NCBI GenBank assembly: GCA_031384515.1
Contig: JANNAQ010000013.1
Span: 40,495-104,494 of the forward strand
DNA length: 64,000 bases
Source of the DNA: Bacteroidia bacterium
GTDB taxonomy: Bacteria > Bacteroidota > Bacteroidia > Cytophagales > Cyclobacteriaceae
Direction: 5' to 3'
Shown here in pieces: positions 1-64,000 of this stretch. The notes under the pieces were generated by a model. That model ran no database searches. It was not told the DNA's origin and worked only from the letters and a program-made list of their open reading frames with translations. Position numbers and translations under genes: made by a program. How positions within the stretch are numbered: position 1 is the first letter of the stretch; the number at the start of each line of letters is the position of its first letter.

Positions 1-144
1 TTTCCAGTTGGTGCGGTTAAATCGAAAGAGATTACTGATAACCCTAAGTATACTCATGACTTGAATTACAGGGCATTAATTTTGTAAAACAAAATAGTTG
101 ACATCTTGCGATTAAAAAGATGTCAACTATTTTAAGCTTCTTAA

Positions 145-453
145 TCAACTCTTTCCTGCTGCTGCCTTGGTCGATTCCATTGAAATAGCTGACTTAGAAA
201 ATTTGATTCGGCCTCCGCGTTCTACTTCAAGAATAAAAGTATCACCTTCCATTTCTGCCACGCGGCCATGCATCCCACCTATTGTGATTACATAATCACC
301 TTTCTTTATTTCTTCGGTAAATTTCTTTTGGTCTTTTGCCTTTTTTTGTTGGGGGCGAATCATGAAAAAATAGAACACCACCACTACACCGATCAACGGC
401 AAATACTGAATTAGGGAAGCCATCCCGTTCGCTTGTGCTAAAATTGGTTGCAT
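145..453 (-). CDS. yajC: Preprotein translocase subunit YajC
   Basis: Single TM followed by FFMIRPQQKK and IKKGDYVITIGGMHG motifs typical of YajC. Confidence 0.95.
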   Translation of the reverse strand: MQPILAQANGMASLIQYLPLIGVVVVFYFFMIRPQQKKAKDQKKFTEEIKKGDYVITIGGMHGRVAEMEGDTFILEVERGGRIKFSKSAISMESTKAAAGKS

Positions 454-485
454 AATTTAATTTTTAGGACAGCAAGTTATCCTAT

Positions 486-523
486 AAAAAGAAACATCCC
501 AAACCGCCATGGCTTGGGATGTT
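486..523 (-). terminator. Intrinsic terminator-like hairpin downstream of the DUF1573 gene
   Basis: Perfect 10-bp stem AACATCCCAA(493-502)/TTGGGATGTT(514-523) with an A-tract on the left (U-tract on the minus strand). Confidence 0.6.
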
Positions 524-549
524 AATCGAATATTAACTTATGGGTTGAT

Positions 550-1101
550 CTACTGCACAGGTCCGTTTGCACCATCTGGTTTTGGTGTAACCATTGCCTT
601 GAAACGAAGGGTAGTGGTTTTGGGCCAGGTATTAGAAGTTACCGTGATAGTCTTGTTTTGAATGTTGGTTTTTCCGTTCGTGTCAAACTCAGCTTTTACA
701 AAGCCACTACCGCCTACTGGAATTGGTTCTTTTGACCATTCGGGTACTGTACATCCACATGATGGTTGCGCGTTTTGAATAATTAAAGGAGCCACGCCAG
801 TATTTTTGAATTTGTACGTGTAGCTCACTTTCTGACCCTCTTTCACAGTTCCAAAATCGTGGTCAACTTTTTCAAATTCCAGAATTGGTAACGGTCCTTC
901 TGGTTTCTCATCAGCAACTGGAGTAGTTTCTGCTACCGGAGAAGTTGTTGGTGTTGAAGTGGTTTTGTTTCCTTCAATCTGGGACAAACGACTCTCAAGT
1001 TCGGCTATCCTTTTCTCTGCGGCTTTGTCTCTGCAGCTTGTAAGAACAGCGACAAGAGCAAAAATCATTGTTAAGCGAATTACATTTTTCATATTCATCA
1101 C
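550..1101 (-). CDS. DUF1573 (Ig-like) lipoprotein
   Basis: Lipobox LTSC; HDFGTV...FKNTG.APLII..AQPSCGCTVPEW signature; usual nusB-ytxH-DUF1573-yajC context. Confidence 0.9.
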   Translation of the reverse strand: MMNMKNVIRLTMIFALVAVLTSCRDKAAEKRIAELESRLSQIEGNKTTSTPTTSPVAETTPVADEKPEGPLPILEFEKVDHDFGTVKEGQKVSYTYKFKNTGVAPLIIQNAQPSCGCTVPEWSKEPIPVGGSGFVKAEFDTNGKTNIQNKTITVTSNTWPKTTTLRFKAMVTPKPDGANGPVQ

Positions 1102-1191
1102 GTTTTCTGTCTTTTTATATAGATATGGTAATTTTCAAAATTATGATCCGAGCGTTCAAAAATCAATACCCTTCGGTCGATTAACAATTCT

Positions 1192-1500
1192 TTAACTATT
1201 CTTAGAACCGCGAATCTGAGCTAATAATTCATCAACATCCTCAAGCAGACGCTCTGCTTTATTTTTAGCCTCAGAAGCCACTTTGTTACCTTGTGATTTG
1301 GCCTGAGTAGTAAGTGGTGTCTCTTTGCCAGACACTAAGTCATTCACAAAATCCTCAAGGGTTTTTTTGTATTTATCCAACTTGAAAGAGAGCTTTTCAC
1401 GCGTATTAGAGCCCTTGTCGGGAGCATACAAGATACCCAGGATTGCACCAGCGGCAGCACCAGCCAAAAAAGCGATTAGTGTATTTCCTTTTTTACTCAT
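1192..1500 (-). CDS. YtxH domain protein
   Basis: FLAGAAAGAILGILYAPDKGSNTREKL motif. Confidence 0.9.
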   Translation of the reverse strand: MSKKGNTLIAFLAGAAAGAILGILYAPDKGSNTREKLSFKLDKYKKTLEDFVNDLVSGKETPLTTQAKSQGNKVASEAKNKAERLLEDVDELLAQIRGSKNS

Positions 1501-1560
1501 AGGTCGGGTTATTTTTTTATCAGGATCACAAAGATAAGTAGACGGTTGCGGACGGCAAAA

Positions 1561-2688
1561 CTACTTATTATCGATGAGGCCGCGTCCACTTTTCTTCAAT
1601 GCTCCTGATGATTTTAGTTCCTTGGAAAGAACATCCAAAATGCCATTGATAAACTGTCGGCTTTTTGGGGTACTGTATTCTTTCGCGAGTTCGATGTACT
1701 CGTTTATACTCACTTTAACAGGAATGCCGGGGAAGGTAATAAGTTCTGCCATGGCCATCTCAATGATAATCAAGTCGGTCAAAGGCAATCGATCCACCTC
1801 CCAATTACGTGTGTTTTTTGCAATTAGCTGTTTATGTTCGGGATCGAGTTGAACGGAAGCCTCGAACAATCGCTGTATAAAATCCTTGTCGTCCTCCCAA
1901 TCCAGTGTCAATTTTTGGAGCTCTATTTTTCCGGTGGTTTGATCAAAAGATTTGATGGTTTTATCTACCAGGCTTTTTAAAATATCTTTATCCTCTGCCC
2001 ACCGCATCACATCTTCTTCATATTGATCATGAATAGGACTTTTACTTAAAATCAGTTTCCTGACAATATGTTTTATAATAGCCTTTTGTGACTCAATATC
2101 AGGAGTTTTTTCTTCGTTGAATTTTTGAAACAAGACATCTGATTTGATCACATCTTTAAACCAACCACGAACTTTCTCCATGCTCTCGTTCCAACTCCCT
2201 CCTTTTAGAAGTTCTTTTTTTAACTCAGCATTATTTGCGAGCGCTTTGATCCAGGCATTATTACTGAAATTTTTATGATTGACTTTCTTATCACTTTCGG
2301 CCACTTCACTAAAGGCAATGAGTAAACCAAGTACAGAGTGATAGAGGTTGTTGAGGGCTTCCACTTCCAACAGCATGTTTTTCTGAAGGTAGTTATAGTC
2401 CCTTTTAACATTTTTGTTGTAAAGCGCCAGAGCCTCGTCTGCTTTTTTGTTGATTATTAGTTCCGCGTCTAATGTCTCTGGCTTCTTAAATTTCTTTTCG
2501 AAAAGCTGACGGGTTGCCTTGCGCTGACTAGCAATTAACTCTTTGTCCTGAACTTCCATTGAATTGAGGTCAGGTTGGAAGTGATCATCAATATAATCCT
2601 GAGAGAGAAGGTGATTCGCTTGTTTACATTGTTCGAACGCAAACAAAGTTTGCATGATTTTGATTCTAAGTGTGCGTCTGTTCAACAT
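1561..2688 (-). CDS. nusB: Transcription antitermination factor NusB (Bacteroidota long form)
   Basis: N-terminal RRTLRIKIMQTLFA; C-terminal DRLPLTD...PVKVSINEYIELAKEYSTPKSRQFINGILD. Confidence 0.95.
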   Translation of the reverse strand: MLNRRTLRIKIMQTLFAFEQCKQANHLLSQDYIDDHFQPDLNSMEVQDKELIASQRKATRQLFEKKFKKPETLDAELIINKKADEALALYNKNVKRDYNYLQKNMLLEVEALNNLYHSVLGLLIAFSEVAESDKKVNHKNFSNNAWIKALANNAELKKELLKGGSWNESMEKVRGWFKDVIKSDVLFQKFNEEKTPDIESQKAIIKHIVRKLILSKSPIHDQYEEDVMRWAEDKDILKSLVDKTIKSFDQTTGKIELQKLTLDWEDDKDFIQRLFEASVQLDPEHKQLIAKNTRNWEVDRLPLTDLIIIEMAMAELITFPGIPVKVSINEYIELAKEYSTPKSRQFINGILDVLSKELKSSGALKKSGRGLIDNK

Positions 2689-2708
2689 AAATCAAAGAAC
2701 GTTTAAAG

Positions 2709-3138
2709 TTGCCACAGATTCACAGATTATAGAATAACTCTCTTTGTGGCAAGAGAATTTTCTCCAAAATTGATAATTAAACCTAAAGAACATTTAGAAA
2801 TAGCCAAATAATTTATTACCCAGCTATAATGTTCATCTATAATGCCTTTCTGGGATTTGATTTCTAAAATTATTTCATCAAACACAACGAAATCTGCGAA
2901 GAAGTAATGCGGTAGAGTAATCCCCTTGTATTCAACTTCGTATTTCTTCTCGCGCTCAAAAGGAATTCCTTTGTTTTTGAATTCATACTCAATAGCATCT
3001 TTATAAACTATTTCTAGCAATCCTTTTCCCAAAATACGATGAACCTCCATGCAAATTCCAATGATCTGATAGCTTTCCTTTTGCGGGGGATATTCTTTTT
3101 CAGAATATTTCATAGGCTAATCAGTGAATCTGTGGCAA
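2709..3138. repeat. 21-bp inverted repeat pair flanking the GxxExxY gene
   Basis: TTGCCACAGATTCACAGATTA (2709-2729) vs TAATCAGTGAATCTGTGGCAA (3118-3138); 20/21 complementary. Confidence 0.9.
2727..3113 (-). CDS. GxxExxY protein (PD-(D/E)XK nuclease-like)
   Basis: GKGLLEIVYKDA motif, ADFVV...ILEIK, NYLAISKCSLGLIINFG. Confidence 0.93.
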   Translation of the reverse strand: MKYSEKEYPPQKESYQIIGICMEVHRILGKGLLEIVYKDAIEYEFKNKGIPFEREKKYEVEYKGITLPHYFFADFVVFDEIILEIKSQKGIIDEHYSWVINYLAISKCSLGLIINFGENSLATKRVIL

Positions 3139-3144
3139 TTTATC

Positions 3145-5958
3145 CTATCGACTGAGATACAAATTTCGCTCAGCGTATATATTCATAAAGTAATCATCCA
3201 TCAAGTCATCAATAAAGTAGATGGCTTCTCCTGTTGATTTCATTTCTGGACCGAGCTCTTTATTTACCTCAGGAAATTTGCTGAAAGAGAACACCGGTAC
3301 CTTAATAGCGTACCCGTGTTTCTTTGGGTTGAAATTGAAATCCTTTACCTTCTTTTCTCCCAGCATTACCTTGGTGGCCGCATTTACATAGGCCTCATCA
3401 TACGCTTTGCATATGAAAGGAACAGTACGTGAAGCCCGGGGATTTGCTTCAATTATATATACCTTATCATGTTTGATCGCAAACTGAATATTGATCAAGC
3501 CAACTGTCTTAAGGGCTATCGCAATTCTCTTGGTGTAGCTTTCAATTTGCTTCATCACAAGATCGCCTAAATTGTAGGGAGGAAGCACGGCATATGAATC
3601 GCCAGAGTGGATACCGGCAGGCTCAATATGTTGCATCACACCAATGATGTAAACATCTTCTCCATCGCAGATTGCATCTGCTTCTGCTTCTATTGCGCCA
3701 TCCAGAAAATTGTCCAGTAAGACCTTGTTCTCGGGAAGGTGTTTCCAAATATCGAGTATGTGATCTTCCAGTTCTTTTTCATTAATCACAATCTTCATGC
3801 TTTGACCACCCAACACATAGGATGGCCGAACCAGTAGAGGGAATCCGATAGTCTTTGAGACCTCGAGCGCCTCATCAGCATCTGTGGCTACGCCAAATTC
3901 CGGATAAGGAATTCCCATTTCCTTTAGCAGGCTGGAAAAGCTTCCTCTGTCTTCAGCAAGGTCAAGCGCTTCATACGAAGTGCCCAATATTTTCACTCCA
4001 TATTTTTGAAGTTTTTCAGCAAGCTTCAATGCCGTCTGGCCGCCTAATTGAACAATTACACCTTCGGGTTTTTCATGTTGAATGATGTCCCATAGATGCT
4101 CCCAGAAAACAGGTTCAAAATATAATTTATCGGCAATATCAAAATCGGTTGAAACAGTTTCGGGGTTACAATTAATCATGATGGCTTCATAACCGCATTC
4201 TTTAGCCGCAAGAATTCCATGAACACATGAGTAATCAAATTCGATTCCCTGACCTATTCTGTTTGGACCAGAGCCAAGTACAATCACTTTCTTTTTAGTA
4301 GAAGAAATGGATTCGTTTTCCGTATCAAAAGTAGAGTAATAATAGGCCGTCTTAGCTTCAAATTCTGCTGCGCAAGTATCCACCATTTTATAGACGCGAT
4401 TGATACCCATTTCTCTGCGCTTTAAATGGACTTCGCTTTCTTTGCAATCTAATAGATGAGCTATCTGCCGATCGGCATAGCCTTTTTCTTTGGCTATACG
4501 CATCAATTCCTTCGGAAGAGTATCAAGATCGTATTTTTCAATCTCCTTCTCGGTTTCAATCAAATTCCAAATCTGCTCCAAAAACCATTTGTCAATTTTA
4601 GTTAGGTTCTGAATCGTCTTCATGGAAATGCCCAACTTCATAGCATCGTAGATGTGGAATAATCTATTCCAGCTCGGATGCTCTAGGCTATAGAGTAAGT
4701 CCGCTTGCTTTGTCAATTCTTTACCGTCCGCACCAAGGCCATTCCTTCTGATCTCAAGAGATTGACAAGCTTTTTGCAACGCTTCTTGAAAATTTCTTCC
4801 TATACCCATTACTTCGCCTACCGACTTCATTTGAAGTCCAAGTCTTCGATCGGCACCATGAAACTTATCAAAATTCCAGCGTGGGATTTTGACAATTACA
4901 TAATCAAGAGCAGGTTCGAAATAGGCAGTGGTGGTTCCCGTGATTGAGTTTTTTAATTCATCAAGATTGTAGCCGATGGCAAGTTTGGCCGCTACTTTGG
5001 CGATAGGATATCCTGTTGCTTTGGAGGCAAGTGCTGAAGAACGCGATACACGAGGATTAACTTCAATGGCAATGATATCATCCGTGTCAGGATCAACTGA
5101 GAATTGAACGTTGCATCCCCCTGCAAATTTGCCAATACCGTTCATAATCTTGATGGCCATATCACGCATTTTTTGGTATACGGTATCGGATAAGGTCATG
5201 GCAGGTGCAACCGTGATGGAATCACCTGTATGAATACCCATGGGGTCAAAGTTCTCAATGGAACAGACAATGATTACGTTTCCAACCCCATCGCGCAATA
5301 ATTCCAACTCATATTCTTTCCATCCTTTAATGCTTTTCTCTACCAACACCTCGTGGATCGGTGATGCATGGAGGCCACGGTTCAAAGCTTCATCAAATTC
5401 ATCTGCCTTTTCTACAAATCCGCCTCCGGTACCACCCAACGTATACGATGGCCTGATCACCAATGGAAATCCGATTTCCTGGGCAATTTCCTTCCCTTGC
5501 AAAAAGGAAGTGGCAGTTGATCCCTTACAAACGCCAATATTCAACTCCAGCATTTTCAAGCGAAACTTTTCACGATCTTCTGTCGTCTCAATCGCTTTGA
5601 TATCGACACCAATAATTTTGACTCCATAATGCTCCCAGATGCCAGCTTTTTCGCAGTCAATACAGAGATTTAATGCTGTTTGGCCACCCATGGTTGGTAA
5701 TACAGCGTCAATATGATGTTTTTCTAAAATTTCGCGGATATATTTCTTCTCTAACGGTTTGAGATAAACGTGATCTGCCGTCACCTTATCTGTCATGATA
5801 GTGGCCGGGTTGGAGTTGATTAGAATTACCTCAATGCCCTCTTCGCGCAGTGATCGGGAAGCTTGGGAGCCAGCATAATCAAATTCGCAGGCTTGACCAA
5901 TAATGATTGGGCCACTTCCGATAATAAGTATTGAACGAATGCTGCGATCTCTTGGCAT
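3145..5958 (-). CDS. carB: Carbamoyl-phosphate synthase large subunit (no C-terminal MGS domain)
   Basis: GSGPIIIGQACEFDYAG start, two ATP-grasp halves, GSGPNRIGQGIEFDY; ends shortly after EMKSTGE. Confidence 0.97.
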   Translation of the reverse strand: MPRDRSIRSILIIGSGPIIIGQACEFDYAGSQASRSLREEGIEVILINSNPATIMTDKVTADHVYLKPLEKKYIREILEKHHIDAVLPTMGGQTALNLCIDCEKAGIWEHYGVKIIGVDIKAIETTEDREKFRLKMLELNIGVCKGSTATSFLQGKEIAQEIGFPLVIRPSYTLGGTGGGFVEKADEFDEALNRGLHASPIHEVLVEKSIKGWKEYELELLRDGVGNVIIVCSIENFDPMGIHTGDSITVAPAMTLSDTVYQKMRDMAIKIMNGIGKFAGGCNVQFSVDPDTDDIIAIEVNPRVSRSSALASKATGYPIAKVAAKLAIGYNLDELKNSITGTTTAYFEPALDYVIVKIPRWNFDKFHGADRRLGLQMKSVGEVMGIGRNFQEALQKACQSLEIRRNGLGADGKELTKQADLLYSLEHPSWNRLFHIYDAMKLGISMKTIQNLTKIDKWFLEQIWNLIETEKEIEKYDLDTLPKELMRIAKEKGYADRQIAHLLDCKESEVHLKRREMGINRVYKMVDTCAAEFEAKTAYYYSTFDTENESISSTKKKVIVLGSGPNRIGQGIEFDYSCVHGILAAKECGYEAIMINCNPETVSTDFDIADKLYFEPVFWEHLWDIIQHEKPEGVIVQLGGQTALKLAEKLQKYGVKILGTSYEALDLAEDRGSFSSLLKEMGIPYPEFGVATDADEALEVSKTIGFPLLVRPSYVLGGQSMKIVINEKELEDHILDIWKHLPENKVLLDNFLDGAIEAEADAICDGEDVYIIGVMQHIEPAGIHSGDSYAVLPPYNLGDLVMKQIESYTKRIAIALKTVGLINIQFAIKHDKVYIIEANPRASRTVPFICKAYDEAYVNAATKVMLGEKKVKDFNFNPKKHGYAIKVPVFSFSKFPEVNKELGPEMKSTGEAIYFIDDLMDDYFMNIYAERNLYLSR

Positions 5959-5983
5959 AGTAGAAGGGTATAGATAAATCGGG

Positions 5984-5991
5984 CAAAAATA
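5984..5991 (-). promoter_or_regulatory. Bacteroidota -7 promoter element for carB
   Basis: TATTTTTG on the minus strand matches TAnnTTTG, 25 bp upstream of the ATG. Confidence 0.6.
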
Positions 5992-6131
5992 ATCAGGTTT
6001 TCAGGATTAATAGGGTAAGTGGATATTTTTATTCGAGAATTTTTTTGCCTTAGAGAGTCACTAATCCCTTGATACAAGTGAAATCGTTTTCTGGTAGAGA
6101 TCAACTCAAATGAAGTTGATCTTCTTGGACC

Positions 6132-7376
6132 CTATTTCAATTTTGCCACCTCAATAACTTTATTCCAAACTCTCCAGGTGTTGAGGTAGCATATCTTTTC
6201 GATCTCACTTTCGGAGTAACCCCGTTTCAACAGGACATACATCAAATTTGGAAAGGCAGAAGCATCTTCAAGACCTGTTGGTACTTCACCTTCAACACCA
6301 TCAAAGTCGGAGCCAATACCAACATGATCAATGCCTGCAATCTTTACTACGTGATCAATGTGGTTAGCCACCATTTCAATATCTGACCTTAACGATGGGT
6401 TGTCTTTTTTGAACTGCGCGATAACAGGTTTGGCAAGGTTATCCGTAATGTTTAATCCTTTTTCGGCTAACAGTGCAATTAACTTTTTGCGATTGATTTT
6501 ATTCTGGTTCACTACAGCAGAATCCAAAAAAGGATTGTAAAAGTTTATCATCATCACGCCTCCGTTTTCTCCCAGCTTTTTAATCATATCATCTGTCATA
6601 TTGCGCTTAACTGTAGGCGAGAAGGCACGGCAGGAAGAATGAGACGCGATGCAGGGAACCTTGGTAAGCTTCATTACCTGATAAAATGTACTGTCATCCA
6701 CATGCGAAATGTCCACCATTATCCCAACGCGATTCATTTCTGTGATCACGTTTACTCCATAGGGACTAAGCCCGTTCCAGGTATCCGTGGTATCCCCAGA
6801 CGAGTCACAAATCTGATTGTCTTTAGTATGAGTTAACGTGATGTATCGTATGCCACGATCAAAGAAATATTGAATATTCTTCAAATCATTTCCAATGGGA
6901 GCTCCATTCTCCATTCCCATAGGCAACGAAATTTTCCCTGATTTAAAGTTGGCTTCCGCTTCGGAGGGAGTATTTGCTAAACTAAATTTGTCAGGAAATA
7001 ATATTGGCATGGCCAATACATTATTAATCAACGAATCAGCAAACGCTTTCCCCATATCCTTTTGCTTCTGATAGCCAGCTGGAATATAAATAGACATAAA
7101 GGGAGCGGTATGGCCTCCTTTTTTGGCTCGCTCATAATCAAATTCACCTCCGGGGTCAGAGATGACTATTGATTTTGTTTCTTCTGTTAGTACAATTTTC
7201 TTTTCCTTAAGCCTTTCGGGAAAATCAACATGGCCATCGGCAATTATAAATTTATGAGCTAATTCATTTGCGTAAGAACGAAGCTCTTCATCGCTCAATT
7301 TTTCGATAGATTTCTTTTCTGTGCAGTTGAATAATAAAACCGTCACAAGACATAAAAGTGAAGAAGTTAATTTCAT
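6132..7376 (-). CDS. Membrane dipeptidase (peptidase M19), lipoprotein
   Basis: DGHVD, MVDISH, ASHSS, DHVGIGSDFDG motifs; probable start MKLTSS at 7376 with lipobox LFNC. Confidence 0.9.
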   Translation of the reverse strand: MKLTSSLLCLVTVLLFNCTEKKSIEKLSDEELRSYANELAHKFIIADGHVDFPERLKEKKIVLTEETKSIVISDPGGEFDYERAKKGGHTAPFMSIYIPAGYQKQKDMGKAFADSLINNVLAMPILFPDKFSLANTPSEAEANFKSGKISLPMGMENGAPIGNDLKNIQYFFDRGIRYITLTHTKDNQICDSSGDTTDTWNGLSPYGVNVITEMNRVGIMVDISHVDDSTFYQVMKLTKVPCIASHSSCRAFSPTVKRNMTDDMIKKLGENGGVMMINFYNPFLDSAVVNQNKINRKKLIALLAEKGLNITDNLAKPVIAQFKKDNPSLRSDIEMVANHIDHVVKIAGIDHVGIGSDFDGVEGEVPTGLEDASAFPNLMYVLLKRGYSESEIEKICYLNTWRVWNKVIEVAKLK

Positions 7377-7605
7377 TTGGTTTAGGGATAGCTTTATCTT
7401 GGAAAGATAATAGGAAAACGAGAATAAATTCCACTGGTCATCCAACCTTGTAAATGAATGGACGCAGGACAAATAAGGTTTCGAAATGGCGCTTGTGAAA
7501 GAATGTGAACCAATATGAGTATTGGACAGGTCAAGATTTTAATTTGAATTTCCTGCTTAGTAAAAAAAATTGTAAATCGTACTTCTATTAAGGCATCGTA
7601 GCAGC

Positions 7606-8451
7606 ATGATTATAATTGCAGACAGCGGAGGTTCAAAAATTGACTGGCGTATTTTACATGCAGATGGTAGCATTGGTCAGGCTAACTGCCCAGGCTTTAA
7701 TCCATATTATCAGCCGATTGAAGACCTAAAGAAGAATGTGGCAGAGTTTCTTGTGCCACAGGTAAAAGGAGAAGTTGATAAGATTTTTTATTATGGCTCC
7801 GGAGTTTCATCCGAAAAAAATCAAGCGGTTATCAAGAATGCGTTCAAAGAGTTTTTTCCAACTGCACAGATTGAAATAGAGTGGGACTTATTGGCCGCTG
7901 CGCGCGCATTATGTGGAAATGAGCCAGGTATCGCCTGCATACTTGGCACAGGCTCCAACTCGTGTTTTTATGATGGCGAAAAAATAACGGGTATGGTCGC
8001 TAACCTGGGCTGGATATTGGCCGATGAAGGATCGGGCACTTATATCGGAAAGAGAATAGTATTTGACTATTTGCGAAAGAGGATGCCAGAGGAATTAGCG
8101 AAGCAATTCCATGCACGCTTTCCGATGACACGGGAAGAATTTTTAGAGAAAGTTTATCAGCAGGAAAGGCCAAGTGCATTTCTGGCGGGTTTTACCAAAT
8201 TTATTTTCCAGCATTTGAAGGAGCCGTATTGCTATAAACTTATCTACGATTGTTTTTCTGATTTCTATGAAGAGGTGGTGATGCGATATGAAGGCTACAA
8301 AAATTACAAAGTGCATTTCACCGGTTCAGTTAGTTTTTATTTCAGCGATATCTTACGACAAGTGGCCAACGATAAAGGCATTACCGTAAAAAATATTTTG
8401 GAAGGACCGATTGCCGGTTTAGCGTTATATCATAAGAAAGATTTGAAGTAG
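7606..8451 (+). CDS. BadF/BadG-type N-acetylglucosamine kinase-like ATPase
   Basis: IIADSGGSKIDW, ACILGTGSNSC, DEGSG motifs; upstream of murQ. Confidence 0.88.
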   Translation: MIIIADSGGSKIDWRILHADGSIGQANCPGFNPYYQPIEDLKKNVAEFLVPQVKGEVDKIFYYGSGVSSEKNQAVIKNAFKEFFPTAQIEIEWDLLAAARALCGNEPGIACILGTGSNSCFYDGEKITGMVANLGWILADEGSGTYIGKRIVFDYLRKRMPEELAKQFHARFPMTREEFLEKVYQQERPSAFLAGFTKFIFQHLKEPYCYKLIYDCFSDFYEEVVMRYEGYKNYKVHFTGSVSFYFSDILRQVANDKGITVKNILEGPIAGLALYHKKDLK

Positions 8452-8513
8452 CTAAAGGAGAGGCCATTTCCTTCGAGATGACCTTTCTCTAAATAGCCTA
8501 GACAAAATAGCCA

Positions 8514-9314
8514 TTGACAACAACCGAATCATCATCGCACTACAATCATCTTGAACAGATGAGTATTCATGATTTGCTCTCGAATATTAATCGAGAAGAT
8601 AAAGCTGTTCCTCTTGCTGTTGAAAAGGTAATCCCAAGAATTGAATCATTAGTCGAAGCCATTGTTGAGCGCATGCAAAACGGAGGTCGCCTGTTTTATA
8701 TTGGAGCCGGCACCAGCGGTCGACTTGGAGTATTAGATGCTTCTGAAATTCCTCCTACCTATGGGATGCCACAAGGAAAGGTAATTGGTTTGATTGCCGG
8801 TGGCGACAAAGCCATTCGCAAAGCAGTTGAACATGCGGAAGATGATTCCGAGCAGGCGTGGAAAGATTTAGAAGAACACATGATCAATCAAAATGATGTA
8901 TTGATTGGCATTGCTGCTTCTGGAAGGACACCTTATGTGATTGGAGGAGTTAAGCAAGCGCGCTCCCACGGTATTATTACAGGCTGTATTACTTGTAATG
9001 AAGGAAGTGTGCTGGCCAAAAATGTAGATTACCCGATCGAAGTGGTGGTTGGGCCTGAGTTTGTTACCGGGAGCACTCGAATGAAATCAGGCACTGCCCA
9101 AAAGCTTGTTTTGAATATGATATCCACTACTGCCATGATCAAGTTAGGAAGGGTGAAAGGAAATAAGATGGTGGATATGCAATTGACTAACATCAAACTT
9201 GTTGGCCGTGGTGTTAGGATGATCATGGAGGAATTGAATGTTTCGGAAGGAGAAGCAGACCAATTGCTCAAACAATTTGGTAGCGTACGGAAAGCTGTTG
9301 ACAGCAGAAAGTAG
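8514..9314 (+). CDS. murQ: N-acetylmuramic acid 6-phosphate etherase
   Basis: GAGTSGRLGVLDASEIPPTY, GPEFVTGSTRMKSGTAQKLVLNM; TTG start. Confidence 0.96.
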   Translation: MTTTESSSHYNHLEQMSIHDLLSNINREDKAVPLAVEKVIPRIESLVEAIVERMQNGGRLFYIGAGTSGRLGVLDASEIPPTYGMPQGKVIGLIAGGDKAIRKAVEHAEDDSEQAWKDLEEHMINQNDVLIGIAASGRTPYVIGGVKQARSHGIITGCITCNEGSVLAKNVDYPIEVVVGPEFVTGSTRMKSGTAQKLVLNMISTTAMIKLGRVKGNKMVDMQLTNIKLVGRGVRMIMEELNVSEGEADQLLKQFGSVRKAVDSRK

Positions 9315-9316
9315 AC

Positions 9317-9889
9317 ATGCATCAGGTCGAGCCTTATGGGAATTGGCTTAAGTATTATGATTCTTCGGAGGATAGTCAATCACCATTCTTCGGTAAGGAA
9401 TATAACTACGATCTCTACACCGAAACCATTTACGGATACTACATCGACCCTGCTTGGGATTCATTTGGATCCGAAACGCTCTATATTAAAACCCTTTACG
9501 CGGATTATGCTGATGGGTATGTAGTTCTTGAATTCATTGGCGAGTGGAATGATACCATTAACAACGACATCATGACCTTGAAGCGGGATTTTCTGGAAAT
9601 GCTTATGCATGAGGGCATCCGCAAGTTCATATTGATTGGGGAGAACGTTTTTAATTTTCATGGATCTGATGAGTTGTACTACGAAGAGTGGTTTGAAGAA
9701 GTAGAGGATGGAGGTGGGTGGATTGCAGCAGTATGTTTTCCTGAATTCATCCAACAAGAACTTCGAAAGTACCGGATCGATCAATATGTGAATATGGGTG
9801 GAACTCTTCAGATTGATCAGTGGAGGACTTTGCATCCTGCCAAATTTTGTGAAGCAGTTGATCAGTTGATTCAACGAAGATTGAACTAA
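9317..9889 (+). CDS. Hypothetical protein with a possible STAS-like C-terminal domain
   Basis: 190-aa ORF 2 bp after murQ; pattern VVLEFIGEW...LMHEGIRKFILIGENVFNFHGSD resembles STAS. Confidence 0.75.
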   Translation: MHQVEPYGNWLKYYDSSEDSQSPFFGKEYNYDLYTETIYGYYIDPAWDSFGSETLYIKTLYADYADGYVVLEFIGEWNDTINNDIMTLKRDFLEMLMHEGIRKFILIGENVFNFHGSDELYYEEWFEEVEDGGGWIAAVCFPEFIQQELRKYRIDQYVNMGGTLQIDQWRTLHPAKFCEAVDQLIQRRLN

Positions 9890-9892
9890 CTA

Positions 9893-9944
9893 GTAATCAG
9901 TTATGGGTAATCAGTAGGGGCATCGATTACTTTTAACCAATTAC
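9893..9944. repeat. Imperfect inverted repeat between convergent genes
   Basis: GTAATCAGTTATGGGTAATC (9893-9912) vs GATTACTTTTAACCAATTAC (9925-9944), 15/20 complementary. Confidence 0.55.
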
Positions 9945-9948
9945 CAAT

Positions 9949-10575
9949 TCACATACTTAATGACAACTGTGCACGGCTGACTGGCGCATCAAGTGGCACA
10001 AGATAATCACGTTTCGTATTTACTTCGCGGCACATCACTCGGGTTCGCTTCAACCTCCCTTTCTTAAACCATCTGCCATGTAAACCAAAAACACTCCCTT
10101 CAGGAATCTGTGACAACAGGATAATGGAGTTCTTATTTACATCAAACGACCGAAGTGCAGCTGTCAACTCTGAATCGGAAAAGGAAGATGCTTTTGGTTG
10201 TAGCATATGCCGTTTCAAAACTACCAAGAGTGTAGGAGGAAAAATCTCATCCGTTAGGATAGGCAACATTAGTTGCTGAAATGTTTTCTTCCATTGATCT
10301 CCATGGGCCTCCACTCGATGGCCAAAAAAGGAATGTGCTTCCAGGTGCGCAACCTCATGAACGTATGTGATCAGAAAGGAGTAAGGATGAAGATCAGAAT
10401 TTACTGTGATTCGAGGAGTTTGGCCTGATCTAAAGGTAAAGTCACCAGCCTTTGTGATCCTCGCTTTGCGCAATTTGAAGACAAATTTATACTTCATCCA
10501 AAGATTGAAGCAGTACTCTACGGCAGGTGCCGGTAAGTGTTGTTGAAGTGTTGAAAGTAGTTTGTCTTGATTCAC
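9949..10575 (-). CDS. SprT-like zinc metalloprotease
   Basis: RITKAGDF, ITYVHEVAHL (HExxH), AHGDQWK. Confidence 0.9.
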   Translation of the reverse strand: MNQDKLLSTLQQHLPAPAVEYCFNLWMKYKFVFKLRKARITKAGDFTFRSGQTPRITVNSDLHPYSFLITYVHEVAHLEAHSFFGHRVEAHGDQWKKTFQQLMLPILTDEIFPPTLLVVLKRHMLQPKASSFSDSELTAALRSFDVNKNSIILLSQIPEGSVFGLHGRWFKKGRLKRTRVMCREVNTKRDYLVPLDAPVSRAQLSLSM

Positions 10576-10603
10576 TCGTATGTATTCTTGCCGGTTGGGG
10601 CAT

Positions 10604-10634
10604 AAAAAAAGGCTTTAGTTTTCTAAAGCCTTTT
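10604..10634 (-). terminator. Intrinsic terminator of the small lipoprotein gene
   Basis: AAAAGGCTTTAG-TTTT-CTAAAGCCTTTT perfect 12-bp stem with flanking A/T tracts. Confidence 0.85.
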
Positions 10635-10670
10635 GGTTTCAATCATTTCAGATTGGCACGCAATAGATGA

Positions 10671-10841
10671 TTACTGAGCTGCAGTAGTATCAGTTGCGGT
10701 AGTGTCAGCTGCAGGTGCTGCAGTTGTGTCAACAGCTTCGGTTGCTGCTTCTGTGCTCTCAGTAGTTTCAGTCTTACCACCACAAGCAACAAATGCAATT
10801 GCAAAACCGCATACCATTAACAATGCGATAATTTTTTTCAT
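10671..10841 (-). CDS. Small Thr/Ala-rich lipoprotein (56 aa, not in the ORF track)
   Basis: MKKIIALLMVCGFAIAFVAC-GGKTETTESTEAATEAVDTTAAPAADTTATDTTAAQ; lipobox, own promoter and terminator. Confidence 0.88.
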   Translation of the reverse strand: MKKIIALLMVCGFAIAFVACGGKTETTESTEAATEAVDTTAAPAADTTATDTTAAQ

Positions 10842-10866
10842 AGTTTACAGGTTTTAAAAATTTCTG

Positions 10867-10874
10867 CAAAGATA
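10867..10874 (-). promoter_or_regulatory. -7 promoter element for the small lipoprotein gene
   Basis: TATCTTTG on the minus strand, 25 bp upstream of the ATG. Confidence 0.65.
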
Positions 10875-10913
10875 CACGAATGGCCTGATTTTAAGGCAAG
10901 TGGTTTAAAAATT

Positions 10914-12221
10914 TTATTTTTTTCTAAAAAACAACCGTAAGGGTACCCCCTCGAAGTCAAAATTCGCTCGGATCTTATTCTCTAAAAATCTTGAATAAGA
11001 CTCTTGTATATACTGGGGTAAATTACAAAAGAATGCAAACGATGGAGATTTGGCTGAGACCTGTGTAATGTACTTTATTTGAATGTGTTTCCCCTTTGTA
11101 GCAGCGGGCGGATAATGAGCTATTTCAGGAAGAATGGCATCGTTTAATTGTGAGGTCGGTACCTTTTTTGTCTTATTGTGGTAAACAGCTACTGCTTTTT
11201 CAATGACTTGAAATATTCTCTGTTTCGTAAGCACGGAGGCGAAAATTACTGGCAGATAATCAATTGGCTTTAATCGGTCTTCAATTTCCTTCTTGAATTT
11301 ATCTGAAGTTTTACTGTCTTTTTCAACCAGGTCCCACTTGTTCACCATGATTACCATACCCTTACCCTGCTTTTGAGCCAGGCTTATCAGACTCACATCT
11401 TGCGATTCCAGACCACGCTCGGCATCTACGATGTACACACAAACATCGCTATCTTCTAACGCTCTTAATGAGCGAAGCACGGAATAGAACTCTATATCCT
11501 CTGTCACTTTAGCTCTTTTGCGGATCCCCGCTGTATCAATGAGTATAAAGTCATTGCCAAACATTTTATAATGAGAGTGAATGGCATCACGAGTTGTTCC
11601 TGCTTCATCAGTCACAATACTTCGCTCATGTCCAAGTAATACGTTTAGAAAGGACGACTTGCCAACGTTGGGTCTCCCCAGAATTGTAATCTTGGGAATG
11701 CCGGCATCAGGATCTTCAACACCTTCACTTGGAAATACTTTGACCAATTCATCTAATAGCTCGCCAGTTCCTGACCCATTCTCAGATGAGATGGGATACA
11801 CCTCACCCATTCCCAACTGATAAAACTCATTTGCTTGCGCGGATTTGTTTGGCGTATCAGCTTTGTTGGCGGCAACAAATACAGGCTTTTTAGATTTGCG
11901 AATGATGTTAGCAAACTCTTGATCGTAGCCCGTGAGTCCTGTTTGACAATCAACCATAAAGATTACGGCAATCGCTTCTTCGATGGCGTGTTCAACTTGC
12001 TTGCGTATTTGGGATTCAAACTTATCATCCGATCCTGTTACGTATCCTCCGGTATCGATAATAGTAAAAAACTTACCTGTCCATTCGGCATACCCGTAAT
12101 GACGATCGCGTGTAACGCCTGGCATGTCATCCATGATGGCCTGACGCTTTTCTACCAACCGGTTAAAAAATGTTGACTTCCCCACATTGGGTCTACCTAC
12201 TATTGCTATAACATTTGCCAT
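10914..12221 (-). CDS. der: Ribosome biogenesis GTPase Der (EngA)
   Basis: Two GRPNVGKS P-loops and a C-terminal KH-like domain. Confidence 0.97.
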   Translation of the reverse strand: MANVIAIVGRPNVGKSTFFNRLVEKRQAIMDDMPGVTRDRHYGYAEWTGKFFTIIDTGGYVTGSDDKFESQIRKQVEHAIEEAIAVIFMVDCQTGLTGYDQEFANIIRKSKKPVFVAANKADTPNKSAQANEFYQLGMGEVYPISSENGSGTGELLDELVKVFPSEGVEDPDAGIPKITILGRPNVGKSSFLNVLLGHERSIVTDEAGTTRDAIHSHYKMFGNDFILIDTAGIRKRAKVTEDIEFYSVLRSLRALEDSDVCVYIVDAERGLESQDVSLISLAQKQGKGMVIMVNKWDLVEKDSKTSDKFKKEIEDRLKPIDYLPVIFASVLTKQRIFQVIEKAVAVYHNKTKKVPTSQLNDAILPEIAHYPPAATKGKHIQIKYITQVSAKSPSFAFFCNLPQYIQESYSRFLENKIRANFDFEGVPLRLFFRKK

Positions 12222-12231
12222 TTTCTTACTT

Positions 12232-12313
12232 TATCAATTAGTCAATTATCAATTAGCCTATGAATGATATTACCGCAAAGTCAAGCATTGGCTAATTGAC
12301 TCATTGATCATTG
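12232..12313. repeat. Heptamer tandem-repeat palindrome in the era-der intergenic region
   Basis: Three TCAATTA units then GCC, ~31-bp spacer, then GGC-TAATTGA-C-TCATTGA-TCATTG; 10-bp perfect core TCAATTAGCC/GGCTAATTGA. Confidence 0.8.
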
Positions 12314-12318
12314 GCACA

Positions 12319-13200
12319 TTACTCAATGTATCCGAACCTCTTTAACTTATCCTTTTCTTTCCTCCAGTTATCAGCCACCTTCACATGGGTTTCAAGAAAA
12401 ACTTGCTTTCCAAAGAATGTTTCCAGGTCTTTCCTCGCCTCTGTGCCTACTTTCTTCAGCGAACTTCCTGCCTTGCCAATTAGGATTCCTTTTTGTGAAT
12501 CTCGTTCAATAAAAAGTATAGCCCGTATGCGAATAATCTTGTCTTCTTCCTTAAAGGATTCAATAGAAACTTCCGTACTGTATGGAATCTCTTGTTCGTA
12601 ATTCAAAAATATTTTTTCGCGAATGATTTCTGATGCAAAAAACCGTTCCGACCTGTCCGTCATTTCATCCTTGGGATAGTAGGCCGGATGTTCGGGTAAC
12701 ATATGCTTAATTGTCGTTAAAACCTTATCCAGATTTTCTCCTGTCTTCGCTGAAACCGTTATGATTTCGGTATCAGGTAGCTGGGTTTTCCAATAAGTTA
12801 CTTTGTCTTCCACGGCTGATCCTTTGCCCAGGTCAACCTTGTTTATTAATAATAAAATAGGTGTGTTTACTTTCTTAAGCCGCGCAAAAGTTTCCTCGTC
12901 ATATTTCTGATCTAGTTCTACTACAAGCAGAATCAAATCAGAATCTTCCAACGAGACATTAACATAACTCATCATGGCCTTTTGCAACTCATACTTGGGT
13001 TCTAAAATACCAGGAGTATCAGAATACACAATTTGAAAGTCGTCACCATTAAGCATGCCCATGATCCGGTGGCGGGTGGTCTGTGCTTTGTTGGTGATGA
13101 TGGAGAGATTTTCGCCCACGAGCTTATTCATAAGGCTGGACTTGCCCACATTGGGCTTCCCAACAATACTTACAAACCCTGCTTTATGAGGTGTGGACAT
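12319..13200 (-). CDS. era: GTPase Era
   Basis: GKPNVGKSSL, KAQTTR, DTPG, KH domain; start MSTPHKAG at 13200. Confidence 0.97.
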   Translation of the reverse strand: MSTPHKAGFVSIVGKPNVGKSSLMNKLVGENLSIITNKAQTTRHRIMGMLNGDDFQIVYSDTPGILEPKYELQKAMMSYVNVSLEDSDLILLVVELDQKYDEETFARLKKVNTPILLLINKVDLGKGSAVEDKVTYWKTQLPDTEIITVSAKTGENLDKVLTTIKHMLPEHPAYYPKDEMTDRSERFFASEIIREKIFLNYEQEIPYSTEVSIESFKEEDKIIRIRAILFIERDSQKGILIGKAGSSLKKVGTEARKDLETFFGKQVFLETHVKVADNWRKEKDKLKRFGYIE

Positions 13201-13221
13201 ACTTTTATGGCAATCAGGCCG

Positions 13222-13229
13222 CAAAAGTA
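13222..13229 (-). promoter_or_regulatory. -7 promoter element for era-der
   Basis: TACTTTTG on the minus strand. Confidence 0.6.
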
Positions 13230-13343
13230 CGGTTTATTTAGGGAATGAGTAGGCTTGGCTCTGCTTGCGCCAATGTCGATAGAAAGAGTTGCCAATCTTT
13301 TTCAAATTGATAACTAATAAGGTTTTCTCTATTTAAAGAACTA

Positions 13344-15485
13344 CTACATCGCCTTCTTCAACATTGGAGGAGTAACGCCCATATTATACCAGGTGAATGC
13401 AAACTCATCAGCTCTTTCTTCAATTGCTTTGGAAAGATTAGAAGAGCTGTGACCAGATTTTGTTTCAACACGAATCAATACGGGGTTATCACTGACATGA
13501 TTTTCCTGCATAGTTGCTGCAAACTTATAGGAGTGTGAAGGAACCACGCGATCATCATGGTCAGCTGTTGTTACTAACGTGGCCGGATACGCAGTGCCTG
13601 GCTTGAAGGCATGAACCGGTGAATATTTTTTTAGGTATTCAAACATTTCTTTGGAATCTTCTGCTGTTCCATAATCATATGCCCAACCGGCACCCGCAGT
13701 AAATTTATTGTAGCGCAGCATGTCCATTACACCAACTGCTGGTAAAGCAACTTTCATTAGCTCCGGACGCTGAGTCATTGTCGCCCCAACTAAAAGTCCC
13801 CCGTTAGAGCCACCCTCGATAGCCAAATAGTTTGATGAAGTATATTTCTCTTTTATTAGGTATTCGGCTGCCGCGATAAAATCGTCAAACACGTTTTGCT
13901 TGTTCATTTTTGTGCCTGCTAAGTGCCACTTCTCACCGTATTCACCACCACCGCGGAGGCAAGGTTGTGCGTATACACCACCATTCTCTAACCAAACAAT
14001 TCTTGAAGTAGAAAAGGCAGGAGTTAGACTTACATTAAAACCGCCATAAGCATACAGCAAGGTTGCATTTTTTCCATCGAGGGCAAGTCCCTTTTTATGC
14101 GTAATGAACATTGGAATTTTTGTGCCGTCTTTGCTGGCATAGAAAACTTGTTTTGTTTCATAATCATCTGAATTAAAATCTACTTTCGGCTTTTCATACA
14201 CCTCAGATTTGCCGGAGCCTAGATCATATTTGAAAATAGTAGCCGGATAAGTGAATGACGTGAACGTATAAAAAACTTCTTTGTCACCCATCTTTCCATT
14301 GAAGCCACCGGCACTTCCAATACCCGGCAACTCAACTTCACGCTCCAGCTTTCCAGAATAGTCAAATTGTTTGATCAGCGTGCTGGCGTCTTTTAAATAA
14401 TCTATCAACATCTTTTTGCCAGCCGTACTTACACTTTGCATAGCTTGTTCTGTTTCAGGCACGATGTCTTTCCAATTTTCTACAACAGGACTTTTGAAAT
14501 CAACTTCAACGATTTTACTATTAGGCGCACCTAGGTTTGTTTGGATAATCAGGCGGCTTCCGTTATTATCAACTATGTTGTGATCGTTATCAAAATTTCC
14601 AACGATAGTTACCAATTTTCCTTGTGGATCCTTTAAGTCTTGTGCGTATAGTTCATTGCCCGTTGTACTGGTGCGCGCTGAGATTATCAGAAAGCGTTCG
14701 TCTTCCGTAAGACCGGCATTGGCATATCTTCTTGGAGTTTTCTCACCGCCAAAAATCATAACGTCCGATTTTTGTGGAGTATTTAGTTTATGATAATAGA
14801 CCTTATGATATTGAGTTTTTGCACTTAGTTCGCTGCCCTTCGGCTTATCATAACTGCTATAATAGAATCCTTCGTTACCCCTCCAGGAAATGCCTGTGAA
14901 TTTCAAATCACGGAGTGTATCGCCAATCATGGTTTTATCGGCTGTCTTAATCACAACGGCTTTGCGCCAGTCCGATCCCCCCGCTTGGATAAGATAAGCT
15001 GCCATCGATCCGTCTTTTGTAAGCGAAATTCCACCTAGCGCAGTAGTCCCATCTTTTGAAAATCCATTTGGATCAAGGAATACCTCAGGTTGTCCATCAA
15101 TTCCTTTTTTCCTATAAAGGACACTGTGATTTTGGAGCCCATCATTTTTATAGAAATAATAATAATCACCTTCTTTAAATGGCGCAGAGAGCCGTTCGTA
15201 GTTATAGACTTCCTCTAACCGTTTCTTGATCTGATCCCGAAAAGGAATTGCCTTTAGGTATCCAAATGTTACCTCATTTTGTGATTCCACCCAATCACCG
15301 GTTGCTTTCGAAGTATCATTTTCAAGCCATCGATACGGATCAGGAACCTTGGTATCAAAGTAAGTATCTACCGTATCGGTTTTAACTGTGACCGGATATT
15401 TCATGGTGACTGCATTCTCTTTTGGTGAATTACAGGAAGAGAGTACAATGAAAACGGATATGGGTAATAACAGTTTTTTATTCAT
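13344..15485 (-). CDS. Prolyl oligopeptidase (S9A), lipoprotein
   Basis: DPYRWLE, GGSNGG (Ser), HDDRV (Asp), SGH (His); lipobox LSSC. Confidence 0.95.
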   Translation of the reverse strand: MNKKLLLPISVFIVLSSCNSPKENAVTMKYPVTVKTDTVDTYFDTKVPDPYRWLENDTSKATGDWVESQNEVTFGYLKAIPFRDQIKKRLEEVYNYERLSAPFKEGDYYYFYKNDGLQNHSVLYRKKGIDGQPEVFLDPNGFSKDGTTALGGISLTKDGSMAAYLIQAGGSDWRKAVVIKTADKTMIGDTLRDLKFTGISWRGNEGFYYSSYDKPKGSELSAKTQYHKVYYHKLNTPQKSDVMIFGGEKTPRRYANAGLTEDERFLIISARTSTTGNELYAQDLKDPQGKLVTIVGNFDNDHNIVDNNGSRLIIQTNLGAPNSKIVEVDFKSPVVENWKDIVPETEQAMQSVSTAGKKMLIDYLKDASTLIKQFDYSGKLEREVELPGIGSAGGFNGKMGDKEVFYTFTSFTYPATIFKYDLGSGKSEVYEKPKVDFNSDDYETKQVFYASKDGTKIPMFITHKKGLALDGKNATLLYAYGGFNVSLTPAFSTSRIVWLENGGVYAQPCLRGGGEYGEKWHLAGTKMNKQNVFDDFIAAAEYLIKEKYTSSNYLAIEGGSNGGLLVGATMTQRPELMKVALPAVGVMDMLRYNKFTAGAGWAYDYGTAEDSKEMFEYLKKYSPVHAFKPGTAYPATLVTTADHDDRVVPSHSYKFAATMQENHVSDNPVLIRVETKSGHSSSNLSKAIEERADEFAFTWYNMGVTPPMLKKAM

Positions 15486-15529
15486 TAGAAGTTTATTTAG
15501 TAGCGTAAGCGTTTTATACTTTTAGTTGC

Positions 15530-16804
15530 TTAGTTTATCCACTCAAATCCTGTAAAGGGTACCAATACTTTTGGAATCTTAATTCCATCTTTCGTTTGAT
15601 TGTTTTCTAAAATAGAGGCCACTATTCTAGGGAGTGCCAGCGCACTTCCATTCAAGGTATGAAGTAGTTGTGTTTTTCCTTCTTTGTTTTTATAGCGCAG
15701 CTTCAATCGATTAGCCTGAAAGGTTTCGAAGTTACTTACGGAACTCACCTCTAACCACCGTTGTTGGGCAGCGGAAAATACTTCCATATCGTAAGTCATG
15801 GCAGAGTTTACACCCATATCGCCACCACATAATAATAATTTACGATACGGTAGTTCAAGTTTTTCTAAGAGACTTTGCACGTGTAAGCACATTTCGTCCA
15901 GCACGGCATAAGACTCTTCCGGCTTTCTTATTTGAACAATTTCTACTTTGTCGAATTGATGCAGGCGGTTCAATCCTCTTACATGCGCTCCCCAACTCCC
16001 GGCTTCTCTTCGAAAACACGGTGTATAGCCAGCATTTTTTATCGGAAGATCCGTTTCGCTTAACATAACATCACGATAAAGATTAGTGATGGGTACCTCG
16101 GCCGTTGGGATTAAATACAATTTATCTTCTCCAATAAAATACATTTGGCCTTCCTTATCCGGAAGCTGGCCAGTGCCATAGCCAGAAGCTTCATTGACAA
16201 CAATGGGCGGCTGTATTTCTGTGTAACCAGCGTTGTCAGCTTCGTTCAAAAAGAAATTGATGAGGGCACGCTGTAGTTTGGCACCTTTGCCTTTATAAAC
16301 GGGAAAGCCCGCCCCCGAAATTTTGATGCCTAGATCAAAATCTATGATGTCATATTTTTTAATAAGTTCCCAGTGCGGTAGCGCATCTGCAGCTAACTGA
16401 GGAATCGTCCCATGCTCATATACGGTGATATTGTCTTCTGAACTTTTACCAGCCGGTACTTTCTCATGAGGAACATTTGGAATGGCGTATAGCCCTTTCA
16501 GAACTTTTTCCTCAAACGCAGAAAGATCATTTTCTAAACTCTTAATTGCATCCTTGTCGGAAGTGACTGAGGCTCGAAGCGCAGCTGCCTCATCAGTCTT
16601 TCCGGTTTTCATGAGTTCGCCAACTTTTCTTGAATCAGTATTAGATCGAGCTTTTAAGTCATCCAACTTTCTTTGGGTGTCCTTGCGATGTTGATCTGCC
16701 TCTAAAACAGTTTGTAGGAGTTCTTGCACATTTTTTATTCCGCGCTTAGCCAACCCTTCAATAACTCTTTCTTTGTTTTCGCGGATGGTATTTACTTGTA
16801 ACAT
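15530..16804 (-). CDS. serS: Serine--tRNA ligase
   Basis: LIPTAEVP, FRREAG, HQFDKVE, EVSSVSN, HTLNGSALA. Confidence 0.98.
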   Translation of the reverse strand: MLQVNTIRENKERVIEGLAKRGIKNVQELLQTVLEADQHRKDTQRKLDDLKARSNTDSRKVGELMKTGKTDEAAALRASVTSDKDAIKSLENDLSAFEEKVLKGLYAIPNVPHEKVPAGKSSEDNITVYEHGTIPQLAADALPHWELIKKYDIIDFDLGIKISGAGFPVYKGKGAKLQRALINFFLNEADNAGYTEIQPPIVVNEASGYGTGQLPDKEGQMYFIGEDKLYLIPTAEVPITNLYRDVMLSETDLPIKNAGYTPCFRREAGSWGAHVRGLNRLHQFDKVEIVQIRKPEESYAVLDEMCLHVQSLLEKLELPYRKLLLCGGDMGVNSAMTYDMEVFSAAQQRWLEVSSVSNFETFQANRLKLRYKNKEGKTQLLHTLNGSALALPRIVASILENNQTKDGIKIPKVLVPFTGFEWIN

Positions 16805-16823
16805 TTACATTGATTTTAATTGT

Positions 16824-16831
16824 CAAAATTA
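16824..16831 (-). promoter_or_regulatory. -7 promoter element for serS
   Basis: TAATTTTG on the minus strand. Confidence 0.6.
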
Positions 16832-17076
16832 CGCTATCCCTATAAGATTTTTTTGCTCTTGGTTTGATAATATTCAATTTTGACCTATACTTGCAGGGTC
16901 ATTAGGCCTTTTTCTCAGGGTCATCTGCACAAAAAAACCCAGTACTTTACGACTTTCTTTTATCCCAACGAGCTTTAGAATGTTTCAGACTTTGTGCTGA
17001 TTTCCCTGCGTGATTTTAATATCGACATATATTTTCTCTCATTAATTTTTATCAAACCAAATTTTTTTAATCCCTC

Positions 17077-18672
17077 ATGTACACTATTGACGACCTGAAT
17101 GTCAGACTCCTTTCTGAATTGAAGGACATTGCCGAAGGCTTAGGCATCAAGAATGCCAAGAAACTCGGAAAGCAAGAACTTGTTTACAAAATCCTCGATG
17201 AACAAGCTGTTGACGGAGAAGCAACCCCGGTAAAGAAGACAAGTGAAAAACCATCAGGGGCTGAGCCAGAACGAAAAATGCGACCACGCAGGCGAGAGAA
17301 TGTTGCGCCCGAAGTTGAGAAAGCTCCAGAAAAGGATCTTTCTTCTGAAGAACTTCTACACTCCATAGATGCAGATACAGAACCTGTGGTACCAAGCTTT
17401 GACGAGCCAATAGAAAACATTGTAGTCTCAAATGAAGCTCCAGCTCGAGTGCATGAAGAGATGAGAGATTTGCCTTTGGGCGAACCAAATCCGAATCCAA
17501 ACCAACGTGAAGACCGTCACCAAGGGCAACAACGGAAAGAAAATAATATCAAAGATTTTGACGGATTGATTGCCAACGAAGGTGTGTTGGAGATTATGCA
17601 AGATGGCTATGGCTTCTTGCGCTCTTCTGATTATAACTACCTGGCCAGCCCTGACGATATCTATGTATCACCTTCACAAATAAAATTATTTGGATTAAAA
17701 ACGGGTGATACGGTAAAAGGATTAATTCGTCCGCCAAAAGAAGGTGAAAAATATTTCGCTTTATTGAAGGTAGAAAGTGTAAGTGGAAAGACAACGGAAG
17801 AAATCCGTGACCGAGTTGCATTTGAATACCTGACACCTCTTTTTCCGGAAGAGAAGTTGAGGTTGAGTACAACTGCCGACAATATGTCTACCAGGATATT
17901 GGATTTATTTTGTCCAATAGGGAAAGGACAACGTGGAATGATCGTAGCTCAGCCTAAAACTGGTAAAACAGTTTTGTTGAAACACATCGCCAATGCGATT
18001 GCTGAAAATCATCCTGAAGTCTATTTGCTCGTGTTGTTGATCGATGAACGCCCGGAGGAGGTGACAGACATGGCTCGAAGTGTGAAAGCGGAAGTAATAG
18101 CTTCAACGTTTGATGAACAGGCCGAACGTCACGTTAAAGTGGCCAGCATTGTTTTAGAGAAGGCGAAGCGCATGGTTGAATGCGGACATGATGTTGTTAT
18201 TTTATTGGATTCTATTACAAGGTTAGCACGCGCATACAACACGGTTGTTCCATCTTCCGGAAAGATTCTTTCAGGTGGTGTGGACGCAAATGCGCTGCAT
18301 AAACCAAAACGTTTCTTTGGGGCCGCGCGAAATATTGAAGGAGGTGGATCACTCACTATCATTGCTACTGCTTTGATTGATACCGGTTCGAAAATGGACG
18401 AAGTAATTTTTGAAGAGTTTAAAGGAACTGGTAACATGGAGTTGGTGCTTGACCGCAAGCTTTCTAACAAACGTGTTTATCCAGCCATTGATGTAACCGC
18501 ATCCGGCACAAGACGTGAAGACTTGTTGTTAAAAGAAGAAGAACTGGCTCGCGTTTGGATTTTACGCAAGTACATGGCTGACATGAACAGTAATGAAGCT
18601 ATGGAATTACTTTTAAACAGAATGAAAGGTACGCGCAACAATCAGGAGTTTTTGATTTCTATGAATAGCTAA
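17077..18672 (+). CDS. rho: Transcription termination factor Rho with N-terminal insertion
   Basis: [42 protein letters not shown]. Confidence 0.98.
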
Positions 18673-18713
18673 TTCTTAAATAGTTTTTTCGCTTCCTAGC
18701 CAAGCCATATCAA

Positions 18714-18751
18714 GAAGCACTCTTATGAAAATTAGAGTGCTTCCTTTTTTT
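18714..18751 (+). terminator. Intrinsic terminator after rho
   Basis: GAAGCACTCT(18714-23)/AGAGTGCTTC(18734-43) stem followed by a T-tract. Confidence 0.85.
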
Positions 18752-18803
18752 AACCAGGTGTTATTGTAAAGAGAAATTGATTGGAACTTTACTGGAAGGC
18801 TTC

Positions 18804-19685
18804 TTATTCTACGCCACTCAATTTTATTTCAAAAATGAGATTCGAGTTAGCTGGTATCGTACTACTTGCGTTTGTTCCGTATCCTAAACCAGAAGGAATA
18901 TAAAATGTGGCTGTAGTTCCACTTTTGATAAGGGGCAGCCCAATTTTAAGACCATCGATTAGATCAAACATAATTTGTTTTGAAATTTCACCTTCCTGGA
19001 AGACTGATCCTGTAGAAAGTAGTGACCCTTTATAAGTAAATGAAATAAGGTCATAAAGGGTTGGTTTTGTTCCAGTGCCAGCATCATCACTACTATACCA
19101 AATTCCACTGGCGACTTTTGTTGCCTTTATTTTTTGTAAGGCCAGATAATTTCGAATAGTGGTAGTATCTGCTTTAAATTGTATGAGTTCAAGATCAGTC
19201 ATCACCACTTTCTCTAATACCACTTCATAAGCAACGGTTGCATTTGGTGGTACTTTTTCTGTCCCTGCTTTACCAAAAGCATGGCTTGATGCCATGAAAA
19301 TAGTTGCCTGAGTTCCTTCTGGAATTGATTCTATCCCATATCGCAACCCTCTGACGGGAATGCTTTCAAGTAAGTCATCAATGGTTCCTGTTTCAAAAAT
19401 GCTCCAATCCGATAGTAGCCGGCCTGTGTAAGACACCTTAACAGTCTGGCCATTATGTGGCGGTGCACCTGAACCAAAACCAGTAATCCCGATTTGAATG
19501 CCGGAGTTATTCCCTTTGGTCACCTTTTTAAAAGTAGCGCCAGACAGGTAATTATCAATCGCTTTTATTTCATCTTGAAGCTGTACGGCTTCATGATCAG
19601 TAACATCCAAGCAGCTTGAGAGAAGTAATGAAACTAGAAAAACTATTTTAATTGCGCGCATACTGGTATCTCCTTTCCGCCTCAT
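18804..19685 (-). CDS. FKBP-type peptidyl-prolyl isomerase with two FKBP domains, lipoprotein
   Basis: Lipobox LSSC; two repeats of V.Y.G.LL...F and IPS.LGYG...IP.N..L.FE.L motifs. Confidence 0.88.
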   Translation of the reverse strand: MRRKGDTSMRAIKIVFLVSLLLSSCLDVTDHEAVQLQDEIKAIDNYLSGATFKKVTKGNNSGIQIGITGFGSGAPPHNGQTVKVSYTGRLLSDWSIFETGTIDDLLESIPVRGLRYGIESIPEGTQATIFMASSHAFGKAGTEKVPPNATVAYEVVLEKVVMTDLELIQFKADTTTIRNYLALQKIKATKVASGIWYSSDDAGTGTKPTLYDLISFTYKGSLLSTGSVFQEGEISKQIMFDLIDGLKIGLPLIKSGTTATFYIPSGLGYGTNASSTIPANSNLIFEIKLSGVE

Positions 19686-19717
19686 AACGATTCTATTGAT
19701 ATTTTATTTTAAGAATG

Positions 19718-19725
19718 CAAAGATA
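19718..19725 (-). promoter_or_regulatory. -7 promoter element for the FKBP gene
   Basis: TATCTTTG on the minus strand. Confidence 0.55.
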
Positions 19726-19785
19726 AGAGAACGTTTATATCAACTTAAATAATTATGCTTCCGCAAGTTTCACCCTAATGTAGAG

Positions 19786-20259
19786 TTAGTTTAGTTTGAA
19801 ATAAGCTGCGTTAAGAATAGTAGCAAAACTTACCCAAAGCAAATACGGAATATTGAGATATGCCGCCATTGGTTTCATTTTATAGAATAGTAGGAGCATG
19901 AAAACGATACTCGACCAAAGCGCAATAATCTCTATCATAGCAAAGCCAATCGTTTTAAAATAGAAGAAGAAAAAACTCCAACCAAAATTTAGAACCAATT
20001 GCACTCCGAATGAGACAAGAGCCAAATTCCGTTCCTTACCGGGTTCAAGTGACCATATCATATAGAGAGATATTCCCATTAGGATATATAAGGTGGTCCA
20101 CACGGGGCCGAAGAGCCAATTCGGAGGATTGAAGGAGGGCTGATTTAAACTAGCATACCAGGTGGGAATAGCTCTTGCTGTAAATAATCCACTAATGGCA
20201 CCAATACCAAGAGGCAGTAGTAGCGAGATGATGAACTTGGTGACTGAAGACATATTCAT
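19786..20259 (-). CDS. tspO: TspO/MBR tryptophan-rich sensory protein
   Basis: WYASLNQPSFNPPNWLFGPVWTTLY, LVLNFGWSFFFF, PYLLWVSFATILN. Confidence 0.95.
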   Translation of the reverse strand: MNMSSVTKFIISLLLPLGIGAISGLFTARAIPTWYASLNQPSFNPPNWLFGPVWTTLYILMGISLYMIWSLEPGKERNLALVSFGVQLVLNFGWSFFFFYFKTIGFAMIEIIALWSSIVFMLLLFYKMKPMAAYLNIPYLLWVSFATILNAAYFKLN

Positions 20260-20314
20260 AAAAGCATTTTCTAATTCTATGGAGCTAATGGAAAATATAT
20301 AATTGTAACCGTTT

Positions 20315-21640
20315 TTAATTTGCTACCTCAATTTTCACTTTACTTCCCTTCAGCTTTTCGTTTTTAATGTTGGCCAATACCTTGTTTAACAGTGACCGCT
20401 TCACAGAAACATACGAAGCAAAATCAAGTGTCGTAATCAAACCAATTTCATCACTCGATAACCCGCCTTTTTTTGTGAGCAACCCTACGATATCGCCTTT
20501 GCTAATTTTATCTTTTTTGCCAGCACTTATATAAAGGCAAGCAAACACAGGTGGAGGAGGAAGTACAAGTTTATTACTCACTTTAAGTTCCTCTACAGAT
20601 TTGTCGATGTAATCGGGCAAGGTTTCATCATTAGCTAAAATGAGATACGCCTGGCCTTCGGCATGCATGCGGGCTGTTCTGCCATTACGATGGAGGAAGG
20701 CCTCTTGCTGTGGAGGCAATTGATAATGAACCACATGCTTGATTTCAGGTATGTCCAATCCGCGAGATGCAAGATCGGTTGCGATTAAGACATTGTGAGC
20801 ACCTCCTCTAAACTTGATGAGATTTTTTTCACGGTCAATTTGTTCCATTGCTCCGTGAAGTATACCGTGTTCAAATTTATTTTGAGTGAAGAGTGCGCTG
20901 ATACGCTCTACAGCATCACGATGGTTGCAAAACACAAGACATACCTCTTGATTAAATCCTGCTACGAGCCGCATAAGTGTTTCCACTTTGTCGATGCTTC
21001 GGGTGTGTACCAAGCGTAATCTTAATTTTGATTCCGCTTCGTCTTTCAGATAATTGAGAGTTTCCGGATTGGTGAAGGGTAAAAAATCGGGCCACACCTC
21101 TAATCGTGTTGCAGAGGTAAGAAGATGTTGTTGTTTTCCACTTAATACTTTAAATATTGTTTTCAGTTGTTCATGAAAACCCATCTGCAAGGATTTATCA
21201 AACTCATCCAGCACAACCATTTTAATAGTGCGTGCATCAAATGATTTTCTAAAAATATGATCAGCTAATCTTCCGGGCGTACCAATAATGACAGCTGGCG
21301 CTTCACTCAAACTATTTTGTTCAATCTTCACGGAGTGACCTCCGTAGCAACAACTCACTTTATAGGAAGTCTTCATCGAACGGAAAACCTGTTCGATCTG
21401 CAATGAAAGTTCACGGGAAGGCGCTAGAATCAAAGCTTGCACGCCTGTGGCGTCAGCTCTTAATTTATTTACTAGTGGCATTAAAAATGCTAGCGTTTTG
21501 CCAGAGCCCGTTGGCGCCAGTAGCATCAGATTATTAGTAGAAGTTGCCTTTTCAATGACATCGGATTGCATGTCATTGAATTCGGCAATGGATAGATTCT
21601 TAAGAAATTCTGCGTTGGCAGTCGTAATTGAAGGTTGCAT
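20315..21640 (-). CDS. dbpA: DEAD-box RNA helicase, DbpA-like
   Basis: APTGSGKT, DEFD, SAT, HRNGRTAR; C-terminal ISAGKKDKISKGDIVG RNA-binding domain. Confidence 0.85.
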   Translation of the reverse strand: MQPSITTANAEFLKNLSIAEFNDMQSDVIEKATSTNNLMLLAPTGSGKTLAFLMPLVNKLRADATGVQALILAPSRELSLQIEQVFRSMKTSYKVSCCYGGHSVKIEQNSLSEAPAVIIGTPGRLADHIFRKSFDARTIKMVVLDEFDKSLQMGFHEQLKTIFKVLSGKQQHLLTSATRLEVWPDFLPFTNPETLNYLKDEAESKLRLRLVHTRSIDKVETLMRLVAGFNQEVCLVFCNHRDAVERISALFTQNKFEHGILHGAMEQIDREKNLIKFRGGAHNVLIATDLASRGLDIPEIKHVVHYQLPPQQEAFLHRNGRTARMHAEGQAYLILANDETLPDYIDKSVEELKVSNKLVLPPPPVFACLYISAGKKDKISKGDIVGLLTKKGGLSSDEIGLITTLDFASYVSVKRSLLNKVLANIKNEKLKGSKVKIEVAN

Positions 21641-21644
21641 CCCG

Positions 21645-21652
21645 CAAAGGTA
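21645..21652 (-). promoter_or_regulatory. -7 promoter element immediately upstream of the helicase ATG
   Basis: TACCTTTG ends 4 bp before the ATG. Confidence 0.55.
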
Positions 21653-21684
21653 GCGTTATGATACTGTCTTTTTGAAAAGAAATT

Positions 21685-22320
21685 CTATTTAGGCAATCGT
21701 GCGTGTAACAAGCGACTTACCGTAAACCAAATCAGAGGTGGAAGGCCTGCACTTAAACCAATGGCTAAGGCGGGATGGGTTATTCCGGAGTTTCCAATTA
21801 TCGCATAGGTAAACCCAAGTGGAATTGAACCGCAGGCCAAAGCCAAATAAAATAATCGAGTGGGCATTCGTGTAAGCCCAGCCATGCAGGCAACAACTTC
21901 AGGGAATACAGGAAGCCATCTGGAAAGTGCCACCACCCAGCCACCAATACTTGAAGTTAATTTTTTTCCGCGATCGAATTCCTTTTGACCCAACACCCAA
22001 ATGGCGGATTTTTCACCCAGCATGCGGCATATCCAATAACCTAATGATCCGGAAATAAATGATCCGGCTGCGCTTATTAATCCACCAACGATTGGGCCAT
22101 AGATGTATCCGAGTGCTGACATAATAAGCGTTGCGGGTAAGGGTAAAAATAAATCTGCAGTTAATAATAGAATGGCGATGCCCCAAGCCCATTGCCCATA
22201 AGTGTTCAGCCAGGCTATTGATCCTTCGGCTGAAAAGAATGCCATCAAGGTTTCTCCCCAGATAAAAAAGGGAACCAGTACAATGGCAACCAAAGCAATA
22301 AACAATAAGGCAAAACGCAT
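21685..22320 (-). CDS. VTT/DedA (TVP38/TMEM64) family membrane protein
   Basis: FLPLPATLIMSALGYIYG, LSRWLPVFPEVVACMAGL. Confidence 0.85.
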   Translation of the reverse strand: MRFALLFIALVAIVLVPFFIWGETLMAFFSAEGSIAWLNTYGQWAWGIAILLLTADLFLPLPATLIMSALGYIYGPIVGGLISAAGSFISGSLGYWICRMLGEKSAIWVLGQKEFDRGKKLTSSIGGWVVALSRWLPVFPEVVACMAGLTRMPTRLFYLALACGSIPLGFTYAIIGNSGITHPALAIGLSAGLPPLIWFTVSRLLHARLPK

Positions 22321-22389
22321 TTGCTTAATTATATTTTAGAAAGTCAATATTAAAGTAAAGATTGGAATTGATCTCCTATTTTTTGATAA

Positions 22390-22863
22390 TTGGGTAATAG
22401 AAGTTCAACTACATTTCATATGAGCAAGCCCGCACCGCAACAAATCAATCCCGAAGATGTTCCGCAGCTTGCGGAAGCACTCGTTAAAAAAATTCGTTTC
22501 CCCATGTTGGCTACTATCGATGGCAACCAACCGCGTATCCGTCCTGTGTCGCCAGTGCGCACAGAAAAATTTACTGTCTATGTTGCTAACCTGAAGAGTT
22601 ATGGAAAAACTGTGGAGATCGAGAAAAACTCGAACATAGAACTTTGTTATATGGATGAGGACCATAACCAAGTACGTATAACAGGAGTTGCGACTATTGT
22701 TCTAGACCGAAATCTTCTTCAGGATATTTGGAACACCAACCGGTTGCTTCAGCATTACCTGGGAACAATCGACAACCCTGAATTGGTTGTTTATAAAATC
22801 ACTCCTAACCGAGTTCGTTTTATGCTAGAATGGGCATTGAAGTACTATGAAGTGAAAATCTAA
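22390..22863 (+). CDS. Pyridoxamine 5'-phosphate oxidase-like FMN-binding protein
   Basis: MLATIDGNQPRIRPV, K..EIEKNSNIELC, QVRITG.A; start uncertain (TTG 22390 or ATG 22420). Confidence 0.8.
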   Translation: MGNRSSTTFHMSKPAPQQINPEDVPQLAEALVKKIRFPMLATIDGNQPRIRPVSPVRTEKFTVYVANLKSYGKTVEIEKNSNIELCYMDEDHNQVRITGVATIVLDRNLLQDIWNTNRLLQHYLGTIDNPELVVYKITPNRVRFMLEWALKYYEVKI

Positions 22864-22882
22864 AAACAGATACTCAATTCAA

Positions 22883-25123
22883 TTACATATTCAACCAAAA
22901 GGTAAGCTTTAGCACGAGTGCGCGGTTCTTAGGAGTAAAGTTTTGTTGCATATTCGGCTGTTCAGTAGAGTAAAAATAGTTATCGGTATAGACGATAAAT
23001 AGGTCGGACACTGGTTTAAAGCGCCATTGAAAACGCGAGTTGATATTTACATTATTGAACTGACTGTTGTATTGAAAGAAGGTGGTAAAAAAGACGGATT
23101 TTGTTAAGGTCAAATCGAACCTCGGGCTGATTAAATAAATGTCAGCACTCTTATAAGGTTTCGGTAAAGTAATCTTGTTATAGTTGAACTCCACAGAAAA
23201 CAAACCGTAAGGCTGAAAGCGATAGTTCAGCACAGTTCGCACTCCAATCCGAGTTCCGTTAAAATACTGACCAACTGTTCCGCCAACTTCGTAATTGATT
23301 ATTTTGCGGGGATCAGACACAAACGCTATTTGGGCGTTAGAGTAATTGTATTCAGAGAAAGCGGGAAGCTTTAGGCTATCAGGTGTGTTTGGAGTGTTTG
23401 TGGCATTGAAATTCTTGAACAAGAAGGTATAGCTGTTTCGTGCTATAAAATCTAATGTTGCGTTGTTTTGAAAAACAAAAGAGTAGCCGGCTTTCAACTC
23501 ATGATCGGTATAACCATAACGATCGTCCCAAACGAAGGCAAGATCAGAAGTGGGTCCATGACTAATGAGCACATCTGATTTTGGATAGATAAAATATTGC
23601 ATAGAGGGCGATATTCGTTTGTATCCATTTCTTGGTACGAACCCAACCGCAGGATCGTATCCACTACCAATTATTTGATGGAACCAATTGAAATTAAGTT
23701 GTTGAGTATTGTAACTCAAGCCGTATCCATGAGCAAATTCTTTTCCTGGATTCTTTTCCGTGATTTGTTTGTGGAAAAATAAATTTCCTGTCCACTTGTT
23801 GTTTAGAAAGCTATAATTGTAATCAAGGCCCGCTACTCTATTATAATTATATCCCGATAATTTTGTTTCACTAGAATCAACCTTGAATTGTTGCCGGTTT
23901 ACGAAAATGGCCCTGACATTTGAATTGGCCCCAAGCCTTCGTTGTGTTGTAGCCACTGTATAGTTGTAGGAAGGTATATTGGATTCTTCCACGTTGCCCG
24001 TTTGCATGTTCAACAATCCAATGCGCCAATTCTTGTTCACATTGCCGCTTAAACGTGCTCCAAATAAAATTCTATTCTGAACATTGAGACCCGTACTGGT
24101 ATCACGTGCAACGCCAATGCGTCTTGAGAAGAATGGCCGTGCCGCCATATGTCCAAATGATGAAAACAGATCGGCATTCTCCAAAAAGAATTGTCTTCTC
24201 TCAGGAAAAAAAATTTCAAAGCGATCGAGGTTGGTCACTTGTTGATCTACTTCCACTTGTGAAAAATCAGGGTTAACAGTAAGATCCAGATTCAAAGAAG
24301 AATTGACTGCAATTTTTGCATCTCCACCGCCTTGTAATTCACTTTTACCGGGTTCTCCCTTTTCATAGTCTTTTGAGGCTTGCCCAGCCACATATGGAAT
24401 AATTGATATGTTCGCACCAGGGTGCTTTAACGGTTCACTCCAAATCATTTCTGCCGAATAATTAAGATTGCCGATTTCAAAAAACCGAGGTGTAAAAGGA
24501 AACACAGATCGTTCATTTTCCTTACTGTCTTGACGGTATAATTTTACGTTCCATTTTGTAGAGCCAGCCTTAAAGCGAAGTGTTTTATATGGGATGGCAA
24601 ACTCCGCGGTCCAATAGCCATCGTAAATTTTTGTCGCGCTGTACCATTTGTTGTCCCATGATAGATTCATATCGTTGCGTGCGATATATCCATTCGCAAT
24701 AAGTCCTTCTCGCTGTACACCGGCCGGATTTACCCCAAAGAAAAATCCATTGGTCACATCCTGAAACGGATCGAGAATTACAGAAACGCCATCTAAACCA
24801 GGGCCACGGAAATCCCTTCGCAATGACGACATGACATACTTGCCAGGAACTTTATCATAGGCGATAGCACTGACATATAAAAACCGATCATCATACGCAA
24901 GCCTAAATTCTGTTCTTACTCTGGCGCGTGAGGTGTCATATGGAAATTGCTGGATAAGGTGATCAATCATTTCAGCATCCTTCCATGAGGCTTCATCTAA
25001 CACACCATCTAATTTGATTGGGCCACTTGATCTTTTTATGGTAAAAGATGGTCTATCAGGAGGAGTAGCGTCAGAGAACTCAGCAAATAGAATCAGAATA
25101 CCAAGCAGCGCTATTACCTTCAT
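22883..25123 (-). CDS. CBM9-like / DUF5916 outer membrane protein
   Basis: IKLDGVLDEASW, NLSWDNKWYS, LDLTVNPDFSQVEVD, ERRQFFLEN, C-terminal KLTFWLNM. Confidence 0.88.
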   Translation of the reverse strand: MKVIALLGILILFAEFSDATPPDRPSFTIKRSSGPIKLDGVLDEASWKDAEMIDHLIQQFPYDTSRARVRTEFRLAYDDRFLYVSAIAYDKVPGKYVMSSLRRDFRGPGLDGVSVILDPFQDVTNGFFFGVNPAGVQREGLIANGYIARNDMNLSWDNKWYSATKIYDGYWTAEFAIPYKTLRFKAGSTKWNVKLYRQDSKENERSVFPFTPRFFEIGNLNYSAEMIWSEPLKHPGANISIIPYVAGQASKDYEKGEPGKSELQGGGDAKIAVNSSLNLDLTVNPDFSQVEVDQQVTNLDRFEIFFPERRQFFLENADLFSSFGHMAARPFFSRRIGVARDTSTGLNVQNRILFGARLSGNVNKNWRIGLLNMQTGNVEESNIPSYNYTVATTQRRLGANSNVRAIFVNRQQFKVDSSETKLSGYNYNRVAGLDYNYSFLNNKWTGNLFFHKQITEKNPGKEFAHGYGLSYNTQQLNFNWFHQIIGSGYDPAVGFVPRNGYKRISPSMQYFIYPKSDVLISHGPTSDLAFVWDDRYGYTDHELKAGYSFVFQNNATLDFIARNSYTFLFKNFNATNTPNTPDSLKLPAFSEYNYSNAQIAFVSDPRKIINYEVGGTVGQYFNGTRIGVRTVLNYRFQPYGLFSVEFNYNKITLPKPYKSADIYLISPRFDLTLTKSVFFTTFFQYNSQFNNVNINSRFQWRFKPVSDLFIVYTDNYFYSTEQPNMQQNFTPKNRALVLKLTFWLNM

Positions 25124-25200
25124 TATAAAAAATTCGCTTCTATTTACAAAAAAGGATTTTTAAGATTATAGTAAACTTGATGAGTGGACAAACTGGCCTA

Positions 25201-25944
25201 TTAGGATAGGCCCAAACAAAAGCTGAGAAGTTTTTTAAGGTCATCTTCCTTCTGAAATTTTACTGGCGTTTTTTGGTTAGCTAACTCAGAAAGATAGCTT
25301 TTGATTTGCCTTCTGTGGGAAGGAAACAATTTAAAAAATGAAGACTTATTCGCAATCAGTATTTCGTTGGCTCCTTTCATTAAGTAAAATACTGCATCTC
25401 TCGAGAGAGTAACCTTTTCTTTCGGAAGAGTTCGATTGAATGGGATATAAATTACAGAAAAGCCTTTGTCTGTTGACGAACTTGAGGGTTTTTCATGATC
25501 ATTCAATACTTCACGATTCACGATGTTCAGTTGGCGTTGTACACAAAGGCGCACAGAATCATTTGGATTCGATAGAATTGTAAAGTAGCCTTTGTCGTGG
25601 TCATGATAATAAAGATCTTTGTCAATTAATAGGTACGTAATGTTTTCGAAATTGGCGACAAATGTCGTGTCACCTTTTTCGTCAATCATTGAAATGAGTG
25701 ATCGATAACGATTGAAATTAAGTTTGGTAATATTTGATTTTTTACGTGACACATAAAATACATATCCATCACGAAACTCGCTGTACGAGTATTTTTCATT
25801 GTAGGGAATAACCTCTGATAACCTGTCGATAAATCCAAGCTCTTCTGTTCTTTCCTCTTCGAACCGACTGTATGCTTTATTTTGCGAAAACGCAAGTAAG
25901 CAAGTGTTAGATACTAGAAAAATTAAGAGGATTTTTACCTTCAC
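25201..25944 (-). CDS. Hypothetical secreted protein
   Basis: 247-aa ORF with a signal peptide; no recognised motif. Confidence 0.7.
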   Translation of the reverse strand: MKVKILLIFLVSNTCLLAFSQNKAYSRFEEERTEELGFIDRLSEVIPYNEKYSYSEFRDGYVFYVSRKKSNITKLNFNRYRSLISMIDEKGDTTFVANFENITYLLIDKDLYYHDHDKGYFTILSNPNDSVRLCVQRQLNIVNREVLNDHEKPSSSSTDKGFSVIYIPFNRTLPKEKVTLSRDAVFYLMKGANEILIANKSSFFKLFPSHRRQIKSYLSELANQKTPVKFQKEDDLKKLLSFCLGLS

Positions 25945-26061
25945 AAGAAGGGCAAGATAGTAAAAACAGCTTTGTGAAGATTCGATTTCGCATAAGTATC
26001 ACGAACAGAAAATATTTTTTCTAATTAGCCCCTCAATCCTTTGAGTAGTCAATTACCATCC

Positions 26062-26069
26062 TATTTTTG
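26062..26069 (+). promoter_or_regulatory. -7 promoter element for tex
   Basis: TATTTTTG 45 bp upstream of the ATG. Confidence 0.6.
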
Positions 26070-26114
26070 CCGTCCTTTAAGAACGGCCAAGGTTTGGCTA
26101 CCATAAACTAAGCA

Positions 26115-28454
26115 ATGGAAAAAAATATAGAAAAAATTGCCAATGAATTAAATCTCTCCACGCAACAAGTAGAGATTGTTATTGAAATGTTGGTAGAGGG
26201 AGCGACTATCCCTTTTATGGCGCGTTACCGAAAAGAAATGACTGGTAGCCTGGATGAAGTACAACTGGCGGCAATTCGCGATCGCCATGAACAGCTTATG
26301 GAGTTGGATAAACGCAAGGAGGCAATTCTTAAGTCGATTGAGAAGCAGGAAAGGTTAACACCTGCATTAGCAAAAGATATTGAGCAGGCTGAGACGATGG
26401 TGGCATTGGAGGACATCTACCTTCCCTACAAACCTAAACGCAAAACACGCGCCAGCATAGCCAAGGAAAAAGGGCTTGAGCCATTAGCACTAAGTTTATT
26501 TGAGCAAGGTAAATTGGAGGTGGATAAACTTGCGGCCACGTATATTAATACAGAGTTGGGTGTGGCTAACATACAAGAAGCATTGGAAGGAGCACGAGAT
26601 ATCATGGCAGAATGGATCAGTGAAAATCAGGAAGCACGGAAAAATATTCGCGAAATCTTCTGGCAAGACGGTATCATCGAAGCCTCTGTGATAAAATCAA
26701 AGGCAGAAACGGAAGAGGCTCAAAAGTTTAAGGATTATTTTGAGTGGAAAGAGCCGATCAAAAAAACCCCTTCACACCGATTGCTCGCCATGCGCAGAGC
26801 CGAGAAAGAAGGATTTATTTCTTTAGACATTGCCCCCACCGAAGCACTTGCTATACAAACTCTGGAAAAGCAATTTATAAAAACGTCATCGCCAGTAGGC
26901 GAACAAGTTGGTATGGCTATTAAAGATTCGTATAAACGATTGTTAAAACCTTCGCTCGAAAGCGAGGTTCGAATAGAATCCAAACAACAAGCCGATGTAG
27001 AAGCAATCAAAGTATTTTCTTCCAACCTTAAAGAATTGCTTCTGGCTTCTCCTCTGGGACAAAAGCGAGTGATGGCACTTGACCCCGGGTTCAGGTCGGG
27101 CACTAAATTAGTTGCGTTAGGTGAGCAAGGAGAATTGCTTTTCAATACAGTGATTTATCCATTAGAACCGCAGCGCGAAACAGATAAGTCATCGGCTATC
27201 GTGATGGGGTTGTGCGATCGATTTAAAATTGAGGCAATCGCCATTGGCAATGGAACAGCTAGTAGAGAGACTGAATCATTTGTTAAGTCGCTGGGTCTTC
27301 CAAAAGAAATTTTGATAGTGATGGTTAATGAAAGCGGAGCTTCCATTTATTCGGCCAGCGATGTTGCTCGTGAAGAGTTCCCAGATCATGACATCACGGT
27401 GCGAGGTGCTGTATCAATCGGAAGAAGATTGACTGACCCATTGGCTGAGTTGGTAAAGATTGATGCAAAGTCAATTGGTGTGGGTCAATACCAACATGAT
27501 GTAGATCAAGTTAAATTAAAAGCTGGGCTTGATGATGTGGTGATGAGTTGTGTCAACTCTGTTGGGGTAGAGGTAAATACTTCGAGTAGAGAATTACTTT
27601 CTTATGTATCCGGATTGGGGCCTCAATTAGCAAAGAGTATAGTTGAATATAGAAATCAAAATGGAGCCTTTAAAGACCGACATTCTTTGCATAATGTGCC
27701 TCGCTTGGGTGAAAAAGCGTTTGAACAGTGTGCCGGTTTTTTGCGCATTCGTGATTCAAAAAATCCGTTAGATGCTAGTGCCGTGCATCCCGAGCGTTAT
27801 GAGCTGGTCGAAAAATTTGCGAGTGACTTAGGATGCACAGTAAAAGATTTAATGACAAATGCCGAGGTGCGAAAGAAGCTTGACCTCAAAAATTATGTGA
27901 GCGACACCGTTGGACTGCCTACATTAACTGATATATTGTTAGAACTAGAAAAGCCAGGTCGTGATCCACGTGAAAAGTTTGAGGTATTTTCTTTTGAAGA
28001 AGGCATTCACGAAATAAAAGATTTGAAGGTGGGGATGATGTTACCTGGTATTGTTACCAACGTCACCAACTTCGGGGCGTTTGTAGATGTGGGTGTGCAT
28101 CAAGATGGTCTTGTGCACATTAGTCATTTGAGTGACCGGTTTATTAAAGACCCAAGCCAGGTTATTTCTGTTCAGCAAAAAGTAAAGGTTACTGTAGTAG
28201 AGGTTGATGTCGCGCGCAAGCGAATTGCGTTGTCGATGAAGAGTGATCCTTTTGGGAATGCGCCTGCGAAATCAAGTGAACAAAAAACTTCTTCGCAACA
28301 GTCGAAGCCAGGATCTAAGCGTTCGGATTCCAAACATCCGGGGTCTGTGTCCTCACAGACACCAAATAAGAAACACACTTCAAATGCTCCTCTGAAAAAA
28401 GAAGAGTCTATGGAAGATAAGCTGGCACAGTTGAGAGAGAAGTTTAAGAGATAA
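26115..28454 (+). CDS. tex: Tex family RNA-binding transcriptional accessory protein
   Basis: GATIPFMARYRKE, ALDPGFRSGTK (YqgF-like), HhH region, S1 domain GAFVDVGVHQDGLVHIS. Confidence 0.96.
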   Translation: MEKNIEKIANELNLSTQQVEIVIEMLVEGATIPFMARYRKEMTGSLDEVQLAAIRDRHEQLMELDKRKEAILKSIEKQERLTPALAKDIEQAETMVALEDIYLPYKPKRKTRASIAKEKGLEPLALSLFEQGKLEVDKLAATYINTELGVANIQEALEGARDIMAEWISENQEARKNIREIFWQDGIIEASVIKSKAETEEAQKFKDYFEWKEPIKKTPSHRLLAMRRAEKEGFISLDIAPTEALAIQTLEKQFIKTSSPVGEQVGMAIKDSYKRLLKPSLESEVRIESKQQADVEAIKVFSSNLKELLLASPLGQKRVMALDPGFRSGTKLVALGEQGELLFNTVIYPLEPQRETDKSSAIVMGLCDRFKIEAIAIGNGTASRETESFVKSLGLPKEILIVMVNESGASIYSASDVAREEFPDHDITVRGAVSIGRRLTDPLAELVKIDAKSIGVGQYQHDVDQVKLKAGLDDVVMSCVNSVGVEVNTSSRELLSYVSGLGPQLAKSIVEYRNQNGAFKDRHSLHNVPRLGEKAFEQCAGFLRIRDSKNPLDASAVHPERYELVEKFASDLGCTVKDLMTNAEVRKKLDLKNYVSDTVGLPTLTDILLELEKPGRDPREKFEVFSFEEGIHEIKDLKVGMMLPGIVTNVTNFGAFVDVGVHQDGLVHISHLSDRFIKDPSQVISVQQKVKVTVVEVDVARKRIALSMKSDPFGNAPAKSSEQKTSSQQSKPGSKRSDSKHPGSVSSQTPNKKHTSNAPLKKEESMEDKLAQLREKFKR
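28380..28454 (+). repeat. tex 3'-end direct repeat, copy 1 (in the intact gene)
   Basis: Encodes SNAPLKKEESMEDKLAQLREKFKR*; 64/75 identical to 38244-38318. Confidence 0.92.
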
Positions 28455-28465
28455 AGTGTCGTTTC

Positions 28466-29443
28466 TTATTTCTTTATAAAAATAAAATCTCCGCCTTCAT
28501 CGACTACATCCTGGATGACTCCAAATTGAGGAACAATGTGAGTATTATTGGAAATGGGCTCAAACATTCTGGAGAAGAGAAGACGCGATGACATAAATAC
28601 TTCCGGGTTATCTCCTAATTTCTTCAATAGGAATTCAACAAAAACACTTTTGTCTGGCACGGTGCTTAGGTTTCCACTCGTCATGGCCCGTCTACTTTTG
28701 TCTTTATACAATTCATTGAATTTCATGATCATACTTGACGCATCTGCCCCGCGGGTTTTAAAGATGCTGCCGCTAAAGCAGGCATCAGCAATGAGTAAGG
28801 TATGTTTGGATTTGATCGCGCCCAGATAATCCTTCAGTGTGCTATTCGGTATCCAGGTGCTTTTATCTTTTATGTTGGCATCGGAGGCTAGCCAATAGCC
28901 AAAGTCTTTTTGTTTATCCCACACACCGTGGCCAGCATAAAAAACCAATACATTATCACGTTCTGTTACTACTTCCGATAAATGCTCCAGGGCGTTAATG
29001 ACATCGCTGCGGGTAGGGTTAGCAAGGTATTTTATGCGCTCGTCATCAAACGTATAATTCTCTTTAAGTACTTGTCTAAGTCTTTCCGCATCTTTTACCG
29101 GTTGATCCAAATTAGGCAATTCGGTAGTGGCGTTTTTGTAGTGCGCCACTCCCATAATCAGCGCATAGTACCTTGGAAGGTTATCCGCTGTAATCCCCAA
29201 TGTCTGCAAGGTTACTACCGATCTCTCTTCTGCTCTTTTTTTCTCTTCTGCAATTCGCGTTTCCTCGGCAAGCCGTAATTCCTCGGCACTTCGGTTTTGT
29301 TCGTCAGCAATCCTCTTCTCCTCTGCTACTACTGAGGCACCTTTAAAATTAATGGCATTGCTTTTTACTCTTGTAGTTTGCGCGGTTGATACCAAGCTAC
29401 TAAAAAGGAGCAGTGTAAAAAAGATATTTTTTTTCATATCCAT
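28466..29443 (-). CDS. Secreted caspase-family (peptidase C14) protein
   Basis: Signal peptide, AEE-rich coiled coil, YALIMGV..Y, catalytic FYAGHG (His) and IADACFSG (Cys). Confidence 0.92.
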   Translation of the reverse strand: MDMKKNIFFTLLLFSSLVSTAQTTRVKSNAINFKGASVVAEEKRIADEQNRSAEELRLAEETRIAEEKKRAEERSVVTLQTLGITADNLPRYYALIMGVAHYKNATTELPNLDQPVKDAERLRQVLKENYTFDDERIKYLANPTRSDVINALEHLSEVVTERDNVLVFYAGHGVWDKQKDFGYWLASDANIKDKSTWIPNSTLKDYLGAIKSKHTLLIADACFSGSIFKTRGADASSMIMKFNELYKDKSRRAMTSGNLSTVPDKSVFVEFLLKKLGDNPEVFMSSRLLFSRMFEPISNNTHIVPQFGVIQDVVDEGGDFIFIKK

Positions 29444-29447
29444 TCTT

Positions 29448-32400
29448 TTAATTCAACACAATTCGATAGAAACTTCTGCGATCGGAATAGTGAAACCTTA
29501 AGAAATAAATGCCAGCGGCAGGGCGATCACCTGTAACGGTAAAGCCATTCCACCGCAATTCATGCGAACCTGAAACTAAATCACCGGTATAAACATCTGT
29601 TACTTTCTGACCCAATGAATTGATCAAGTCAATGCTCACCGGATAACCTTTTCCCCAACCTGGAAGAGAAACAGTAATTTTTGTTTCACCATGCGATGGA
29701 TTAGGTGAGACAGAAAGAATCTTGCCCTCCCCATTTGGCATTTCCTTGGAGAGGTACTCGGAGTTGCCAAAAATAATTTTGAATCTCCCCGGTGTTTTAA
29801 AAAAATAGGAGTTGATGGTTCGCATATTGATGGACGCCTTTTCATTCTCATCGATTAGAAATAATTCTTTTTCATTTCCAGTGAAATGACTATTTCCCCA
29901 GTTGATAGATGCAAATTCTTTTTTGTTATTTGACTCGACAATAAATTTCCATGAATAATTTTCTGAAGTTGGGACAACATCTTTTGAAAACGGATTTCCG
30001 TTGATGACATTCTCATGGTTTAAGTCGATGTATTCTATAAATCGAGGAAGGCTAACATCGTCATATTTATCAAACCCGATTTTAGCATCTGATTGCATTC
30101 CAATTCCTGAGATAGAATTAACCAATTCACCTTGCTTTAAATTCAAGGCTAACTCCCAACTAGCAGATTCAAATGGATTGGATGGCGCAGTTTTACTTTC
30201 TGATATTCTTCCGCTTTTACTCCTGGAAGGAGGAAAAATAAGAATAGAGGCTTGCTCTGCGAAGACGAAGCCGCCTTCCATTTTTTTCAGGACTGTGGAA
30301 TTATCATAGGGTGCGCCCGTAAATATTTTTAGGGGTCTTGTGCCAATGAAAGAATTGGCATTCTGAATGTCGCTCCAGTCGATATTGAAATTGTATGGAT
30401 TGCCGATTTGATTCCAGCCTTGTTTAAGTTGTATGCTGAAAGGACTCGAAACGGATTTGCCGGGACCACCTGTTAATGCTTTGCCCGGATTATTCTTTAT
30501 CAGCAACCAATATCCCCAACCTGTTTCGATCGGATCTGATGCTACTAATTCCTTTGTTGAGTTTCCATCCCAATGCGACAATCTCCAATTAAATTGATCG
30601 AACTGTCCCAATTCGTCAAAAACGTTTCCGGCATTTTTATTATCAAGTTGATATGGAAAAGAAATGATCCTGTAGTTGGATTGGCCTGAGCCAAAATTAT
30701 CATAGGGTAACGGTGGTCCATCTGAGGGTTGTTTCACCGCTACAGGGTAGTGGGGAGTTTGCTCAGCAAGACCTAAACCATTTAAAGCTGTTATCCAATA
30801 CTCAACACCAATCTCACCGATAGCAGATGCCGGTATGGTAGCAACCCAATTGTTGCCTGTCAACGTCATTTCCAAAATTACTTCAGTGCTGGTGGTCAAT
30901 CGGTTTTTATAAAACAAAGAAGCATTAGCCACTCCTGATTCCGGATCAGTTATTTGCGCAGTGATCGCCAGAGACACGTCCTTGTCAACAATTGCAATTG
31001 GCGAATGAACAATTACAGGCTTGGTTGAGTCAATGGATTTGTTGCCTGTAAGAGGCGAAGCAGTACGATAGTTGATGGTAACGCCACTGCCATTGTAAGC
31101 ATACACTTGATAGAAATAGTTTGTGCCTGCAGTCAATCCTGTTTCATTGAAGGTTACGGCTGTGCCTACATAAGCAATTGTTCCATCGCCTATTGGTGAT
31201 GCAACTGCGTAGCCAGTCGCGTCCACTGGAAGGGATGTGGCTACTGATCCAGCTTTGCGAACTACTAGATATCCCGATGGTGTTCCGGTCGCTGCGGTGA
31301 AAGAAACGGTAAACGTAGTTGACCCTACATTGGAGAATACAAGTGCCGTTGGTTGAGAAGCAGGCTCCGTTGCTAACGTACTCTTACTTCCTTCAAGAGG
31401 TGAGGCAGTAAGATAGTTGAGGGTTGATCCGCTTCCATTGTAGGAAAAGACATCATAGAAATAAGTTGTTGAGGCGGTCAGCCCTGTTTCATTGAATGTT
31501 AAAGCGCTACCCACATACGCCACGGTACTTGCGCCAATTGCATTGCCAGTTGTGTATTCTGTTCCATCAAGCGGTACATCAGTAGGAGAAGAAACAGTTT
31601 TGCGTAGAACAATGTAACCGGCAGGCGAACCTAAAGCAGCTGTCCATGATAAGGTCATTGAAGTTGCCTGAACGTTGGAGAATAAAAGAGAAGTTGGTTG
31701 TGCGGTTGGTTCGGACGCAAGAGCTGGACTGGTGGTCTGATTGTTTTCAAGCGGACTAGTTGTTAGGTAATTATATGTTCCCGTTATTCCGTTGTAGGAG
31801 AAGATATCGTAGAAATATGTTGTTGAAGCAGTAAGTCCTGTTTCATTAAAAGTTAAAGCACTACCCACATACGCTACAGTGCTTGTGCCGATCGTATTGG
31901 TTGCCGAATATTCTGTTCCATCCAAAGGCACATCAGTTGGCGAAGAAACAGTTTTTCGAATAACGACATAACCAGCACGAGAGCCAGTCGCTGCTGTCCA
32001 ACTCAAGGTCATTGAAGTTGGTTGAACGCTGGAAAACGTAAGTGCTGTAGGTTGGGCAGTTGGTTCTGTTGCAAGTGTAGGACTGGTGGTCTGGTTATTT
32101 TCAAGCGGGCTAGTTGTTAAATAATTATACGTACCCGTTGTTCCGTTGTAGGAGAAGACATCATAAAAGTAATTTGTAGAAGGGATAAGCCCTGTTTCAA
32201 TGAAAGTTATTCCGCCAGCTGCATACGCTACGGTGCTGGTGCCAATCAGGTTGGTTGCGGAATATTCTGTTCCATCAACTGGCACATCTGTGGGAGAAGA
32301 AACAGTCTTGCGGAGAACAAGGTAACCTGCTGGAGAGCCAGTAGCGGCAATCCATGTTAACGTTATTGAAGTTGCCTGAACACTAGAAAAGCTGAGTGCA

Positions 32401-35400
32401 GTTGGTTGTGCGGTTGGTGGAGCAGCTAAAGTTGTTTGGGTTCCTACGAGCGGAGCAAGAGTTAAGTAATTATATGTACCCGTTGTTCCGTTGTAGGAAA
32501 ATACCTTGTAGAAATAATTTGTTGACGGTGCAAGACCTGTTTCATTAAAAGTTAACGCACTACCTGCATACGCCACGGTACTGGTGCCGATCGTATTGCC
32601 TGTTATGTATGCCGTTGCATCCACCGGTATATCGGTTAGCGAAGAAACAGTATTGCGAAGAACAATGTAACCGGCTGGAGAACTTGAAGCGGCTGCCCAG
32701 GTTAAGTTCATCGTAGTTGACTGAACGTTTGTAAAAATTAAAGAAGTTGGTTGTGCTGTTGGTTCAGTGGCAAGCGTTGTTTGATTATTTTCAAGTGGAC
32801 TTGTTGTTAGGTAATTATAAGTTCCCGTTGTTCCGTTGTACGAGAATACATCATAGAAGTAAGCAGTTGATGCAGTAAGTCCTGTTTCATTGAATGTTAA
32901 GGTACTGCCTACATATGCTACAGTGCTTGTGCCAATAGAGCCTGTTGCGGTATAAGATATTTCATCTACTGGAACGTCAGTAGGAGAAGACCCTGTTTTA
33001 CGAAGAACAAGATAGCCAGTAGGTGAACCTGTAGCTGCTGTCCAGTTTAAGGTCATTGAAGTTGGTTGAATGCTAGAGAATAAAAGGGAAGTAGGTTGCG
33101 TTGTCGGTTCCGTTGCAAGAGCAGAGCTCGTTGTTTGATTATTTTCAAGTGGACTAGTTGTTAAGTAATTGTATGTTCCGGTAGTTCCATTATAAGAGAA
33201 TACATCGTAGAAATAAGTAGTTGAAGCAGTAAGCCCAGTTTCATTAAACGTTAGGGCACTACCTGCATACGCTACGGTGCTGGTGCCAATCGTATTGGAT
33301 GCGGTGTATGCAGTTCCATCCACGGGCACATCGGTAGGAGATGAGCCTACTTTTCGAAGAACAATATAACCAACTGGAGAACCTGTCGCTGCTGTCCATG
33401 TTAAAGTCATTGAGTTCAATTGAACGCTGGAGAATAAAAGAGAAGTTGGTTGAGCCGTTGGCTCAGGTGCAAGGGTTGGGCTCGTTGTCTGATTGTTTTC
33501 GAGCGGAGTGGTAATTAAATAATTATACGTCCCCGTAGTTCCATTGTAAGAGAAGACATCATAAAAGTAATTTGTAGAAGGGATAAGCCCCGTTTCAATG
33601 AAAGTTATCCCGCTAGCTGCATACGCTACAGTGCTGGTGCCGATCAGGTTGGTTGCGGAATATTCTGTTCCATCCACGGGCACATCTGTGGGAGAAGAAA
33701 CAGTTTTGCGAAGTACGATATAACCAGCAGGAGAACCTGTTGCTGCTGTCCATGTTAAGGTCATTGAAGTAGATTGAATACTGGAGAAAGAAAGTGAAGT
33801 GGGTTGTGCAGTTGGTTCAGGGGCTAAAGTTGTAAGATTATTTACGAGCGGAACAGTTGTTAGATAATTGAACGTTCCTGTTGTTCCGTTGAAGGAGAAT
33901 ACATTGTAGAAATAATTCGTTGAAGCGGTAAGTCCAGTTTCATTGAATGTTAAAGCACTACCTGCATACGCCACTGTGCTTGTTCCTATGGTGTTGCCTA
34001 TTGTGTACACCGTTCCATCTACCGGCACATCTGTAGGCGAAGAAACAGTATTGCGAAGAACAATGTAACCTACCGGAGAGCCAGAAGCTGCTGCCCAGGT
34101 TACAGTCATAGTAGATGCCTGAATAGTAGTAAAAGTTAAAGAAGTGGGTTGCGCAGTTGGTTCAGAGGCTAAAGTTGTTTGACTTCCTTCCAGTGGCGTT
34201 GTGGTTAAATAATTATAAGTTCCGGTTGTTCCGTTGTAAGAGAATACATCGTAGAAATAAGTTGTTGAAGCGGTAAGCCCCGTTTCATTTAATGTTAAAG
34301 CATTGCCTGCATACGCTACGGTGCTGGTTCCAATTGCGTTGCCTATTGTGTATGCCGTTCCATCTATGGGTATCTCCGTTGGAGAAGAAATTGTTTTGCG
34401 AAGTACGATATAACCAGTTGGAGAACCTATTGCTGCTGTCCATGATAAGGTCATCGTAGTTGGCTGAACGCTGGAAAACGTAAGTGCTGTAGGTTGAGCA
34501 GTTGGTTCTGTTGCAAGGGTAGGACTGGTTGTCTGATTATTTTCGAGCGGACTAGTTGTTAAGTAATTATACGTTCCCGTAGTTCCATTATAAGAGAAGA
34601 TGTCATAGAAATAATTTGTTGAAGCGGTAAGACTTGTTTCATTAAAAGTTAATGCACTTCCTACATACGCTACGGTGCTGGTTCCAATTGTGTTGCCTAT
34701 TGTATATGCCGTTCCATCTATGGGCACATCCGTTGGAGAAGAAATTATTTTGCGAAGTACGATATAACCAGTTGGAGAACCTGTCGCTGCTGTCCATGAT
34801 AAGGTCAGCGAAGTTGGCTGAACGCTGGAAAACGTAAGTGCTGTAGGTTGAGCAGTTGGTTCTGAGATAATAGTAGTATTTCTAAAAACAGAAATCGAAT
34901 TATTTCCATTTCCCACTACTAAATCAGGCTTTCCATCACCGTCAATATCAGCAATGTTGACATCGTAGGAGGATTGCGTTTTTGGGAAATCAATTTTTGC
35001 GGCAAAAGAACTTGTATTGATCACACCGGATGAGCTGGTGTTTTTGTACACAGAGACGGTGTTGGTGCTTTCGCAAACAACTGCAATCTCCAGCTTCCCA
35101 TCACCATCAAGGTCACCCAATGCAACTCCTAAAGGTCTTGTGCCTGTCGTGAAATCAATATTGGCAGCAAAGGAACCCGTTGTGATTATCCCCTGGGTGG
35201 AAATGTTTCTGAATACAGAGACTTTAGCCCCTTGCAGAAGTACGACAGCAAGGTCAGGCTTGCCATCACCATCCAGATCACCAATGCCTACTCGGTTAGT
35301 CGGGCCACTGCCAGTAGTAAGATTAACTGTTGAAGCAAAGGAACCAGCCGAGATGGAACCTAAAGTAGAGGTGTTTTTCAATATAGAAATGTTATTGCTG

Positions 35401-37358
35401 TTGCCATTGGCAACCACCAATTCTGGTTTACCGTCAGCATCCAAATCTGCGATGTTAACATTTAATGGATTTGTTCCTACAGTAAAATCAATTTTGGGAG
35501 CAAATGAACTTGTGGTGATCGCTCCCGTGGTGTAGATATTTTGAAAAACCGAAACCGTAGTACCATCATTATTGGCAACCACCAAATCAGCCTTCCCGTC
35601 ACCATCCAAATCACCTATGATAGCACCCGATGCTCTTGTCGTGGTGGCCAAGTCTACCCTGGATCCAAAAGAACCTGAAGTGATTGATCCCGCAGTACTC
35701 GTATTTTGGAATATCGATACCGAACTGCTCGTGTAATTCGTTACTACCATATCCAGTTTCCCGTCACCGTCAAGGTCAGCAAGCGCCATACCTGAAGGTC
35801 TTGTGCCCGGGGTAAAGTCAACCTTTGTAGCAAAGGAGCTACCGGTGATTGCTCCCGCACTACTCGTATTTCTCAACACTGAAACCGATGAGCCCGTATA
35901 ATTTGATACTGCCATGTCCGACTTACCATCCCCATCGAGGTCGCCAACTCCTACAAAATAAGATTCATTCTCTGCTGTAGTGAAGTCCACCTTGGTGGCA
36001 AAAGAGCTCGCATCGATAATTCCGCTGCTTGGAAATGTTACGATAAACGGTTTGCTCGAATAAGCCGTAAGTCCACCTGTTGTTATTGTAATAGGTTGGT
36101 AGGTTGCACCAGTTGGCACAGTCACTGTAAGTTGTGTTGCTGATGCATTCGTTACAGTTGCTTTGGTAGCACCAAAGTAAATGATGTTGTTTGTTGGGGA
36201 TGTACTGAAGTTTGTGCCGGTGATTATAACGGTTGTGCCTACTGGGCCACTTGTAGGGGTGAAACTGGTTATTGCAGGTGGAAGTGTGTAAATATCTACA
36301 ACATTTGAAATTGAACTTCCTGAAGCATCACTTCCACCACCAAAAAATGCCATTGTCCCAAGAGCAGTCGCGCTTAAATAACCTCGTGCTTCGGAAAGCG
36401 TGGCTGTAGTCCAGTTATTAGTACTGTTGTCATAAATATCAACAACATTGGAATTACTTCCATTGTTGCCTCCTGCAAAAAAAACTTTATTCCCTACTGA
36501 ACTAGAACTTAGACCCTCTCTTGCCTGAGAGAGAGTTGCGGTTGACCATATATTGGTGTTATTGTCATATACATCTACCACATTGGAACTAACGCCATTG
36601 TTACCACCCGCAAAAAAAACTTTAGTCCCAACGGAAGTGGCAGTTAAATACCACCTTGCTTGCGAGAGAGTGGCGGTTGTCCAGGTATTGTTACTGTTGT
36701 CATAGATATCCACAACATTGGAAGGAACTGAAGCACTAGTACTACCTCCAGCAAAAAAAACTTTAGTCCCAACTGAGGTTGCGCTCGAATAGTACCTCGC
36801 TTGAGAGAGTGTAGCCGTTGCCCAGGTATTAGAGCTGTTATCATAAATATCCACAACATTGGAAGCCGCTAAACCATTGTGCCCGCCTGCAAAAAATACT
36901 TTGGTGCCTACTGAAGTCGCAACTAAAATACTCCGTGCCTCAGAAAGATTTGCCGTTGTCCATGTACTTGTACTATTGTCGAATATGTCAACTACATTTG
37001 AATTGGTACCATTATCCCCACCTGCAAAAAAAACTTTAGTTCCAATGGAGGCAGCACTTAATGAGCACCGTGCCTGAGACAATGTTGCTGTAGTCCAAGT
37101 GTTAGTACTATTATCATAAATATCAATAACATTGGAACAATTAGGTACATTATTATATCCTCCTGCAAAAAAGACTTTAGTTCCAACCGATGCTGCGCTT
37201 AGTTGAGTACGCGCCTGAGAAAGAGTAGCCGTAGTCCATTGAGCCTGTGCTACAGTTGAAATAAAAAGCCCTGTTAGGGTGATCAATAGGACAATGAGCA
37301 ATCTTGATTTTTTTATTGCGAGTCTGATATAACAATATTTTATAAAGTCATCCTTCAT
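29448..37358 (-). CDS. 2636-aa T9SS-type surface protein: 7 kelch-like repeats, IPT/TIG, FG-GAP repeats, 11 FN3-like repeats, C-terminal sorting domain
   Basis: 7x W.TA.LS.AR...VFFAGG; PAITSFTPTSGPVGT; multiple GDLDGDGK.D; 11x EPTAQPT..F...W..A; C-terminal SVSPNPS...LINSLGQKV...WNG....GIYFL. Confidence 0.92.
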   Translation of the reverse strand: MKDDFIKYCYIRLAIKKSRLLIVLLITLTGLFISTVAQAQWTTATLSQARTQLSAASVGTKVFFAGGYNNVPNCSNVIDIYDNSTNTWTTATLSQARCSLSAASIGTKVFFAGGDNGTNSNVVDIFDNSTSTWTTANLSEARSILVATSVGTKVFFAGGHNGLAASNVVDIYDNSSNTWATATLSQARYYSSATSVGTKVFFAGGSTSASVPSNVVDIYDNSNNTWTTATLSQARWYLTATSVGTKVFFAGGNNGVSSNVVDVYDNNTNIWSTATLSQAREGLSSSSVGNKVFFAGGNNGSNSNVVDIYDNSTNNWTTATLSEARGYLSATALGTMAFFGGGSDASGSSISNVVDIYTLPPAITSFTPTSGPVGTTVIITGTNFSTSPTNNIIYFGATKATVTNASATQLTVTVPTGATYQPITITTGGLTAYSSKPFIVTFPSSGIIDASSFATKVDFTTAENESYFVGVGDLDGDGKSDMAVSNYTGSSVSVLRNTSSAGAITGSSFATKVDFTPGTRPSGMALADLDGDGKLDMVVTNYTSSSVSIFQNTSTAGSITSGSFGSRVDLATTTRASGAIIGDLDGDGKADLVVANNDGTTVSVFQNIYTTGAITTSSFAPKIDFTVGTNPLNVNIADLDADGKPELVVANGNSNNISILKNTSTLGSISAGSFASTVNLTTGSGPTNRVGIGDLDGDGKPDLAVVLLQGAKVSVFRNISTQGIITTGSFAANIDFTTGTRPLGVALGDLDGDGKLEIAVVCESTNTVSVYKNTSSSGVINTSSFAAKIDFPKTQSSYDVNIADIDGDGKPDLVVGNGNNSISVFRNTTIISEPTAQPTALTFSSVQPTSLTLSWTAATGSPTGYIVLRKIISSPTDVPIDGTAYTIGNTIGTSTVAYVGSALTFNETSLTASTNYFYDIFSYNGTTGTYNYLTTSPLENNQTTSPTLATEPTAQPTALTFSSVQPTTMTLSWTAAIGSPTGYIVLRKTISSPTEIPIDGTAYTIGNAIGTSTVAYAGNALTLNETGLTASTTYFYDVFSYNGTTGTYNYLTTTPLEGSQTTLASEPTAQPTSLTFTTIQASTMTVTWAAASGSPVGYIVLRNTVSSPTDVPVDGTVYTIGNTIGTSTVAYAGSALTFNETGLTASTNYFYNVFSFNGTTGTFNYLTTVPLVNNLTTLAPEPTAQPTSLSFSSIQSTSMTLTWTAATGSPAGYIVLRKTVSSPTDVPVDGTEYSATNLIGTSTVAYAASGITFIETGLIPSTNYFYDVFSYNGTTGTYNYLITTPLENNQTTSPTLAPEPTAQPTSLLFSSVQLNSMTLTWTAATGSPVGYIVLRKVGSSPTDVPVDGTAYTASNTIGTSTVAYAGSALTFNETGLTASTTYFYDVFSYNGTTGTYNYLTTSPLENNQTTSSALATEPTTQPTSLLFSSIQPTSMTLNWTAATGSPTGYLVLRKTGSSPTDVPVDEISYTATGSIGTSTVAYVGSTLTFNETGLTASTAYFYDVFSYNGTTGTYNYLTTSPLENNQTTLATEPTAQPTSLIFTNVQSTTMNLTWAAASSSPAGYIVLRNTVSSLTDIPVDATAYITGNTIGTSTVAYAGSALTFNETGLAPSTNYFYKVFSYNGTTGTYNYLTLAPLVGTQTTLAAPPTAQPTALSFSSVQATSITLTWIAATGSPAGYLVLRKTVSSPTDVPVDGTEYSATNLIGTSTVAYAAGGITFIETGLIPSTNYFYDVFSYNGTTGTYNYLTTSPLENNQTTSPTLATEPTAQPTALTFSSVQPTSMTLSWTAATGSRAGYVVIRKTVSSPTDVPLDGTEYSATNTIGTSTVAYVGSALTFNETGLTASTTYFYDIFSYNGITGTYNYLTTSPLENNQTTSPALASEPTAQPTSLLFSNVQATSMTLSWTAALGSPAGYIVLRKTVSSPTDVPLDGTEYTTGNAIGASTVAYVGSALTFNETGLTASTTYFYDVFSYNGSGSTLNYLTASPLEGSKSTLATEPASQPTALVFSNVGSTTFTVSFTAATGTPSGYLVVRKAGSVATSLPVDATGYAVASPIGDGTIAYVGTAVTFNETGLTAGTNYFYQVYAYNGSGVTINYRTASPLTGNKSIDSTKPVIVHSPIAIVDKDVSLAITAQITDPESGVANASLFYKNRLTTSTEVILEMTLTGNNWVATIPASAIGEIGVEYWITALNGLGLAEQTPHYPVAVKQPSDGPPLPYDNFGSGQSNYRIISFPYQLDNKNAGNVFDELGQFDQFNWRLSHWDGNSTKELVASDPIETGWGYWLLIKNNPGKALTGGPGKSVSSPFSIQLKQGWNQIGNPYNFNIDWSDIQNANSFIGTRPLKIFTGAPYDNSTVLKKMEGGFVFAEQASILIFPPSRSKSGRISESKTAPSNPFESASWELALNLKQGELVNSISGIGMQSDAKIGFDKYDDVSLPRFIEYIDLNHENVINGNPFSKDVVPTSENYSWKFIVESNNKKEFASINWGNSHFTGNEKELFLIDENEKASINMRTINSYFFKTPGRFKIIFGNSEYLSKEMPNGEGKILSVSPNPSHGETKITVSLPGWGKGYPVSIDLINSLGQKVTDVYTGDLVSGSHELRWNGFTVTGDRPAAGIYFLRFHYSDRRSFYRIVLN

Positions 37359-37398
37359 TTATTCGGTGTAAAGAGCAAGCCTTTTCATAAACTTCATT

Positions 37399-38106
37399 TT
37401 AATTTCCCGTTGGTGGTTCCGGTGCATTAGGCAATCCTTCCTTTGAGTCGGGCAACAATAAATAAACAACAACTCCTACTATAACCACCGCAGGAGAAAT
37501 CAACCAGGCCAAAGCAACTTTTCTTTTTACTTGTATGGGTATTGTTACTTTATCATCCTTTGATGTCAGTTGTATGTGATAGCCTTTGCCCAAGGTTAAG
37601 TTGGGGTCGGGCTGTAGATTTAAAGTTCCGGTTTTGTTGAGTATCGTTTTTTTCCAAAGCACTTTCTTGTCAGCAGAAATAAATTCGAAATGAATGGAAT
37701 CCTGTGGCCGCCCGCCACTCCATTCAATTGTATTTTCTTTCCCTCTGCGTAAAGATTTTTGTGGAGTTACAAATCTCAAGTGAAAAATCACCTCGGCCTC
37801 CAGTTCAAATGCCAGGTCTCCGCTGAAGTTGTCCAGCTCATGGCCATACAGCCATTCAATTTGCTTGTTTGCACCAGGTGTTACTTTAGCAACAGCACCA
37901 GAAATATTTGCCAGTGGCTTTGAAAAAGCATCATGCGAACTGAAGACTTTTAGTTCTACCCAGGAATCGGTTGGTGCCGTTTATAAATCATATTCAAGAA
38001 TGATTTTATCAGCTTCAATCCTTGTCCTTACATTTTCAATGACTTGCGAAAAGGCAGATTGACACCAAAGGAGGGTAAAACAAACCTGAAGGAACTTTGA
38101 ATACAT
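37399..38106 (-). pseudogene. Exported protein with a C-terminal TM anchor, interrupted by an in-frame TAA at codon 42
   Basis: ATG at 38106 gives signal peptide MYSKFLQVCFTLLWCQSAFS-QVIENVR...; TAA at 37981-37983; the same frame continues open into track ORF 37399..37791. Confidence 0.8.
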
Positions 38107-38243
38107 GTATCGAAGTCTTGCGTAAAGAGAAAATACACCATGTTAAATCTACACAATATAAATTGGTTACAAAAAACGGGGGAGATTATTGCAAGGAGTA
38201 AGGCTTATGCTTTGAATAAGGGGCTTTAATAAAGAAGCCCTCC

Positions 38244-38318
38244 TCAAATGCTCCCGTAAAAAAAGAGGAATCTATAGAGGATAAACTGGCACAATTGAGA
38301 GAGAAGTTTAAGAAGTAA
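38244..38318 (+). repeat. tex 3'-end direct repeat, copy 2 (orphan tail)
   Basis: Encodes SNAPVKKEESIEDKLAQLREKFKK* with no upstream gene; weak homology extends to about 38232. Confidence 0.92.
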
Positions 38319-38352
38319 CAGATACAGTTTGCAAAACCGTATCTTTCTTTCT

Positions 38353-39318
38353 ATGAAGGGAATACTATTGTTAGCATCGATACTATTTGCTTATTCAGCA
38401 TCCGCACAGCGCATTAGTAATACGGCACTATATCGCAATGTAAGTTCAAACCAATATTTTCGTATTCATTACGAAAATGATTATTTCTCCACCACCGATA
38501 TTTATTACACCCAAGGCATTAATCTCGAGTATGTACACCCTGCCATCGGAAACTTTTTTACTTCAAAGCTATTAATTGGCTCGTCTTCCAAAGAAGTTAA
38601 ATTTGGAATTGCTCTGGAGCATGAAGGATACACCCCCACCAGTATTTCACATCCTGAAGTTCTTGTAGGCGACAGACCCTTTGCTGCTTGTTTGTTTCTT
38701 AAAACCTTCTCTATAATAAATGATTCAGTACGCAGAGTCCGTATTTCTTCTTCTCTTAGCGCAGGCGTAATCGGCCCAAGCGCATATGGCAAAGAAATGC
38801 AGGAAACTATCCATAGATGGATCAACGATACGCAACCGCTTGGATGGGAAAATCAGATTAACAACGATCTTATCCTCAATTATGAAGTTGAATATGTAGC
38901 TGAACTTTTCGCCTCTCCCGATTATTTTTCTCTCTCGGCCCAGGTTGGTGCCAATGTAGGCACGCTCAATGCAAAAGCCTTTACAGGAGTAATCATGATG
39001 GCTGGTATTTTTGATAATCCATTTATCAATTTTTCCAGGCAAAAAAGATTGAAACAAGTGTATGTGTATGCAGAACCCTTGCTGAACATTGTTGCCTACG
39101 ATGCCACCTTGCAAGGTGGTATGTTCAATAAAAATAGCCCTTACACAATACCTCGCGAAGATATTACGCGTTTGGTTTTTCAGGCAAATGTTGGAATTGT
39201 TGTTCGGATCAGGGCATTGCAGTTGGAATATTTCCAATCCTATCTCACCAAAGAATTTAGTACCGGTGGCACACATCTTTGGGGCGGCATTCGAATCGGA
39301 TGGTACCTACGTAAGTGA
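38353..39318 (+). CDS. Lipid A deacylase LpxR-family (DUF2219) outer membrane protein, copy 1
   Basis: HYENDYF..TD.YYTQG, YTPT.I......DRPFA, GWENQI, C-terminal WGGIRIGW; ATG at 38353 gives a signal peptide. Confidence 0.82.
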   Translation: MKGILLLASILFAYSASAQRISNTALYRNVSSNQYFRIHYENDYFSTTDIYYTQGINLEYVHPAIGNFFTSKLLIGSSSKEVKFGIALEHEGYTPTSISHPEVLVGDRPFAACLFLKTFSIINDSVRRVRISSSLSAGVIGPSAYGKEMQETIHRWINDTQPLGWENQINNDLILNYEVEYVAELFASPDYFSLSAQVGANVGTLNAKAFTGVIMMAGIFDNPFINFSRQKRLKQVYVYAEPLLNIVAYDATLQGGMFNKNSPYTIPREDITRLVFQANVGIVVRIRALQLEYFQSYLTKEFSTGGTHLWGGIRIGWYLRK

Positions 39319-39343
39319 GATATTCAGTAACGATTGAGTATAG

Positions 39344-39395
39344 CTACTCCAAAACTGGAAAATTATCCGTAGGGCTTTCGCGCAGATGATATTCC
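39344..39395 (-). repeat. Orphan 3'-end copy C of the gene at 40534-41058
   Basis: Encodes EYHLRESPTDNFPVLE*; 43/52 identical to 40534-40585. Confidence 0.9.
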
Positions 39396-39412
39396 CCAGT
39401 TTCCGCGTTACC

Positions 39413-39817
39413 TCACTTCGTCCAGTTTGCAATGTCAAGTCCTTTAATCCGCTTGAAGTGGTCTGAGTTATTTGTAACAAGTTGAAATTCACTCGTCATG
39501 GCTATACCTGCTATCAAAGTATCCGTATGCCCTATTTCTGTTCCTTTTCTTCATAGGTCAGCTTGAATTATGGCTGCCGCTTTTGCCATACGCAATGTCA
39601 ACGGAACTACTTTGTTTAATTCTACAAATTCTTCAAACCTTGTTAATTGTTTTCTTGCGTCCTTGTATAAAAGTCCGTTGAGAATTTCATAATAAGTGAT
39701 GATGCTTAAACTGATGAAGCCATGCTCCTTCAGGTGTTCGTCAACTTTTGCAATAACCTTCGGGTTGCCTCGTAAAAATTCCGAGAGAACATCGGTGTCA
39801 AGCATTGAGGGTTTCAT
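39413..39817 (-). pseudogene. vapC: VapC/PIN toxin with an in-frame TGA at codon 89
   Basis: MLDTDVLS, SIITYYEILNG; after TGA (39551-53) the same frame continues RKGTEIGHTDTLIAGIA...LVTNNSDHFKRIKGLDIANW. Confidence 0.88.
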
Positions 39818-40059
39818 AAGTCAATGCTGCGGTCAAAGAGCGTTGTCCTTGATTTTTTGGGTTGATTAAGAAAATCCGCATAGTCCTTGTTGCTCATGTC
39901 GCTAAAAGCTCCGCCAAATGAAAGAATTTTCTTCCGCAATCCATCTGAGGCAGATTGTTTGGTAGGAGGTGTCAGAGAATGAACAAACTGATAGAGTTCT
40001 TCTAACCGGTTAACCGGAACATCTTTCATCTCTTTTAAAATGGAATTTAATGTCAACAT
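39814..40059 (-). CDS. Putative antitoxin
   Basis: 81-aa ORF whose stop overlaps the PIN gene start (ATGA); own -7 element at 40077-40084. Confidence 0.7.
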   Translation of the reverse strand: MLTLNSILKEMKDVPVNRLEELYQFVHSLTPPTKQSASDGLRKKILSFGGAFSDMSNKDYADFLNQPKKSRTTLFDRSIDL

Positions 40060-40247
40060 TGTCGTCTAAATTTTGTCAAAGGTAGCGGAAAAATAGCGTT
40101 AATCAGTAGCACTAAGTTTAGTGAGTATGCGACAGATGAATTTACTAAATGATAAAAATTTTGTCATAAAGTAATACTATTTGATTGGCGTTGGATCATG
40201 ATTCAACCATGAATACAATCTGCTAAATTGGATATGAGAAGAACATT

Positions 40248-40289
40248 CTCTACTCCAGCACCGGAAAATTATCGGTAGGTCTTTCGCGA
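40248..40289 (-). repeat. Orphan 3'-end copy A of the gene at 40534-41058
   Basis: Encodes RERPTDNFPVLE*; 40/42 identical to 40532-40573. Confidence 0.92.
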
Positions 40290-40475
40290 GGGTGATGCAA
40301 AGACCGCCTTTAGATCATTTTGGGTTAACCCCGGGTAACTCTCAAAAATCATCTTTTCAGTCCAGCCATTAGCCAATAGATCCAAAATCAATTCAACTGA
40401 AATTCTTGTTCCTTTTATTGTCGGTTTGCCCAATAAAACTTCTTTATCTGACATAATATGTTCTTTCCAATTCAT
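40269..40475 (-). pseudogene. DUF433 antitoxin-like gene, 3'-truncated by repeat copy A
   Basis: LLGKPTIKGTRISVELILDLLANGW......YPGL...DLKAV; the last codons run out of frame into the duplicated tail; no DUF5615 partner. Confidence 0.8.
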
Positions 40476-40533
40476 ACATCAAATATATTAGTTTTCAGGC
40501 AGAAGCAGAATCCAGCTATTGAGCAATCTTGCT

Positions 40534-41058
40534 CTACTCCAGCACCGGAAAATTATCAGCAGGTCTTTCGCGAAGATGGTACTCCATAATGATGCGTGCG
40601 CAGGTATTCCATCGCAGAACGGGATCATTATTACCGTCTCTGTTGATAGCATCAGCATTCTCATAAAACTCCATGGCTTCGCGATACCATTCGTAGGCAT
40701 CAAAATCAGAACCGGGGGTTGTTGATTTCAATGCTGTTGCGCCCTGACGTTCATGAACAATTCCGGTATAATAAATTCTGGCGTATTCATCTTTCAAACT
40801 CTTGGAAATGCTTAATGCTTGATTGGCTGTCTTCGAGGATGATTCGCCAAATTGATCCGTTAAGGCAAGCAACAAAATAACGGAGGCGCGCTGATTGTCA
40901 GGCGTAATCAACAGAACATCCAGGCAGATGCTCTCCGCCAACCGCGGCTGATTGAGCAAGCGATAATGTTCCGCTTTACCGAGTGAAGATTCAATGCCTT
41001 CTTTTGAAAGCGGCTTCAATTCAAACACATTTGCTTCGGAGGTTGTTGCTGTTCTCAT
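40534..41058 (-). CDS. Hypothetical TPR-like helical protein downstream of sdhB ('gene X')
   Basis: 174 aa; KAEHYRLLNQP..AESICLDVL...DNQ.A...LLLALTDQF, YYTGIVHER, VLRWNTCAR; 31 bp after sdhB. Confidence 0.8.
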   Translation of the reverse strand: MRTATTSEANVFELKPLSKEGIESSLGKAEHYRLLNQPRLAESICLDVLLITPDNQRASVILLLALTDQFGESSSKTANQALSISKSLKDEYARIYYTGIVHERQGATALKSTTPGSDFDAYEWYREAMEFYENADAINRDGNNDPVLRWNTCARIIMEYHLRERPADNFPVLE

Positions 41059-41089
41059 GGCGTAGAATGCTAAAGTTGTACTATTTCTC

Positions 41090-41863
41090 TTATTTAAATA
41101 TACGAAAAAGCTTCGTGCCTACATACCTTAGAGCATTTCGGCACGCAGGCATTAGCGGATCATAGAATTTATCGGCTACCCGCTCTTTCAATGGAATAAT
41201 GGCATTGTCGGTGATAGTAATATTTTCGGGGCACACAGTAGTGCAGCATTTTGTGATGTTACAAAGGCCGATGCCGCCTTCGGTTTTCAAATCTTGTCTG
41301 CGATCCTCCACATCTAAGGGATGCATTTCAAGTGCCGCAGTATACACCATGTGCCGCGGACCAGCAAATTGTTCGTGCATATTATGCTCGCGCAAAACGT
41401 GACAAACATCCTGACAAAGAAAACATTCAATGCATTTTCTAAACTCTTGTACACGATCAATGTCAACCTGATCCATTCGCCAGGTGCCGTCTGGGGCATC
41501 GGGTGGACGAGGTTTGAATTTTTTTATTTTTTTCTTGATACGATAATTAATAGAAACGTCCGTTACTAAATCCCGGATTACCGGAAACGCTTTCATCGGT
41601 TGAAGTGTGATCGGCTTGTCCTTCGGCATGTCGCTCATACGGGTCATGCACATAAGTTTAGGATGTCCGTTTATTTCTGCAGAGCACGAGCCACACTTTC
41701 CGGCTTTACAATTCCACCGAACAGCTAAATCATTGGCGGACTCTGCCTGTATCTGATGTACGGCATCGAGCACAACCATACCTTCGGTGATCTCAGTTTT
41801 ATATTCCTGAAATTCTCCACCGCTGGAATTTGTGCGCCATATTTTGAACGTTACGTTTGGCAT
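41090..41863 (-). CDS. sdhB: Succinate dehydrogenase/fumarate reductase iron-sulfur subunit
   Basis: WNCKAGKCGSC, CIECFLCQDVC, CNITKCCTTVCP. Confidence 0.93.
   Translation of the reverse strand: MPNVTFKIWRTNSSGGEFQEYKTEITEGMVVLDAVHQIQAESANDLAVRWNCKAGKCGSCSAEINGHPKLMCMTRMSDMPKDKPITLQPMKAFPVIRDLVTDVSINYRIKKKIKKFKPRPPDAPDGTWRMDQVDIDRVQEFRKCIECFLCQDVCHVLREHNMHEQFAGPRHMVYTAALEMHPLDVEDRRQDLKTEGGIGLCNITKCCTTVCPENITITDNAIIPLKERVADKFYDPLMPACRNALRYVGTKLFRIFK
41116..41151. repeat. 36-bp REP-like palindrome inside the sdhB 3' end
   Basis: TGCCTACATACC-12 nt-GGCACGCAGGCA; 12-bp stem with 3 G.U pairs on the mRNA strand. Confidence 0.7.
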
Positions 41864-41899
41864 TTACTTCATGGTATAAATTTACTAAGGCATTCAAAC

Positions 41900-41927
41900 T
41901 GCCTACTGCTGTTTGCCTATTGCCTAC
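41900..41927. repeat. Heptamer tandem repeat in the sdhA-sdhB spacer
   Basis: TGCCTAC TGCTGTT TGCCTAT TGCCTAC. Confidence 0.6.
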
Positions 41928-41934
41928 TTTTAAC

Positions 41935-43755
41935 TTACTTCATCTCATTAATAATCGCCTGGAGATCTTCGCGCACAGGTGCTTTTGGAATTTTCTTTAC
42001 TTCCATATTTCCAGCTTCATCTTTGCGAATGGTGATGTTAACTTTTCCATACTCTTCGCTCTTCTCTGGAAAGTCTTCACGAAAATGTCCGCCTCTGCTT
42101 TCCTTGCGTTCTTTGGCTGCGCGAGCAATTGCTTCCGCCACAGTAACCATGTGATTTAATTCCAGTGCAGTGTGCCATCCAGGATTATAACCTCGATTAC
42201 CTCCGCATCCTGTTTTCTTCACCTGGTCACTAAATACTTTTATTTTACCGATGGCTTCTTCTAATTCATTTTCAACTCTAACAATGCCTACAAGCTCTTG
42301 CATCTTTTCTTGCAAGCCAGCCTGTATCTGAAAAGGATTTTCACCTACAGCATTGTCTTCTCGTTCAAAAGGAGCCAACGCCCATTTCGCTAGTTCTTCA
42401 ACTTGAATTTCGTTGACCTTTACAGCTTGTGTTTTCTTGGCATAGTTCGCTGCATACTTACCCGCACGCTGACCAAAAACCAACAGATCGGAAAGTGAAT
42501 TACCTCCCAATCGATTTGCGCCATGAAGACCTGCTGCACATTCTCCGGCTGCAAAGAGACCAGCCACACTTGTCATTTGGGTATCGGCATCAACACGCAC
42601 ACCCCCCATGATATAATGTGTGGTTGGCCCAACTTCCATTGGTTCTTTCGTAATATCAACACCAGCCAGTTCTTTGAACTGGTGATACATGCTTGGCAAC
42701 TTTTTTTTGATATGCTCCGGAGCATTTGATATTTTTTCTTTGATCCAGGCTATATCTAAAAAGACTCCACCATGTGGAGTGCCACGACCTGCTTTCACTT
42801 CACGCATGATGCACCGTGCAACATGATCGCGTGTGAGCAGCTCAGGTGGACGCTTTGCATTTTTATCGCCTTGTGTATAGCGCCATCCTTCTTCTTCATC
42901 TGTTGAAGTTTGCCCTTTATAATTGTCGGGGATATCGTCAAACATAAATCTCTTACCCAGATTATTTCTCAACACACCACCTTCGCCACGGACCCCTTCT
43001 GTAATTAATAGTCCGCGCACGCTTGGCGGCCACACCATTCCTGTAGGGTGAAATTGTACAAACTCCATGTCGATGAGTTCAGCCCCCGCATGATAAGCCA
43101 ATGAAATTCCACCGCCTGTGCAATCCCAACTGTTGCTGGAGATTTTATAGATCCTGCCCATGCCACCTGTAGCAATAATGACTGCCTTCGCCTGAAATAC
43201 TTTGAAGAGACCTTTCTCGCGATCATAGCCAAAAGCGCCAACTACCTTATCTCCTTCTTTTAATAGACTAATGATGGTGTACTCCTGATAGACTTCAATG
43301 TTTTGATGAATGGCGTGATCTTGTAAAGTCCTTATCATTTCAAGTCCGGTGCGATCGCCCACGTGCGCGAGGCGAGGATATTTATGACCACCAAAATTTC
43401 GCTGCAAAATTTTTCCATCCTCCGTTCTGTCAAACACTGCGCCCCATGCTTCTAATTCTCTCACACGGTCGGGCGCTTCTTTTGCATGCAACTCTGCCAT
43501 GCGCCAGTTATTTAGATATTGACCTCCACGCATGGTGTCGGCAAAGTGTACTTTCCAACTATCGCGATCATCTACATTTGCCAATGCAGCGGCCACACCA
43601 CCTTCGGCCATTACAGTATGTGCTTTTCCGAGCAACGACCTGCTGATCATCGCTACAGAAACTCCGGATGATGCTGCTTCAATGGCAGCGCGAAGACCGG
43701 CACCACCAGAGCCGATTACCAGTACATCATGTGTAAATGTTTCGTAGTTCGCCAT
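41935..43755 (-). CDS. sdhA: Succinate dehydrogenase/fumarate reductase flavoprotein
   Basis: GSGGAGLRAA, GKAHTVMAEGG, QFHPTG, HYIMGG, HGANRLGGNSL, RKESRGGHFR. Confidence 0.95.
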   Translation of the reverse strand: MANYETFTHDVLVIGSGGAGLRAAIEAASSGVSVAMISRSLLGKAHTVMAEGGVAAALANVDDRDSWKVHFADTMRGGQYLNNWRMAELHAKEAPDRVRELEAWGAVFDRTEDGKILQRNFGGHKYPRLAHVGDRTGLEMIRTLQDHAIHQNIEVYQEYTIISLLKEGDKVVGAFGYDREKGLFKVFQAKAVIIATGGMGRIYKISSNSWDCTGGGISLAYHAGAELIDMEFVQFHPTGMVWPPSVRGLLITEGVRGEGGVLRNNLGKRFMFDDIPDNYKGQTSTDEEEGWRYTQGDKNAKRPPELLTRDHVARCIMREVKAGRGTPHGGVFLDIAWIKEKISNAPEHIKKKLPSMYHQFKELAGVDITKEPMEVGPTTHYIMGGVRVDADTQMTSVAGLFAAGECAAGLHGANRLGGNSLSDLLVFGQRAGKYAANYAKKTQAVKVNEIQVEELAKWALAPFEREDNAVGENPFQIQAGLQEKMQELVGIVRVENELEEAIGKIKVFSDQVKKTGCGGNRGYNPGWHTALELNHMVTVAEAIARAAKERKESRGGHFREDFPEKSEEYGKVNITIRKDEAGNMEVKKIPKAPVREDLQAIINEMK

Positions 43756-44532
43756 TTAAAATAGTCTCCAGTCTGTCCAAATACCCATTGAGCAAAGTCG
43801 CACATAAAGATCTGCGAACATCACACCGAATAAACTAAACCATGCCCAGTTCATATGCCCTCTGTTAAGGCAACTAGAACAATTATAGACTTTTCGTTGT
43901 ATCGGTGATTTTGAAAGGCGGTCTTTAAATCCTCCTACCAAATGACGAAAGCTGTGACATCCAAATGTGTAGCCACCCAGTAGCGTAGCATTGAGTGTTA
44001 ATACCAACGTGCCAATGCCAATACCAAATGTCTTTTCACCTGTGGAAGCATCGATGAACCACATTGCTTTGAAAGCATCATAGGCAAGAAGGATCACAAA
44101 AATAACCGCCAGGTACATAAAGTAGCGATGAATATTTTGCATGATCAGCGGAAAGGAATTTTCACCGAGATACGTTTTGCGTGGCTCCGATACTGCGCAA
44201 GCCGGAGGGTCGGCCCAAAAGGATTTGTAATAAGCACCGCGATAATAATAACAAGTGAAACGCATACCACCTGGTGCCCATAGAATTAGTAAGGCTGGCG
44301 AAAACGGAATGATCATAGGCCACCACGAAGGCTTGGGTCCAAACCAACTGTGCGGGGAGTCGCCAAATATTTCCGGAGAATAAAAAGGGGAGAGATAAGG
44401 ACCAATCGCATAATGCTCACCCTGAAAGGCAGCCCAGGTTGCATACACGATAAAAGAAGAAAGTCCTATTAAAACAAATAGCGGGCGCACCCACCACATA
44501 TCTTTTCTTGCCGTAACGCCAAAGCCCACCAT
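43756..44532 (-). CDS. Membrane anchor subunit, Rv0249c/Sdh1-like
   Basis: Multi-TM; YLSPFYSP, RFTCYYYRGAYY, QNIHRYF, GYTFGCHSFRHLVGG, LNRGHMNWAW. Confidence 0.82.
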   Translation of the reverse strand: MVGFGVTARKDMWWVRPLFVLIGLSSFIVYATWAAFQGEHYAIGPYLSPFYSPEIFGDSPHSWFGPKPSWWPMIIPFSPALLILWAPGGMRFTCYYYRGAYYKSFWADPPACAVSEPRKTYLGENSFPLIMQNIHRYFMYLAVIFVILLAYDAFKAMWFIDASTGEKTFGIGIGTLVLTLNATLLGGYTFGCHSFRHLVGGFKDRLSKSPIQRKVYNCSSCLNRGHMNWAWFSLFGVMFADLYVRLCSMGIWTDWRLF

Positions 44533-44663
44533 TAATACTCGGTTAGGGTTAATTTTTATTGATGTTAGGAAAAAATAAAATAAAAAACAATAGTTACCAT
44601 GTGGGTTTTTCTATCTAGCGAGCCAATAAAATCCACGAAGGACGGCAAAACGTATATCATGGC

Positions 44664-45644
44664 ATGGGCATTGAACTTGTGAAAAAAGTAATTCTTCTCG
44701 CTTCCATGGGGATAGCATCTTCTACCTTAGGGCAACGCATCAACACGACTGCGTTGTATCGCAACGTCAGCGCGCAAAAGTATTTTCGGCTTCACTATGA
44801 GAACGATTATTTCTCAACCACCGACATCTATTATACACAAGGCATTAATCTTGAGTACGTACATCCAACGATTGGAAATTTTTTTACGTCCAGATTATTG
44901 GTGCATTCGGATTCGAAGGATGTTAAATTTGGCATTTCCCTTGAACACGAAGCGTATACACCTACCAGCATTGCTCACTCCGAAATTCTAGTGGGAGACC
45001 GGCCTTTCGCGGCAGTAGTATTTTTCAATACCTTTTCGGTTGTAAGTGATGCTATTCGCAGAGAGCGTGTTTCGTCTTCTCTTAGTGCAGGTGCAATCGG
45101 ACCTGTCGCGGGCGGTAAAGAAATACAGGAGACAATTCATCGCTGGATCAATGACACTCAACCGCAGGGGTGGCAGAACCAGATCCGTCTCGATGTTATC
45201 CTGAACTATCAGATAGACTACGAGCGGGAACTTTTAATGTATCCAAATCATTTTTTACTTTCTGGAAAAGCGGGTGCCCGTGTAGGCACCTTGAATACGA
45301 AAGCGTATGCAGGGGTTATTTTAATGGCTGGTTATTTTGACGATCCGTTTAAAGACTTTTCAAAACAAGAGAGAAAATTGCAAGCTTATCTGTATGCAGA
45401 GCCATTATTTCAAATTATTGGGTATGATGCAACATTACAGGGCGGCTTAGTTCATCGGGCCAGTCCCTATACTATATCAGTGAGTGACATCAGCCGATGG
45501 GTTTTGCAGGGAAACGTTGGCCTGGTTGTTAAAATTAATAGGGTGCAAGTGGAGTATTTTCAGTCCTACCTTACAAAAGAATTTGAAACAGGAGGGTCTC
45601 ATCTGTGGGGTGGAATTCGAATAGGCTGGTATTTAGACAGGTAA
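44664..45644 (+). CDS. LpxR-family (DUF2219) outer membrane protein, copy 2
   Basis: Collinear paralog of 38353-39318, roughly two-thirds identical by eye. Confidence 0.82.
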   Translation: MGIELVKKVILLASMGIASSTLGQRINTTALYRNVSAQKYFRLHYENDYFSTTDIYYTQGINLEYVHPTIGNFFTSRLLVHSDSKDVKFGISLEHEAYTPTSIAHSEILVGDRPFAAVVFFNTFSVVSDAIRRERVSSSLSAGAIGPVAGGKEIQETIHRWINDTQPQGWQNQIRLDVILNYQIDYERELLMYPNHFLLSGKAGARVGTLNTKAYAGVILMAGYFDDPFKDFSKQERKLQAYLYAEPLFQIIGYDATLQGGLVHRASPYTISVSDISRWVLQGNVGLVVKINRVQVEYFQSYLTKEFETGGSHLWGGIRIGWYLDR

Positions 45645-45791
45645 AGCATAGGCAGCGACCGGGGCTGAATCATTTTTCCATGTTGTTGCTACCTCCAAAT
45701 TCTATATTTTTATAAGCTCAAAAACTAGCCCTTGTGAATACGGGGCGGCTGTAAATCCTCTGTAAAATATTGTGCTCAATAATTCCGCAAA

Positions 45792-48700
45792 ATGATCTGG
45801 CGTGAACGGAACTTGTTTTTTTGGTGGCTGGTGGCGGGGCAGCTGCTGTCGTCTTGCACGCCAGATCTTCCGAAAGAAGTAGCTTCTGCATATGGAACTC
45901 TGCCTGACAAACTCGATTACAATCTTCATGTAAAACCGGTATTGTCAGATAAATGCTTTTCCTGCCATGGGCCAGATAAAGCAAAACAAAAAGCTGGGTT
46001 ACGGCTAGATGAAGAGTTATCAGCATTTGGTGATCTTCCTGAGAGCCCTGGCAAAGTTGCCATTGATCCAGGAGATTTGAATGACAGTGAATTATTTCAT
46101 CGGATCATGTCGAATGATCCTGAATACAGAATGCCATCGCATAAGTCACATCTCAGTCTTTCCGCAAAAGAAAAAGCGATCCTGATAAAATGGATTGAAC
46201 AAGGAGCAGTCTATAAACCTCACTGGGCGTTTGTAAAGCCTGAAAAGTCCGATGTGCCTGAAGTGGCAGATCAGAATTGGACAAAAAATCCAATTGATTA
46301 TTTCATTCTACAAAGACTGGAGCAAGAAAAAATTGAACCTTTAAAGGAGGCCGGGAAAGAATTGCTGCTAAGAAGACTCGCATTAGATCTAACCGGGCTT
46401 CCACCGACTCTTGAGGAAATAGATGCATTTATTAATGATAATTCTGTTAATGCCTATGAAAAGCAAGTAGACCGTTTGCTCAATTCACCTCACTACGGAG
46501 AAAAAATGGCTGTCGACTGGTTGGACCTTGCACGCTTTTCAGATTCACACGGTTATACCGTAGATAGAATAATTGACATGTCTCCTTATCGAGATTGGGT
46601 TATTAATGCTTTCAACACAAATTTCTCATATGATAAATTTATTCATTGGCAATTAGCTGGAGATCTTATGCCAAATCCAACAAAGGAAATGCTTATTGCT
46701 ACTGCCTTTAATCGTATCCATCCGCAAAATATGGAAGGCGGAGTTATCGAAGAGGAATTTCGGACGGAATATGTGGTGGATAGAATTAATACAACGGGAG
46801 TAGCCATGATGGGACTACCAGTTGGCTGTGCCCGATGTCATGATCATAAGTTTGACCCTATTTCGCAAAAAAATTATTATCAGATGTTCAGCTTTTTCAA
46901 CAATGTAAAAGAAGCAGGGCAAATTTCATTTGATGATGCTACGCCCTCGCCAACATTATTACTTCTTTCGGTTGAGAAAGAAAAAATAATTAACTATTTA
47001 AAAGACAAGATTGAGAAACAAGAAAAAAAAATTGGGGAAGTAGCTAAAAATTCTGAAGAAGACTTTATGAAGTGGCTTCACTCTAAGGCGTATCAACAAT
47101 TTGATCAAGAAGGAATTCCTACCTCTGGACTACTTGCGCGTTATAATTTTGATAATGGCACCTTAACGAATGCAGTGAACCCTCGGCTGTCCGGCCAGAT
47201 GAAACGGGAATTCAGTGGGGTCCCCGGAGAAAAACCTGTATTTGAAAAAAGAGGTAATGGCAAAGCATTAGCTCTTAACGGAGATGAATGGCTTGACCTA
47301 AATCCGATAGGCGTGTTCAGAAAGTCTGATCCCTTTAGTATATCTGTTACTGTTTTCATTCCCAAAGATCTCAAAGAAGGTGTCATTTTTCATAAAGGCA
47401 TTGCAGAGCGTACCTATAATTACAGAGGTTACCATTTATATGTTAAAGACGACAAACTGGAGATGAGTTTAGCCCACGTTGCTCCTTCAAATGCTATCAC
47501 AAAGATCAGCAGGCGAACAGTGCCTAAGGATCAATGGCTGAAATTGACAATGACCTATGATGGTTCATCTAAGGCTGATGGAATGAAATTATTCGAGAAT
47601 GGTCTCGAACTGGAAATGGAGATTACAATGGATCAGTTGACCAAAGACATATTATTGAATTCAAAGGAGCAGCCAGGGCTTCAGATTGGAGCCTGGAACA
47701 GGGGCTGGGGTTTAAAGAACGGGATGGTAGATGACATACTGGTTTACAATAGAACGTTAACGGATATTGAAATAAAAATTATAGCAGGTCAAAAGTTGTG
47801 GTCTTCAACTATCTCCAAACAACCTGAACAATTGACCGAACAAGAGCAAACAGCTCTAGAGAATTATTATACTGGTGCTGTCCATCCTGATCTGATTGCA
47901 GCTCAGCAAGAACTAAAAGAGATGCGATCTGCTTTATCAGATTCTACCGAAAACATTCCGGAAGTAATGATCATGCAGGAGATGCCTCAGCGAAGGAAAA
48001 CGTTTGTTCTTCAAAGGGGTAACTATGATTTATTTGGCGAGGAAGTTTTTCCAAATACACCTCATGCTATATTACCGTTTCCAAAACAGTTGCCTAAGAA
48101 CCGTTACGGACTTGCGCAATGGCTAACTGATGCGGATCATCCATTAACAGCAAGAGTTGCCGTTAACAGGTACTGGCAAAATTTCTTTGGGACTGGTTTA
48201 GTTAAAACCTCAGAAGATTTTGGAAACCAGGGGGAGATGCCAAGTCACCTGGAGTTGTTGGATTGGTTGGCGGTAACGTTTTTGGAATCTGGATGGGATG
48301 TTAAAAAACTATGCAAACTAATGGTTATGTCTGCAACTTACCGGCAGGATTCAAAAGCAAATCAGTTCATAGTAGAGCGTGACCCCGAGAACAGGTTGCT
48401 GTCACATGGACCGGCCGTACGAATGTCTGCGGAAATGATCCGCGATAATGCGCTAATGGCTAGCGGGCTTTTGAATAAGAAAATTGGAGGCGGAAGCGTA
48501 AAGCCTTATCAGCCTGACGGTCTCTGGGAAATCAACAATACCAGTTACAAAGCCGATAACGGTGATGCGGTTTACAGACGAAGTTTATATGTATTGATAA
48601 AACGCTCGGTTCCCAATCCTACACTGGCAACATTCGATGCAACCTCCCGAAGTTATTGCGTTATGCGAAGGCAAGAAACGAATACTCCGTTACAGGCACT

Positions 48701-49025
48701 GGTTACATTGAATGATCCAACATTTGTGGAGGCAGCAAAGGTAATCGGAGAACAAATTTCAGGCGCAAGCGATAGCCGGAAAGCAGTTGCAGAATTCTAT
48801 AGAAAATTGACAGGACAAACGCCAACGGATAAAGAACTCAATTTGTTGGAAGCTCTTCAACAGAAACAACTTAAAAAATTCAGAGCTGATTCAAAGAAAA
48901 CCAAAGGATGGTTAGCAGCAGGACAGTATTCTGTAGACAAGAATATTGAACCGGCTTTGATAGCAGCCAATGCGGTGGTGGCGAGTGTTATTTTAAATTC
49001 TGACGCAACATTAACTAAACGATAA
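45792..49025 (+). CDS. Planctomycete cytochrome c / DUF1549 / LamG / DUF1553 lipoprotein
   Basis: Lipobox LSSC, CFSCH and CARCHDH heme motifs, HWAF..P, LLRRLALDLTGLPP, NRYWQNFFGTGLV, TNTPLQALVTLN. Confidence 0.9.
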   Translation: MIWRERNLFFWWLVAGQLLSSCTPDLPKEVASAYGTLPDKLDYNLHVKPVLSDKCFSCHGPDKAKQKAGLRLDEELSAFGDLPESPGKVAIDPGDLNDSELFHRIMSNDPEYRMPSHKSHLSLSAKEKAILIKWIEQGAVYKPHWAFVKPEKSDVPEVADQNWTKNPIDYFILQRLEQEKIEPLKEAGKELLLRRLALDLTGLPPTLEEIDAFINDNSVNAYEKQVDRLLNSPHYGEKMAVDWLDLARFSDSHGYTVDRIIDMSPYRDWVINAFNTNFSYDKFIHWQLAGDLMPNPTKEMLIATAFNRIHPQNMEGGVIEEEFRTEYVVDRINTTGVAMMGLPVGCARCHDHKFDPISQKNYYQMFSFFNNVKEAGQISFDDATPSPTLLLLSVEKEKIINYLKDKIEKQEKKIGEVAKNSEEDFMKWLHSKAYQQFDQEGIPTSGLLARYNFDNGTLTNAVNPRLSGQMKREFSGVPGEKPVFEKRGNGKALALNGDEWLDLNPIGVFRKSDPFSISVTVFIPKDLKEGVIFHKGIAERTYNYRGYHLYVKDDKLEMSLAHVAPSNAITKISRRTVPKDQWLKLTMTYDGSSKADGMKLFENGLELEMEITMDQLTKDILLNSKEQPGLQIGAWNRGWGLKNGMVDDILVYNRTLTDIEIKIIAGQKLWSSTISKQPEQLTEQEQTALENYYTGAVHPDLIAAQQELKEMRSALSDSTENIPEVMIMQEMPQRRKTFVLQRGNYDLFGEEVFPNTPHAILPFPKQLPKNRYGLAQWLTDADHPLTARVAVNRYWQNFFGTGLVKTSEDFGNQGEMPSHLELLDWLAVTFLESGWDVKKLCKLMVMSATYRQDSKANQFIVERDPENRLLSHGPAVRMSAEMIRDNALMASGLLNKKIGGGSVKPYQPDGLWEINNTSYKADNGDAVYRRSLYVLIKRSVPNPTLATFDATSRSYCVMRRQETNTPLQALVTLNDPTFVEAAKVIGEQISGASDSRKAVAEFYRKLTGQTPTDKELNLLEALQQKQLKKFRADSKKTKGWLAAGQYSVDKNIEPALIAANAVVASVILNSDATLTKR

Positions 49026-49028
49026 ATT

Positions 49029-50534
49029 ATGTCTGACCATCATAAAGAATCATTTAATGTGCCGCCAGAGTTTGATCAATTGAACAAAAACTGGAACAGG
49101 CGGAATTTTCTAACCAAAACATCGATGGGGCTTGGTGCGTTGGCGTTAAGTTCATTAATCGGAAAAACTCTTTTTGGCAAGACTGCAAGCGCACAAACTT
49201 CTCCCTTAACTCTTGAGGAAGAAATTCTTGCGGCCATTCCACATCTTGTGCCGAGAGCAAAGCGAGTGGTGTATTTGTTTATGAGTGGAGGCCCTTCACA
49301 GTTTGAAACCTTTGACTATAAACCAAAACTTGTGAATATGTTTGGGCAGGATCTTCCTGATTCTGTCAGACAAGGTCAGCGGCTAACCAGTATGAGTTCC
49401 AACCAAAGCATTCTGCCGATTGTCCCCTCCATTTATAAATTCAATCAGCATGGGGAGTCTCAAGCATGGGTTAGTGAATTACTTCCGTACACAGCAGGAG
49501 TAGTTGATGATTTATGCATTGTCAAATCGTTGTATACAGAAGCGATTAACCATGATCCAGCTCTTACTTTTTTTCAAACCGGTAACCAGCTTCCGGGTAG
49601 AGCATCTATTGGGTCGTGGGTCAGCTATGGGTTAGGTTCGGATAACAAAAACCTTCCCACTTTCATTGTACTCGTTTCTAGAAATGCCGTAAAAGATCAG
49701 CCGCTCTATGCCAGACTGTGGGGTAATGGATTTCTTCCATCCGAACATCAGGGCGTGCAGTTCAGAGCGGGCAAAGATCCTGTTTTATTTTTAGACAATC
49801 CACAAGGCTATGACGGGCAAGATCGAAAGGAGATGCTTGATCATCTGACCCAACTAAATAGAATGCAAAATGAATCGTTCAATGATTCAGAGGTAGAAGC
49901 CCGGATTGCACAGTATGAAATGGCGTATCGAATGCAAACTTCCGTTCCGGACGCAATTGATATTAGCAAAGAGCCTGACGAGGTTTTTGATTTGTATGGT
50001 TCCGATAGCAGAGAACCTGGCACCTATGCCGCCAATTGTATACTAGCGCGTAAGCTATTGGAGAAAGATGTAAAGTTTGTTCAATTGTATCATCAGGGTT
50101 GGGATCACCATGGAGGATTGCCCTCGGGAATTGCAAAACAATGTAAGGATACTGATCAGGCAACCGCAGCGCTGATTACCGATCTTAAAAGGAGAGGTTT
50201 ATTGGAAGATACACTTGTCATTTGGGGAGGAGAATTTGGTCGAACAGTTTATTCTCAGGGAAAACTTAAAGCAAATGATTATGGTCGCGACCATCATCCG
50301 CGATGCTTTACTATGTGGATGGCCGGTGCTGGTGTGAAGCCGGGCATCAGTTATGGCGAGACAGATGATTTCAGTTACAATATTGTAAAAGACCCAGTAC
50401 ATGTGCATGACTTTCAGGCAACACTTATGAACTTGATGGGAGTTGATCATGAACGCCTTACTTATAAGTTCCAGGGAAGGCGCTTCCGGTTGACGGATGT
50501 TCATGGCAAAGTGATCAACGATATTCTCACGTAA
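49029..50534 (+). CDS. DUF1501 protein with Tat signal
   Basis: RRNFL; RAKRVVYLFMSGGPSQ, AINHDPA, GWDHH, IWGGEFGRT, GRDHHP. Confidence 0.92.
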   Translation: MSDHHKESFNVPPEFDQLNKNWNRRNFLTKTSMGLGALALSSLIGKTLFGKTASAQTSPLTLEEEILAAIPHLVPRAKRVVYLFMSGGPSQFETFDYKPKLVNMFGQDLPDSVRQGQRLTSMSSNQSILPIVPSIYKFNQHGESQAWVSELLPYTAGVVDDLCIVKSLYTEAINHDPALTFFQTGNQLPGRASIGSWVSYGLGSDNKNLPTFIVLVSRNAVKDQPLYARLWGNGFLPSEHQGVQFRAGKDPVLFLDNPQGYDGQDRKEMLDHLTQLNRMQNESFNDSEVEARIAQYEMAYRMQTSVPDAIDISKEPDEVFDLYGSDSREPGTYAANCILARKLLEKDVKFVQLYHQGWDHHGGLPSGIAKQCKDTDQATAALITDLKRRGLLEDTLVIWGGEFGRTVYSQGKLKANDYGRDHHPRCFTMWMAGAGVKPGISYGETDDFSYNIVKDPVHVHDFQATLMNLMGVDHERLTYKFQGRRFRLTDVHGKVINDILT

Positions 50535-50592
50535 AGAAGTAGCATGAAGAGATATAGTTTTACTACTTTCAAAAAGATTGGCATTATAAATA

Positions 50593-51942
50593 GTGTTAAC
50601 GCCTGGTAAAACTATGTTGCTTGATATAAGTGCTTTTGTTGGACACCTACATCCTTTAGTGGTGCACTTGCCCATTGGGTTTTTGTTGTTGGCAATGCTG
50701 TTTGAACTTGCTTCTTATGTTAAGAAATATCAGCACCTTAAATCCGCAGTGGGGTTTATCTTACTACTTGGGTTTGTGGCAGCAGGCATTGCGTGTGTTT
50801 GTGGATACATGCTTTCCTTGACAGGGGATTATGATTATCAACGATTAAGCTATCATAAAACAGCTGGCATTGCTGTTGCGATTGTCTCAGGATTTTTATT
50901 TCTAATGACTACAAAGCAATTCGTCAGAAAGTTTTCAGTCAACCGCACATTATTTTCAATTTTGTTGGTTGGTCTTTTTGCTTTAACAAGCTACAGCGGG
51001 CATCAAGGCGGCACTCTTACCCATGGCAGCGATTACCTTTCACTGAACATTCTCACCCGCCAAAATCTGGATGCGCCTACTTCTGTTGAAGAGGCTCTTT
51101 TGTTTGAGCAAGTTGTTCAACCGATACTCGCCAAACGTTGCTCACAATGTCACCGTGAAGGAAAATTGAAAGGTAAATTATCTGTGCAGTCACTAACTGA
51201 CTTGCTAAAAGGAGGGAAGAGTGGCCCGGCAGTTGTGGGCGGTAAGTTGGACAGCAGTGAATTGTATAAACGAATTTCATATGATCCGACTCATGAAAAA
51301 TTTATGCCTGCGGATGGCAAGACACCTTTGACAAAAGCAGAGACCGATATTATTATATGGTGGATTGATAAAGGTATGGCGATGCAAGGAAAGAAAATTT
51401 CAGAATTGAAAAATTCAGAAGAAATCAAATCACAAGTTTCGACATTCTTAGGATTCAATGAGACAGAAGACAATGGTAACATGTTCGCTTATGCAGGGCA
51501 GGACATTAATCCAGCTATACCAATTGATGTTAGCAAGGCGTTTGTGGATAGCCTGCGTAACATGGGAGTAAACGTTCGCGTAATGCTCCATCAACCAGTT
51601 ATGCTGGATGTAACTGTTCCCGCTGGCTCAAAAGTAAAAGTTGAGTCGATACAAAAATATCTGAAGGCCATTGAAAAGAATGTGATCTGGCTCAATCTTT
51701 CAGGTAATGGATTGACTGAAGATGATCTTGACTTCTTGCCTCATATGATAAATCTTGAAAAATTGAGATTGGATAAAAACCCGATTGGCGATGACATTGT
51801 CAAGCAGCTTATTGGACTACACCATTTGGAAGTAATAAACTTAAGCGAGACTAAAATAAGTAGGGGTGGTTTAGAAAAATTGAATTCAATGCCAAATCTG
51901 AAAAGAGTGTATAGTTGGCGAACACAATCCTCAATAATGTGA
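50593..51942 (+). CDS. DUF2231 membrane domain + planctomycete cytochrome c + LRR protein
   Basis: GHLHPLVVHLPIG, GGTLTHG, CSQCH, WLNLS.N...LEKLRLD.N...LEVINLSET. Confidence 0.88.
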   Translation: MLTPGKTMLLDISAFVGHLHPLVVHLPIGFLLLAMLFELASYVKKYQHLKSAVGFILLLGFVAAGIACVCGYMLSLTGDYDYQRLSYHKTAGIAVAIVSGFLFLMTTKQFVRKFSVNRTLFSILLVGLFALTSYSGHQGGTLTHGSDYLSLNILTRQNLDAPTSVEEALLFEQVVQPILAKRCSQCHREGKLKGKLSVQSLTDLLKGGKSGPAVVGGKLDSSELYKRISYDPTHEKFMPADGKTPLTKAETDIIIWWIDKGMAMQGKKISELKNSEEIKSQVSTFLGFNETEDNGNMFAYAGQDINPAIPIDVSKAFVDSLRNMGVNVRVMLHQPVMLDVTVPAGSKVKVESIQKYLKAIEKNVIWLNLSGNGLTEDDLDFLPHMINLEKLRLDKNPIGDDIVKQLIGLHHLEVINLSETKISRGGLEKLNSMPNLKRVYSWRTQSSIM

Positions 51943-51976
51943 CCCGTATAGAAAATTTGAAGTAAGACCTGAGCTT

Positions 51977-53326
51977 TTACTTTTTATGTTCTTCCGCCTT
52001 CAGTCGGATAACACAATTCTCCAGCGATCGATATTGGTGATAAGTAGCTTTCCAAATATGACCTTTTAAGGCGGTCTTCATGTCTGGCTGTTTATCCAAA
52101 CCACCCGCGTAAAAATCTCCGTGCTCGTGATCGATCAAATAGGTGTCAGTATACTTCCATAGCGTTTCAAATTTTTGGAAGTAATTCATTTTGTCTTCCG
52201 GATAGAGATCGGCCATCAATAGTAAAGCATTTAATCCTTCCGCCTGTGCCCACCAATTTTTGGTGTCATGAGTAATAGTTATTTGAGGTTCACCCTTAAA
52301 ATAGTATCCTTCATCATAAAAACCACCGAGTGAATTGTCCCAGCCATTTCGAAGTGCATGATCAACCATGCGTTTTGCTATGGTCATCGTGGTCGTATCA
52401 TTTTGAATTCCCATAATGTGTGAAGCTTCGATCAGGAGATAAGCTGTCTCTACATCATGACCAATGGAGACGTGATCGAGCTGGTGATGTTTTTCAATAA
52501 CCTCTTTGGACGAATCTGCAAATGAAACTGGAGACCAATCTGGTTGAAGAAAAAGCGTGAGGTGTCCTTTTGGTGTGGTAATGGTATCTCGGATCAGCAC
52601 AAGCATTTCGTTCAACCGTTCGCGAAGCAACTCATCTGGCCATACCTGATACAACTCTGTAAATGCTTCTAATAGGTGAATGGAACTGTTTTGATCTTTA
52701 TAACCTGTGTCTGCTGTTGAGGGTGTATCCGCTTTTCGTTGAATGGTTTTTCCGTTTCGTTGTAAATGTTGGAAGTAGCCCATTGAATTTGCATCATGAC
52801 TATTTTTCTCTAACCATCGGAATGCCTTTTTCGCCAGGTTCAATGCACTAGTATCTTTTGATGAAGCATAGTACGCAGCCAGAGCATAGATGCCAAACGC
52901 ATTGCCGTAAGCTGTCTTGGACGAATCACCTTTCACGTTGCCCGTACGGTCAACAAGCCAGTAAAAGCCACCATACTCTTTATCCCACATTACATTTTTA
53001 AGGAATTCAAATCCATGTTTAGCGCTAGACCTATAATGTTCAACCTCAGGATAACGAACCGAGGCTTTGGCATTTGTCCAGGTATGGCGTGCTTGTGTTA
53101 CAATCATTTTATCCTGATCGCCTGTTGGTTTAAAATCGAATGTGAAGGTGCTGAGAAACCCACCATAAACTGTATCAATAGCCTGAGGATACCAGCTTTC
53201 AAGCATTCCAGTTAAAGCCGTTTCCATTCCTAAGACTATTTGTTGTTTCTGGCCGCCTGGGTTTTTATTGCAGCCGTGCAAGCCTATGACAACAATAACC
53301 AGTAGAATTGATAAGGCTCTTTTCAT
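51977..53326 (-). CDS. AGE-family epimerase (cellobiose 2-epimerase-like), lipoprotein
   Basis: YGGFL, QARHTW, NSSIHLLEAFT, SIGHDVE, WWAQAEG, WKATYH. Confidence 0.9.
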   Translation of the reverse strand: MKRALSILLVIVVIGLHGCNKNPGGQKQQIVLGMETALTGMLESWYPQAIDTVYGGFLSTFTFDFKPTGDQDKMIVTQARHTWTNAKASVRYPEVEHYRSSAKHGFEFLKNVMWDKEYGGFYWLVDRTGNVKGDSSKTAYGNAFGIYALAAYYASSKDTSALNLAKKAFRWLEKNSHDANSMGYFQHLQRNGKTIQRKADTPSTADTGYKDQNSSIHLLEAFTELYQVWPDELLRERLNEMLVLIRDTITTPKGHLTLFLQPDWSPVSFADSSKEVIEKHHQLDHVSIGHDVETAYLLIEASHIMGIQNDTTTMTIAKRMVDHALRNGWDNSLGGFYDEGYYFKGEPQITITHDTKNWWAQAEGLNALLLMADLYPEDKMNYFQKFETLWKYTDTYLIDHEHGDFYAGGLDKQPDMKTALKGHIWKATYHQYRSLENCVIRLKAEEHKK

Positions 53327-53441
53327 GTGACTTTGAGTAAAAGTGAGTAATAAAATGAAATCCTACATGAAGATAAGGAGCCTAATCATGGAAGTTTGCA
53401 TTCGTTTGCTATTTTTACTTAATCCATCAAATCATCAAACT

Positions 53442-54749
53442 ATGAAGAACAAAGCCATTGCCCGATTCCATTTATTATTTCTTGCTCTCATCTTTCATCA
53501 TTTTCTTCTTGCTCAACCTATTGAGCAACGGGTAAAAGTGGTAGTGGCGCCCGATCGTATAGACTGGACGTACAAGGCAAATGAGAAGGTAAAATTTACT
53601 GTCTCAGTACTACGAGATGGAAACCCACTGAAAGATGTAAAGATTAAGTATGAAGTAGGTCCGGAAAAAATGGACCCAGTTAAAAAAGATTCAACAGTGC
53701 TTTCTTCAGGAACTACCACCATCGAAGGGGGCACTATGAAATCGGAAGGATTTCTACGTTGTATTGTAATCGCCAAAGTTGACGGGAAAGAATATCGAGG
53801 ATTTGCTACCGCGGGTTTTGAACCTCAAACTATTCAACCAACGGTTGAGAACCCAACTGACTTTATACAATTCTGGGATCAGGCGAAAGCCGATCTCACT
53901 AAAATTCCGCTTGACGCAAAAATGACTTTGCTTCCTGATCGGTGTACAGAAAATGTAAATGTCTATCATGTCAATCTCCAAAACTTCCGTGTGGGTTCAA
54001 GGATCTACGGAATCTTGTGCGTTCCGAAAAAGGAAGGAAAGTATCCAGCATTACTAAAAGTTCCTGGTGCAGGTGTACGACCTTATGCTGGTGATGTCGC
54101 GCTCGCTGAGAAGGGCATCATCACATTTGAAATTGGAATACATGGAGTCTCTGTGATCATGGATCCATCTGTCTATGCTGATTTAGGAGGCAGTACGCTT
54201 AATAATTATTCCAACTATAACATGGATAACCGCGACCGTTATTATTACAAGCGTGTGTATATGGGCTGCGTTCGTGCCAATGATTTTTTGGTGAGCTTGC
54301 CACAGTACGATGGAGCCAATCTTGCAGTTACTGGAGGAAGTCAGGGCGGTGCTCTATCTATTATTACGGCAGGGCTAGATAGTCGTGTGAAATTCCTTGC
54401 GGCATTTTATCCTGCCTTAAGCGATGTAACGGGTTATCTGAATGGAAGGGCAGGAGGGTGGCCGCATATGTTTGATAAGAACAATTTGACATTTAATAAT
54501 TTAAAAGAGAAGAAGGAGACCATGAAGTACTATGACGTTGTCAATTTTGCACGGCAGGTAAAAGTACCCGGTCTTTATTCGTGGGGCTTCAATGATGAGA
54601 CATGCCCACCAACTTCTATGTACGCATCCTACAATGTGATCAGCGCTCCCAAAGAATTATATCTCGCATTGGAGACAGGGCATTGGACATATCCGGAACA
54701 GCGCGAGAAATTTAACAACTGGCTGGTGGAGCAACTGAAAAAGAAATAG
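53442..54749 (+). CDS. Acetylxylan esterase / cephalosporin-C deacetylase (CE7-like)
   Basis: PGAGVRP, TGGSQGGAL, DETCPP, GH; probable start ATG at 53442. Confidence 0.88.
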   Translation: MKNKAIARFHLLFLALIFHHFLLAQPIEQRVKVVVAPDRIDWTYKANEKVKFTVSVLRDGNPLKDVKIKYEVGPEKMDPVKKDSTVLSSGTTTIEGGTMKSEGFLRCIVIAKVDGKEYRGFATAGFEPQTIQPTVENPTDFIQFWDQAKADLTKIPLDAKMTLLPDRCTENVNVYHVNLQNFRVGSRIYGILCVPKKEGKYPALLKVPGAGVRPYAGDVALAEKGIITFEIGIHGVSVIMDPSVYADLGGSTLNNYSNYNMDNRDRYYYKRVYMGCVRANDFLVSLPQYDGANLAVTGGSQGGALSIITAGLDSRVKFLAAFYPALSDVTGYLNGRAGGWPHMFDKNNLTFNNLKEKKETMKYYDVVNFARQVKVPGLYSWGFNDETCPPTSMYASYNVISAPKELYLALETGHWTYPEQREKFNNWLVEQLKKK

Positions 54750-54800
54750 CCCTTGTTCATTTGACAAGTTTGGTTTTTATGAGCACAAAATAGATTGAAC

Positions 54801-54905
54801 GTCTTTGCGAGCACCTGCGTGGGATTTGTGGGTTGTGCGAAGCAATCTGCTAATTTTAGCGATCGCTTCGTCCCTCTCGCTTCCTCCGCTGGTACTCGCG
54901 ATGAC
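54801..54905. repeat. Degenerate nested palindromic element (GTC...GAC termini)
   Basis: Outer GTCTTTGCGAG/CTCGCGATGAC; inner CGAAGCAATCTGCTAA/TTAGCGATCGCTTCG. Confidence 0.7.
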
Positions 54906-54965
54906 GTCAAATTTTTAGTTTTGCGTAACATCAGTTATTTAGCTAGGTTGGAATAAATATTCGAT

Positions 54966-56246
54966 ATGCATCACATTCGTGTACCAAAGGTTGACCTTCC
55001 CCGGGTTGTAATTGTAGGAGGAGGTTTTGGTGGAATTCAATTGGCTCAGCGCTTAAAGGGCAAACCCTTTCAGGTGGTTCTTCTCGACAAGAATAACTAT
55101 CATGCTTTTCCGCCATTGCTTTATCAGATTGCTACTGCGGGATTGGAAGCATCGTCTATTGCGGCACCTTTCCGGAAAATTTTTGAAGGCTTTCCGAATT
55201 TTATTTTCAGACTGGCAGAAGTAAAGGAAATTATTTCCTCTGAGAACAGGATCATTACGGACATTGGTGATATTCCATACGATTTTTTGGTGATCGCCTC
55301 CGGCTCCACCACAAATTTCTTTGGTATGAAAGACGTAGAGCAGCACGCCATGCCTATGAAGTCTATACCCGAAGCACTGGACATCAGAAGTATGCTGCTT
55401 CAGAATTTTGAAACGGCAGTAAATCTCGAACACAAAAGCGAAGAGCAAGAGAGTTTGATTGACATTGTTGTGATTGGTGGAGGTCCAACGGGTGTAGAGC
55501 TTGCCGGTGCATTGGCGGAGTTACGTAACCATGTGTTGCCGGAAGATTATGCTGAGTTGGATTTTGGTCAAATGGATATTTACCTGGTGGAAATGGGGCC
55601 GCGTTTATTGCCGCCCATGTCCGAAATTGCGTCTGCGAAAACAAAAGAATTTTTAGAAGAGTTAGGTGTTCAGGTTTGGTTGAATACAGCCTTGACATCT
55701 TTCGATGGATTAAAGGCCACCTTCAACAATGGAAAAGTTATACCTACAACCCATTTAATATTCGCTGCTGGTGTGGCGGGTTGCGTACCAAACGGTTTTG
55801 CAACAGATGCAGTCGCCCGTGGTCGCAGACTTGTAGTTGATGCTCAACTCAGAGTTAAAGGCCTCCAAAATGTTTTTGCTATCGGTGATGTGGCAGCCTT
55901 CACCCCGGAAGGTAAACAAGCACCTTTACCTATGGTTGCACCAGTATCAGTTCAAATGGGTAAGCACTTGGCTAAATTTTTTCAAGCTGGATTGCCCAAA
56001 GATTTCCCTTCATTTAAATATACCGACAAGGGAAGCATGGCCACCATTGGTAAGCACAAAGCAGTTGTTGACTTATCGTTTTGGAAAACACAAGGAGCAA
56101 TAGCCTGGCTGATCTGGATGTTCGTTCACCTCATGTCGCTTGTTGGGTTCGGCAGCAAAATAGGTGTCTTCCTCAGCTGGTCGCAAAGTTATTTAAGCGC
56201 TGACAAAAGGTTTAGGCTCATTATAAACAGATATAAGAAGAAGTAG
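54966..56246 (+). CDS. ndh: Type II NADH:quinone oxidoreductase
   Basis: VGGGFGG, FPPLLYQIAT, GGGPTGVELAG, AIGD, YTDKGSMATIG. Confidence 0.92.
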   Translation: MHHIRVPKVDLPRVVIVGGGFGGIQLAQRLKGKPFQVVLLDKNNYHAFPPLLYQIATAGLEASSIAAPFRKIFEGFPNFIFRLAEVKEIISSENRIITDIGDIPYDFLVIASGSTTNFFGMKDVEQHAMPMKSIPEALDIRSMLLQNFETAVNLEHKSEEQESLIDIVVIGGGPTGVELAGALAELRNHVLPEDYAELDFGQMDIYLVEMGPRLLPPMSEIASAKTKEFLEELGVQVWLNTALTSFDGLKATFNNGKVIPTTHLIFAAGVAGCVPNGFATDAVARGRRLVVDAQLRVKGLQNVFAIGDVAAFTPEGKQAPLPMVAPVSVQMGKHLAKFFQAGLPKDFPSFKYTDKGSMATIGKHKAVVDLSFWKTQGAIAWLIWMFVHLMSLVGFGSKIGVFLSWSQSYLSADKRFRLIINRYKKK

Positions 56247-56331
56247 GCATTTCTCTTTGACCTGTTTGTCACACTTTCTTTAGATTTCAAAGTGATATTC
56301 ATTTTACTACCTTCGACCAAAGTGTAATCCT

Positions 56332-57852
56332 ATGCAACTAAATCAAAATCCACGCTTCCTGTCTTATCTCGCTTTCTTATGTTTTGCAATTGTTGTAACA
56401 AGTTGTCAGAGTCCAGATAAGAAAGAGGCAGCTGAAAAAGTTCGGGCAAAGATGCTTGCGCGTGCTGTTGAAGCGGATTTAAAAAATGAATACACAGGGC
56501 CTCCGGGAGATGCGCTTACCCACCACACCGCAGGCTTTGCTAAGATCATGTGTTCGGCCGTTTTTATCACCGGGTTGAAGCCAGAGTTTGCAGCGGAGAA
56601 TGTTGGATACTTCGCAAGCCCATATGTAGAACGCGCAAAAGTAAGTAAGCCAGTGGTTGATTTTGAAGAAAAATCTGTCACCATTACTCTTCCAGGCGGA
56701 CTTTCGCGCAAAGCAATTTATGTAGGAAGCCAGGGATGTGTAACACTTCCATTAGGTATTGACTCCTTATTTTACAAACCAATTGAAGTTGTTCGTCATT
56801 TGCCTGATGCATCTACGACAGCTTGGCCCATGGGAGATGTGTTGTCAACAGAACCGATGCCAGCTGAACTTGATATAGCAAAAGTAGAACAAGCTGTGGC
56901 TGCAGCTTTTGAACCAGCCGAGGCAATGACTGCTGCTTTTGTTGTAACCTATAAAGGACGAATTATTGCAGAACGCTACGGTGATGGCATAACAAAAGAT
57001 ACTCCACTGGAAAGTTGGTCGATGGGAAAAAGTTTAACGGCCACGATGATGGGCATCCTTATCAAGCAAGGTGTATATACTTTGGATCAACCGGCACCAA
57101 TTCCTCAATGGCAAGCTGAAGGCGATGAGCGCGCAAAGATTAGAATCATGGATATCCTTCATATGTCCAGCGGGCTTCGTTGTCGTGCACCGCAAGACCC
57201 AGACTATGATCCCAGTCTAGGTTATCCTGATCATTTGTATTTGTACACAGGTGGTGTTAACTCATTTGAGTGGGCAGCTAACCGGCCACAACAATGGCCA
57301 CCTAACACCATTGGGCGATATAGAAATATTGATCCTGTTTTAACAAACTATTTGGTGAAACTAGGAGTGGAGAACAAAGGTGGAGACTATCTCACTTTCC
57401 CTCAGCGTGAGCTTTTTGATAAAATCGGAGTTCGTACTATGGTAATGGAAACAGATCCATACGGTAACTTTCTCACGCAAGGTTATGAGTTTGCGTCTGG
57501 TAGAGATTGGGCAAGGTTGGGAAATCTCTATTTGCAAGATGGTGTTTGGAACGGTGAGCGAATACTACCTGAAGGCTATACAAAATTTGTAAGCACACTG
57601 GCGCCAGCATGGGTTGAAGATGGCAGGCCAATCTATGGAGGATTCTTTTGGATAAACGGGGATGGAAGACTGCCAATACCTAAAGAAGCCTATATGATGT
57701 TAGGTGCAGGCGGCCAATCCACTACGATCATTCCTTCTCATGATTTAGTAGTAGTACGGTTAGGCCACTATAAAGGATCCGATGTATCGGATGAATCTCT
57801 TAACAAAGCTTTTGCACTGTTGATGGAGGCTGTGCCCGAAAAGAGTAAATAG
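56332..57852 (+). CDS. Serine hydrolase, beta-lactamase/AmpC family lipoprotein
   Basis: Lipobox VTSC; SWSMGKS (SxxK), YRN, G.GGQ...IPSHDLVVVRLG. Confidence 0.88.
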   Translation: MQLNQNPRFLSYLAFLCFAIVVTSCQSPDKKEAAEKVRAKMLARAVEADLKNEYTGPPGDALTHHTAGFAKIMCSAVFITGLKPEFAAENVGYFASPYVERAKVSKPVVDFEEKSVTITLPGGLSRKAIYVGSQGCVTLPLGIDSLFYKPIEVVRHLPDASTTAWPMGDVLSTEPMPAELDIAKVEQAVAAAFEPAEAMTAAFVVTYKGRIIAERYGDGITKDTPLESWSMGKSLTATMMGILIKQGVYTLDQPAPIPQWQAEGDERAKIRIMDILHMSSGLRCRAPQDPDYDPSLGYPDHLYLYTGGVNSFEWAANRPQQWPPNTIGRYRNIDPVLTNYLVKLGVENKGGDYLTFPQRELFDKIGVRTMVMETDPYGNFLTQGYEFASGRDWARLGNLYLQDGVWNGERILPEGYTKFVSTLAPAWVEDGRPIYGGFFWINGDGRLPIPKEAYMMLGAGGQSTTIIPSHDLVVVRLGHYKGSDVSDESLNKAFALLMEAVPEKSK

Positions 57853-57907
57853 AAGCTTCTTGATCACTGAGCGTTTTGAAATACAGTAAATATTCAAAGG
57901 GGTTGAA

Positions 57908-58600
57908 ATGAGTAATATTAGAATTGATTGGATTAATCATCTGGTAGGATTTTTTACCGCTTTGATCGGAATTTTTATTGCCTTTCAATTAGACGATTGG
58001 CAGGAAAGAAATAGAGAGCAAGAGAAAGTTAAGGTAACACTAGCGGCTATTAAAAGTGAGATAGATGATAATAGGGAAATTTATAGTAGAGATATTGAAG
58101 TTTTAACACAATGGAGGGAATATTGGGACTTTATGAGAAGTCATGATAAAGATAATATTGGTCAAATTATAGCGACTAAAAAAGAAATGGATTTGATGAA
58201 AAGGAAACATGCCGATCGACTTGGTTCAGTAGAATTTATTAAAAAATATAATGACTCTTTGAATGTATATGGCACGCACTTCTCTCTCGTAGACGTAATG
58301 GTAGAATCGGGAATATCGACCAGTAGTTGGGAAGCCGCGAAATCAGGCGGCACCTTAAGTAATTTGGATCATTCCAGAATGACACAACTCACTAAAATTT
58401 ATGATTGGATAGACAAAGATCTTGGCATTGATGATGCCGATGTAATTAAAAGCCTATCGGGTTTTGAATCAGAAGATGAAATTGTAATTACTGATCTAAA
58501 AAAAATACTGTATGATTACAACATGATTGTTAGAGTTTACAGCTTTAAGCTAGCTATGATTGATTCGATTTATAAAGAGATTGAATGGGAAATTGACTGA
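57908..58600 (+). CDS. Hypothetical protein with N-terminal TM (DUF6090-like)
   Basis: IGIFIAFQLDDWQE...E......I..EI..N pattern. Confidence 0.7.
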   Translation: MSNIRIDWINHLVGFFTALIGIFIAFQLDDWQERNREQEKVKVTLAAIKSEIDDNREIYSRDIEVLTQWREYWDFMRSHDKDNIGQIIATKKEMDLMKRKHADRLGSVEFIKKYNDSLNVYGTHFSLVDVMVESGISTSSWEAAKSGGTLSNLDHSRMTQLTKIYDWIDKDLGIDDADVIKSLSGFESEDEIVITDLKKILYDYNMIVRVYSFKLAMIDSIYKEIEWEID

Positions 58601-58648
58601 GGACTTTTAAAACTTAATTGCAAAATGGCCAACTAATTCAATTGTGGC

Positions 58649-59005
58649 ATGATAAATTTGTGTTTTTTAATATTTGTGTCTTTCTCGTTTTTTCAATTTG
58701 ACAATTCCAGAAAGATTTTGATTTTCGAGAATAATCAGCCCCTCGTAAAGACCCAGCAGAGTTGGTTAATGAAAGATAGCAGTGGCCTTGCTGAGCGTGA
58801 TATTCAGATTGTTTTAGTAAAAGAAGGCAGTACGTTGTTATCTCAGTATCGAGTTGCATCCAACCAGTTTGCTATCATTCTTATTGGCAAAGACGGAGGT
58901 GAAAAATTCAGATCACTTAAGCCTGAAACCATCGAAACACTTTTTGCCATTATTGATGCAATGCCCATGAGGCAATCTGAAATGAAGAAGAAAGGCCAAA
59001 GATGA
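58649..59005 (+). CDS. DUF4174 protein
   Basis: LAERDIQI, FAIILIGKDGGEK, IDAMPMRQSEM. Confidence 0.88.
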   Translation: MINLCFLIFVSFSFFQFDNSRKILIFENNQPLVKTQQSWLMKDSSGLAERDIQIVLVKEGSTLLSQYRVASNQFAIILIGKDGGEKFRSLKPETIETLFAIIDAMPMRQSEMKKKGQR

Positions 59006-59068
59006 ACTATTGAATTTCATTCACATTCAAAAAAATAAATCGCATAGTAATACCTACCTTGTAGCGAC

Positions 59069-59458
59069 ATGGATCGGCAACGAAATTCTTTAGCGGGGAA
59101 ACCACAGTCAAAAGTGGTGTTGATAATAGCACTGCTACTTAGCCTTCTTTCGTTTTCAGGCCAGGCGATTTACCAATCCAACAAGCATCACGCTGTCAAA
59201 ACGGAGCAAGTTGTTTCAATTAACAAATTTTCAAGGAAGAGTAAGATTATTAAGGTATCTCCCCATGAAAGTAGAGCAGTTGCCAGGTATTTCAATTACC
59301 AGAAATTGGGTGTGCTTTTATCGCATGCTCTTGCGATCAGGATTAGTATTGAACATATAAACCGCGAATCACTTACTTTCCCTAAGCCAATTGGTTTTTT
59401 TATTTACGATGTAACTCTTACTTCAGATGAGGATGACAAGATTTCAATAAGAGGATAA
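59069..59458 (+). CDS. Hypothetical protein with N-terminal hydrophobic segment
   Basis: 129-aa ORF; no recognised motif. Confidence 0.5.
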   Translation: MDRQRNSLAGKPQSKVVLIIALLLSLLSFSGQAIYQSNKHHAVKTEQVVSINKFSRKSKIIKVSPHESRAVARYFNYQKLGVLLSHALAIRISIEHINRESLTFPKPIGFFIYDVTLTSDEDDKISIRG

Positions 59459-59537
59459 TTCTATTCCTCCATTTGCCAGTTGCTGGCATTCAATAATCAC
59501 TATTCATTTAATCTGTGTTTAAAGGCTTCAGGTGATA

Positions 59538-59649
59538 GTCTTTTCGAGCGCGTTGCCCTTACTACTGGGCAATCACGTAGTTGCGAGAAATCTTCTAAGT
59601 AAAGCAGTTGAGTCTTTATGGTAAGGTTTCTCCCTACGGTCGAAAGGAC
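59538..59649. repeat. Degenerate nested palindromic element (GTC...GAC termini)
   Basis: Outer GTCTTTTCGA/TCGAAAGGAC; inner GAGAAATCT/AGGTTTCTC; internal TTGCCC/GGGCAA hairpin. Confidence 0.65.
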
Positions 59650-59663
59650 GTAAACTATTCAAA

Positions 59664-59849
59664 ATGAAAAAACTCAAAAAAACATTAAGGCGGTTTGGCT
59701 TGGTGTTACTCATTGTATTGGCACTAATGGGTGTTGGTGGAATTTCTATATTTTCTTCTCGTGAAAAAAGCCTGGACAATGAAATTAGAATTGAATTGGT
59801 CGATAAAAAGAAGGACGAAGATGACGGGGAAATGAAAGATGTCCAATAA
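59664..59849 (+). CDS. Small membrane protein
   Basis: Basic N-terminus, one TM, acidic tail; A-rich sequence upstream of the ATG. Confidence 0.6.
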   Translation: MKKLKKTLRRFGLVLLIVLALMGVGGISIFSSREKSLDNEIRIELVDKKKDEDDGEMKDVQ

Positions 59850-59890
59850 AGAGTGATCTTTGTCTTTAGTTTAAAGGTTCATCTCCATTC

Positions 59891-60364
59891 ATGGAAGAAA
59901 GTGCAATTGTTATTTATACGGATGGTAGTTGCAACTCTAAACATGGTGTTGGTGCATGGGCTTCCCTGCTTTTTATAGACGAAAGTAAAGTTGTATTGAC
60001 AGGAACGGAAGAACAAACGACTCATCAACGAATGGAACTTGAGGCCGTCATAAAATCGTTTGAGTATCTTGTGAAGGCTAACTTACTCCACAAAGCAGTG
60101 AAGCTTTATACCGATAGTCAGTATGTAACAGGTTTGTCAAGCAGGAAGATGAAATTGAATGCGTCTGGATTTATAACCAGGAAGAATGTGCCAATTCGCA
60201 ATTCCGACCTGGTGCGTATTCTTATTGAATATTCAGAAATGATGAATGTGCAATTTATAAAAGTGAAAGCTCACCAGAAAAATAACGATCAGAATAGAAA
60301 TCGTGAAGTGGACTTGCTGGTTAGAAAAATAGTTAGGCAAGAAGTAAATACACGATACAAGTAA
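59891..60364 (+). CDS. rnhA: Ribonuclease HI family protein
   Basis: IYTDGSC, T..RMELEAVI, YTDSQYV, VKAH, N.EVD. Confidence 0.85.
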   Translation: MEESAIVIYTDGSCNSKHGVGAWASLLFIDESKVVLTGTEEQTTHQRMELEAVIKSFEYLVKANLLHKAVKLYTDSQYVTGLSSRKMKLNASGFITRKNVPIRNSDLVRILIEYSEMMNVQFIKVKAHQKNNDQNRNREVDLLVRKIVRQEVNTRYK

Positions 60365-60375
60365 CTCGTATAGAC

Positions 60376-61182
60376 GTGCGATATTTTTTTCACATAGGTT
60401 TTAATGGATATAAGTATAGAGGTTGGCAGAGTCAACCGATTGCGCTTAATGTTCAACAGGTAGTTGAGAAAGCTCTTAGTAAGATATTGAAGGAGCCAAT
60501 GTCTATAATGGGATGTGGGAGAACAGATGCCCAAGTGCATGCCAGTCAGTTCTTTTTTCATGTGGATATAAGCAAGGAGTGGGATTATGACTTATTGTTT
60601 AGGATCAACAAGACGTTGCCGAATGACATTGCTGTTTTTGAGATCATTTCAGTATTGGATAACCAACATGCGCGTTTTGATGCTACGCAACGCACATACG
60701 ATTATTTTATTCATACCTACAAAGATCCCTTCTTGAACAATCTTAGTTCGCTGTATTTGGAGCGAAATCTCAACCTGGAAAAAATGAAGGAAGCCGTTTC
60801 GCTTCTGCCCAAGTATCATGACTATCGCGCATTGTGTAAAACGCCTGATGATTACCGCACCACTATTTGTAAGGTCACTTCGGCATACTTGTTTTCTGAT
60901 CCTTCAGGTGATAGACTACGGTTACAAATATCAGCAGACCGCTTTTTGGGGAAAATGATTCGTATCATTATGGGTAAACTTTTGGTGATTGGGAGGGGTG
61001 AGCTAAGTGTGGTGGAATTTGAAAGTTATCTGATCTCAAAAAAAACTCCTGCGACTTTTGAACCGGCTTATCCACAGGGGCTTTATCTTTCCAAGGTTAC
61101 CTATCCATATTTGGACATTCCTCCACGAGCTGAATTTTCGTCTATTCTTCACACCAATGTGGATGATTGGAAAATTCTTTAA
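60376..61182 (+). CDS. truA: tRNA pseudouridine synthase TruA family
   Basis: GCGRTDAQVHA, HARFDA..RTY.Y, FLGKMIR, AYPQGLYL. Confidence 0.88.
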   Translation: MRYFFHIGFNGYKYRGWQSQPIALNVQQVVEKALSKILKEPMSIMGCGRTDAQVHASQFFFHVDISKEWDYDLLFRINKTLPNDIAVFEIISVLDNQHARFDATQRTYDYFIHTYKDPFLNNLSSLYLERNLNLEKMKEAVSLLPKYHDYRALCKTPDDYRTTICKVTSAYLFSDPSGDRLRLQISADRFLGKMIRIIMGKLLVIGRGELSVVEFESYLISKKTPATFEPAYPQGLYLSKVTYPYLDIPPRAEFSSILHTNVDDWKIL

Positions 61183-61190
61183 AAGAGGAT

Positions 61191-61568
61191 ATGCGTAAAG
61201 AACTGGCGAAAGAGTTGGGGATTAGAAAAAAATTCAACGGTGTCTTCAGTCGAATAGGCAAGAAGACAGGCTTCAATGGTTATTCAGAAGAAACCATCTT
61301 GCTAAAAAATATTCGGGATTCAGAAACCAGTCAGATAGTAGCTGATCATATTTGGTTCAACTTCACGAAGGGTTTTGAAAAACTATCATTAACAGAAGGT
61401 ATTATCCTAGAGTTTGAAGCCAGGATAAAAGAATACAAAAAGGGATACATGAATTCGAAATACAAAATCAATAATAGCACTTCTGATTATAAATTAAGTC
61501 ACCCTTCACTCATAAAGCGAGTGGAACCAAAGCCAGAAGATTTAAACAAGGGTCAAAATAAGACCTAA
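61191..61568 (+). CDS. Hypothetical basic protein, possibly OB-fold
   Basis: Beta-rich pattern ETILLKNI...DHIWF...LEFEARIKEYKKGY; ATG at 61191 preferred over TTG at 61167. Confidence 0.65.
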   Translation: MRKELAKELGIRKKFNGVFSRIGKKTGFNGYSEETILLKNIRDSETSQIVADHIWFNFTKGFEKLSLTEGIILEFEARIKEYKKGYMNSKYKINNSTSDYKLSHPSLIKRVEPKPEDLNKGQNKT

Positions 61569-62629
61569 ACTCTTTCCAGTTTTATCGGATATGTTTTGTT
61601 GGCATTCCATTGACACACATAGATATTCTTGTCACCATCAATGCAAACATCGTGGCAATGATTAAAGATGGGTTTGTCCTGCACGATTAATTGAAGTTCT
61701 CCATTCGTGTAAACCGGTTTTGTTCCCCCTGGATTGGAAACAACCATGTTCTTCTTATTAAGAATAGTAACGAATCCGGAATTATCGGTTTGATTCAAAT
61801 ATCTCAACCGTGACCAACATACGCCAGCGTAGATATTCTCTCCATCCATTACCGGCCTGCACACAAAAGCGCCAGGAAGAAAAATAGTAGAAAGGTATTT
61901 ACCGTCAAGCGTAAATCGTTTAAACGAGTTGTGCCCGCGTGATGTGCAAAGCAGGGAAATGTTTTGCTTGTCTCGTTGGTCGATACACACGCCATGTGCT
62001 GTGCTAAAATTTGAGTCTTCATTGCCTGGGCCACCAAATTTTCGGATGAATTCACCCTTAGCGGTAAACTGAAGGATATATTGTGAGCCATACCCATCAG
62101 CTACGTAAATATCTCCATTCTGTGCAATCGCGGTTTCGGTTGGCTTATATGATAGAGCAGCTTCGTAAACACCAATCGTTTTTGGGTGAGACAGTTCCAT
62201 TAGTATTTTTCCATCCAAAGAGGTTTTTACAACTCTGCCTGCATCTGGATCGCATATGAAAAGAACTTCTTCCCCCCCCTCATCAAATAGTGTAAGCCCA
62301 TGACCGCCCGGAAACTCATGCCCCCAGCTTGAAATTAGTTTGCCCGATTTATCATATATTATAATGTTGTTTTTTACTTCATCAGTGATCATAATTAGCC
62401 GGCCCTTTTTATCCATCACCATTTCGTGACAGTTTTTCACAGGAGTTTTTTCAGGATCTAGATTCCCCCAGGCCTTGTGTACTTTGTATTGAAAATCGCC
62501 ATGCCCAATAACGTCTTCATTATATAGCGGCTGGCTTTTGATATTAAAAAGAGGAAGGCTAATAGCCGTGCCTGTTAGGGCGGTTAGTTGAAGAAATTCT
62601 CTTCTTGATTTTAGACTTGAATTTTCCAT
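61565..62629 (-). CDS. Tat-exported NHL/6-bladed beta-propeller protein (peptidylglycine lyase-like)
   Basis: SRREFL; HGLT, IYVADGYGSQY, HGVCID, HCHDVCID.D.NIYVCQW. Confidence 0.88.
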   Translation of the reverse strand: MENSSLKSRREFLQLTALTGTAISLPLFNIKSQPLYNEDVIGHGDFQYKVHKAWGNLDPEKTPVKNCHEMVMDKKGRLIMITDEVKNNIIIYDKSGKLISSWGHEFPGGHGLTLFDEGGEEVLFICDPDAGRVVKTSLDGKILMELSHPKTIGVYEAALSYKPTETAIAQNGDIYVADGYGSQYILQFTAKGEFIRKFGGPGNEDSNFSTAHGVCIDQRDKQNISLLCTSRGHNSFKRFTLDGKYLSTIFLPGAFVCRPVMDGENIYAGVCWSRLRYLNQTDNSGFVTILNKKNMVVSNPGGTKPVYTNGELQLIVQDKPIFNHCHDVCIDGDKNIYVCQWNANKTYPIKLERV

Positions 62630-62851
62630 AAGTATTGGGTCTTTCTAAAGGACAATCTACCAATTTTTTTTACCTGTCCGAGGACTTTAATTTTCTTTAA
62701 ATCAAATGCAGTCAGGCGGTTAATTTATCAACGAGAATTGGAAAAACTTAAATTTTGGCTAAAACATTACATCTATGGCCCTTAATGTGGCAAAAACTTA
62801 CCTCAGCCTCCTTTTATGCATATATTAGCGTAATTTAACCTATATATTAGC

Positions 62852-64000
62852 TTGAAACTAGCCCATTTAATCCTCAGTCTGTCACTCCTTTTGCCATTGT
62901 CTGGGTTTAGCCAGTTAGGAAAAATCATTAGGCCTGCCACAACGAGTGTAATGGACCCAAATGGAGATGGCTATATAACCCAAACCCAGCTGTCTTGCCA
63001 GAGCTATTGTAATTCTATCACTGATCCTATTAAAAAGGCAAATTGTTTAGCACAATGTCCCGCCTGTTCCAGCCAATGCTCGTTTTCTACTGACGGGTAT
63101 TATGTAGATGAATTTGAAATTAACATGTTCCCCATTCCACAACTTGGAGCGGGAGATGTAACCAATGACAATGTAGGAAACTCTTGTGGGATCACTGATC
63201 TCATTCCAGATAGCAGGGGACAGTCTGCCTATGCAGTACATCAAACCGATAATAATCAGAATAACCTTATTTTCAGATTCAGAGTTGGTGATGATAATCC
63301 AAGTGTAGAGTCCTGGACAATTCTTTTAGATACTGACGGACTTTTTGGTGCTAACGATCCTAATTCAACACCGGATAACCCCGGTTTTGAAATAGACATC
63401 ACCTTGATCAAAAGGAATAATGCTGGTGTGCGGGTTTATAATATTGACGGCATTGACAATTGCCCATCTCCTCTACTTAGCTATCCTATTTCATCGCATT
63501 TTCAAATTTCAATAGCAGATTTAGTAACGTGTGGCGATCCTGACTATTTCTATGATTTCTTTGTTCCATTTGACCAAATGGCCTCAGCTTTTGGAATTAG
63601 CACTGCCACTGGAATGAGATTTGTTGCGGTAACGAATGTTTCGGCAACCTGTGCCATGGCCGGTCAAATTGCCGATGTATCAGGAGTTGATAATAATGAT
63701 CCCGCATATAGTGGTTGCGTCACGTGCGCTTTTGATGATCTCGTGTCAAATCAATGCTCCACACCATTGTCAGATCTTTGCCCTTCATGTCCAGGATTTC
63801 AAAAGGATAAAGTTTATGCTCCTAATATTAAGCAGCCTCTATGGGCTGGACAAACCACCGTATCAGGGACAACGAATGTGTTAGATGCTGATAAGAACAT
63901 CTTTGTTTTGGTGGAGGTGTACACCTTCAATGGAACTTCATCCAATGGTGTAATAATTAATCCGTCTTGGCAAGCAACTCCAAGAATCTCAATTGGAGCA
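62852..64000 (+). CDS. Large secreted protein, 5' part (runs off the window; not in the ORF track)
   Basis: TTG start; signal peptide MKLAHLILSLSLLLPLSGFS-Q; 383 open codons to the window end. Confidence 0.85.
   Translation, partial: MKLAHLILSLSLLLPLSGFSQLGKIIRPATTSVMDPNGDGYITQTQLSCQSYCNSITDPIKKANCLAQCPACSSQCSFSTDGYYVDEFEINMFPIPQLGAGDVTNDNVGNSCGITDLIPDSRGQSAYAVHQTDNNQNNLIFRFRVGDDNPSVESWTILLDTDGLFGANDPNSTPDNPGFEIDITLIKRNNAGVRVYNIDGIDNCPSPLLSYPISSHFQISIADLVTCGDPDYFYDFFVPFDQMASAFGISTATGMRFVAVTNVSATCAMAGQIADVSGVDNNDPAYSGCVTCAFDDLVSNQCSTPLSDLCPSCPGFQKDKVYAPNIKQPLWAGQTTVSGTTNVLDADKNIFVLVEVYTFNGTSSNGVIINPSWQATPRISIGA

Follow-up and report, generated by a model that had tools for sequence, protein, structure and literature searches.

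Stranded gene 3' ends in an integrase-free hotspot of a Cyclobacteriaceae genome, a locus probably spliced from the DNA of related lineages

Genes and gene-end copies of the hotspot

The window analyzed here is a stretch of 64,000 nucleotides from a Bacteroidia bacterium of the family Cyclobacteriaceae (assembly GCA_031384515.1, contig JANNAQ010000013.1). At 22.9-40.5 kb it contains a variable hotspot that is flanked by two conserved blocks and has a gene order unlike that of every relative examined. The last 87 nt of tex are present twice and the last ~50 nt of gene X, the gene after sdhB, three times. All of these tails are in frame and retain their stop codon, which bears out a first-pass annotation that had described diverged 3'-end copies of both genes. 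Together, the tex and gene X tails flank a 9.8-kb surface-protein operon and two toxin-antitoxin cassettes.

The intact tex gene (26115-28454, plus strand) encodes 779 aa with Pfam domains Tex_N, Tex_YqgF, HHH and S1, and its last 87 nt (28368-28454) constitute copy 1 of repeat family D17. The cargo between both tex tails (28466-38231, minus strand; Pfam and translation) codes for a caspase-like C14 peptidase (28466-29443), for a surface protein of 2636 aa of the fn3/FG-GAP/Kelch type (29448-37358) and for a small membrane-anchored protein (37399-38106), the last of these with an in-frame TAA at 37981-37983; the final 125 nt of the cargo, up to 38231, are upstream DNA. Directly thereafter lies the stranded tex 3' end (38232-38318, plus strand), 28 codons and a stop. 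It is 83% identical to the working tail (72 of 87 nt, in the same frame and with the same TAA stop), with 10 synonymous and 5 non-synonymous differences and a longest identical run of 19 nt. It ends 10 nt ahead of the first possible start (TTG at 38329) of lpxR1, a gene of the lipid A 3-O-deacylase family (38353-39318, plus strand; Pfam LpxR).

Beyond lpxR1 every feature up to and including the sdh genes lies on the minus strand. Contiguous with lpxR1, as in the L105-type order, is stranded gene X tail C (39344-39395; 17 codons and a stop). A vapB-vapC type toxin-antitoxin cassette follows (39413-40059; Pfam PIN and translation), composed of the antitoxin (39814-40059) and a PIN toxin (39413-39817) of full length that an in-frame TGA at 39551-39553 interrupts. 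Next comes a 118-nt flank (40132-40249), which in relatives L096 and L097 directly follows gene X. In those relatives the end of this flank (40132-40152, 21 nt) forms the 3' end of a convergent AAA_14/DUF4143 ATPase gene (Pfam), the rest of which is absent here. Stranded tail B (40250-40296, about 47 nt with its stop; the copy extends to 40296/40301) then abuts a segment (40297-40533) that holds the 58-nt spacer after gene X and a DUF433 antitoxin gene (Pfam) devoid of its last 57 nt and of its DUF5615 toxin partner. Indeed, this gene stops short of its natural end precisely where tail B starts (40296|40297), while full-length copies exist in L267, L272 and L273, so the earlier observation of a cargo gene cut exactly at a tail junction holds. 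Tails A and C differ at 7 synonymous and 2 non-synonymous positions; like the tex pair, they fit the earlier description of mostly synonymous change. The longest identical run is 11 nt for B/C and A/C and 26 nt for A/B, and an 11-nt run is identical across all three tails and L096.

Gene X itself (40534-41058; 174 aa, no Pfam family) ends in the working tail A (its last 52 nt, 40534-40585) and is, by synteny in relatives, the conserved fourth gene after sdhCAB. It adjoins the core block on this side of the hotspot, sdhB, sdhA and the membrane anchor gene (41090-44532; Pfam), which shares 81-91% nucleotide identity with relatives until homology stops at 44593. Further on lies lpxR2 (44664-45644, plus strand), found at this position in no relative examined. 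The first-pass annotation had grouped the two LpxR genes with the tails. They are paralogues (68% aa identity), lpxR1 being the orthologue of the relatives' gene and lpxR2 a more distant copy, but nothing shows that they arose by the same process as the tails.

Relatives and the genome-wide pattern

Segment by segment, the hotspot is colinear with different relatives. Tail C and lpxR1 correspond to L105 and L102 (window 38331-39390 aligns colinearly with L105), and tail B with the 118-nt flank corresponds to L096 and L097 (window 40132-40296 matches L096 645-481 at 94%). Gene X, spacer and DUF433 are colinear with L267, L272 and L273 up to 40297, all three of which carry the full DUF433-DUF5615 pair. 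Within gene X, a recombination breakpoint appears in comparison with L097, where a single mismatch falls in the first 143 nt, against 33 in the other 382 nt (Fisher p = 3e-4). Emptier alleles, which had been proposed as a check, do exist: in L102 and L105 gene X stands directly against lpxR1, and in L096 and L097 the gene X tail is followed directly by the flank found here after tail B. The corresponding tex-lpxR1 pair, however, was not found in the genomes sampled, nor was a donor with tex adjoining the surface-protein operon among the genomes searched. With 72 of 87 nt identical, the tex tails are as far apart as either one is from a different species (73 and 71 of 87 nt), and a lineage-specific SNAP motif in the stranded tail is common only to the window's tex and G050. 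Among ~155 relatives, only 1 has a stranded gene X tail. Independently, the distant relative L153 carries such a tail after a ParE cassette.

L267 is a near-identical sister strain with a different cassette allele. Over 1456 nt its sequence is exactly that of the window, and the mismatches are concentrated around the differing core, no more than about 86 nt from it on either side. This points to homologous crossovers at both ends of the allele swap; ordinary double homologous replacement also acts here.

The genome scan suggested by the first-pass annotation revealed a broader pattern. Short same-strand copies of gene 3' ends lie downstream in 20 cases and upstream in 4 genome-wide (binomial p = 8e-4), and downstream 3'-end copies are far commoner than the mirror classes. 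About 11 cases are of the insertion type, at about 10 different target genes. Besides the targets described above, these include lipA, a Y-family (ImpB/MucB/SamB) DNA polymerase, BrkB, SnoaL and an amidohydrolase; their cargo includes ParDE, a DUF4143 ATPase, Y1 transposase-like genes and surface proteins, and both targets and cargo are unrelated. The repeats are 27-170 nt long and about 83-95% identical, and homology generally ends at the stop codon, with some repeats spanning gene junctions (C10, C4, C48). For nine insertion-type pairs pS is 0.46 and pN 0.045 (ratio 0.10; binomial p = 3e-11 against the expectation under neutral decay of one copy), and all 10 differences of the lipA pair are synonymous. 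With divergence so nearly exclusively synonymous, the two copies of a repeat come from different lineages and not from on-the-spot duplication, which agrees with the acquisition from relatives first proposed for the tails.

A search for mobility functions agreed with the recombinase-free picture drawn earlier. No sizeable ORF of 28.4-45.6 kb has a Pfam recombinase or transposase domain, and the only five tyrosine recombinases of the genome lie neither on this contig nor next to any of the about 11 cases. No further copy of the tex or gene X tail, including an attP-like one, exists elsewhere in the genome. Ku is encoded, as are ComEC and DprA, the competence genes put forward as a check, but the latter two are also present in most control genomes.

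Alternatives to splicing

The tail junctions are real and not assembly chimeras, a concern raised from the start, because most of them recur in independent assemblies. They are reproduced exactly or nearly so in two other assemblies, represented by Logan contigs L270, L274 and L268 and by L267, an NCBI contig from another MAG. L270 and L274, which come from the same run, match window 39613-41054 and 28385-31828, respectively, at 100% identity; L267 spans 37844-39385, is identical to the window from 37844 on and reproduces the stranded-tex-tail junction. A misjoining of contigs from co-occurring related strains or species might be suspected in a 99-contig, MAG-like assembly, particularly as a related strain (L267) does co-occur and L274 stops at 28385, just within the tex repeat. 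Yet all identical runs between the tails are shorter than Logan's 31-nt k-mers, and the tails invariably lie downstream of the intact gene, in its orientation and reading frame, and terminate at the stop, unlike random misjoins, rendering an artefact extremely improbable. Alternatively, a staggered break or repair synthesis could copy 30-170 nt of the target upon insertion, with the copies diverging afterwards. Such long target duplication is described for restriction-modification genes (Nobusato et al. 2000; Furuta, Abe and Kobayashi 2010, PMC2853133), where selfish or addiction-type genes likewise lie between direct repeats of local sequence >30 bp in length that often overlap a gene 3' end, mobility genes are absent and the empty genome has one copy of the target. 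The single-copy target in the emptier relatives, the frequent addiction modules and even the junction-crossing repeats would suit it. In contrast to the present tails, however, the published copies are near-identical and resemble each other more than another strain (PMC2853133), whereas about half of the synonymous sites differ here, and the cargo consists of toxin-antitoxin modules, Y1 transposase-like genes and surface-protein operons. The synonymous bias, free of frameshifts or stops, is unlike a non-functional copy decaying in place and disfavors target duplication for the diverged pairs, making it very unlikely.

Integrative elements such as e14 and phage 21 in icd of E. coli carry a replacement gene end, and integrase-less CIMEs (CIME/ICE) accrete in tandem at the fda 3' end in streptococci; these systems rely on a tyrosine recombinase and a fixed crossover core. 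There too, a foreign, synonymously diverged 3' end keeps the gene intact, the native end is stranded on the far side and multi-copy arrays arise. Stacked, integrase-less remnants or satellites of such site-specific elements, with the recombinase acting in trans or lost, would account for a reading frame restored by direct repeats, the polarized array of three gene X tails, their common 11-nt run and the independent case in L153. This is nevertheless rather doubtful, given the missing recombinases and attP-like copy, the many targets, the rarity of stranded gene X tails among relatives and the inner junctions, which cut a cargo gene (DUF433) and vary in position by allele (gene X tail length: 42 nt in L267, 52 nt here). 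Unlikely as well is a dedicated, undescribed mobility cycle, in which the gene tail would serve as a portable homology handle, the repeats releasing a circle of tail and cargo that re-enters at the same gene end elsewhere, to be exploited by addiction modules. Toxin-antitoxin cargo does recur (DUF433-DUF5615 and VapBC at gene X, ParDE at lipA, ParE at gene X in L153), the tail B unit includes the ends of both convergent genes, as expected of an excised repeat unit, and a similar life cycle has been proposed for restriction-modification genes (PMC2853133). But the circle is hypothetical, short and diverged repeats disfavor RecA excision and re-entry, and the cargo is mixed, including ordinary metabolic and surface genes; selection for intact genes together with stable repeats can account for the pattern with no dedicated mechanism.

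Splicing by general recombination

The hotspot was probably assembled by splicing DNA of related lineages through general recombination without an integrase, each splice having one homologous and one illegitimate junction. Pieces from lineages with differing gene orders would have been joined into the present order, with the homologous junction in a conserved gene (tex, gene X or lpxR1) and the other at a few bases of microhomology. Each splice does pair a relative-colinear junction with a few-base microhomology junction, in line with the junction pair anticipated by the first-pass annotation. Two routes may apply. [quoted passage not shown] Intact gene, cargo and stranded tail would be what is seen because only products with a whole housekeeping gene survive, and short, diverged repeats would persist better because they are less prone to recombine out. 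Finished alleles then pass between strains by ordinary double crossover. The repeated acquisition of cargo from relatives that was first envisaged is partly supported.

Both routes have precedents. Single crossover of recircularized DNA yields direct duplications of 109-950 bp on both sides of the insert, the signature of that route, with no site-specific recombinase and an illegitimate junction at recircularization (Amarir-Bouhram et al. 2011, PMC3240628). That was shown with identical homology on an E. coli plasmid, whereas the repeats here are of 27-170 nt, from other lineages, with identical runs of 11-26 nt. HFIR (de Vries and Wackernagel 2002; Prudhomme et al. 2002; via PMC3240628) also combines one homologous anchor with one microhomology junction (3-10 bp) and imports foreign DNA of about 1 kb from relatives, but its canonical outcome is insertion plus deletion. 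The HFIR with gene-end replacement proposed earlier thus agrees with the junction pair and the lack of an integrase, but not with duplication (PMC3240628); a stranded tail would fit only as an imported donor-fragment edge, and natural competence in this group is putative. At the DUF433|tail B junction, an overwrite with loss of the DUF433 end and of the toxin gene is no worse a reading; relative to the L267 allele, 911 nt went in and 456 nt out, which fits the insertion-plus-deletion outcome of HFIR. The entry route of the DNA and the choice between Campbell type and HFIR at each junction are a matter of interpretation, and the data fit two origins of a stranded tail alike: it may be the old resident end, pushed aside, or the edge of incoming donor DNA whose anchor lay on the far side.

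Several points weigh against splicing. Identical runs of 19 nt (tex) and 11 nt (gene X B/C and A/C) are short for a RecA-dependent crossover within the tail, the 11-nt core would suit a site-specific recombinase too, canonical HFIR predicts no duplications, and neither the tex donor nor the tex-lpxR1 pair turned up in the genomes searched. If splicing is nonetheless correct, the surplus, unused ends of two housekeeping genes, 15-30 codons in length, would mark splice sites of related bacteria's DNA, a well-resolved example of an under-described way by which bacteria gain and swap small gene cassettes.

Integrase-free hotspots (Oliveira et al. 2017) and minimal mobile elements (Saunders and Snyder 2002) are reportedly exchanged by flanking homologous recombination. 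These models predict no stranded gene-end copies inside a hotspot, but a variable segment between conserved genes, swapped by double crossover, is exactly what L267 and the window present.

Stranded gene ends between tex and the sdh block

Downstream of the intact tex gene (26115-28454, + strand), three genes form an operon on the opposite strand (28466-38106, -); their products are a caspase-like peptidase, a surface protein of 2636 aa and a small protein with a membrane anchor. The final 87 nt of tex then occur once more (38232-38318). Next come lpxR1 (38353-39318, +), the first of two LpxR paralogues, and 52 nt that repeat the end of gene X, the gene after sdhB; this copy is termed tail C (39344-39395, -). 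Between tail C and gene X itself (40534-41058), which includes the working end, tail A, lie a toxin-antitoxin pair of vapBC type (39413-40059), a 118-nt flank (40132-40249), another copy of the gene X end (tail B, 40250-40296) and a truncated DUF433 antitoxin gene (40297-40475). Beyond gene X are sdhB, sdhA, the anchor gene and then lpxR2. Spare in-frame copies of a gene's last codons, set apart from the intact gene, are called stranded tails here. All tex and gene X repeats are in direct orientation, keep the reading frame and contain the stop codon in every copy, and three such scars are stacked at this locus. The host is an uncultured member of the Cytophagales near Chryseolinea and Chryseosolibacter, in whose relatives gene X is conserved as the fourth gene, after sdhCAB.

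Much of this layout is reproduced in independent assemblies. One Logan contig (L270) is 100% identical to 39613-41054, comprising gene X, tail A, the cut DUF433 gene, tail B, the flank, vapB and the start of vapC. Another (L274) is 100% identical to 28385-31828, comprising the tex tail and the start of its cargo. Contigs matching exactly or with up to 10 mismatches are present in runs SRR20217175, SRR20217212 and SRR20217213. A contig from a different MAG of a sister strain, outside this genome's assembly (L267), spans 37844-39385 with 4 mismatches, taking in the last part of the cargo, the stranded copy of the tex end, lpxR1 and tail C. The sole uncovered junction is 39395|39396, between vapC and tail C: a further Logan contig (L268) ends at 39386, L270 begins at 39613 and L267 has another allele. 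Since most junctions are covered by other assemblies, misassembly is unlikely and was rejected as an explanation. The duplicated gene ends described in the first-pass annotation are confirmed as in-frame tails of tex and gene X. L274 begins at 28385, 70 nt before the tex stop and just inside the repeat; the break could be a strain-level branch in that sample, with an alternative continuation after tex.

The LpxR pair had been counted as part of the same pattern. Two paralogues are indeed present (68% identical), but their membership in the tail-duplication pattern is not borne out. In every relative examined lpxR2 is without a counterpart at its position, homology to all of them stopping at 44593, about 60 nt upstream of the sdh anchor gene (region 44593-45700); the addition of lpxR2, across the sdh block from the tails, is thus specific to this lineage. 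Among the cargo, the VapC (PIN) toxin gene (39413-39817) is full length and contains an in-frame TGA at 39551-39553, with the antitoxin gene intact; VapC is probably dead in this cassette. In the surface-protein operon, the first gene has a signal peptide at 38106, a C-terminal membrane anchor and an in-frame TAA (37981-37983) after codon 41; L275, a Logan contig of a different run, was called with the same shortened 130-aa product. Pairs of a giant surface protein and, after it, a caspase-like C14 peptidase recur in multiple copies throughout the genus (L246-L264), and none of the copies examined on these contigs adjoins tex.

Alleles and gene orders in relatives

The sister-strain contig L267 carries a different allele in the middle of the locus. 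It is 100% identical to the window over 37844-39299, has 4 mismatches in 39300-39385, and then carries the end of DUF433 and a DUF5615 gene in place of the window's tail B, flank and vapBC. Colinearity with the window returns at 40297-40502, where all 5 mismatches fall in 40299-40383. Identity on the outside, about 5% divergence over some 86 nt on each side and a different core indicate that the allele was swapped by two homologous crossovers, which the alignment places in the end of lpxR1 and in DUF433. The stranded gene X tail is 42 nt long in L267 versus 52 nt in the window, so the illegitimate junctions differ between the two alleles. Compared with the allele shared by L267 and two relatives' contigs (L272 and L273), the window is without 456 nt (the DUF433 end and DUF5615) and has 911 nt in their place. 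Gene X is itself a mosaic relative to 104-628 of L097: a single mismatch falls in the first 143 nt, against 33 in the other 382 (Fisher p = 3e-4), which implies that homologous exchange within gene X has occurred and that the breakpoint is recent.

Gene orders found between the tails also occur in relatives. In L102 and L105, gene X directly adjoins a convergent lpxR1, and the window is colinear with L105 over 38331-39390, tail C included. In L096 and L097, which have the closest gene X (97% aa), its end leads directly into the 118 nt found after tail B here (94% over 165 nt); a convergent AAA_14/DUF4143 ATPase gene follows this flank, and the window retains just its last 21 nt. In L272 and L273, gene X is followed by the same 58-nt spacer and then by an uncut DUF433-DUF5615 pair; both contigs are colinear with the window at ~91% up to exactly 40297. 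Every between-tail segment therefore corresponds to a gene order existing elsewhere, and each one starts or stops inside the last few dozen bases of a gene. The first-pass annotation had asked whether empty alleles exist, tex-lpxR and geneX-lpxR. Emptier alleles were recovered as geneX-lpxR1 (L102/L105) and gene X-flank (L096/L097), but tex next to lpxR1 was not found in relatives, whose closest lpxR1 homologues are ~80% identical and have other neighbours.

The tex side is less well matched. Synteny with L096 picks up again only at 22854, so that 22.9-40.5 kb, tex included, is variable with respect to that relative. A tex gene is present in 81 of 121 genomes of the genus, was not found in relatives' genomes G041-G045 and has different neighbours in G050 and G124, two further relatives in which sliding identity along tex gave no clear breakpoint. 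A genus-wide look at caspase-like genes as a donor context for the tex cargo found none beside tex, and exact-protein look-ups with tex and gene X returned no match. The gene X end has been used more than once: a distant relative (L153, 10508-11648) carries gene X, then a ParE cassette and then a 60-nt stranded gene X tail, 95% identical, which is an independent hit at the same gene end.

Genome-wide census and divergence of the copies

The scan for out-of-context 3' ends proposed by the first-pass annotation was carried out by taking the terminal 90-360 nt of each ORF of 120 aa or more, searching them against the genome and counting short copies by class. Copies of 3' ends lie downstream on the same strand in 20 cases and upstream in 4 (binomial p = 8e-4), and copies of 5' ends downstream in 7 and upstream in 5. 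Their downstream position is explained by selection, which keeps genes intact. About 11 of the cases are insertions carrying unique cargo, 3 of them in the window. Elsewhere, ParDE sits behind lipA, Y1 transposase-like genes behind both BrkB and a Y-family (ImpB/MucB/SamB) DNA polymerase gene, and a DUF4143 ATPase behind a SnoaL gene; an amidohydrolase is followed by an outer-membrane and Kelch/TIG pair, a molybdoenzyme gene by a 7.7-kb block, a YdeI-like gene by two genes and porP by a short insert. Set apart from the insertions are 5-6 cases in which a unit containing the gene end is duplicated in tandem (contigs C7 twice, C38, C61, C66 and C97), and repeats also cross gene junctions at C10, C4 and C48. 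No empty allele was obtained for the lipA and BrkB cases, where relatives are too diverged; at the BrkB junction, G050 carries a different 1-kb insert.

The copies of each pair are strongly diverged and yet bear the mark of purifying selection. Across nine insertion-type pairs, pS is 0.46 and pN 0.045 (ratio 0.10), which differs from the expectation for one copy drifting neutrally after in-place duplication (binomial p 3e-11). For instance, the lipA pair has 10 synonymous changes, differing stop codons and no amino-acid change. Repeat homology mostly stops at the stop codon, and none of the stranded copies in 11 pairs aligned without gaps has a frameshift or premature stop. The stranded tex tail has a lineage-specific motif in common with the window's tex and G050, and the three are about equidistant (72, 73 and 71 of 87 nt). 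Taken together, the pN/pS ratio, the intact frames and the equidistance of the tex copies indicate that the members of each pair were working gene ends in different lineages until recently. On-the-spot duplication is thereby excluded for the diverged pairs, and in-place duplication followed by decay is rejected on pN/pS.

Two further features of the census cases were noted. The stranded molybdoenzyme copy (C5, 65783-65963) is a composite in which an internal piece of 79 nt abuts the final 42 nt and 65 nt of DNA from downstream. Stranded fragments of greater length therefore exist, and internal deletion shrinks them. A ~120-nt MITE- or REP-like repeat (C10, 45838-45958 and 41320-41445, corresponding to 4838-4958 and 320-445 of L192) has dozens of copies in G041, G042 and G050, and the cassettes at C10 and C48 have short repeats related to it on either side of their Y1 transposase-like genes.

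Recombination routes and known systems

Many chromosomal hotspots of gene gain are without mobile-element genes, and how DNA enters them is largely inferred. Site-specific integrative elements of the e14/icd type and CIME arrays resemble this locus in the diverged in-frame end that restores the gene, as is true of tex and gene X, and in their stacking. However, e14 in icd and tandem CIME arrays need a recombinase, and no recombinase domain was found within 28.4-45.6 kb. A genome-wide search for Phage_integrase matches gave 5 tyrosine recombinases, none on the window's contig or near any case, and a self-encoded integrase is rejected on these grounds. No extra tail copies that might be attP sites were found in the genome. 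An identical run is present within the repeats of each gene, 11 nt in gene X and 19 nt in tex, and might mark a crossover core, but stranded gene X tails do not all begin at the same point (42 nt in L267, 47 and 52 nt in the window). Integron cassettes combine attC with IntI; the repeats here are coding gene ends, and the contig has no integrase. The closest described phenomenon is the 'insertion with long target duplication' of restriction-modification genes (Nobusato 2000; Furuta 2010; PMC2853133), which shares long local repeats, overlap with gene ends, addiction-type cargo and a lack of mobility genes. Here too, the repeats consist of >30 bp of target sequence, mobility genes are lacking, and genomes without the insert have one copy of the target. 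The repeat copies in that phenomenon are near-identical (PMC2853133), whereas here pS is 0.46 and pN/pS 0.10, and the copies are not closer to each other than to other strains, the tex tails and G050 being equidistant. The allele swap in L267, for its part, matches integrase-free hotspots exchanged via flanking homology.

Only 3-9 nt are shared at the inner junctions (38231|38232, 40296|40297 and 39395|39396); a cargo gene is cut at one of them, and their positions shift from allele to allele. Together with the lack of a recombinase or attP copy, this points to splicing by general recombination, each splice having a homologous junction on one side and an illegitimate one on the other. Two known routes give such products. 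Homology-facilitated illegitimate recombination (HFIR) of a linear fragment normally yields an insertion plus a deletion, with 3-10 bp of microhomology (PMC3240628), and a colinear junction (L105, L096 and L272) paired with an illegitimate junction of that kind is what is seen here. By this route a stranded tail would best be read as the imported edge of a donor fragment with its anchor on the far side. The DUF433|tail B junction would fit such an edge, with 911 nt in and 456 nt lost, including a toxin gene; the duplications argue against canonical HFIR. In a Campbell-type event, a recircularised fragment enters by single crossover and the homologous piece ends up duplicated; such events were 56 of the 60 in one study (PMC3240628). 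Direct duplication of a homologous piece around the insert with the gene intact is indeed found, and the repeats at C10, C4 and C48 fit as well. The gene end would then be duplicated, with both copies donor-recipient hybrids, although identical runs of 11-19 nt argue against a crossover inside the tail itself. Short, diverged repeats are less likely to recombine out, so that survivors would be biased toward them. That cargo was acquired from relatives by recombination is partly supported by the diverged copies and colinear relatives, but the proposed direction, with the old tail left behind, is unproven. It is also conceivable, if improbable, that tail repeats release a tail-plus-cargo circle that re-enters relatives at the same gene end, a recombinase-free cycle whose riders would be mainly addiction modules (toxin-antitoxin here, restriction-modification elsewhere); if true, bacteria in general would have a way of moving genes that is so far undescribed.

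Stranded tails are a poorly described footprint, of which this locus is a well-resolved example; it is a variant of known recombination outcomes and no new machine. No systematic description of stranded tails was found in the literature searched. Stranded gene ends provide a readable footprint of splicing, recording both the related-lineage origin of the DNA and the site of the illegitimate junction, and in combination with strain-level alleles they reveal that the products then spread by ordinary homologous recombination. This locus contributes a stack of three scars, emptier alleles in relatives, an allele from a sister strain in which the crossover zones are mapped, and the accompanying genome-wide census. 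The recurrent toxin-antitoxin cassettes, with toxins lost or inactivated at junctions, bear on the spread and decay of addiction modules.

As for the machinery, the competence genes ComEC and DprA suggested for checking are both present, but they are found also in 10-11 of 14 control genomes, some of them non-competent. Among the three proteins considered, only a Ku homologue (C26, 70519-71064) is uncommon in the control genomes, occurring in 1 of 14, and it may provide an end-joining route for the illegitimate junctions.

Follow-up and report, generated by a model that had tools for sequence, protein, structure and literature searches.

The locus analysed here lies in a 64,000-nucleotide stretch of DNA (the window) from a Bacteroidia bacterium. 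Its genome (G000) was assembled in 99 contigs from freshwater sediment, where related strains occur together. The locus contains a full-length tex gene, whose product is 89% identical at the amino acid level to that of the sister species G043 and 87% to that of G117. This gene is followed by 9.8 kb of DNA that holds exactly one operon of three genes, by a second copy of the tex 3' end (the orphan tail), by the lpxR gene lpxR1, and by copies of the end of a gene encoding 174 aa (gene174). The features are listed in Table 1.

Table 1. Features of the tex-lpxR1 region, with positions counted from the first nucleotide of the window.
Feature	Position	Strand	Evidence and remarks
tex, full length, 779 aa	26115..28454	+	Pfam Tex_N, Tex_central_region, Tex_YqgF, HHH_3, HHH_9, S1
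REP-like palindrome, family REP_a	28341..28362	+	Keeps the reading frame of the tex linker; 2-7 nt separate it from the repeated tail
Resident tex tail, left repeat copy	28365..28454	+	Last 29 codons and stop
Caspase-like peptidase C14, 325 aa	28466..29443	-	Pfam Peptidase_C14, E 2.2e-15
Giant protein, 2636 aa	29448..37358	-	Pfam: Kelch propeller, TIG, FG-GAP repeats, at least 11 fn3, conserved C-terminal domain
First operon gene, signal-peptide/Ig-like protein, 235 codons	37399..38106	-	C-terminal TM helix; translation; weak Kre9_KNH match
Non-coding right end of the 9.8-kb segment	38107..38228	.	No ORF; presumed operon promoter region
Orphan tex tail	38229..38318	+	29 codons and stop, no start codon, 32-aa open frame; alignment, blastn
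lpxR1, 321 aa	38353..39318	+	Pfam LpxR, E 3e-62; flanked by orphan ends of both neighbours
Last ~15 codons of gene174, three copies	39344-39395, 40250-40296, 40534-40585	-	blastn

The end of tex, including its stop codon, recurs once more in the genome, which contains exactly two copies of this tail. The blastn alignment of 28368-28449 with 38232-38313 covers 82 nt at 84.1% identity (E 7.5e-19), a similarity far beyond chance, and 73 of the 90 nt between the first positions of the two tails and their stop codons are identical. A first-pass annotation had described the last 25 tex codons as repeated with 11 mismatches in 75 nt; alignment and blastn give the same 64/75 identities, and the homology reaches slightly farther upstream than these 75 nt. 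The orphan tail had also been placed directly before the first lpxR copy, which agrees with a distance of 34 nt to the ATG of lpxR1 (a TTG at 38329 is only the start of the longest ORF). Towards 3', the similarity between the tails reaches no farther than the stop codon; towards 5', it ends 2-7 nt past the REP-like hairpin inside tex. Over 29 codons including the stop, the two copies differ at 15 nt, 12 of which are transitions, and in five amino acids (H/P, T/S, L/V, M/I, R/K), with no indel and with the stop retained. Close to the stop, the tails match perfectly over a 19-nt block, which is also identical in G043 and G117 and may just be conserved coding sequence.

The hairpin within tex (folding energy of -13.4 kcal/mol) belongs to a palindrome family with 11 copies in the genome by a strict pattern, or 15 when one mismatch is allowed, and it is the only copy located inside any full-length ORF. 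Its 22 nt are identical in the tex gene of G043 and absent from that of G117, and no REP_a copy is found beside the orphan tail. Sliding-window identity of tex to G043, G117 and G168 revealed no clear mosaic breakpoint.

Judged from its sequence, the orphan tail is non-coding. That it might belong to a separate expressed ORF, an outcome the first-pass annotation had considered, was ruled out, as its 32-aa frame has no ATG, GTG or usable TTG start. Upstream of lpxR, only about 25 nt beside the ATG are conserved with respect to G089 and G074, and thus there is no sign that the orphan has been kept as a regulatory region. Inspection by eye of 38110-38352 for the Bacteroidota -7 motif gave just imperfect matches.

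Several features of the orphan tail bear on its origin. In a simulation with matched random substitutions, at most five residue changes together with an unbroken frame and a retained stop were obtained with P = 0.005; under a more conservative null, in which the resident copy is selected and the orphan is neutral, we estimate P to be roughly 0.03. Furthermore, each tail is as far from the other as it is from that of G043, the shared nucleotides out of 90 being 73 for resident and orphan, 74 for resident and G043, and 73 for orphan and G043 (over the whole gene, tex DNA of G000 and G043 is 75-86% identical). Finally, the variant residues P, S, V and K of the orphan are found in alleles of the clade (P0001, P0003, G043 and G117); the Ile at a conserved Met is the exception. 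As an internal control, the orphans on contigs C4, C18 and C59 (78-87% identity) carry stops and scrambled residues. Based on the synonymous bias, the equal distances and the residues shared with clade alleles, the orphan tail looks like a fossil of another, once-working tex allele, which upholds the earlier proposal of two alleles over a decayed target-site duplication. Such a duplication measures 2-15 bp and is identical at its origin, whereas the tex repeat measures 82-90 nt, is 16-19% diverged and is synonymous-biased. In the 5' part of the tails, the resident matches G117 and the orphan matches G043 at three sites, and in the 3' part these affinities are reversed at four sites; this reciprocal-chimera pattern, resting on seven sites, is a hint of a single crossover. 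A diversity-generating retroelement was ruled out, since the mismatches are not adenine-specific but go both ways (A/G and G/A, plus T/C and C/G), and no reverse transcriptase was detected by Pfam among the ORFs at 22.9-41.9 kb.

The caspase-like gene of the operon is convergent with tex, the two stops being 11 nt apart. Its best congeneric homologue is 73% identical and most are about 60% identical; 9 of the 11 homologues fetched come after a homologue of the C-terminus of the giant protein, whose residues 2180-2635 are 35-39% identical to genes upstream of caspase homologues in other species. The giant Kelch/FG-GAP/fn3 protein is a surface protein. In the first gene of the operon, an in-frame TAA at 37981-37983 interrupts the reading frame; the independent conspecific assembly L072 has this stop too, and paralogues of the encoded Ig-like protein lie beside giant-like and caspase-like genes on contigs C11 and C80. 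The GC content of the segment (0.40-0.46) shows no anomaly with respect to the genome (0.40). Pfam analysis of all ORFs of the segment identified no recombinase or remnant in or near it, and the five tyrosine recombinases found in the genome by a PF00589 search are all located on contigs other than C35, the one that bears this locus.

In L072, the end of the operon segment, with its non-coding right part, runs into the orphan and lpxR1 contiguously at 99.7% identity. Logan contig L148 carries the giant gene, the caspase gene and the resident tail at 100% identity, and the junction is covered by contigs from runs of two other studies. Neither an empty site (a 28454-to-38318 joint) nor a circle joint was found among the best-supported joints of four runs, whose contigs drop rare variants. 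With no recombinase, no such joint in these contigs, and the junction kept in L072, the 9.8-kb element is probably not mobile now, and the idea of a currently mobile cassette is not supported. Among 176 congeneric species, none has the cassette and none has tex followed by lpxR; a second tex tail is present in 0/53 species with a detectable tail, so that G000 stands alone among 54 genomes. It is thus not the case that all relatives carry the cassette and both tails, which the first description had named as the finding that would speak against it. Neither a donor nor an unoccupied recipient sequence emerged from a scan of metagenomes for LpxR1 (whose relatives there did not exceed 70% identity and were never beside tex), an exact look-up of Tex (no record; the closest proteins, P0001 and P0003, are on contigs of 2.4-2.7 kb), or a genus-wide caspase search, in which tex was never beside a caspase operon. 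The arrangement in G002, where genes for a T9SS-tail protein and an fn3 giant face tex convergently, was rejected as that of a donor: the similarity in the repeats amounts to just 29-31%, and there is no caspase.

Orphan ends are also found on the other side of lpxR1, so that this gene has the orphan tex end on one flank and, on the other, the outermost of the orphan gene174 ends. Between the copies of the gene174 tail lie a PIN toxin-antitoxin pair and a DUF433 gene. The footprint is like that at tex, but the site is strain-variable: a 909-nt segment is missing from a contig of run X5, and L072 has DUF5615/DUF433 there. The footprint shows the interval between tex and gene174 to be a hotspot. 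In the case of G089 and G074, the order lpxR1-gene174-sdhBAC is kept, with lpxR1 orthologues that are 79-80% identical, and in G117 the left flank is followed by tex, one gene and then gene174, the last lying 1.7 kb from tex. G043 has a DUF5916 gene followed by tex, with no cassette or orphan, and in G129 lpxR and tex occur in reverse order. Because lpxR1 lies between the orphan ends of both its neighbours, and in view of the synteny of G117, G089 and G074, the likely original order, and the simplest reconstruction, is tex-lpxR1-gene174, though it is not observed in any genome. The ancestral tex-lpxR adjacency suggested by the first-pass annotation is partly supported by the same orphan ends and synteny, but a genome in which tex is followed by lpxR, its direct counterpart, was not encountered.

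Similar stranded gene ends are present at no fewer than 15 other loci in this genome. Orphan tails that reach the stop number about 20 downstream versus about 2 upstream, and the downstream ones, when pooled, show 122 nucleotide differences and 28 residue differences; a scan for orphan 5' ends, meant as a head-of-gene control, was too noisy with paralogues for a clean contrast. The inserts at these loci comprise toxin-antitoxin pairs, Y1_Tnp genes, an AAA_14/DUF4143 ATPase, Bro-N and a TIG/Kelch protein, and the identities form a continuum from 100% to 82%. Several loci repeat a unit of tail plus REP hairpin, the non-coding part being more alike than the coding tail (at C61 the tail is 86% and the downstream part 100% identical). 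Strong hairpins occur within 60 nt upstream of the orphan edge at 6 of 19 loci, compared with 5% of background windows, and several orphan loci adjoin REP hairpins or RAYT-like genes. At least two Y1_Tnp genes with an HUH motif are present, on C10 (45 bits) and on C48 (a homologue, E 4e-17), the latter being surrounded by seven REP_a copies.

How could a second, diverged tex end have come to lie 9.8 kb downstream of the first? We consider it rather probable that an old insertion at the 3' end of tex, in which DNA of two related lineages was joined, left the repeat behind as its scar. The 9.8 kb would have come from a related lineage of the same genus-level group and would have been placed within the last ~90 nt of tex. 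Tex would have stayed whole because the incoming DNA supplied its own tex end, and the previous end would have been cut off and stranded, non-coding, before lpxR1; either tail may be the native one. We infer both this direction of events and the joining mechanism, which would combine tex homology on one side with an illegitimate or hairpin-associated join on the other, beside the in-frame REP hairpin, by way of homology-facilitated illegitimate recombination or a single crossover of a circular intermediate. Several points weigh against this insertion of allelic DNA. No parental state was found, neither tex then lpxR nor tex beside the caspase operon, and tex has no clear mosaic breakpoint. RecA-type recombination is inefficient on about 90 nt at 84% identity. 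The synonymous bias for tex alone is just moderately significant under the conservative null (about 0.03), and a reason would be needed for illegitimate joins to land time and again within 30-120 nt of gene ends.

Alternatively, the 9.8 kb could be a site-specific island, whose integrase targeted the tex 3' end with an attP mimicking it and was later lost or acts in trans, the tails being attL and attR. Direct repeats of a target gene 3' end of 82-90 nt, the shared 19-nt block, a possible reciprocal tail chimera fitting a single crossover, and the stacked, strain-variable tails at the gene174 site speak for such an island. We nevertheless regard it as unlikely, for the segment is filled by one operon without recombinase or remnant, the tyrosine recombinases lie on other contigs, the second tail is confined to G000 among the 54 genomes with a detectable tail, the 19-nt block recurs in G043 and G117, and one or a few site-specific enzymes cannot explain a footprint at 15 or more different gene ends. 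It does not seem likely to us either that the duplication came first, with two identical tails arising through the insertion or a REP-mediated tandem duplication, and that the functional tex was later swapped for a diverged allele by homologous recombination, leaving the orphan as a fossil of the previous resident allele. This order of events would explain the synonymous-biased divergence and the non-decayed orphan, and would fit the range of identities at other loci, some of which repeat tail plus hairpin, as well as the hairpins near orphan edges and the REP_a hairpin just before the resident tail. It requires, however, two events, and some unspecified mechanism by which ~90 nt are duplicated as 9.8 kb are inserted; it leads one to expect neutral decay, yet the orphan at 16-19% divergence has no indel or stop, unlike those on C4, C18 and C59; and REP_a is lacking beside the orphan. 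An artefact, either a chimeric metagenome contig of two strains or a chance or low-complexity similarity, is highly improbable. A 99-contig sediment assembly with co-occurring related strains would allow for it, and in one Logan contig the resident tail breaks off into 30 nt of foreign sequence at the contig tip; the E value of 7.5e-19, the contiguity in L072 and L148, and the coverage of the junction by contigs from other studies' runs all argue against it.

If insertions routinely bring a replacement end for the neighbouring gene, stranded ends would be datable fossils, recording the entry points of accessory genes and the foreign source lineage even where there is no mobile-element gene. 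The tex footprint points to the acquisition of a large adhesin/caspase operon by recombination with a congeneric donor. A broader and doubtful possibility is that this Cyclobacteriaceae lineage gains genes without integrases, by the joining of incoming DNA to resident genes at their 3' ends, in many cases at REP hairpins possibly cut by REP-associated Y1 transposases, with donor replacement ends leaving coding-like ends stranded; the tex repeat would be the largest case, and the in-frame REP hairpin would have fixed the position of its breakpoint.

Among the closest known systems are genomic islands that a tyrosine or serine recombinase has inserted into a tRNA or protein gene at its 3' end, duplicating the att site (e.g., tycheposons; bioRxiv 10.1101/2020.12.28.424599). 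Like these, the tex insert has the full gene end on one side and a partial copy that differs slightly from it on the other, tex is intact, its replacement end presumably supplied by the incoming DNA, and partial copies are stacked at the gene174 site. Unlike these, the tex insert has no integrase, excisionase or remnant and carries one chromosomal-type operon as cargo, many different gene ends in this genome bear the footprint, and neither excision nor an empty site was seen at tex in the contigs of the four runs.

Homology-facilitated illegitimate recombination was reportedly first worked out by de Vries and Wackernagel. Its illegitimate junction shows 3-8 bp of microhomology between donor and recipient. 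As a rule, recipient DNA is replaced or deleted in the process, which is not known to leave short duplicated gene ends; the tex locus differs in keeping one. The process has been described for natural transformation (PMC3240628). What we propose for tex resembles it in that foreign DNA is joined by homology on one side and illegitimately on the other without a recombinase, and in that the donor would be a relative, as the unremarkable GC content suggests.

The displacement of C-termini in rhs and cdiA likewise leaves 3' fragments downstream of an intact gene as a record of earlier ends. In those genes, a variable toxin domain with its immunity gene is displaced and the shared homology is found upstream of this domain, whereas at tex it is the very end of a housekeeping gene, a conserved part, that is repeated, and the cargo bears no relation to it.

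Lastly, the genome resembles those with REP/RAYT systems (IS200/IS605 superfamily) in having small families of REP-like palindromes and Y1_Tnp genes with an HUH motif; in addition, the tex tail is bordered by one REP copy, and several orphan tails abut REP hairpins. We know of no RAYT/REP system that inserts kilobases of cargo or duplicates gene ends, and the tex orphan has no REP_a beside it. The link between REP/RAYT and the stranded ends is one of association only, and as such it offers a testable lead on how integrase-free islets are inserted.

The 3' end of tex is present again 9.8 kb downstream of the intact gene (BLAST of 28368-28449 against 38232-38313: 84% identity, E 7.5e-19), and the studied Cyclobacteriaceae genome, G000, contains no third copy. 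The first-pass annotation had counted 11 mismatches in a 75-nt repeat, a count that we reproduced; from 28365 and 38229 through both stop codons, where the similarity ends, the resident tail and the orphan copy agree at 73 of 90 nt. Over 29 codons there are 15 nucleotide differences (12 transitions) and five residue differences, with no indels and the stop retained. Matched random substitution reached such conservation in 0.5% of simulated trials, and under a stricter null, in which the orphan alone evolves neutrally, we estimate about 3%. The tail of G043, the congeneric genome with the closest tex (89% amino acid identity), matches the two copies at 74/90 and 73/90, in agreement with the 75-86% DNA identity of G000 and G043 over the whole gene. 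The variant residues P, S, V and K of the orphan occur in same-clade alleles (the closest metagenomic Tex proteins P0001 and P0003, and those of G043 and G117); its Ile at a conserved Met is unusual, being seen, among the more distant tex genes that were retrieved, in L020 only. As an internal control, the orphans on contigs C4, C18 and C59 (78-87% identity) contain many stops, and their residues are scrambled. Judged by its sequence, then, the orphan is the end of a tex allele and not a decayed duplicate, and the earlier reading of two alleles holds, given the synonymous bias, the preserved frame and stop and the G043-like distance. This means that the event joined the tex ends of two lineages differing at about the species level. 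That the orphan might be a separate expressed ORF is contradicted by its open frame of 32 aa, which lacks a usable start codon; it ends 34 nt before the lpxR1 ATG (38353).

Features of the tex region and of related loci in G000 (window numbering unless a locus or contig is named)
Feature	Position	Strand	Size	Remarks
tex	26115-28454		779 aa	all Tex domains
REP-like palindrome	28341-28362		22 nt	in frame in tex linker; encodes part of GSVSSQT
Caspase-like C14 peptidase	28466-29443	minus
Giant protein	29448-37358	minus	2636 aa	Kelch, TIG, FG-GAP, at least 11 fn3 domains
Signal-peptide/Ig-like protein	37399-38106	minus	235 codons	C-terminal membrane helix
Three copies of the end of gene174 (174 aa)	39344-40585		last ~15 codons	around PIN toxin-antitoxin pair and DUF433 gene
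Y1_Tnp/RAYT-like gene, C10	L140:1836-2396			HUH motif
Y1_Tnp/RAYT-like gene, C48	L141:3885-4502			HUH motif
Orphan 3' ends downstream of gene	C1 (72900), C5, C7, C10, C23, C37, C38, C48, C61, C66, C86, C93, C97		30-120 nt	82-100% identity; differences mostly synonymous; stop retained

Stranded gene ends are not confined to tex. When the terminal 120 nt of each of 3615 ORFs were searched against the G000 genome, about 20 same-strand copies reaching the stop were found downstream and about 2 upstream, paralogue ends excluded. Pooled over 17 tail pairs, there are 122 nucleotide versus 28 residue differences, and several pairs are significant singly (C23, with 12 nucleotide and no residue differences, and likewise C10, C61 and C86). 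Inserts are between 37 nt and 7.7 kb long and contain ParE and PIN toxin-antitoxin pairs, DUF433, an AAA_14/DUF4143 ATPase, Bro-N, DinB, a TIG/Kelch protein and two Y1_Tnp (IS200/RAYT-like) genes, each of which lies between a gene end and the orphan copy of that end. The C48 gene is surrounded by seven copies of the tex palindrome family; the C10 gene is flanked by a different hairpin family, and the ends of both its convergent neighbours are duplicated. The tex palindrome, which ends 2-7 nt ahead of the repeat start, is the sole member inside tex or any full-length ORF of a family of 11 copies (strict pattern) or 15 (one mismatch allowed); it is identical in the G043 tex, where the surrounding DNA is ~80-85% identical, and absent from G117. 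Of 19 loci, 6 have a strong hairpin in the 60 nt upstream of the orphan edge, versus 5% of random windows, and no REP copy was found beside the tex orphan itself; hairpins and orphan edges are linked by association only.

Between the tex tails lie three minus-strand genes and nothing else, with unremarkable GC content, the caspase gene stopping 11 nt from the tex stop. The Ig-like gene is interrupted by an in-frame TAA at codon 42 (37981-37983); since this stop recurs in the independent assembly L072, the gene is probably truly broken and not mis-sequenced. The pairing of giant protein and caspase recurs across the genus in different genomic contexts, and two paralogous three-gene modules are present elsewhere in G000 (C11 and C80); the cargo thus belongs to a widespread family of accessory operons.

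Our genus set comprised 177 species representatives, 122 of them with tex. Outside G000, none carries the cassette, none has tex followed by lpxR, and a second tex tail was found in 0 of the 53 species in which the tail was detectable. In G043, tex lies between a DUF5916 gene and an unrelated convergent gene, 35 nt past the stop. G117 shares the left flank with G000, and a single GAF/HisKA gene separates its tex from the gene174 ortholog; G089 and G074 are without tex but keep lpxR1-gene174-sdhBAC, and G129 has lpxR upstream of tex. In a contig from run X4, of a relative with an 84% identical tex, the tex stop seems to be linked directly to a gene174-type end, the linked side being 39 nt only. 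The contigs that carry the P0001 and P0003 tex genes end 22-280 nt from the gene on either side, as though strains in those samples, too, differed in the DNA around tex. The two lpxR paralogues of G000 (38353-39318 and 44664-45644; 68% amino acid identity) flank the gene174-sdhBAC block, and G089 and G074 carry the lpxR1-type copy only. The ancestral tex-lpxR adjacency that had been proposed is seen in none of the genomes compared, but it is plausible, as lpxR1 is bracketed by the orphan tex end on one side and the outermost of three gene174-end copies on the other; the simplest ancestor, itself not observed, is tex-lpxR1-gene174, later split by insertions at both gene ends.

We consider it probable that the insertion would have brought its own tex end and that tex homology would have served to join the inserted DNA on one side. 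Between codons 2 and 15, three sites pair the resident tail with G117 and the orphan with G043, and four sites between codons 18 and 30 show the opposite pairing; a single reciprocal crossover is weakly hinted at, the sites being too few to rely on. An alternative in which duplication came first and tex was later replaced by another allele is unlikely, and an artefact is very improbable: in GCA_031362995.1 (L072) the operon end, orphan and lpxR1 are contiguous at 99.7% identity, Logan contig L148 contains the giant gene, caspase gene and resident tail at 100% identity, and contigs extending over the junction region come from runs of two additional studies. L148 matches 31828-28385 at 100%, and its last 30 bases (L148:3445-3474) are GC-rich and absent from G000; they may come from a chimeric read, or from a rare variant with a resident-type tail in another upstream context. 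No empty-site or circle joint was found among the best-supported joints, in contigs, from which rare forms can escape; that the cassette is mobile now is not supported. In contrast to the tex site, the gene174 site, 1 kb from it, is polymorphic: a contig of run X5 lacks its 909-nt PIN toxin-antitoxin segment, whose place is taken in L072 by a DUF5615/DUF433 pair.

Displaced gene ends next to inserted DNA, as found at tex, are a known feature of integrase-driven islands, and an island of this type whose enzyme was lost or works in trans is also conceivable, if improbable; however, the segment contains no recombinase, and the five PF00589 matches in G000 all lie on contigs other than the tex contig. 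Together with a cargo of a single operon and the many parallel loci in G000, this absence sets the tex case apart from the known integrase-driven islands.

Follow-up and report, generated by a model that had tools for sequence, protein, structure and literature searches.

Caspase homologues are numerous in bacteria, where discussion has mostly centred on intracellular roles in cell death or immunity, and to our knowledge almost none of them has a known natural substrate. From the perspective of surface protein processing, the LapA/LapG/LapD system of Pseudomonas pairs a giant adhesin built of repeats with an exported cysteine protease dedicated to it, together with a small inner-membrane partner. 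In Porphyromonas, the processing of T9SS cargo is carried out by PorU and the gingipains, which are clan CD cysteine proteases, the gingipains cutting polyprotein adhesins after Arg or Lys into fragments that remain at the surface (PMC4560394, PMC4804311). A survey of prokaryotic metacaspases from 2012 says only that some of them have a possible signal peptide, and in the literature that we searched, no C14 protease was described as both exported and associated with T9SS cargo. Here, we analyzed a stretch of 64,000 nucleotides (hereafter the window) from a soil Cytophagales bacterium, in which three adjacent genes encode a membrane partner with Ig-like domains (gene A), a giant secreted protein (gene B), and an exported caspase-like protease (gene C), a trio for which no published description was found. 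Our observations suggest that these genes form a conserved three-part envelope module of Cytophagales in which C would cut the tail of B, and A would bind C and position or restrain it, a reading that we place just short of an even chance; the trio probably serves to trim or release a surface protein.

The three genes follow one another on the minus strand, on which all of their features given below are also found: gene A at 37399..38106 (from sequence and translation, interrupted by a TAA), gene B at 29448..37358 (a secreted protein of 2636 aa with Pfam domains), and gene C at 28466..29443 (an exported C14 metacaspase-like protease, recognized by PF00656). The co-orientation and the gaps of 40 bp and 4 bp given in the initial annotation were reproduced from the ORFs. 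Its description of gene C as a caspase with an intact His-Cys dyad and a signal peptide is likewise borne out. Indeed, gene C matches PF00656 at 57.4 bits against a cut-off of 21.4 (E = 2.2e-15, residues 93-234), its sequence begins with an N-terminal signal peptide (29381-29443), and His172 (in AGHG, 28928-28930) and Cys222 (in DACFSG, 28778-28780) of its catalytic domain (28469-29176, PF00656) are invariant in 16 aligned relatives. According to the same alignment, the mature protein starts with a conserved N-terminal strand motif (29336-29380), followed by a charged linker (29216-29335); what had first been called a short coiled coil is this linker, which is rich in E, K, and R, varies in length, and is absent from most homologues.

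Two further residues of gene C are invariant in the alignment, namely Asp118 (29090-29092), which aligns to the Asp of the Yca1 "IND" motif, and Asp220 (28784-28786), both of which are putative S1-pocket positions by comparison with metacaspases. Among solved structures, those nearest to gene C belong to the paracaspase MALT1 and to two metacaspases with Arg/Lys specificity, Yca1 and AtMC4. With regard to specificity, C seems to require a basic residue ahead of the scissile bond, and its His172/Cys222 dyad together with two putative pocket aspartates of metacaspase type fits the cleavage after Arg that is predicted below. Since gene C carries no T9SS sorting domain, the predicted location of its product is the periplasm, where it would encounter its cargo during transit and not on the surface.

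Gene B opens with a signal peptide and a Kelch propeller (about 36309-37226 for the Kelch), continues with a TIG domain (36060-36278), FG-GAP repeats (about 34905-36011), and about 11 FN3 units (about 31059-34900), all recognized by Pfam, and closes with a conserved C-terminal tail (29451..31019). The FN3 array contains, in the repeat search, 10 copies of a 345/354-nt unit that are 73-86% identical to each other, when an orthologue of B (L223) has only about 2 FN3 units. The last 110 residues of B match TIGR04183 at 25.3 bits for a cut-off of 23, and at 22.6 bits when a 650-residue piece is searched, a match which is marginal but consistent, and many homologues carry PF18962. PorU is encoded in the genome (NF033707, 1278 bits against a cut-off of 420; G000:C69), so the T9SS route exists. 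With its length, its type A sorting domain above the TIGR04183 cut-off, and PorU in the genome, B does correspond to the giant T9SS surface protein that had been proposed. As far as its sequence can tell, it is a polymorphic giant, in which a variable payload, in this copy the Kelch, the FG-GAP repeats, and a stalk of FN3 units able to expand, is mounted on a constant tail of ~520 residues ending in a T9SS sorting domain.

This tail, delimited by paralogue comparison and by an AF2 model (pLDDT 85.8), is the only part common to the three paralogous giants of the genome, with 33-36% identity. The model divides it into an Ig-like domain D1 (30729-31019), a domain D2 (30219-30686), a single internal disordered loop (30183-30218; tail residues 291-302, pLDDT below 50), a domain D3 (29739-30161), and the T9SS type A sorting domain (29451-29726, TIGR04183). 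No Pfam or NCBIfam family matches D2-D3, which represent a protein family without a Pfam model. Within the loop between D2 and D3, alignment and model point to Gly2383-Arg2384 (30207..30212) as a candidate protease site. Its Arg, which corresponds to R294 of the tail P0003, is near-invariant in the tail alignment and is kept in 42 of 49 caspase-linked tails versus 1 of 17 distant unlinked tails, a correlation with the caspase in which phylogeny is a confounder, the caspase-linked tails all belonging to one clade. In the same-order set of caspase-linked tails, GR is found in 38/45 and Arg in 40/45, and seven caspase-linked tails have no Arg (L131, L150, L154, L155, L074, L190, and L188). Loss of the Arg was not found in the same-order tails that have no caspase in the examined stretch, five out of six of which keep it, and this comparison thus lends the site no support. 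It is plausible, from the alignment and the model, that the Gly-Arg loop is a candidate processing site. More broadly, the tail is found in 52 of 401 sampled Bacteroidota genomes, and 16 of 20 sampled tail loci, nearly all of them from other classes, have no caspase or gene A nearby, which indicates that the tail does not need the protease.

As for the first gene of the trio, the initial annotation had proposed a membrane-anchored protein: the gene is present, but its ORF is not intact, an in-frame TAA (37981-37983) interrupting it at codon 42 of 236 and leaving a longest open piece of 130 aa without a signal peptide. At this position, the gene is uninterrupted in an orthologue of 60% identity from a soil metagenome contig (L159), and gene A of the window is therefore either a nonsense pseudogene or the product of a base error. 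The full gene A product has a signal peptide, two Ig-like domains, a C-terminal hydrophobic helix (37450-37518), and a Pro-rich tail ending in Asn, and the AF2 model of a gene A orthologue (pLDDT 81) shows two beta-sandwiches and a helix. Its sole Pfam match is a weak one to Kre9_KNH, and its N-domain, like D2-D3 of the tail, constitutes a protein family without a Pfam model. For this model and that of the tail of B, Foldseek searches against the PDB returned only generic multi-beta-sandwich matches with low TM-scores, among them PorU (through its sorting domain), complement/A2M MG domains, and basigin, and no functional inference was drawn from them.

The membrane topology of the gene A product is uncertain, its helix having Lys/Arg on the N-flank and an acidic Pro-rich tail behind it, which is the reverse of a normal stop-transfer anchor. 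Moreover, a Lys directly before the helix is invariant in the alignment of gene A homologues. This Lys and the atypical charge layout would suit a sortase-like transpeptidase, in which C would cut at Gly-Arg or at the juxtamembrane Lys of A and ligate the product to an envelope component, thus providing a dedicated covalent anchor for B. Clan CD enzymes such as PorU and GPI transamidase are known for transpeptidation, whereas we know of no member of C14 that acts as a transpeptidase. For PorU, this activity is documented (PMC4560394). That the tail of B is followed by a sorting domain of the ordinary PorU type would also be in line with this idea; however, PorU is already in the genome, no acceptor is evident, and the sequences do not separate ligation from hydrolysis, so that we regard such a ligation as very improbable.

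The interruption of gene A also raises the question of whether the copy in the window is in decay, the truncation of A having left a module that would be non-functional whatever the family does. Beyond the TAA and the intact orthologue, this would be in line with the frameshift that gene A carries in a related module (L035); in another (L031), only its second domain is left. On the other hand, B (7.9 kb) and C are fully open, C and the tail of B are 94.6% and 90.7% identical, respectively, to their orthologues on another contig, and two intact paralogous copies of gene A exist elsewhere in the genome. In addition, a related module (L224) has no gene A at all on its contig, and the TAA could be a sequencing error. 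We thus consider decay possible but somewhat unlikely. Given the premature TAA, the window module would either run without its own A, rely on a paralogous A, or decay, and gene A may be dispensable in the sub-clade to which this module belongs.

That the three genes might not co-occur elsewhere is contradicted by their gene neighborhoods, in which the trio recurs in three diverged copies in this genome and in many species. The three giants of the genome, of 2636, 1898, and 4265 aa, each have an adjoining C14 gene and an A homologue nearby, in the orders A-B-C, A-B-C, and B-A-C. Across this genome and 60 relatives, 43 loci bear the tail; the caspase adjoins it in 34 of the 40 that can be assessed, and an A-like gene is found at every one with a visible flank. 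Overall, the trio occurs in five gene orders, with C-A-B and B-C in other taxa. Among the 80 caspase loci of other species that come closest to this one, the tail lies immediately upstream in 14, A being also present in 9/9 of those with a visible flank, and nearly every one of the caspases nearest to gene C directly follows a tail. Finally, pairwise distances co-vary over 35 modules (Mantel r = 0.65 for A-B, 0.77 for A-C, and 0.60 for B-C, all p <= 0.0005). What looked like a fusion of A and B in L127 and L128 was discarded, as it corresponds to about 10 repeats of the second, Kre9/KNH-like domain of A inside B.

The link between A and the caspase extends beyond the giants. The N-domain of gene A and a caspase share one ORF at 7 loci and are adjacent in ~19 more, and since they are fused in other lineages, this N-domain probably binds the caspase. 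An A-caspase pair is also present in Chryseotalea sanaruensis (L059). Of the same 80 caspase loci, 26 have an A-type partner but no giant protein, and 40 have neither. B may be one client among several. In a stronger version of this idea, the functional unit would be the A-caspase pair itself, engaged in envelope proteolysis or signalling on other targets, when the giants would be just frequent neighbors or one class of clients and the Gly-Arg loop a clade-specific structural feature and not a cleavage site. The pairs without a giant, the tails without a caspase in other classes, the Arg retained in tails with no caspase nearby, and the A-C correlation, the strongest of the three, all lean in this direction. 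It is nonetheless hard to reconcile with the caspases closest to gene C being so regularly placed behind a tail, with the caspase adjoining the tail at most assessable loci despite five gene orders, and with each of the three paralogous copies in one genome retaining its own B, and we hold this stronger version to be unlikely.

The genomic setting of the window trio invites another comparison. The trio sits near toxin-antitoxin genes, in a 9.8-kb cassette bracketed by duplicated tex ends, which form an 87-nt direct repeat (83% identity, spacing 9864 nt; family D16 of the repeat search). The first copy is the 3' end of tex (28368..28454, plus strand), a gene assigned by its domains, and the second is an orphan copy of this end upstream of lpxR (38232..38318, plus strand). 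This orphan copy includes the stop codon. An empty site was sought in 60 relatives, in none of which tex and lpxR are adjacent. A scan for sigma-70 promoters and terminators was set aside, its counts being at chance level and its model unsuited to Bacteroidota promoters. By analogy with caspase-based immunity in the cytoplasm, such a cassette could be a conflict or defence device, in which B would be a hypervariable surface sensor triggering an exported caspase: the payloads of B are highly polymorphic and multi-copy, and the NCBIfam model to which gene C comes nearest is that of the EACC1-associated conflict-system caspase (NF047832). However, gene C scores 74 bits on this model, far below the cut-off of 140, PADLOC recognizes neither A nor the tail and gives C only a generic caspase-domain match, domains of NTPase, effector, or toxin type are absent, and all three parts bear export signals. 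In view of the NCBIfam and PADLOC scores, we rejected the conflict-system reading, and a defensive role in this broader sense seems to us highly unlikely.

On the reading that we favor, that of an envelope module acting on the tail of B, C would be exported through Sec and act as a metacaspase-like cysteine protease, its His-Cys dyad being intact and its S1 pocket acidic. It would cut the tail between D2 and D3, where the Gly-Arg loop is exposed, directly behind the conserved Arg. The payload would thereby be separated from a cell-proximal stub made of D3 and the sorting domain, and B would be either released or turned into a two-chain mature form. A would display two Ig-like ectodomains from a C-terminal hydrophobic anchor, its N-domain binding the protease so as to position or restrain it. 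The sequences show the genes with their domains, the conservation of the trio in several gene orders, its paralogous copies, the loop with its conserved Arg, and the N-domain of A joined to caspases elsewhere; we infer that C cleaves B, that it does so at Gly-Arg, the place of the cut, and the role of A. One argument against this proposal is that a payload cut off in the periplasm would lose its export signal, except where the fragments remain associated. More specifically, and more tentatively, the trio could be a multi-copy surface-display system of Cytophagales and their relatives, in which polymorphic T9SS giants would have their constant tail cut at Gly-Arg by a metacaspase-like protease docked on an Ig-domain membrane partner. 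If true, this would be the first defined extracytoplasmic, non-death function for bacterial caspase homologues, along with a defined natural substrate. The trio provides an exported caspase for which the genetics points to a substrate, together with a specific candidate bond, that after Arg2384, and a proposed partner. It also suggests how Bacteroidota may mount, and perhaps shed, interchangeable giant adhesins, which is of relevance to biofilms, gliding, and attachment to particles among the Cytophagales of soil and water.

Compared with described systems, the trio follows the same logic as LapA/LapG/LapD, A being a small membrane partner that could hold the protease, but none of the parts are homologous. 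LapG is a transglutaminase-like protease of family C93 (BTLCP), when gene C belongs to C14; LapA is exported by type I secretion and cut in its N-terminal retention module, when B would be cut in its C-terminal tail, before the T9SS domain; and LapD senses c-di-GMP through GGDEF/EAL, when A has only a Pro-rich tail of 16-25 residues, the domain search and the model of gene A revealing two Ig-like domains and no GGDEF, EAL, or HAMP. A release system of the LapADG type was thus rejected for the trio, given its C14 protease, its C-terminal T9SS domain, and an A protein without GGDEF/EAL/HAMP. Likewise, PorU and the gingipains are of family C25, each with a sorting domain of its own and a site of action at the surface, and PorU cuts at the sorting-domain junction and not about 250 residues further upstream, as would be the case here. 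Gene C, for which no C25 or PorU match was obtained (within the trio, NF033707 hits nothing but the sorting domain of B), has neither a C25 domain nor a sorting domain of its own, and cargo processing of the PorU/gingipain type was set aside for it. We therefore treat the comparisons with LapG/LapD and PorU as analogies only. The known proteases closest to gene C are metacaspases and bacterial orthocaspases (MEROPS C14B; Yca1, PDB 4f6o; Arabidopsis MC4, PDB 6w8s), which share with it the Peptidase_C14 domain, the His-Cys dyad, the DxC motif, and a second conserved Asp aligned to the S1 region, which are its best sequence matches among solved structures, and from which Arg or Lys would be expected at P1. 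In contrast with these metacaspases, gene C is exported by a signal peptide and not cytoplasmic, bears a conserved N-terminal strand motif directly after this peptide, shows no link to cell death, and has genetic ties to the tail of a T9SS cargo and to a membrane partner with Ig domains.

As confirmed by the ORF coordinates, the three co-oriented genes of the initial annotation lie on the minus strand with gaps of 40 and 4 nt: gene A (37399-38106) for a small Ig-domain membrane protein, gene B (29448-37358) for a giant T9SS surface protein of 2636 aa, and gene C (28466-29443) for an exported caspase-like protease of 325 aa. The trio is flanked by tex, which is convergent, and by lpxR, and is bracketed by an 87-nt direct repeat (28368-28454 and 38232-38318, 83% identical) corresponding to the 3' end of tex, stop codon included, which implies that the three genes sit in a 9.8-kb cassette. 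No integrase is present, and a search of 60 relatives turned up no empty site. Of the two repeat copies, the in-gene one is slightly closer to the tex tail of the closest orthologue (genome G027). The neighborhood also holds a second lpxR paralogue (44679-45638), 68% identical to the 38329-39318 copy and 6 kb off, and, just past lpxR, a truncated-looking PIN-domain gene (88 aa) with a small upstream ORF (together 39551-40059); toxin-antitoxin-like genes are also found upstream of a related module on contig L224.

The assignment of C to Peptidase_C14 is borne out by a score of 57.4 bits (cut-off 21.4), and the protein has the predicted signal peptide and intact dyad, with His172 and Cys222 present. 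Tried against the conflict-system caspase family, it scored 74 bits for a cut-off of 140 and is not a member. Directly past the signal-peptide cleavage site, which follows a Gln, the mature N-terminus (29336-29380) bears a strand-like motif, K-(S/T)-N-x-(I/V)-x-(V/L)-(D/N)-(Y/F), kept in nearly all B-linked caspases. The solved structures returned by a profile search were the metacaspases Yca1, AtMC4, and MC9 and the paracaspase MALT1, all of which are known to cleave after a basic residue. Asp118 and Asp220 (DxC motif), putative S1-pocket positions by analogy with metacaspase structures, are invariant among the caspase homologues.

The first gene of the initial annotation calls for a correction: it is interrupted by a TAA at codon 42 (37981-37983), and its open remainder is a 130-aa piece devoid of signal peptide. 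The partner gene is thus damaged in this copy of the module and, since an orthologue on the soil metagenome contig L159 (60% identical) is intact with Asn at that position, it is either a nonsense pseudogene or reflects a base error. Among the nearest relatives of the window, A is short and devoid of its N-domain on L031, frameshifted on L035, and absent from the 9.7-kb contig L224, whose caspase is 74% identical. The model of the L159 orthologue (pLDDT 81) comprises two Ig-like sandwiches, with generic Foldseek matches, and one C-terminal helix. An invariant Lys, part of a K-x-K motif, lies just before this helix, and an acidic, Pro-rich tail mostly terminating in Asn comes after it. The Lys/Arg residues flank this hydrophobic helix (37450-37518, and homologues in two alignments) on its N-terminal side, whereas the positive-inside rule would place them on the other side of a stop-transfer anchor, which makes any topology assigned to A tentative.

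B combines a signal peptide, a Kelch propeller, a TIG domain, FG-GAP repeats, and some 11 FN3 units. In the FN3 stalk (31378-34882), a 345/354-nt unit is repeated 10 times in tandem with 73-86% nucleotide identity. In the orthologous module L223 (caspase 94.6% identical), about two FN3 units are found despite a 90.7% identical tail, indicating that stalk length differs between close relatives. Over its last 110 residues, B passes the threshold of the T9SS type A sorting-domain model (25.3 bits, cut-off 23), and PorU is encoded in the host genome; no Pfam or NCBIfam family matched the rest of the tail. An AlphaFold model of this tail (the last 546 residues) that drew on 27 homologues reached a confident pLDDT of 85.8 and resolves four beta-rich domains: D1 (tail residues 24-120), D2 (135-290), D3 (310-450), and the sorting domain (455-546). 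Apart from the N-terminal lead-in, its only disordered stretch is loop 291-302, variable in sequence and length except for a Gly-Arg pair (B residues 2383-2384), whose Arg is near-invariant in the tail alignment.

Three C14 paralogues of C were found in the same genome, and the tail of B matches two further giant ORFs (1,898 and 4,265 aa), each beside one of them, in the order A-B-C on contig 11 and B-A-C on contig 80; the three giants have only the tail in common. On contig 11, the trio is followed by a 4-nt-overlapping gene (L039:13413-14765), possibly a fourth component, whose product combines a signal peptide, a papain-like C1 peptidase domain, and DUF4384. On contig 80, genes for a histidine kinase and a LytTR response regulator (L040:17562-19883) lie directly upstream of the trio with the 4,265-aa giant, and a LytTR gene is near the module on L041 too.

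The suggested conservation of a caspase beside a T9SS giant held when 60 relatives were searched with domains D2-D3 and every match was fetched and pooled with earlier loci: a caspase adjoins 34 of the 40 assessable tail loci in these and the own genome (three loci were cut by a contig edge, and six had no caspase in the fetched 1.5-4.5 kb), and an A-like gene was seen wherever the relevant flank was visible. The gene orders seen are A-B-C, B-A-C, B-C-A, C-A-B, and C-A divergent from B, and the same partnership occurs on one Bacteroidota chromosome and one Cyclobacteriaceae contig. Genome G003 carries one tail-bearing giant followed by two tandem caspase genes (L126:2127-4561). Two tail-bearing giants of genus g5 (L127:2446-7065, L128:4557-9179) bear about 10 tandem copies of a Kre9/KNH-like domain, the second domain of A. 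Both lie downstream of a short A made up of this second domain and the helix, and no caspase lies within 4.5 kb of them. Among 401 evenly sampled Bacteroidota genomes, 52 encode the tail (35/179 genera); at 20 sampled tail loci, the trio was found at 3/3 from the window's family and 1/17 from others. The module is real, conserved, and multi-copy.

Around the 80 closest caspases from other species, the tail lies directly upstream in 14 loci, with A in all nine whose flank was visible; the other 66 comprise 40 with neither A nor B and 26 with an A-type N-domain protein only, which is a neighbor of the caspase in about 19 and part of the same ORF in seven. This fusion is good evidence that the N-domain of A and the caspase work together physically, and shows the A-C pair to be the older core, which B joined in one clade. 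Here lies the chief rival explanation, which we consider unlikely, namely, that A and C form a protease pair of general use in the envelope, with B as one client or a neighbor. For A, B, and C alike, inter-module distances co-vary (Mantel r = 0.60-0.77, p <= 0.0005, 35 modules); the modules thus diversify as units, a correlation that linkage alone could yield and that does not prove physical contact. That the trio forms a functional module seems to us much more probable than any specific mechanism.

The specific mechanism that we favor, to which we grant slightly less than an even chance, agrees in outline with the display/release idea of the initial annotation. B would fold in the periplasm before T9SS export, and C would cleave its tail after Arg2384, so that the payload, running from Kelch to D2, would be parted from D3 and the sorting domain, the piece that PorU would anchor, while A, via its N-domain, would dock or restrain C. 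Arg occupies the site in 42/49 caspase-linked tails across all sets, 5/6 same-order tails with no caspase in the fetched stretch, and 1/17 unlinked tails of distant classes (Lys in four more), a contrast that fits a protease site and is confounded by clade membership. The main difficulty is the location of C relative to B: as C has no sorting domain, it would have to cleave B prior to export, the pieces remaining associated, leave the cell along with B, or target B molecules that failed export. Sortase-like ligation by C and a defence role of the trio are both possible, with little to support them.

Neither full-text literature searches nor a 2012 metacaspase survey yielded a description of such an exported-caspase/T9SS-giant system, so that the module is apparently undescribed so far, and it offers a concrete, cheaply testable cleavage hypothesis. 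Although it lacks the defining features of both LapA/LapG/LapD and gingipain/PorU processing, the trio is akin to each of them in its working logic.

Follow-up and report, generated by a model that had tools for sequence, protein, structure and literature searches.

Decaying toxin–antitoxin cassettes stacked between copies of a gene's 3′ end in a Cyclobacteriaceae genome

Two decayed toxin–antitoxin (TA) cassettes were found stacked downstream of an intact gene, here called gene X, each followed by an orphan, in-frame copy of the coding 3′ end of that gene. The same footprint occurred elsewhere in the genome and in relatives, which suggests that new genes may arrive together with a substitute for the end of the gene next to them. 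The source is a 4.45-Mb metagenome-assembled genome of 99 contigs from a Bacteroidia bacterium (Cytophagales; Cyclobacteriaceae; GCA_031384515.1), and the window, meaning the whole 64,000-nt stretch of DNA analysed, lies on contig C35 (JANNAQ010000013.1, positions 40,495 to 104,494). Coordinates count from the first letter of the window, and the array, which runs along the minus strand from gene X towards a convergent LpxR gene, consists of the following features.

40534–41058, minus strand: gene X, a 174-aa open reading frame (ORF) for an uncharacterised helical protein; anchor of the array
40534–40585, minus strand: tail B, the live 3′ end of gene X, TAG stop included
40298–40533, minus strand: cassette 1, a 58-nt leader and a DUF433 antitoxin gene truncated after 61 codons, with the DUF5615 toxin partner absent
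40250–40297, minus strand: tail A, an orphan copy of the final ~48 nt of gene X, its core 40/42 identical to tail B
40132–40249, minus strand: a 118-nt spacer that lies directly 3′ of the live gene X stop in L105/L106, G147 and G152 (94–95% identity)
39814–40059, minus strand: cassette 2 antitoxin gene, 81 aa, intact, overlapping the VapC start by 4 nt
39413–39817, minus strand: toxin gene of cassette 2 (VapC/PIN), its reading frame broken by a TGA at 39551–39553
39344–39398, minus strand: tail C, an orphan copy of the final ~55 nt of gene X, 43/52 identical to tail B
38329–39318, plus strand: LpxR copy 1 (Pfam LpxR, 3.1e-62), convergent on the gene X array and the native neighbour of gene X in L111 and L114

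Counted from sdhA and sdhB, gene X is the fourth gene downstream, and in relatives too it follows sdhB. It matched no Pfam or NCBIfam family, and its 7617 homologues came mostly from Cytophagales and other Bacteroidota. Tail B is the genuine 3′ terminus of the 174-aa ORF. The three copies of this end, first described in a sequence-only reading of the window, are real: a repeat finder grouped them as one three-copy family (39344–39395, 40250–40301 and 40534–40585), and genome self-BLAST paired tail A with tail B over 42 nt at 95.2% (40248–40289 against 40532–40573) and tail C with tail B over 52 nt at 82.7%, reproducing exactly the two identities given in that reading. The sites it gave stand, and we refined the homology spans to ~48 nt for tail A and ~55 nt for tail C. 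A degenerate 39-nt tail pattern matched three sites in the window and none in 100 shuffles, and the search for further copies that the reading had proposed, made with this pattern across all 4.45 Mb, found no tail beyond the three. The repeats were 75–95% identical to one another, and the units between them measured 0.28–0.9 kb.

Read in the gene X frame, tail C gives EYHLRESPTDNFPVLE against EYHLRERPADNFPVLE for the live end, and tail A gives HPRERPTDNFPVLE, each running to a stop codon. Tails B and C differed at eight codons over 52 nt, and the original count of six synonymous changes among these eight holds; over the 54 nt in frame there were six synonymous and three non-synonymous codon differences (P = 0.0002). 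Tail A shared its left boundary (48 nt) with the second tail of a related locus, L019, and the boundary of tail C lay ~7 nt off. Only 25 nt separated tail C from the stop of the convergent LpxR gene, the same placing as that of the live gene X end in L111 and L114. None of the tails had a hairpin or attC-like fold (z-scores against shuffles of −0.3, −1.7 and −0.7).

Both cassettes are decaying, one toxin gene having been deleted and the other stopped by a nonsense codon. The DUF433 and PIN/VapC assignments made from the sequence alone were borne out by Pfam, and neither cassette proved to be intact. In cassette 1 the DUF433 match was strong (Pfam, 2.2e-19), and the cassette was colinear at 90% identity with L019:5907–6709, where it is complete, with DUF433 (78 aa) and DUF5615 (117 aa). 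Here only 61 DUF433 codons of that pair are left; the truncation falls exactly on the tail A boundary, and the ORF (40269–40475) continues into tail A in a different frame. Cassette 2 is likewise no intact VapBC module, since the TGA interrupts the PIN toxin while the antitoxin gene is intact. Its PIN match (Pfam, 2.5e-12) covered residues 5–126 only with the TGA read through, its NCBIfam VapC match (3.4e-22) fell below the family cut-off, and relatives had an Arg or Lys codon where the TGA stands. This VapC gene is probably a pseudogene. The 81-aa antitoxin matched no Pfam or NCBIfam family. Two-gene modules homologous to cassette 2 were found elsewhere in the genus at ~79% nucleotide identity, and the two cassettes were unrelated to each other in sequence.

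Cassette number varied among relatives, and the constancy that the sequence-only reading had named as evidence against itself was not observed. There were no cassettes after gene X in L022, L111, L114 and most other loci, one of these related contigs representing an empty site, one cassette in L019 and L162, and two here. In L019, a metagenome contig, an intact DUF433–DUF5615 cassette was flanked by two tails. In L105/L106, whose gene X is 97% identical to the one here, the gene was joined straight to the sequence that follows tail A in our window, so that the DUF433 cassette was missing and the spacer beyond tail A was retained. With an identical 48-nt tail boundary, the DUF433 cassette occurred in two downstream contexts, tex in L019 and the L105-type spacer here. 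These insertion and deletion states bear out the view of the tails as borders of discrete cassette units. Among 153 related loci with downstream sequence, a second tail within 8 kb 3′ of gene X was present only in L019 and L162, where the tail pairs enclosed TA genes only, and the tail was found in 8 of 177 genomes of the genus, with more than one copy solely in the present one (G000). The L019 tail pair differed by three synonymous and no non-synonymous codons, and the L162 pair by five and four, over a duplication of 222 + 36 nt (258 nt).

Nor is such a tail peculiar to gene X, as the same footprint was found at tex, lipA and other genes. The tex gene lies at lower coordinates of the window, with the following three features.

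26115–28454, plus strand: tex, 779 aa, the convergent core neighbour of gene X in L019, L021 and L022
28455–38240: tex cargo, ~9.8 kb enclosed by the live and orphan ends of tex, with a caspase-like gene, a gene for a 2636-aa surface protein and a 130-aa ORF
38241–38318, plus strand: orphan tex end, duplicating the final ~78 nt of the gene, ~85% identical

Gene X and tex are convergent core genes, and the interval between them is an insertion hotspot. The live and orphan tex ends differed by six synonymous and four non-synonymous codons (P = 0.0008). At lipA all differences between the paired ends (10/10 over 84 nt) were synonymous (P below 0.001), and the stop codons differed. Together with gene X, tex and lipA, about four other genes of this genome bore the footprint, and the tail-flanked islets numbered roughly eight. 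Besides the cargo at gene X and tex, they enclosed a ParE-type pair (at lipA), DUF4143 ATPases and a Bro-N and DinB pair. In relatives it surrounded gene pairs at tex (L021), gene X (L162) and a PNP-like gene (L195). Most duplications stopped within 2 nt of the stop codon (gene X tails A and C, tex, lipA and L195), and those in L162, C86 and C92 ran past it. Their lengths ranged from 39 to 258 nt overall, with values of 48, 55 and 258 nt for gene X against ~78 and ~48 nt for tex. A candidate tail pair on contig C37 was weak (P = 0.08), and a pair on contig C1 (65127/67231) was dropped as an orphan end, two paralogous genes being involved. A second LpxR gene lies upstream of sdhC, at about 44664–45644.

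The absence of an integrase, as stated in the sequence-only reading, holds for the contig in profile scans for tyrosine recombinases (PF00589), IntI (TIGR02249) and serine recombinases (PF00239). The genome encodes five tyrosine recombinases, none of them on contig C35 or within any tail pair of this genome; IntI gave nothing above cut-off genome-wide, with its best match on another contig (C53), and the genome had no serine recombinase. Inspection by eye of the ORF lists for the 153 related loci showed no apparent integrase within 8 kb 3′ of gene X, and the cassettes had no transposase and no conserved or inverted ends.

Our best explanation, to which we give somewhat less than even probability, is homology-anchored import of a gene end plus its cargo, which would displace the old end and build a polarised stack in the hotspot. 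The observed anatomy is that of a displacement array, with orphan 3′ ends ordered after an intact gene, each with its own cargo, and with live and orphan ends that diverge like alleles (a synonymous excess at gene X, tex and lipA); from it we infer the recombination route. The incoming foreign DNA would consist of the 3′ part of gene X, with a full end and stop codon, followed by cargo. On its left side ordinary homologous recombination would take place inside gene X, and on its right side illegitimate joining within the resident gene X end or, once a cassette carries an orphan tail, homologous recombination between that tail and the recipient's live tail. The gene's previous end would thereby be shoved downstream as an orphan, which would leave gene X whole and place each new cassette right beside it. 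No dedicated recombinase would be necessary, and recombination between tails could also remove cassettes.

Several observations are consistent with import. The differences among the tails appear to be those of alleles that evolved as coding sequence, and we count them for this reading. Against its closest relative, L105, gene X had 4 mismatches in nt 1–218 and 30 in nt 219–525 (Fisher P = 2e-4, from an uncorrected scan over breakpoints), and the 118-nt spacer past tail A was again L105-like (6/118 mismatches); L105 is only ~80% identical to this genome elsewhere, which leaves the recipient lineage and the direction of transfer uncertain. Gene X and cassette 1 were uniformly ~90% identical to L019. 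These comparisons suggest a block of imported DNA that crossed over once within gene X and once at the tail. The genes surrounding gene X in relatives were 80–94% identical in patches, which indicates frequent recombination. We count for it as well the duplications that finish at the stop codon while their proximal boundary varies, the two downstream contexts of the DUF433 cassette, the lack of a recombinase on the contig or within tail pairs, and the recurrence of the footprint at other genes. The one hint of microhomology at a joint, weak and seen by eye, is a 5-nt ACCTG common to the L019 DUF433 gene and the start of the L105 gene X tail. Other points count against import. Cassette 1 is cut at the tail boundary and tails A and C begin to match gene X only ~7 nt apart, for which a site-specific crossover is more natural; a 48-nt arm makes for inefficient homologous recombination; and the synonymous pattern would also follow if the allele of the live gene had been replaced after an event in place.

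The wider claim, that accessory and defence genes are gained in Cytophagales by an integrase-free route in which the displaced 3′ end of a core gene travels with the cargo, is possible, though we think the balance is tilted against it. If it is true, the travelling end would be a portable homology arm with which cassettes move from one species to another at a given core gene; cassettes would always land beside that gene and form polarised arrays, and the orphan ends would record the order and sources of past insertions genome-wide.

The strongest alternative, which we consider rather unlikely, is that the array is a tandem of decayed site-specific integrative elements whose attachment site was the 3′ end of gene X, with a copy of the gene end carried in attP. 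Elements of this kind are well known: e14 and phage 21 insert in the 3′ end of icd in E. coli and bring a replacement end, and ICESt1, ICESt3 and the integrase-less cis-mobilisable elements (CIMEs) derived from them occupy fda in Streptococcus thermophilus, where they accrete in tandem. By accretion and loss of integrase and transfer genes, CIME-like islets that keep addictive TA genes could have formed here, and a recombinase encoded elsewhere might still mobilise them; the five tyrosine recombinases of the genome could act in trans. Likenesses to these prophages and integrative and conjugative elements (ICEs) include a duplicated end with mostly silent changes, an intact gene, tandem stacking and integrase-less remnants flanked by att sites. 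Direct repeats of a target-gene end beside a restored gene, the classic footprint of such elements, are what we observed; the boundary shared by tail A and the second L019 tail, with tail C ~7 nt away, fits it, as do the end of the cassette 1 deletion at that boundary, as expected of a recombination-prone point, and the presence or absence of the cassette as a precise unit in relatives. Allele-like tails would be expected here as well, with attP from another host. Unlike gene-end prophages and ICEs, however, the array had no integrase on its contig, in or near any of the roughly eight tail-flanked islets, or in the relatives examined. A second tail occurred in the 8-kb flanks of only 2/153 gene X loci (L019 and L162), with TA genes only, and more than one tail copy in only 1/177 genomes of the genus. 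Repeat length was not fixed per target but varied widely at the same gene (48, 55 and 258 nt), the cassettes were as small as 0.3–0.9 kb, their ends were unconserved (two ORFs in L195 were inserted with flanks of 2 and 24 nt, compared with 58 and 46 nt in L019), and the many different target genes would require many different integrases. The related idea of the tail as a conserved recombination site is likewise not supported: we found no hairpin, the breakpoints varied although tail A and the second L019 tail have one in common, and the site was not reused in the 176 other genomes of the genus.

RecA-dependent circles of the Campbell type, in which cargo and one tail leave by recombination between two tails and re-enter, in that cell or a different one, through a single homologous crossover with the live gene X tail, are an improbable source of the array. 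Such circles also need no recombinase, and a single crossover would duplicate a shared segment of any length (48–258 nt), including one that passes the stop codon (compare L162, C86 and C92); empty and filled sites were both found. They do not explain the mosaic, which reaches ~300 nt upstream of the tail in gene X, or the origin of the first tail-bearing circle.

A chaining of contigs from co-existing strains through the shared tail is conceivable in a 99-contig metagenome-assembled genome, particularly as the DUF433 gene is cut abruptly at a tail and the related contigs L023 and L024 end 176 nt past gene X, which suggests a site hard for assemblers, but we consider it very improbable. The same architecture was present in independent assemblies from other samples (L019 and L020, L021, L162 and L195), and a near-complete 4-contig genome (G073, locus L209) also had TA genes flanked by direct repeats. 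Moreover, each orphan tail measures only 48–55 nt and is bordered left and right by unique sequence, so that joining across it at ordinary k-mer sizes takes reads that span it. Least probable of all is an origin of the tails in place, by staggered-cut target-site duplication or by tandem duplication and deletions followed by neutral decay: inserts between direct repeats would fit it, as would some TA modules of relatives (L205 and L209) that have 33–49-nt direct repeats in intergenic DNA. However, the codon-position test and the coincidence with stop codons, which random staggered cuts would not produce, reject a target-site duplication that then decayed neutrally. One tandem duplication and later deletions (the alternative raised in the sequence-only reading) do not fit tails that differ like alleles, and the range of lengths (39 to 258 nt), the lack of a transposase and of conserved or inverted ends, and two unrelated cassettes speak against both.

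Displacement of gene ends is known from the C-terminal regions of Rhs/CDI proteins and from the orphan immunity arrays of the Vibrio cholerae type VI secretion system (T6SS), in which a conserved upstream gene serves as the homology anchor and an incoming 3′ end with its cargo drives the older ones downstream, where they form a polarised series of orphans (Jackson et al. 2009, BMC Genomics 10:584; Kirchberger et al. 2017, PMC5361080). The likeness extends to the anchor gene, the new 3′ end with cargo and the downstream polarised array of old ends and cargo. In Rhs/T6SS systems, however, the displaced tip is a variable toxic domain and the toxin is diversified, whereas the end displaced in our array is an allele of a housekeeping-operon gene, conserved and equivalent in function, many genes serve as anchors and the cargo is unrelated (TA pairs, ATPases and a 9.8-kb surface-protein operon). 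A literature search for TA cassettes flanked by partial gene duplications gave no direct match. Cargo modules parted by partial 3′ copies of a target gene also liken this array to island accretion at tRNA genes and to the tycheposons of Prochlorococcus, which Hackl and colleagues reportedly described in 2023 as cargo arrays with partial target-gene 3′ copies, some modules being without a recombinase. Those systems involve tRNA targets and tyrosine recombinases, neither of which was seen here.

Many bacterial hotspots of gene gain have no integrase or transposase, and how DNA gets into them remains a matter of debate. Orphan ends of the kind described here are physical footprints of entry that would give the position of one joint, the foreign source and the order of events, and since the footprint recurs at gene X, tex, lipA and other genes, and in relatives, the route is open to comparative study and experimental test. 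Short in-frame copies of gene ends beside TA or defence genes should not be dismissed in annotation as pseudogene debris, and metagenome assemblies can break at them.

The sequence-only reading had likened the order of the array to that of integrons or CRISPR. The polarity stands, and the machinery does not, there being no IntI, no attC fold and repeats that are allele-like. Divergence does rise with distance from gene X, as described, though different source alleles contribute to it at least as much as age does, and the analogy is therefore one of polarity. Like CRISPR arrays, this one would grow by polarised addition at a fixed, leader-like element, with older units more diverged; unlike them it had no cas genes, its repeats are coding gene ends that differ like alleles and were not copied from each other, and its units are gene cassettes, or genes of 0.3–10 kb. 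Small, promoter-poor cassettes, often of TA genes, in a polarised stack by a fixed point recall integrons and CALIN arrays. There was, however, no IntI beside the array (a lack that would not in itself bar a CALIN) and no attC site, and the repeats are coding gene ends, whereas attC are folded sites. A separate attC-like array is present on contig C26 of this genome, and homologues of the VapBC module reside in attC-like arrays in the relatives L202 and L204.

The window carries three copies of one gene's 3' end stacked around two toxin–antitoxin cassettes, and this arrangement is real. The gene, X, encodes an uncharacterised protein:

40534-41058, minus strand: gene X, 174 aa, downstream of sdhA and sdhB

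A repeat finder run on the window recovered one repeat family in three copies (39344-39395, 40250-40301 and 40534-40585), the last being the live end of X (tail B) and the others minus-strand orphan copies, here called tail C and tail A, respectively. Genome self-BLAST placed tail A at 95.2% identity to tail B over 42 nt and tail C at 82.7% over 52 nt, reproducing exactly the figures of the sequence-only reading. A degenerate 39-nt tail pattern gave three matches in the window but none in any of 100 shuffled sequences, and a search of the 4.45-Mb genome with this pattern for additional copies yielded none beyond these three sites. Read in the X frame, tails A and C each still encode the C-terminus of X and differ from it by two residues apiece; folding of the tail sequences gave no notable fold. 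Gene X is patchily distributed in Cytophagales-type Bacteroidota, and sdhB precedes it in every relative where upstream sequence is present. At the sdhB 3' end, 36 nt (window 41115-41150) are missing in three related loci (L019, L021 and L022), whose alignments skip exactly those bases. Between sdhB and X, the same loci contain a ~190-nt element (L019:5719-5913, L021:5779-5952, L022:4694-4867) that the window does not have there; copies at 71-75% identity lie at window ~54786-54941 and on another contig of this genome (C11:84493-84687), and the element may be a small dispersed, MITE-like repeat.

Cassette 1, between tails B and A, carries a DUF433 gene (Pfam 2.2e-19) whose homology stops after codon 61, the ORF then entering tail A in another frame. 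A complete version was detected on metagenome contig L019 (X 97% identical), in the order X, 58-nt leader, DUF433 (78 aa), DUF5615 (117 aa), 46-nt spacer, a second X tail of 41-48 nt and convergent tex. Because L019 is colinear with the window at 90% from the X start through DUF433 codon 61, cassette 1 is the L019 cassette minus ~440 nt that include the toxin gene. Cassette 2, between tails A and C, comprises an 81-aa antitoxin gene and a PIN/VapC gene (Pfam 2.5e-12; NCBIfam VapC 3.4e-22, under the cut-off) in which a TGA at 39551-39553 interrupts the reading frame. With one toxin gene deleted and the other interrupted, both toxins are predicted to be inactivated.

Relatives differ in what lies downstream of X. 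The site is empty in L022, with an X-tex gap of 83 nt, and holds a single cassette in L019, while in L111 and L114 a convergent LpxR gene lies downstream of X, matching the tail C arrangement in the window. In L105 and L106 (X 97% identical), the 118 nt found beyond window tail A adjoin the live X stop directly at 94-95% identity, and an ATPase gene follows this spacer in place of VapBC. In L162 (X 63% identical), a ParE/RelE-like pair is flanked by two copies, 95% identical, of a 258-nt segment consisting of 222 nt of X and 36 nt past the stop. These states indicate that cassette number ranges from 0 to 2 and that the variable units are bounded by tails, bearing out the variation anticipated for such an array. 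Multiple X tails were rare (two of the 153 related loci that include sequence downstream of X, looked at over 8 kb), and among 177 genomes of the genus only this one had more than one tail copy. Two JGI contigs (L023 and L024; 299 kb and 118 kb) both terminate 176 nt past the X stop, which suggests that strain heterogeneity at the X hotspot breaks assemblies. The L105 X is 93.6% identical to the window X overall and about 98% over the first 218 nt, whereas other genes on that contig are just 78-82% identical to this genome, indicating that X itself was exchanged between fairly distant lineages.

A second gene end is displaced on the tex side:

26115-28454, plus strand: tex
38241-38318: orphan copy of the last ~78 nt of tex, 10 nt ahead of LpxR copy 1

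The live and orphan tex ends are separated by 9.8 kb of cargo. The ancestral convergent tex-X pair has thus been opened on either side, and orphan ends were left on both. In L021, a toxin-antitoxin-like pair (67 aa/92 aa) is flanked by duplicated tex ends (~48 nt; 6608-6655 and 7291-7336), not by X ends. The first gene of the tex-side cargo (window 28466-29443) matches the EACC1-associated caspase model (NCBIfam 1.1e-20, under the cut-off) and adjoins a gene for a 2636-aa surface protein. Two LpxR paralogues flank the sdh-X block (copy 1, 38329-39318; copy 2, ~44664-45644): copy 1 shares ~79% nucleotide identity with the LpxR beside X in L111 and L114, and only ~69% with the L022 LpxR upstream of the sdh operon, the counterpart of copy 2.

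We also scanned the whole genome for direct repeats with one copy forming the end of a long ORF. At lipA, an 85-nt repeat surrounds a ParE-type pair, with 10 differences over 84 in-frame nt, all 10 synonymous, and differing stop codons. Similar repeats surround a DUF4143 ATPase at a SnoaL-like gene (69 nt; synonymous/non-synonymous codon changes 3/0), Bro-N and DinB genes at a histidine-kinase gene (62 nt; 6/1), and a TPR protein and DUF4143 ATPase at a 410-aa gene (113 nt; 6/5), with a further, weaker case on contig C37. In a related genome (L195, G011:C23, 1351-1389 and 2016-2053), the end of a 273-aa PNP-like gene is followed by an inverted DUF433-DUF5615 pair, with ORF flanks of just 2 nt and 24 nt, and a 39-nt orphan tail. 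The footprint is thus not specific to gene X, one cassette or one orientation.

Codon changes between copies were largely synonymous: 67% for tails B and C (P=0.0002), 60% for the tex pair (P=0.0008) and 100% for the lipA and L019 pairs. Simulated random substitutions gave ~20%, so the excess suggests that the copies diverged as working gene ends in different lineages; if another allele replaced the live gene afterwards, a similar bias could result. Most duplications halt at the stop codon +/-2 nt, with stop codons that often differ, whereas the proximal end is variable, at 39-258 nt. These endpoints and the synonymous bias reject target-site or tandem duplication in place followed by neutral decay; a tandem duplication with later deletions was the scenario that would have undone the sequence-only reading.

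We favour homology-anchored import of the X end together with a cassette, because several sequence patterns point to it. Compared with L105, gene X is a mosaic: nt 1-218 hold 4 mismatches and nt 219-525 hold 30 (Fisher 2e-4, with no correction for scanning), and the spacer past tail A is again L105-like (6/118 mismatches). From mid-X through cassette 1, identity to L019 is an even ~90%; neighbouring genes of relatives are 80-94% identical, in patches; and the DUF433 cassette occurs with the same tail boundary in two downstream contexts. The left crossover would fall within X, and on the right the orphan tail of the donor would recombine with the live tail of the recipient, each double crossover placing one cassette and one tail beside X. 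Such insertion would explain the polarity of the array, a reasonable reading, without an integrase. For the first insertion at any site, the right-hand joint would have to be illegitimate, a step already proposed for orphan arrays of Rhs and T6SS loci (PMC5361080).

The main rival is that integrase-type islets stacked up at an att site within the end of the gene and then decayed. Accretion at gene-end att sites has precedents in e14/icd and ICESt/CIME. Decayed islets account better for two features, a cassette 1 deletion that stops precisely on the tail boundary and tail A and tail C boundaries just 7 nt apart, but no integrase is apparent in their support, either here or within 8 kb downstream of X in relatives. 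Genome-wide, five tyrosine recombinase genes are present (contigs C1, C53, C60, C73 and C93); no IntI scored above its cut-off, and serine recombinases are absent. The five genes lie neither on the contig that holds the window nor inside any tail pair, even when pairs as much as 150 kb apart are counted, in agreement with the original view of an array without an integrase. A RecA-dependent, Campbell-type circle and an assembly artefact both have low probability.

The likeness to integrons or CRISPR holds as an analogy but not beyond it. Among known processes, the finding most resembles one in which incoming DNA displaces gene ends, as at Rhs/CDI/T6SS loci and with elements inserting in gene 3' ends. 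Here the ends are those of conserved housekeeping genes and the cargo is of toxin-antitoxin and defence type, with no integrase.

Elsewhere in the genome, a 379-aa tyrosine recombinase on C53 was the best, sub-threshold integron-integrase match, in two pieces (104 and 91 bits). Its locus (C53 10453-11250 and 18870-20545), with three ~135-nt repeat copies ~8 kb away, may be a degenerate integron. On contig C26 (~79233-87018), a 60-140-nt repeat recurs at least nine times at intervals of 0.5-1.5 kb. The copies set off small ORFs one by one, most of them minus-strand, with a ParE/RelE-like pair among them; the layout resembles an attC-type (integron or CALIN) cassette array. In two relatives (L202 and L204), similar arrays contain homologues of the VapBC module of the window.
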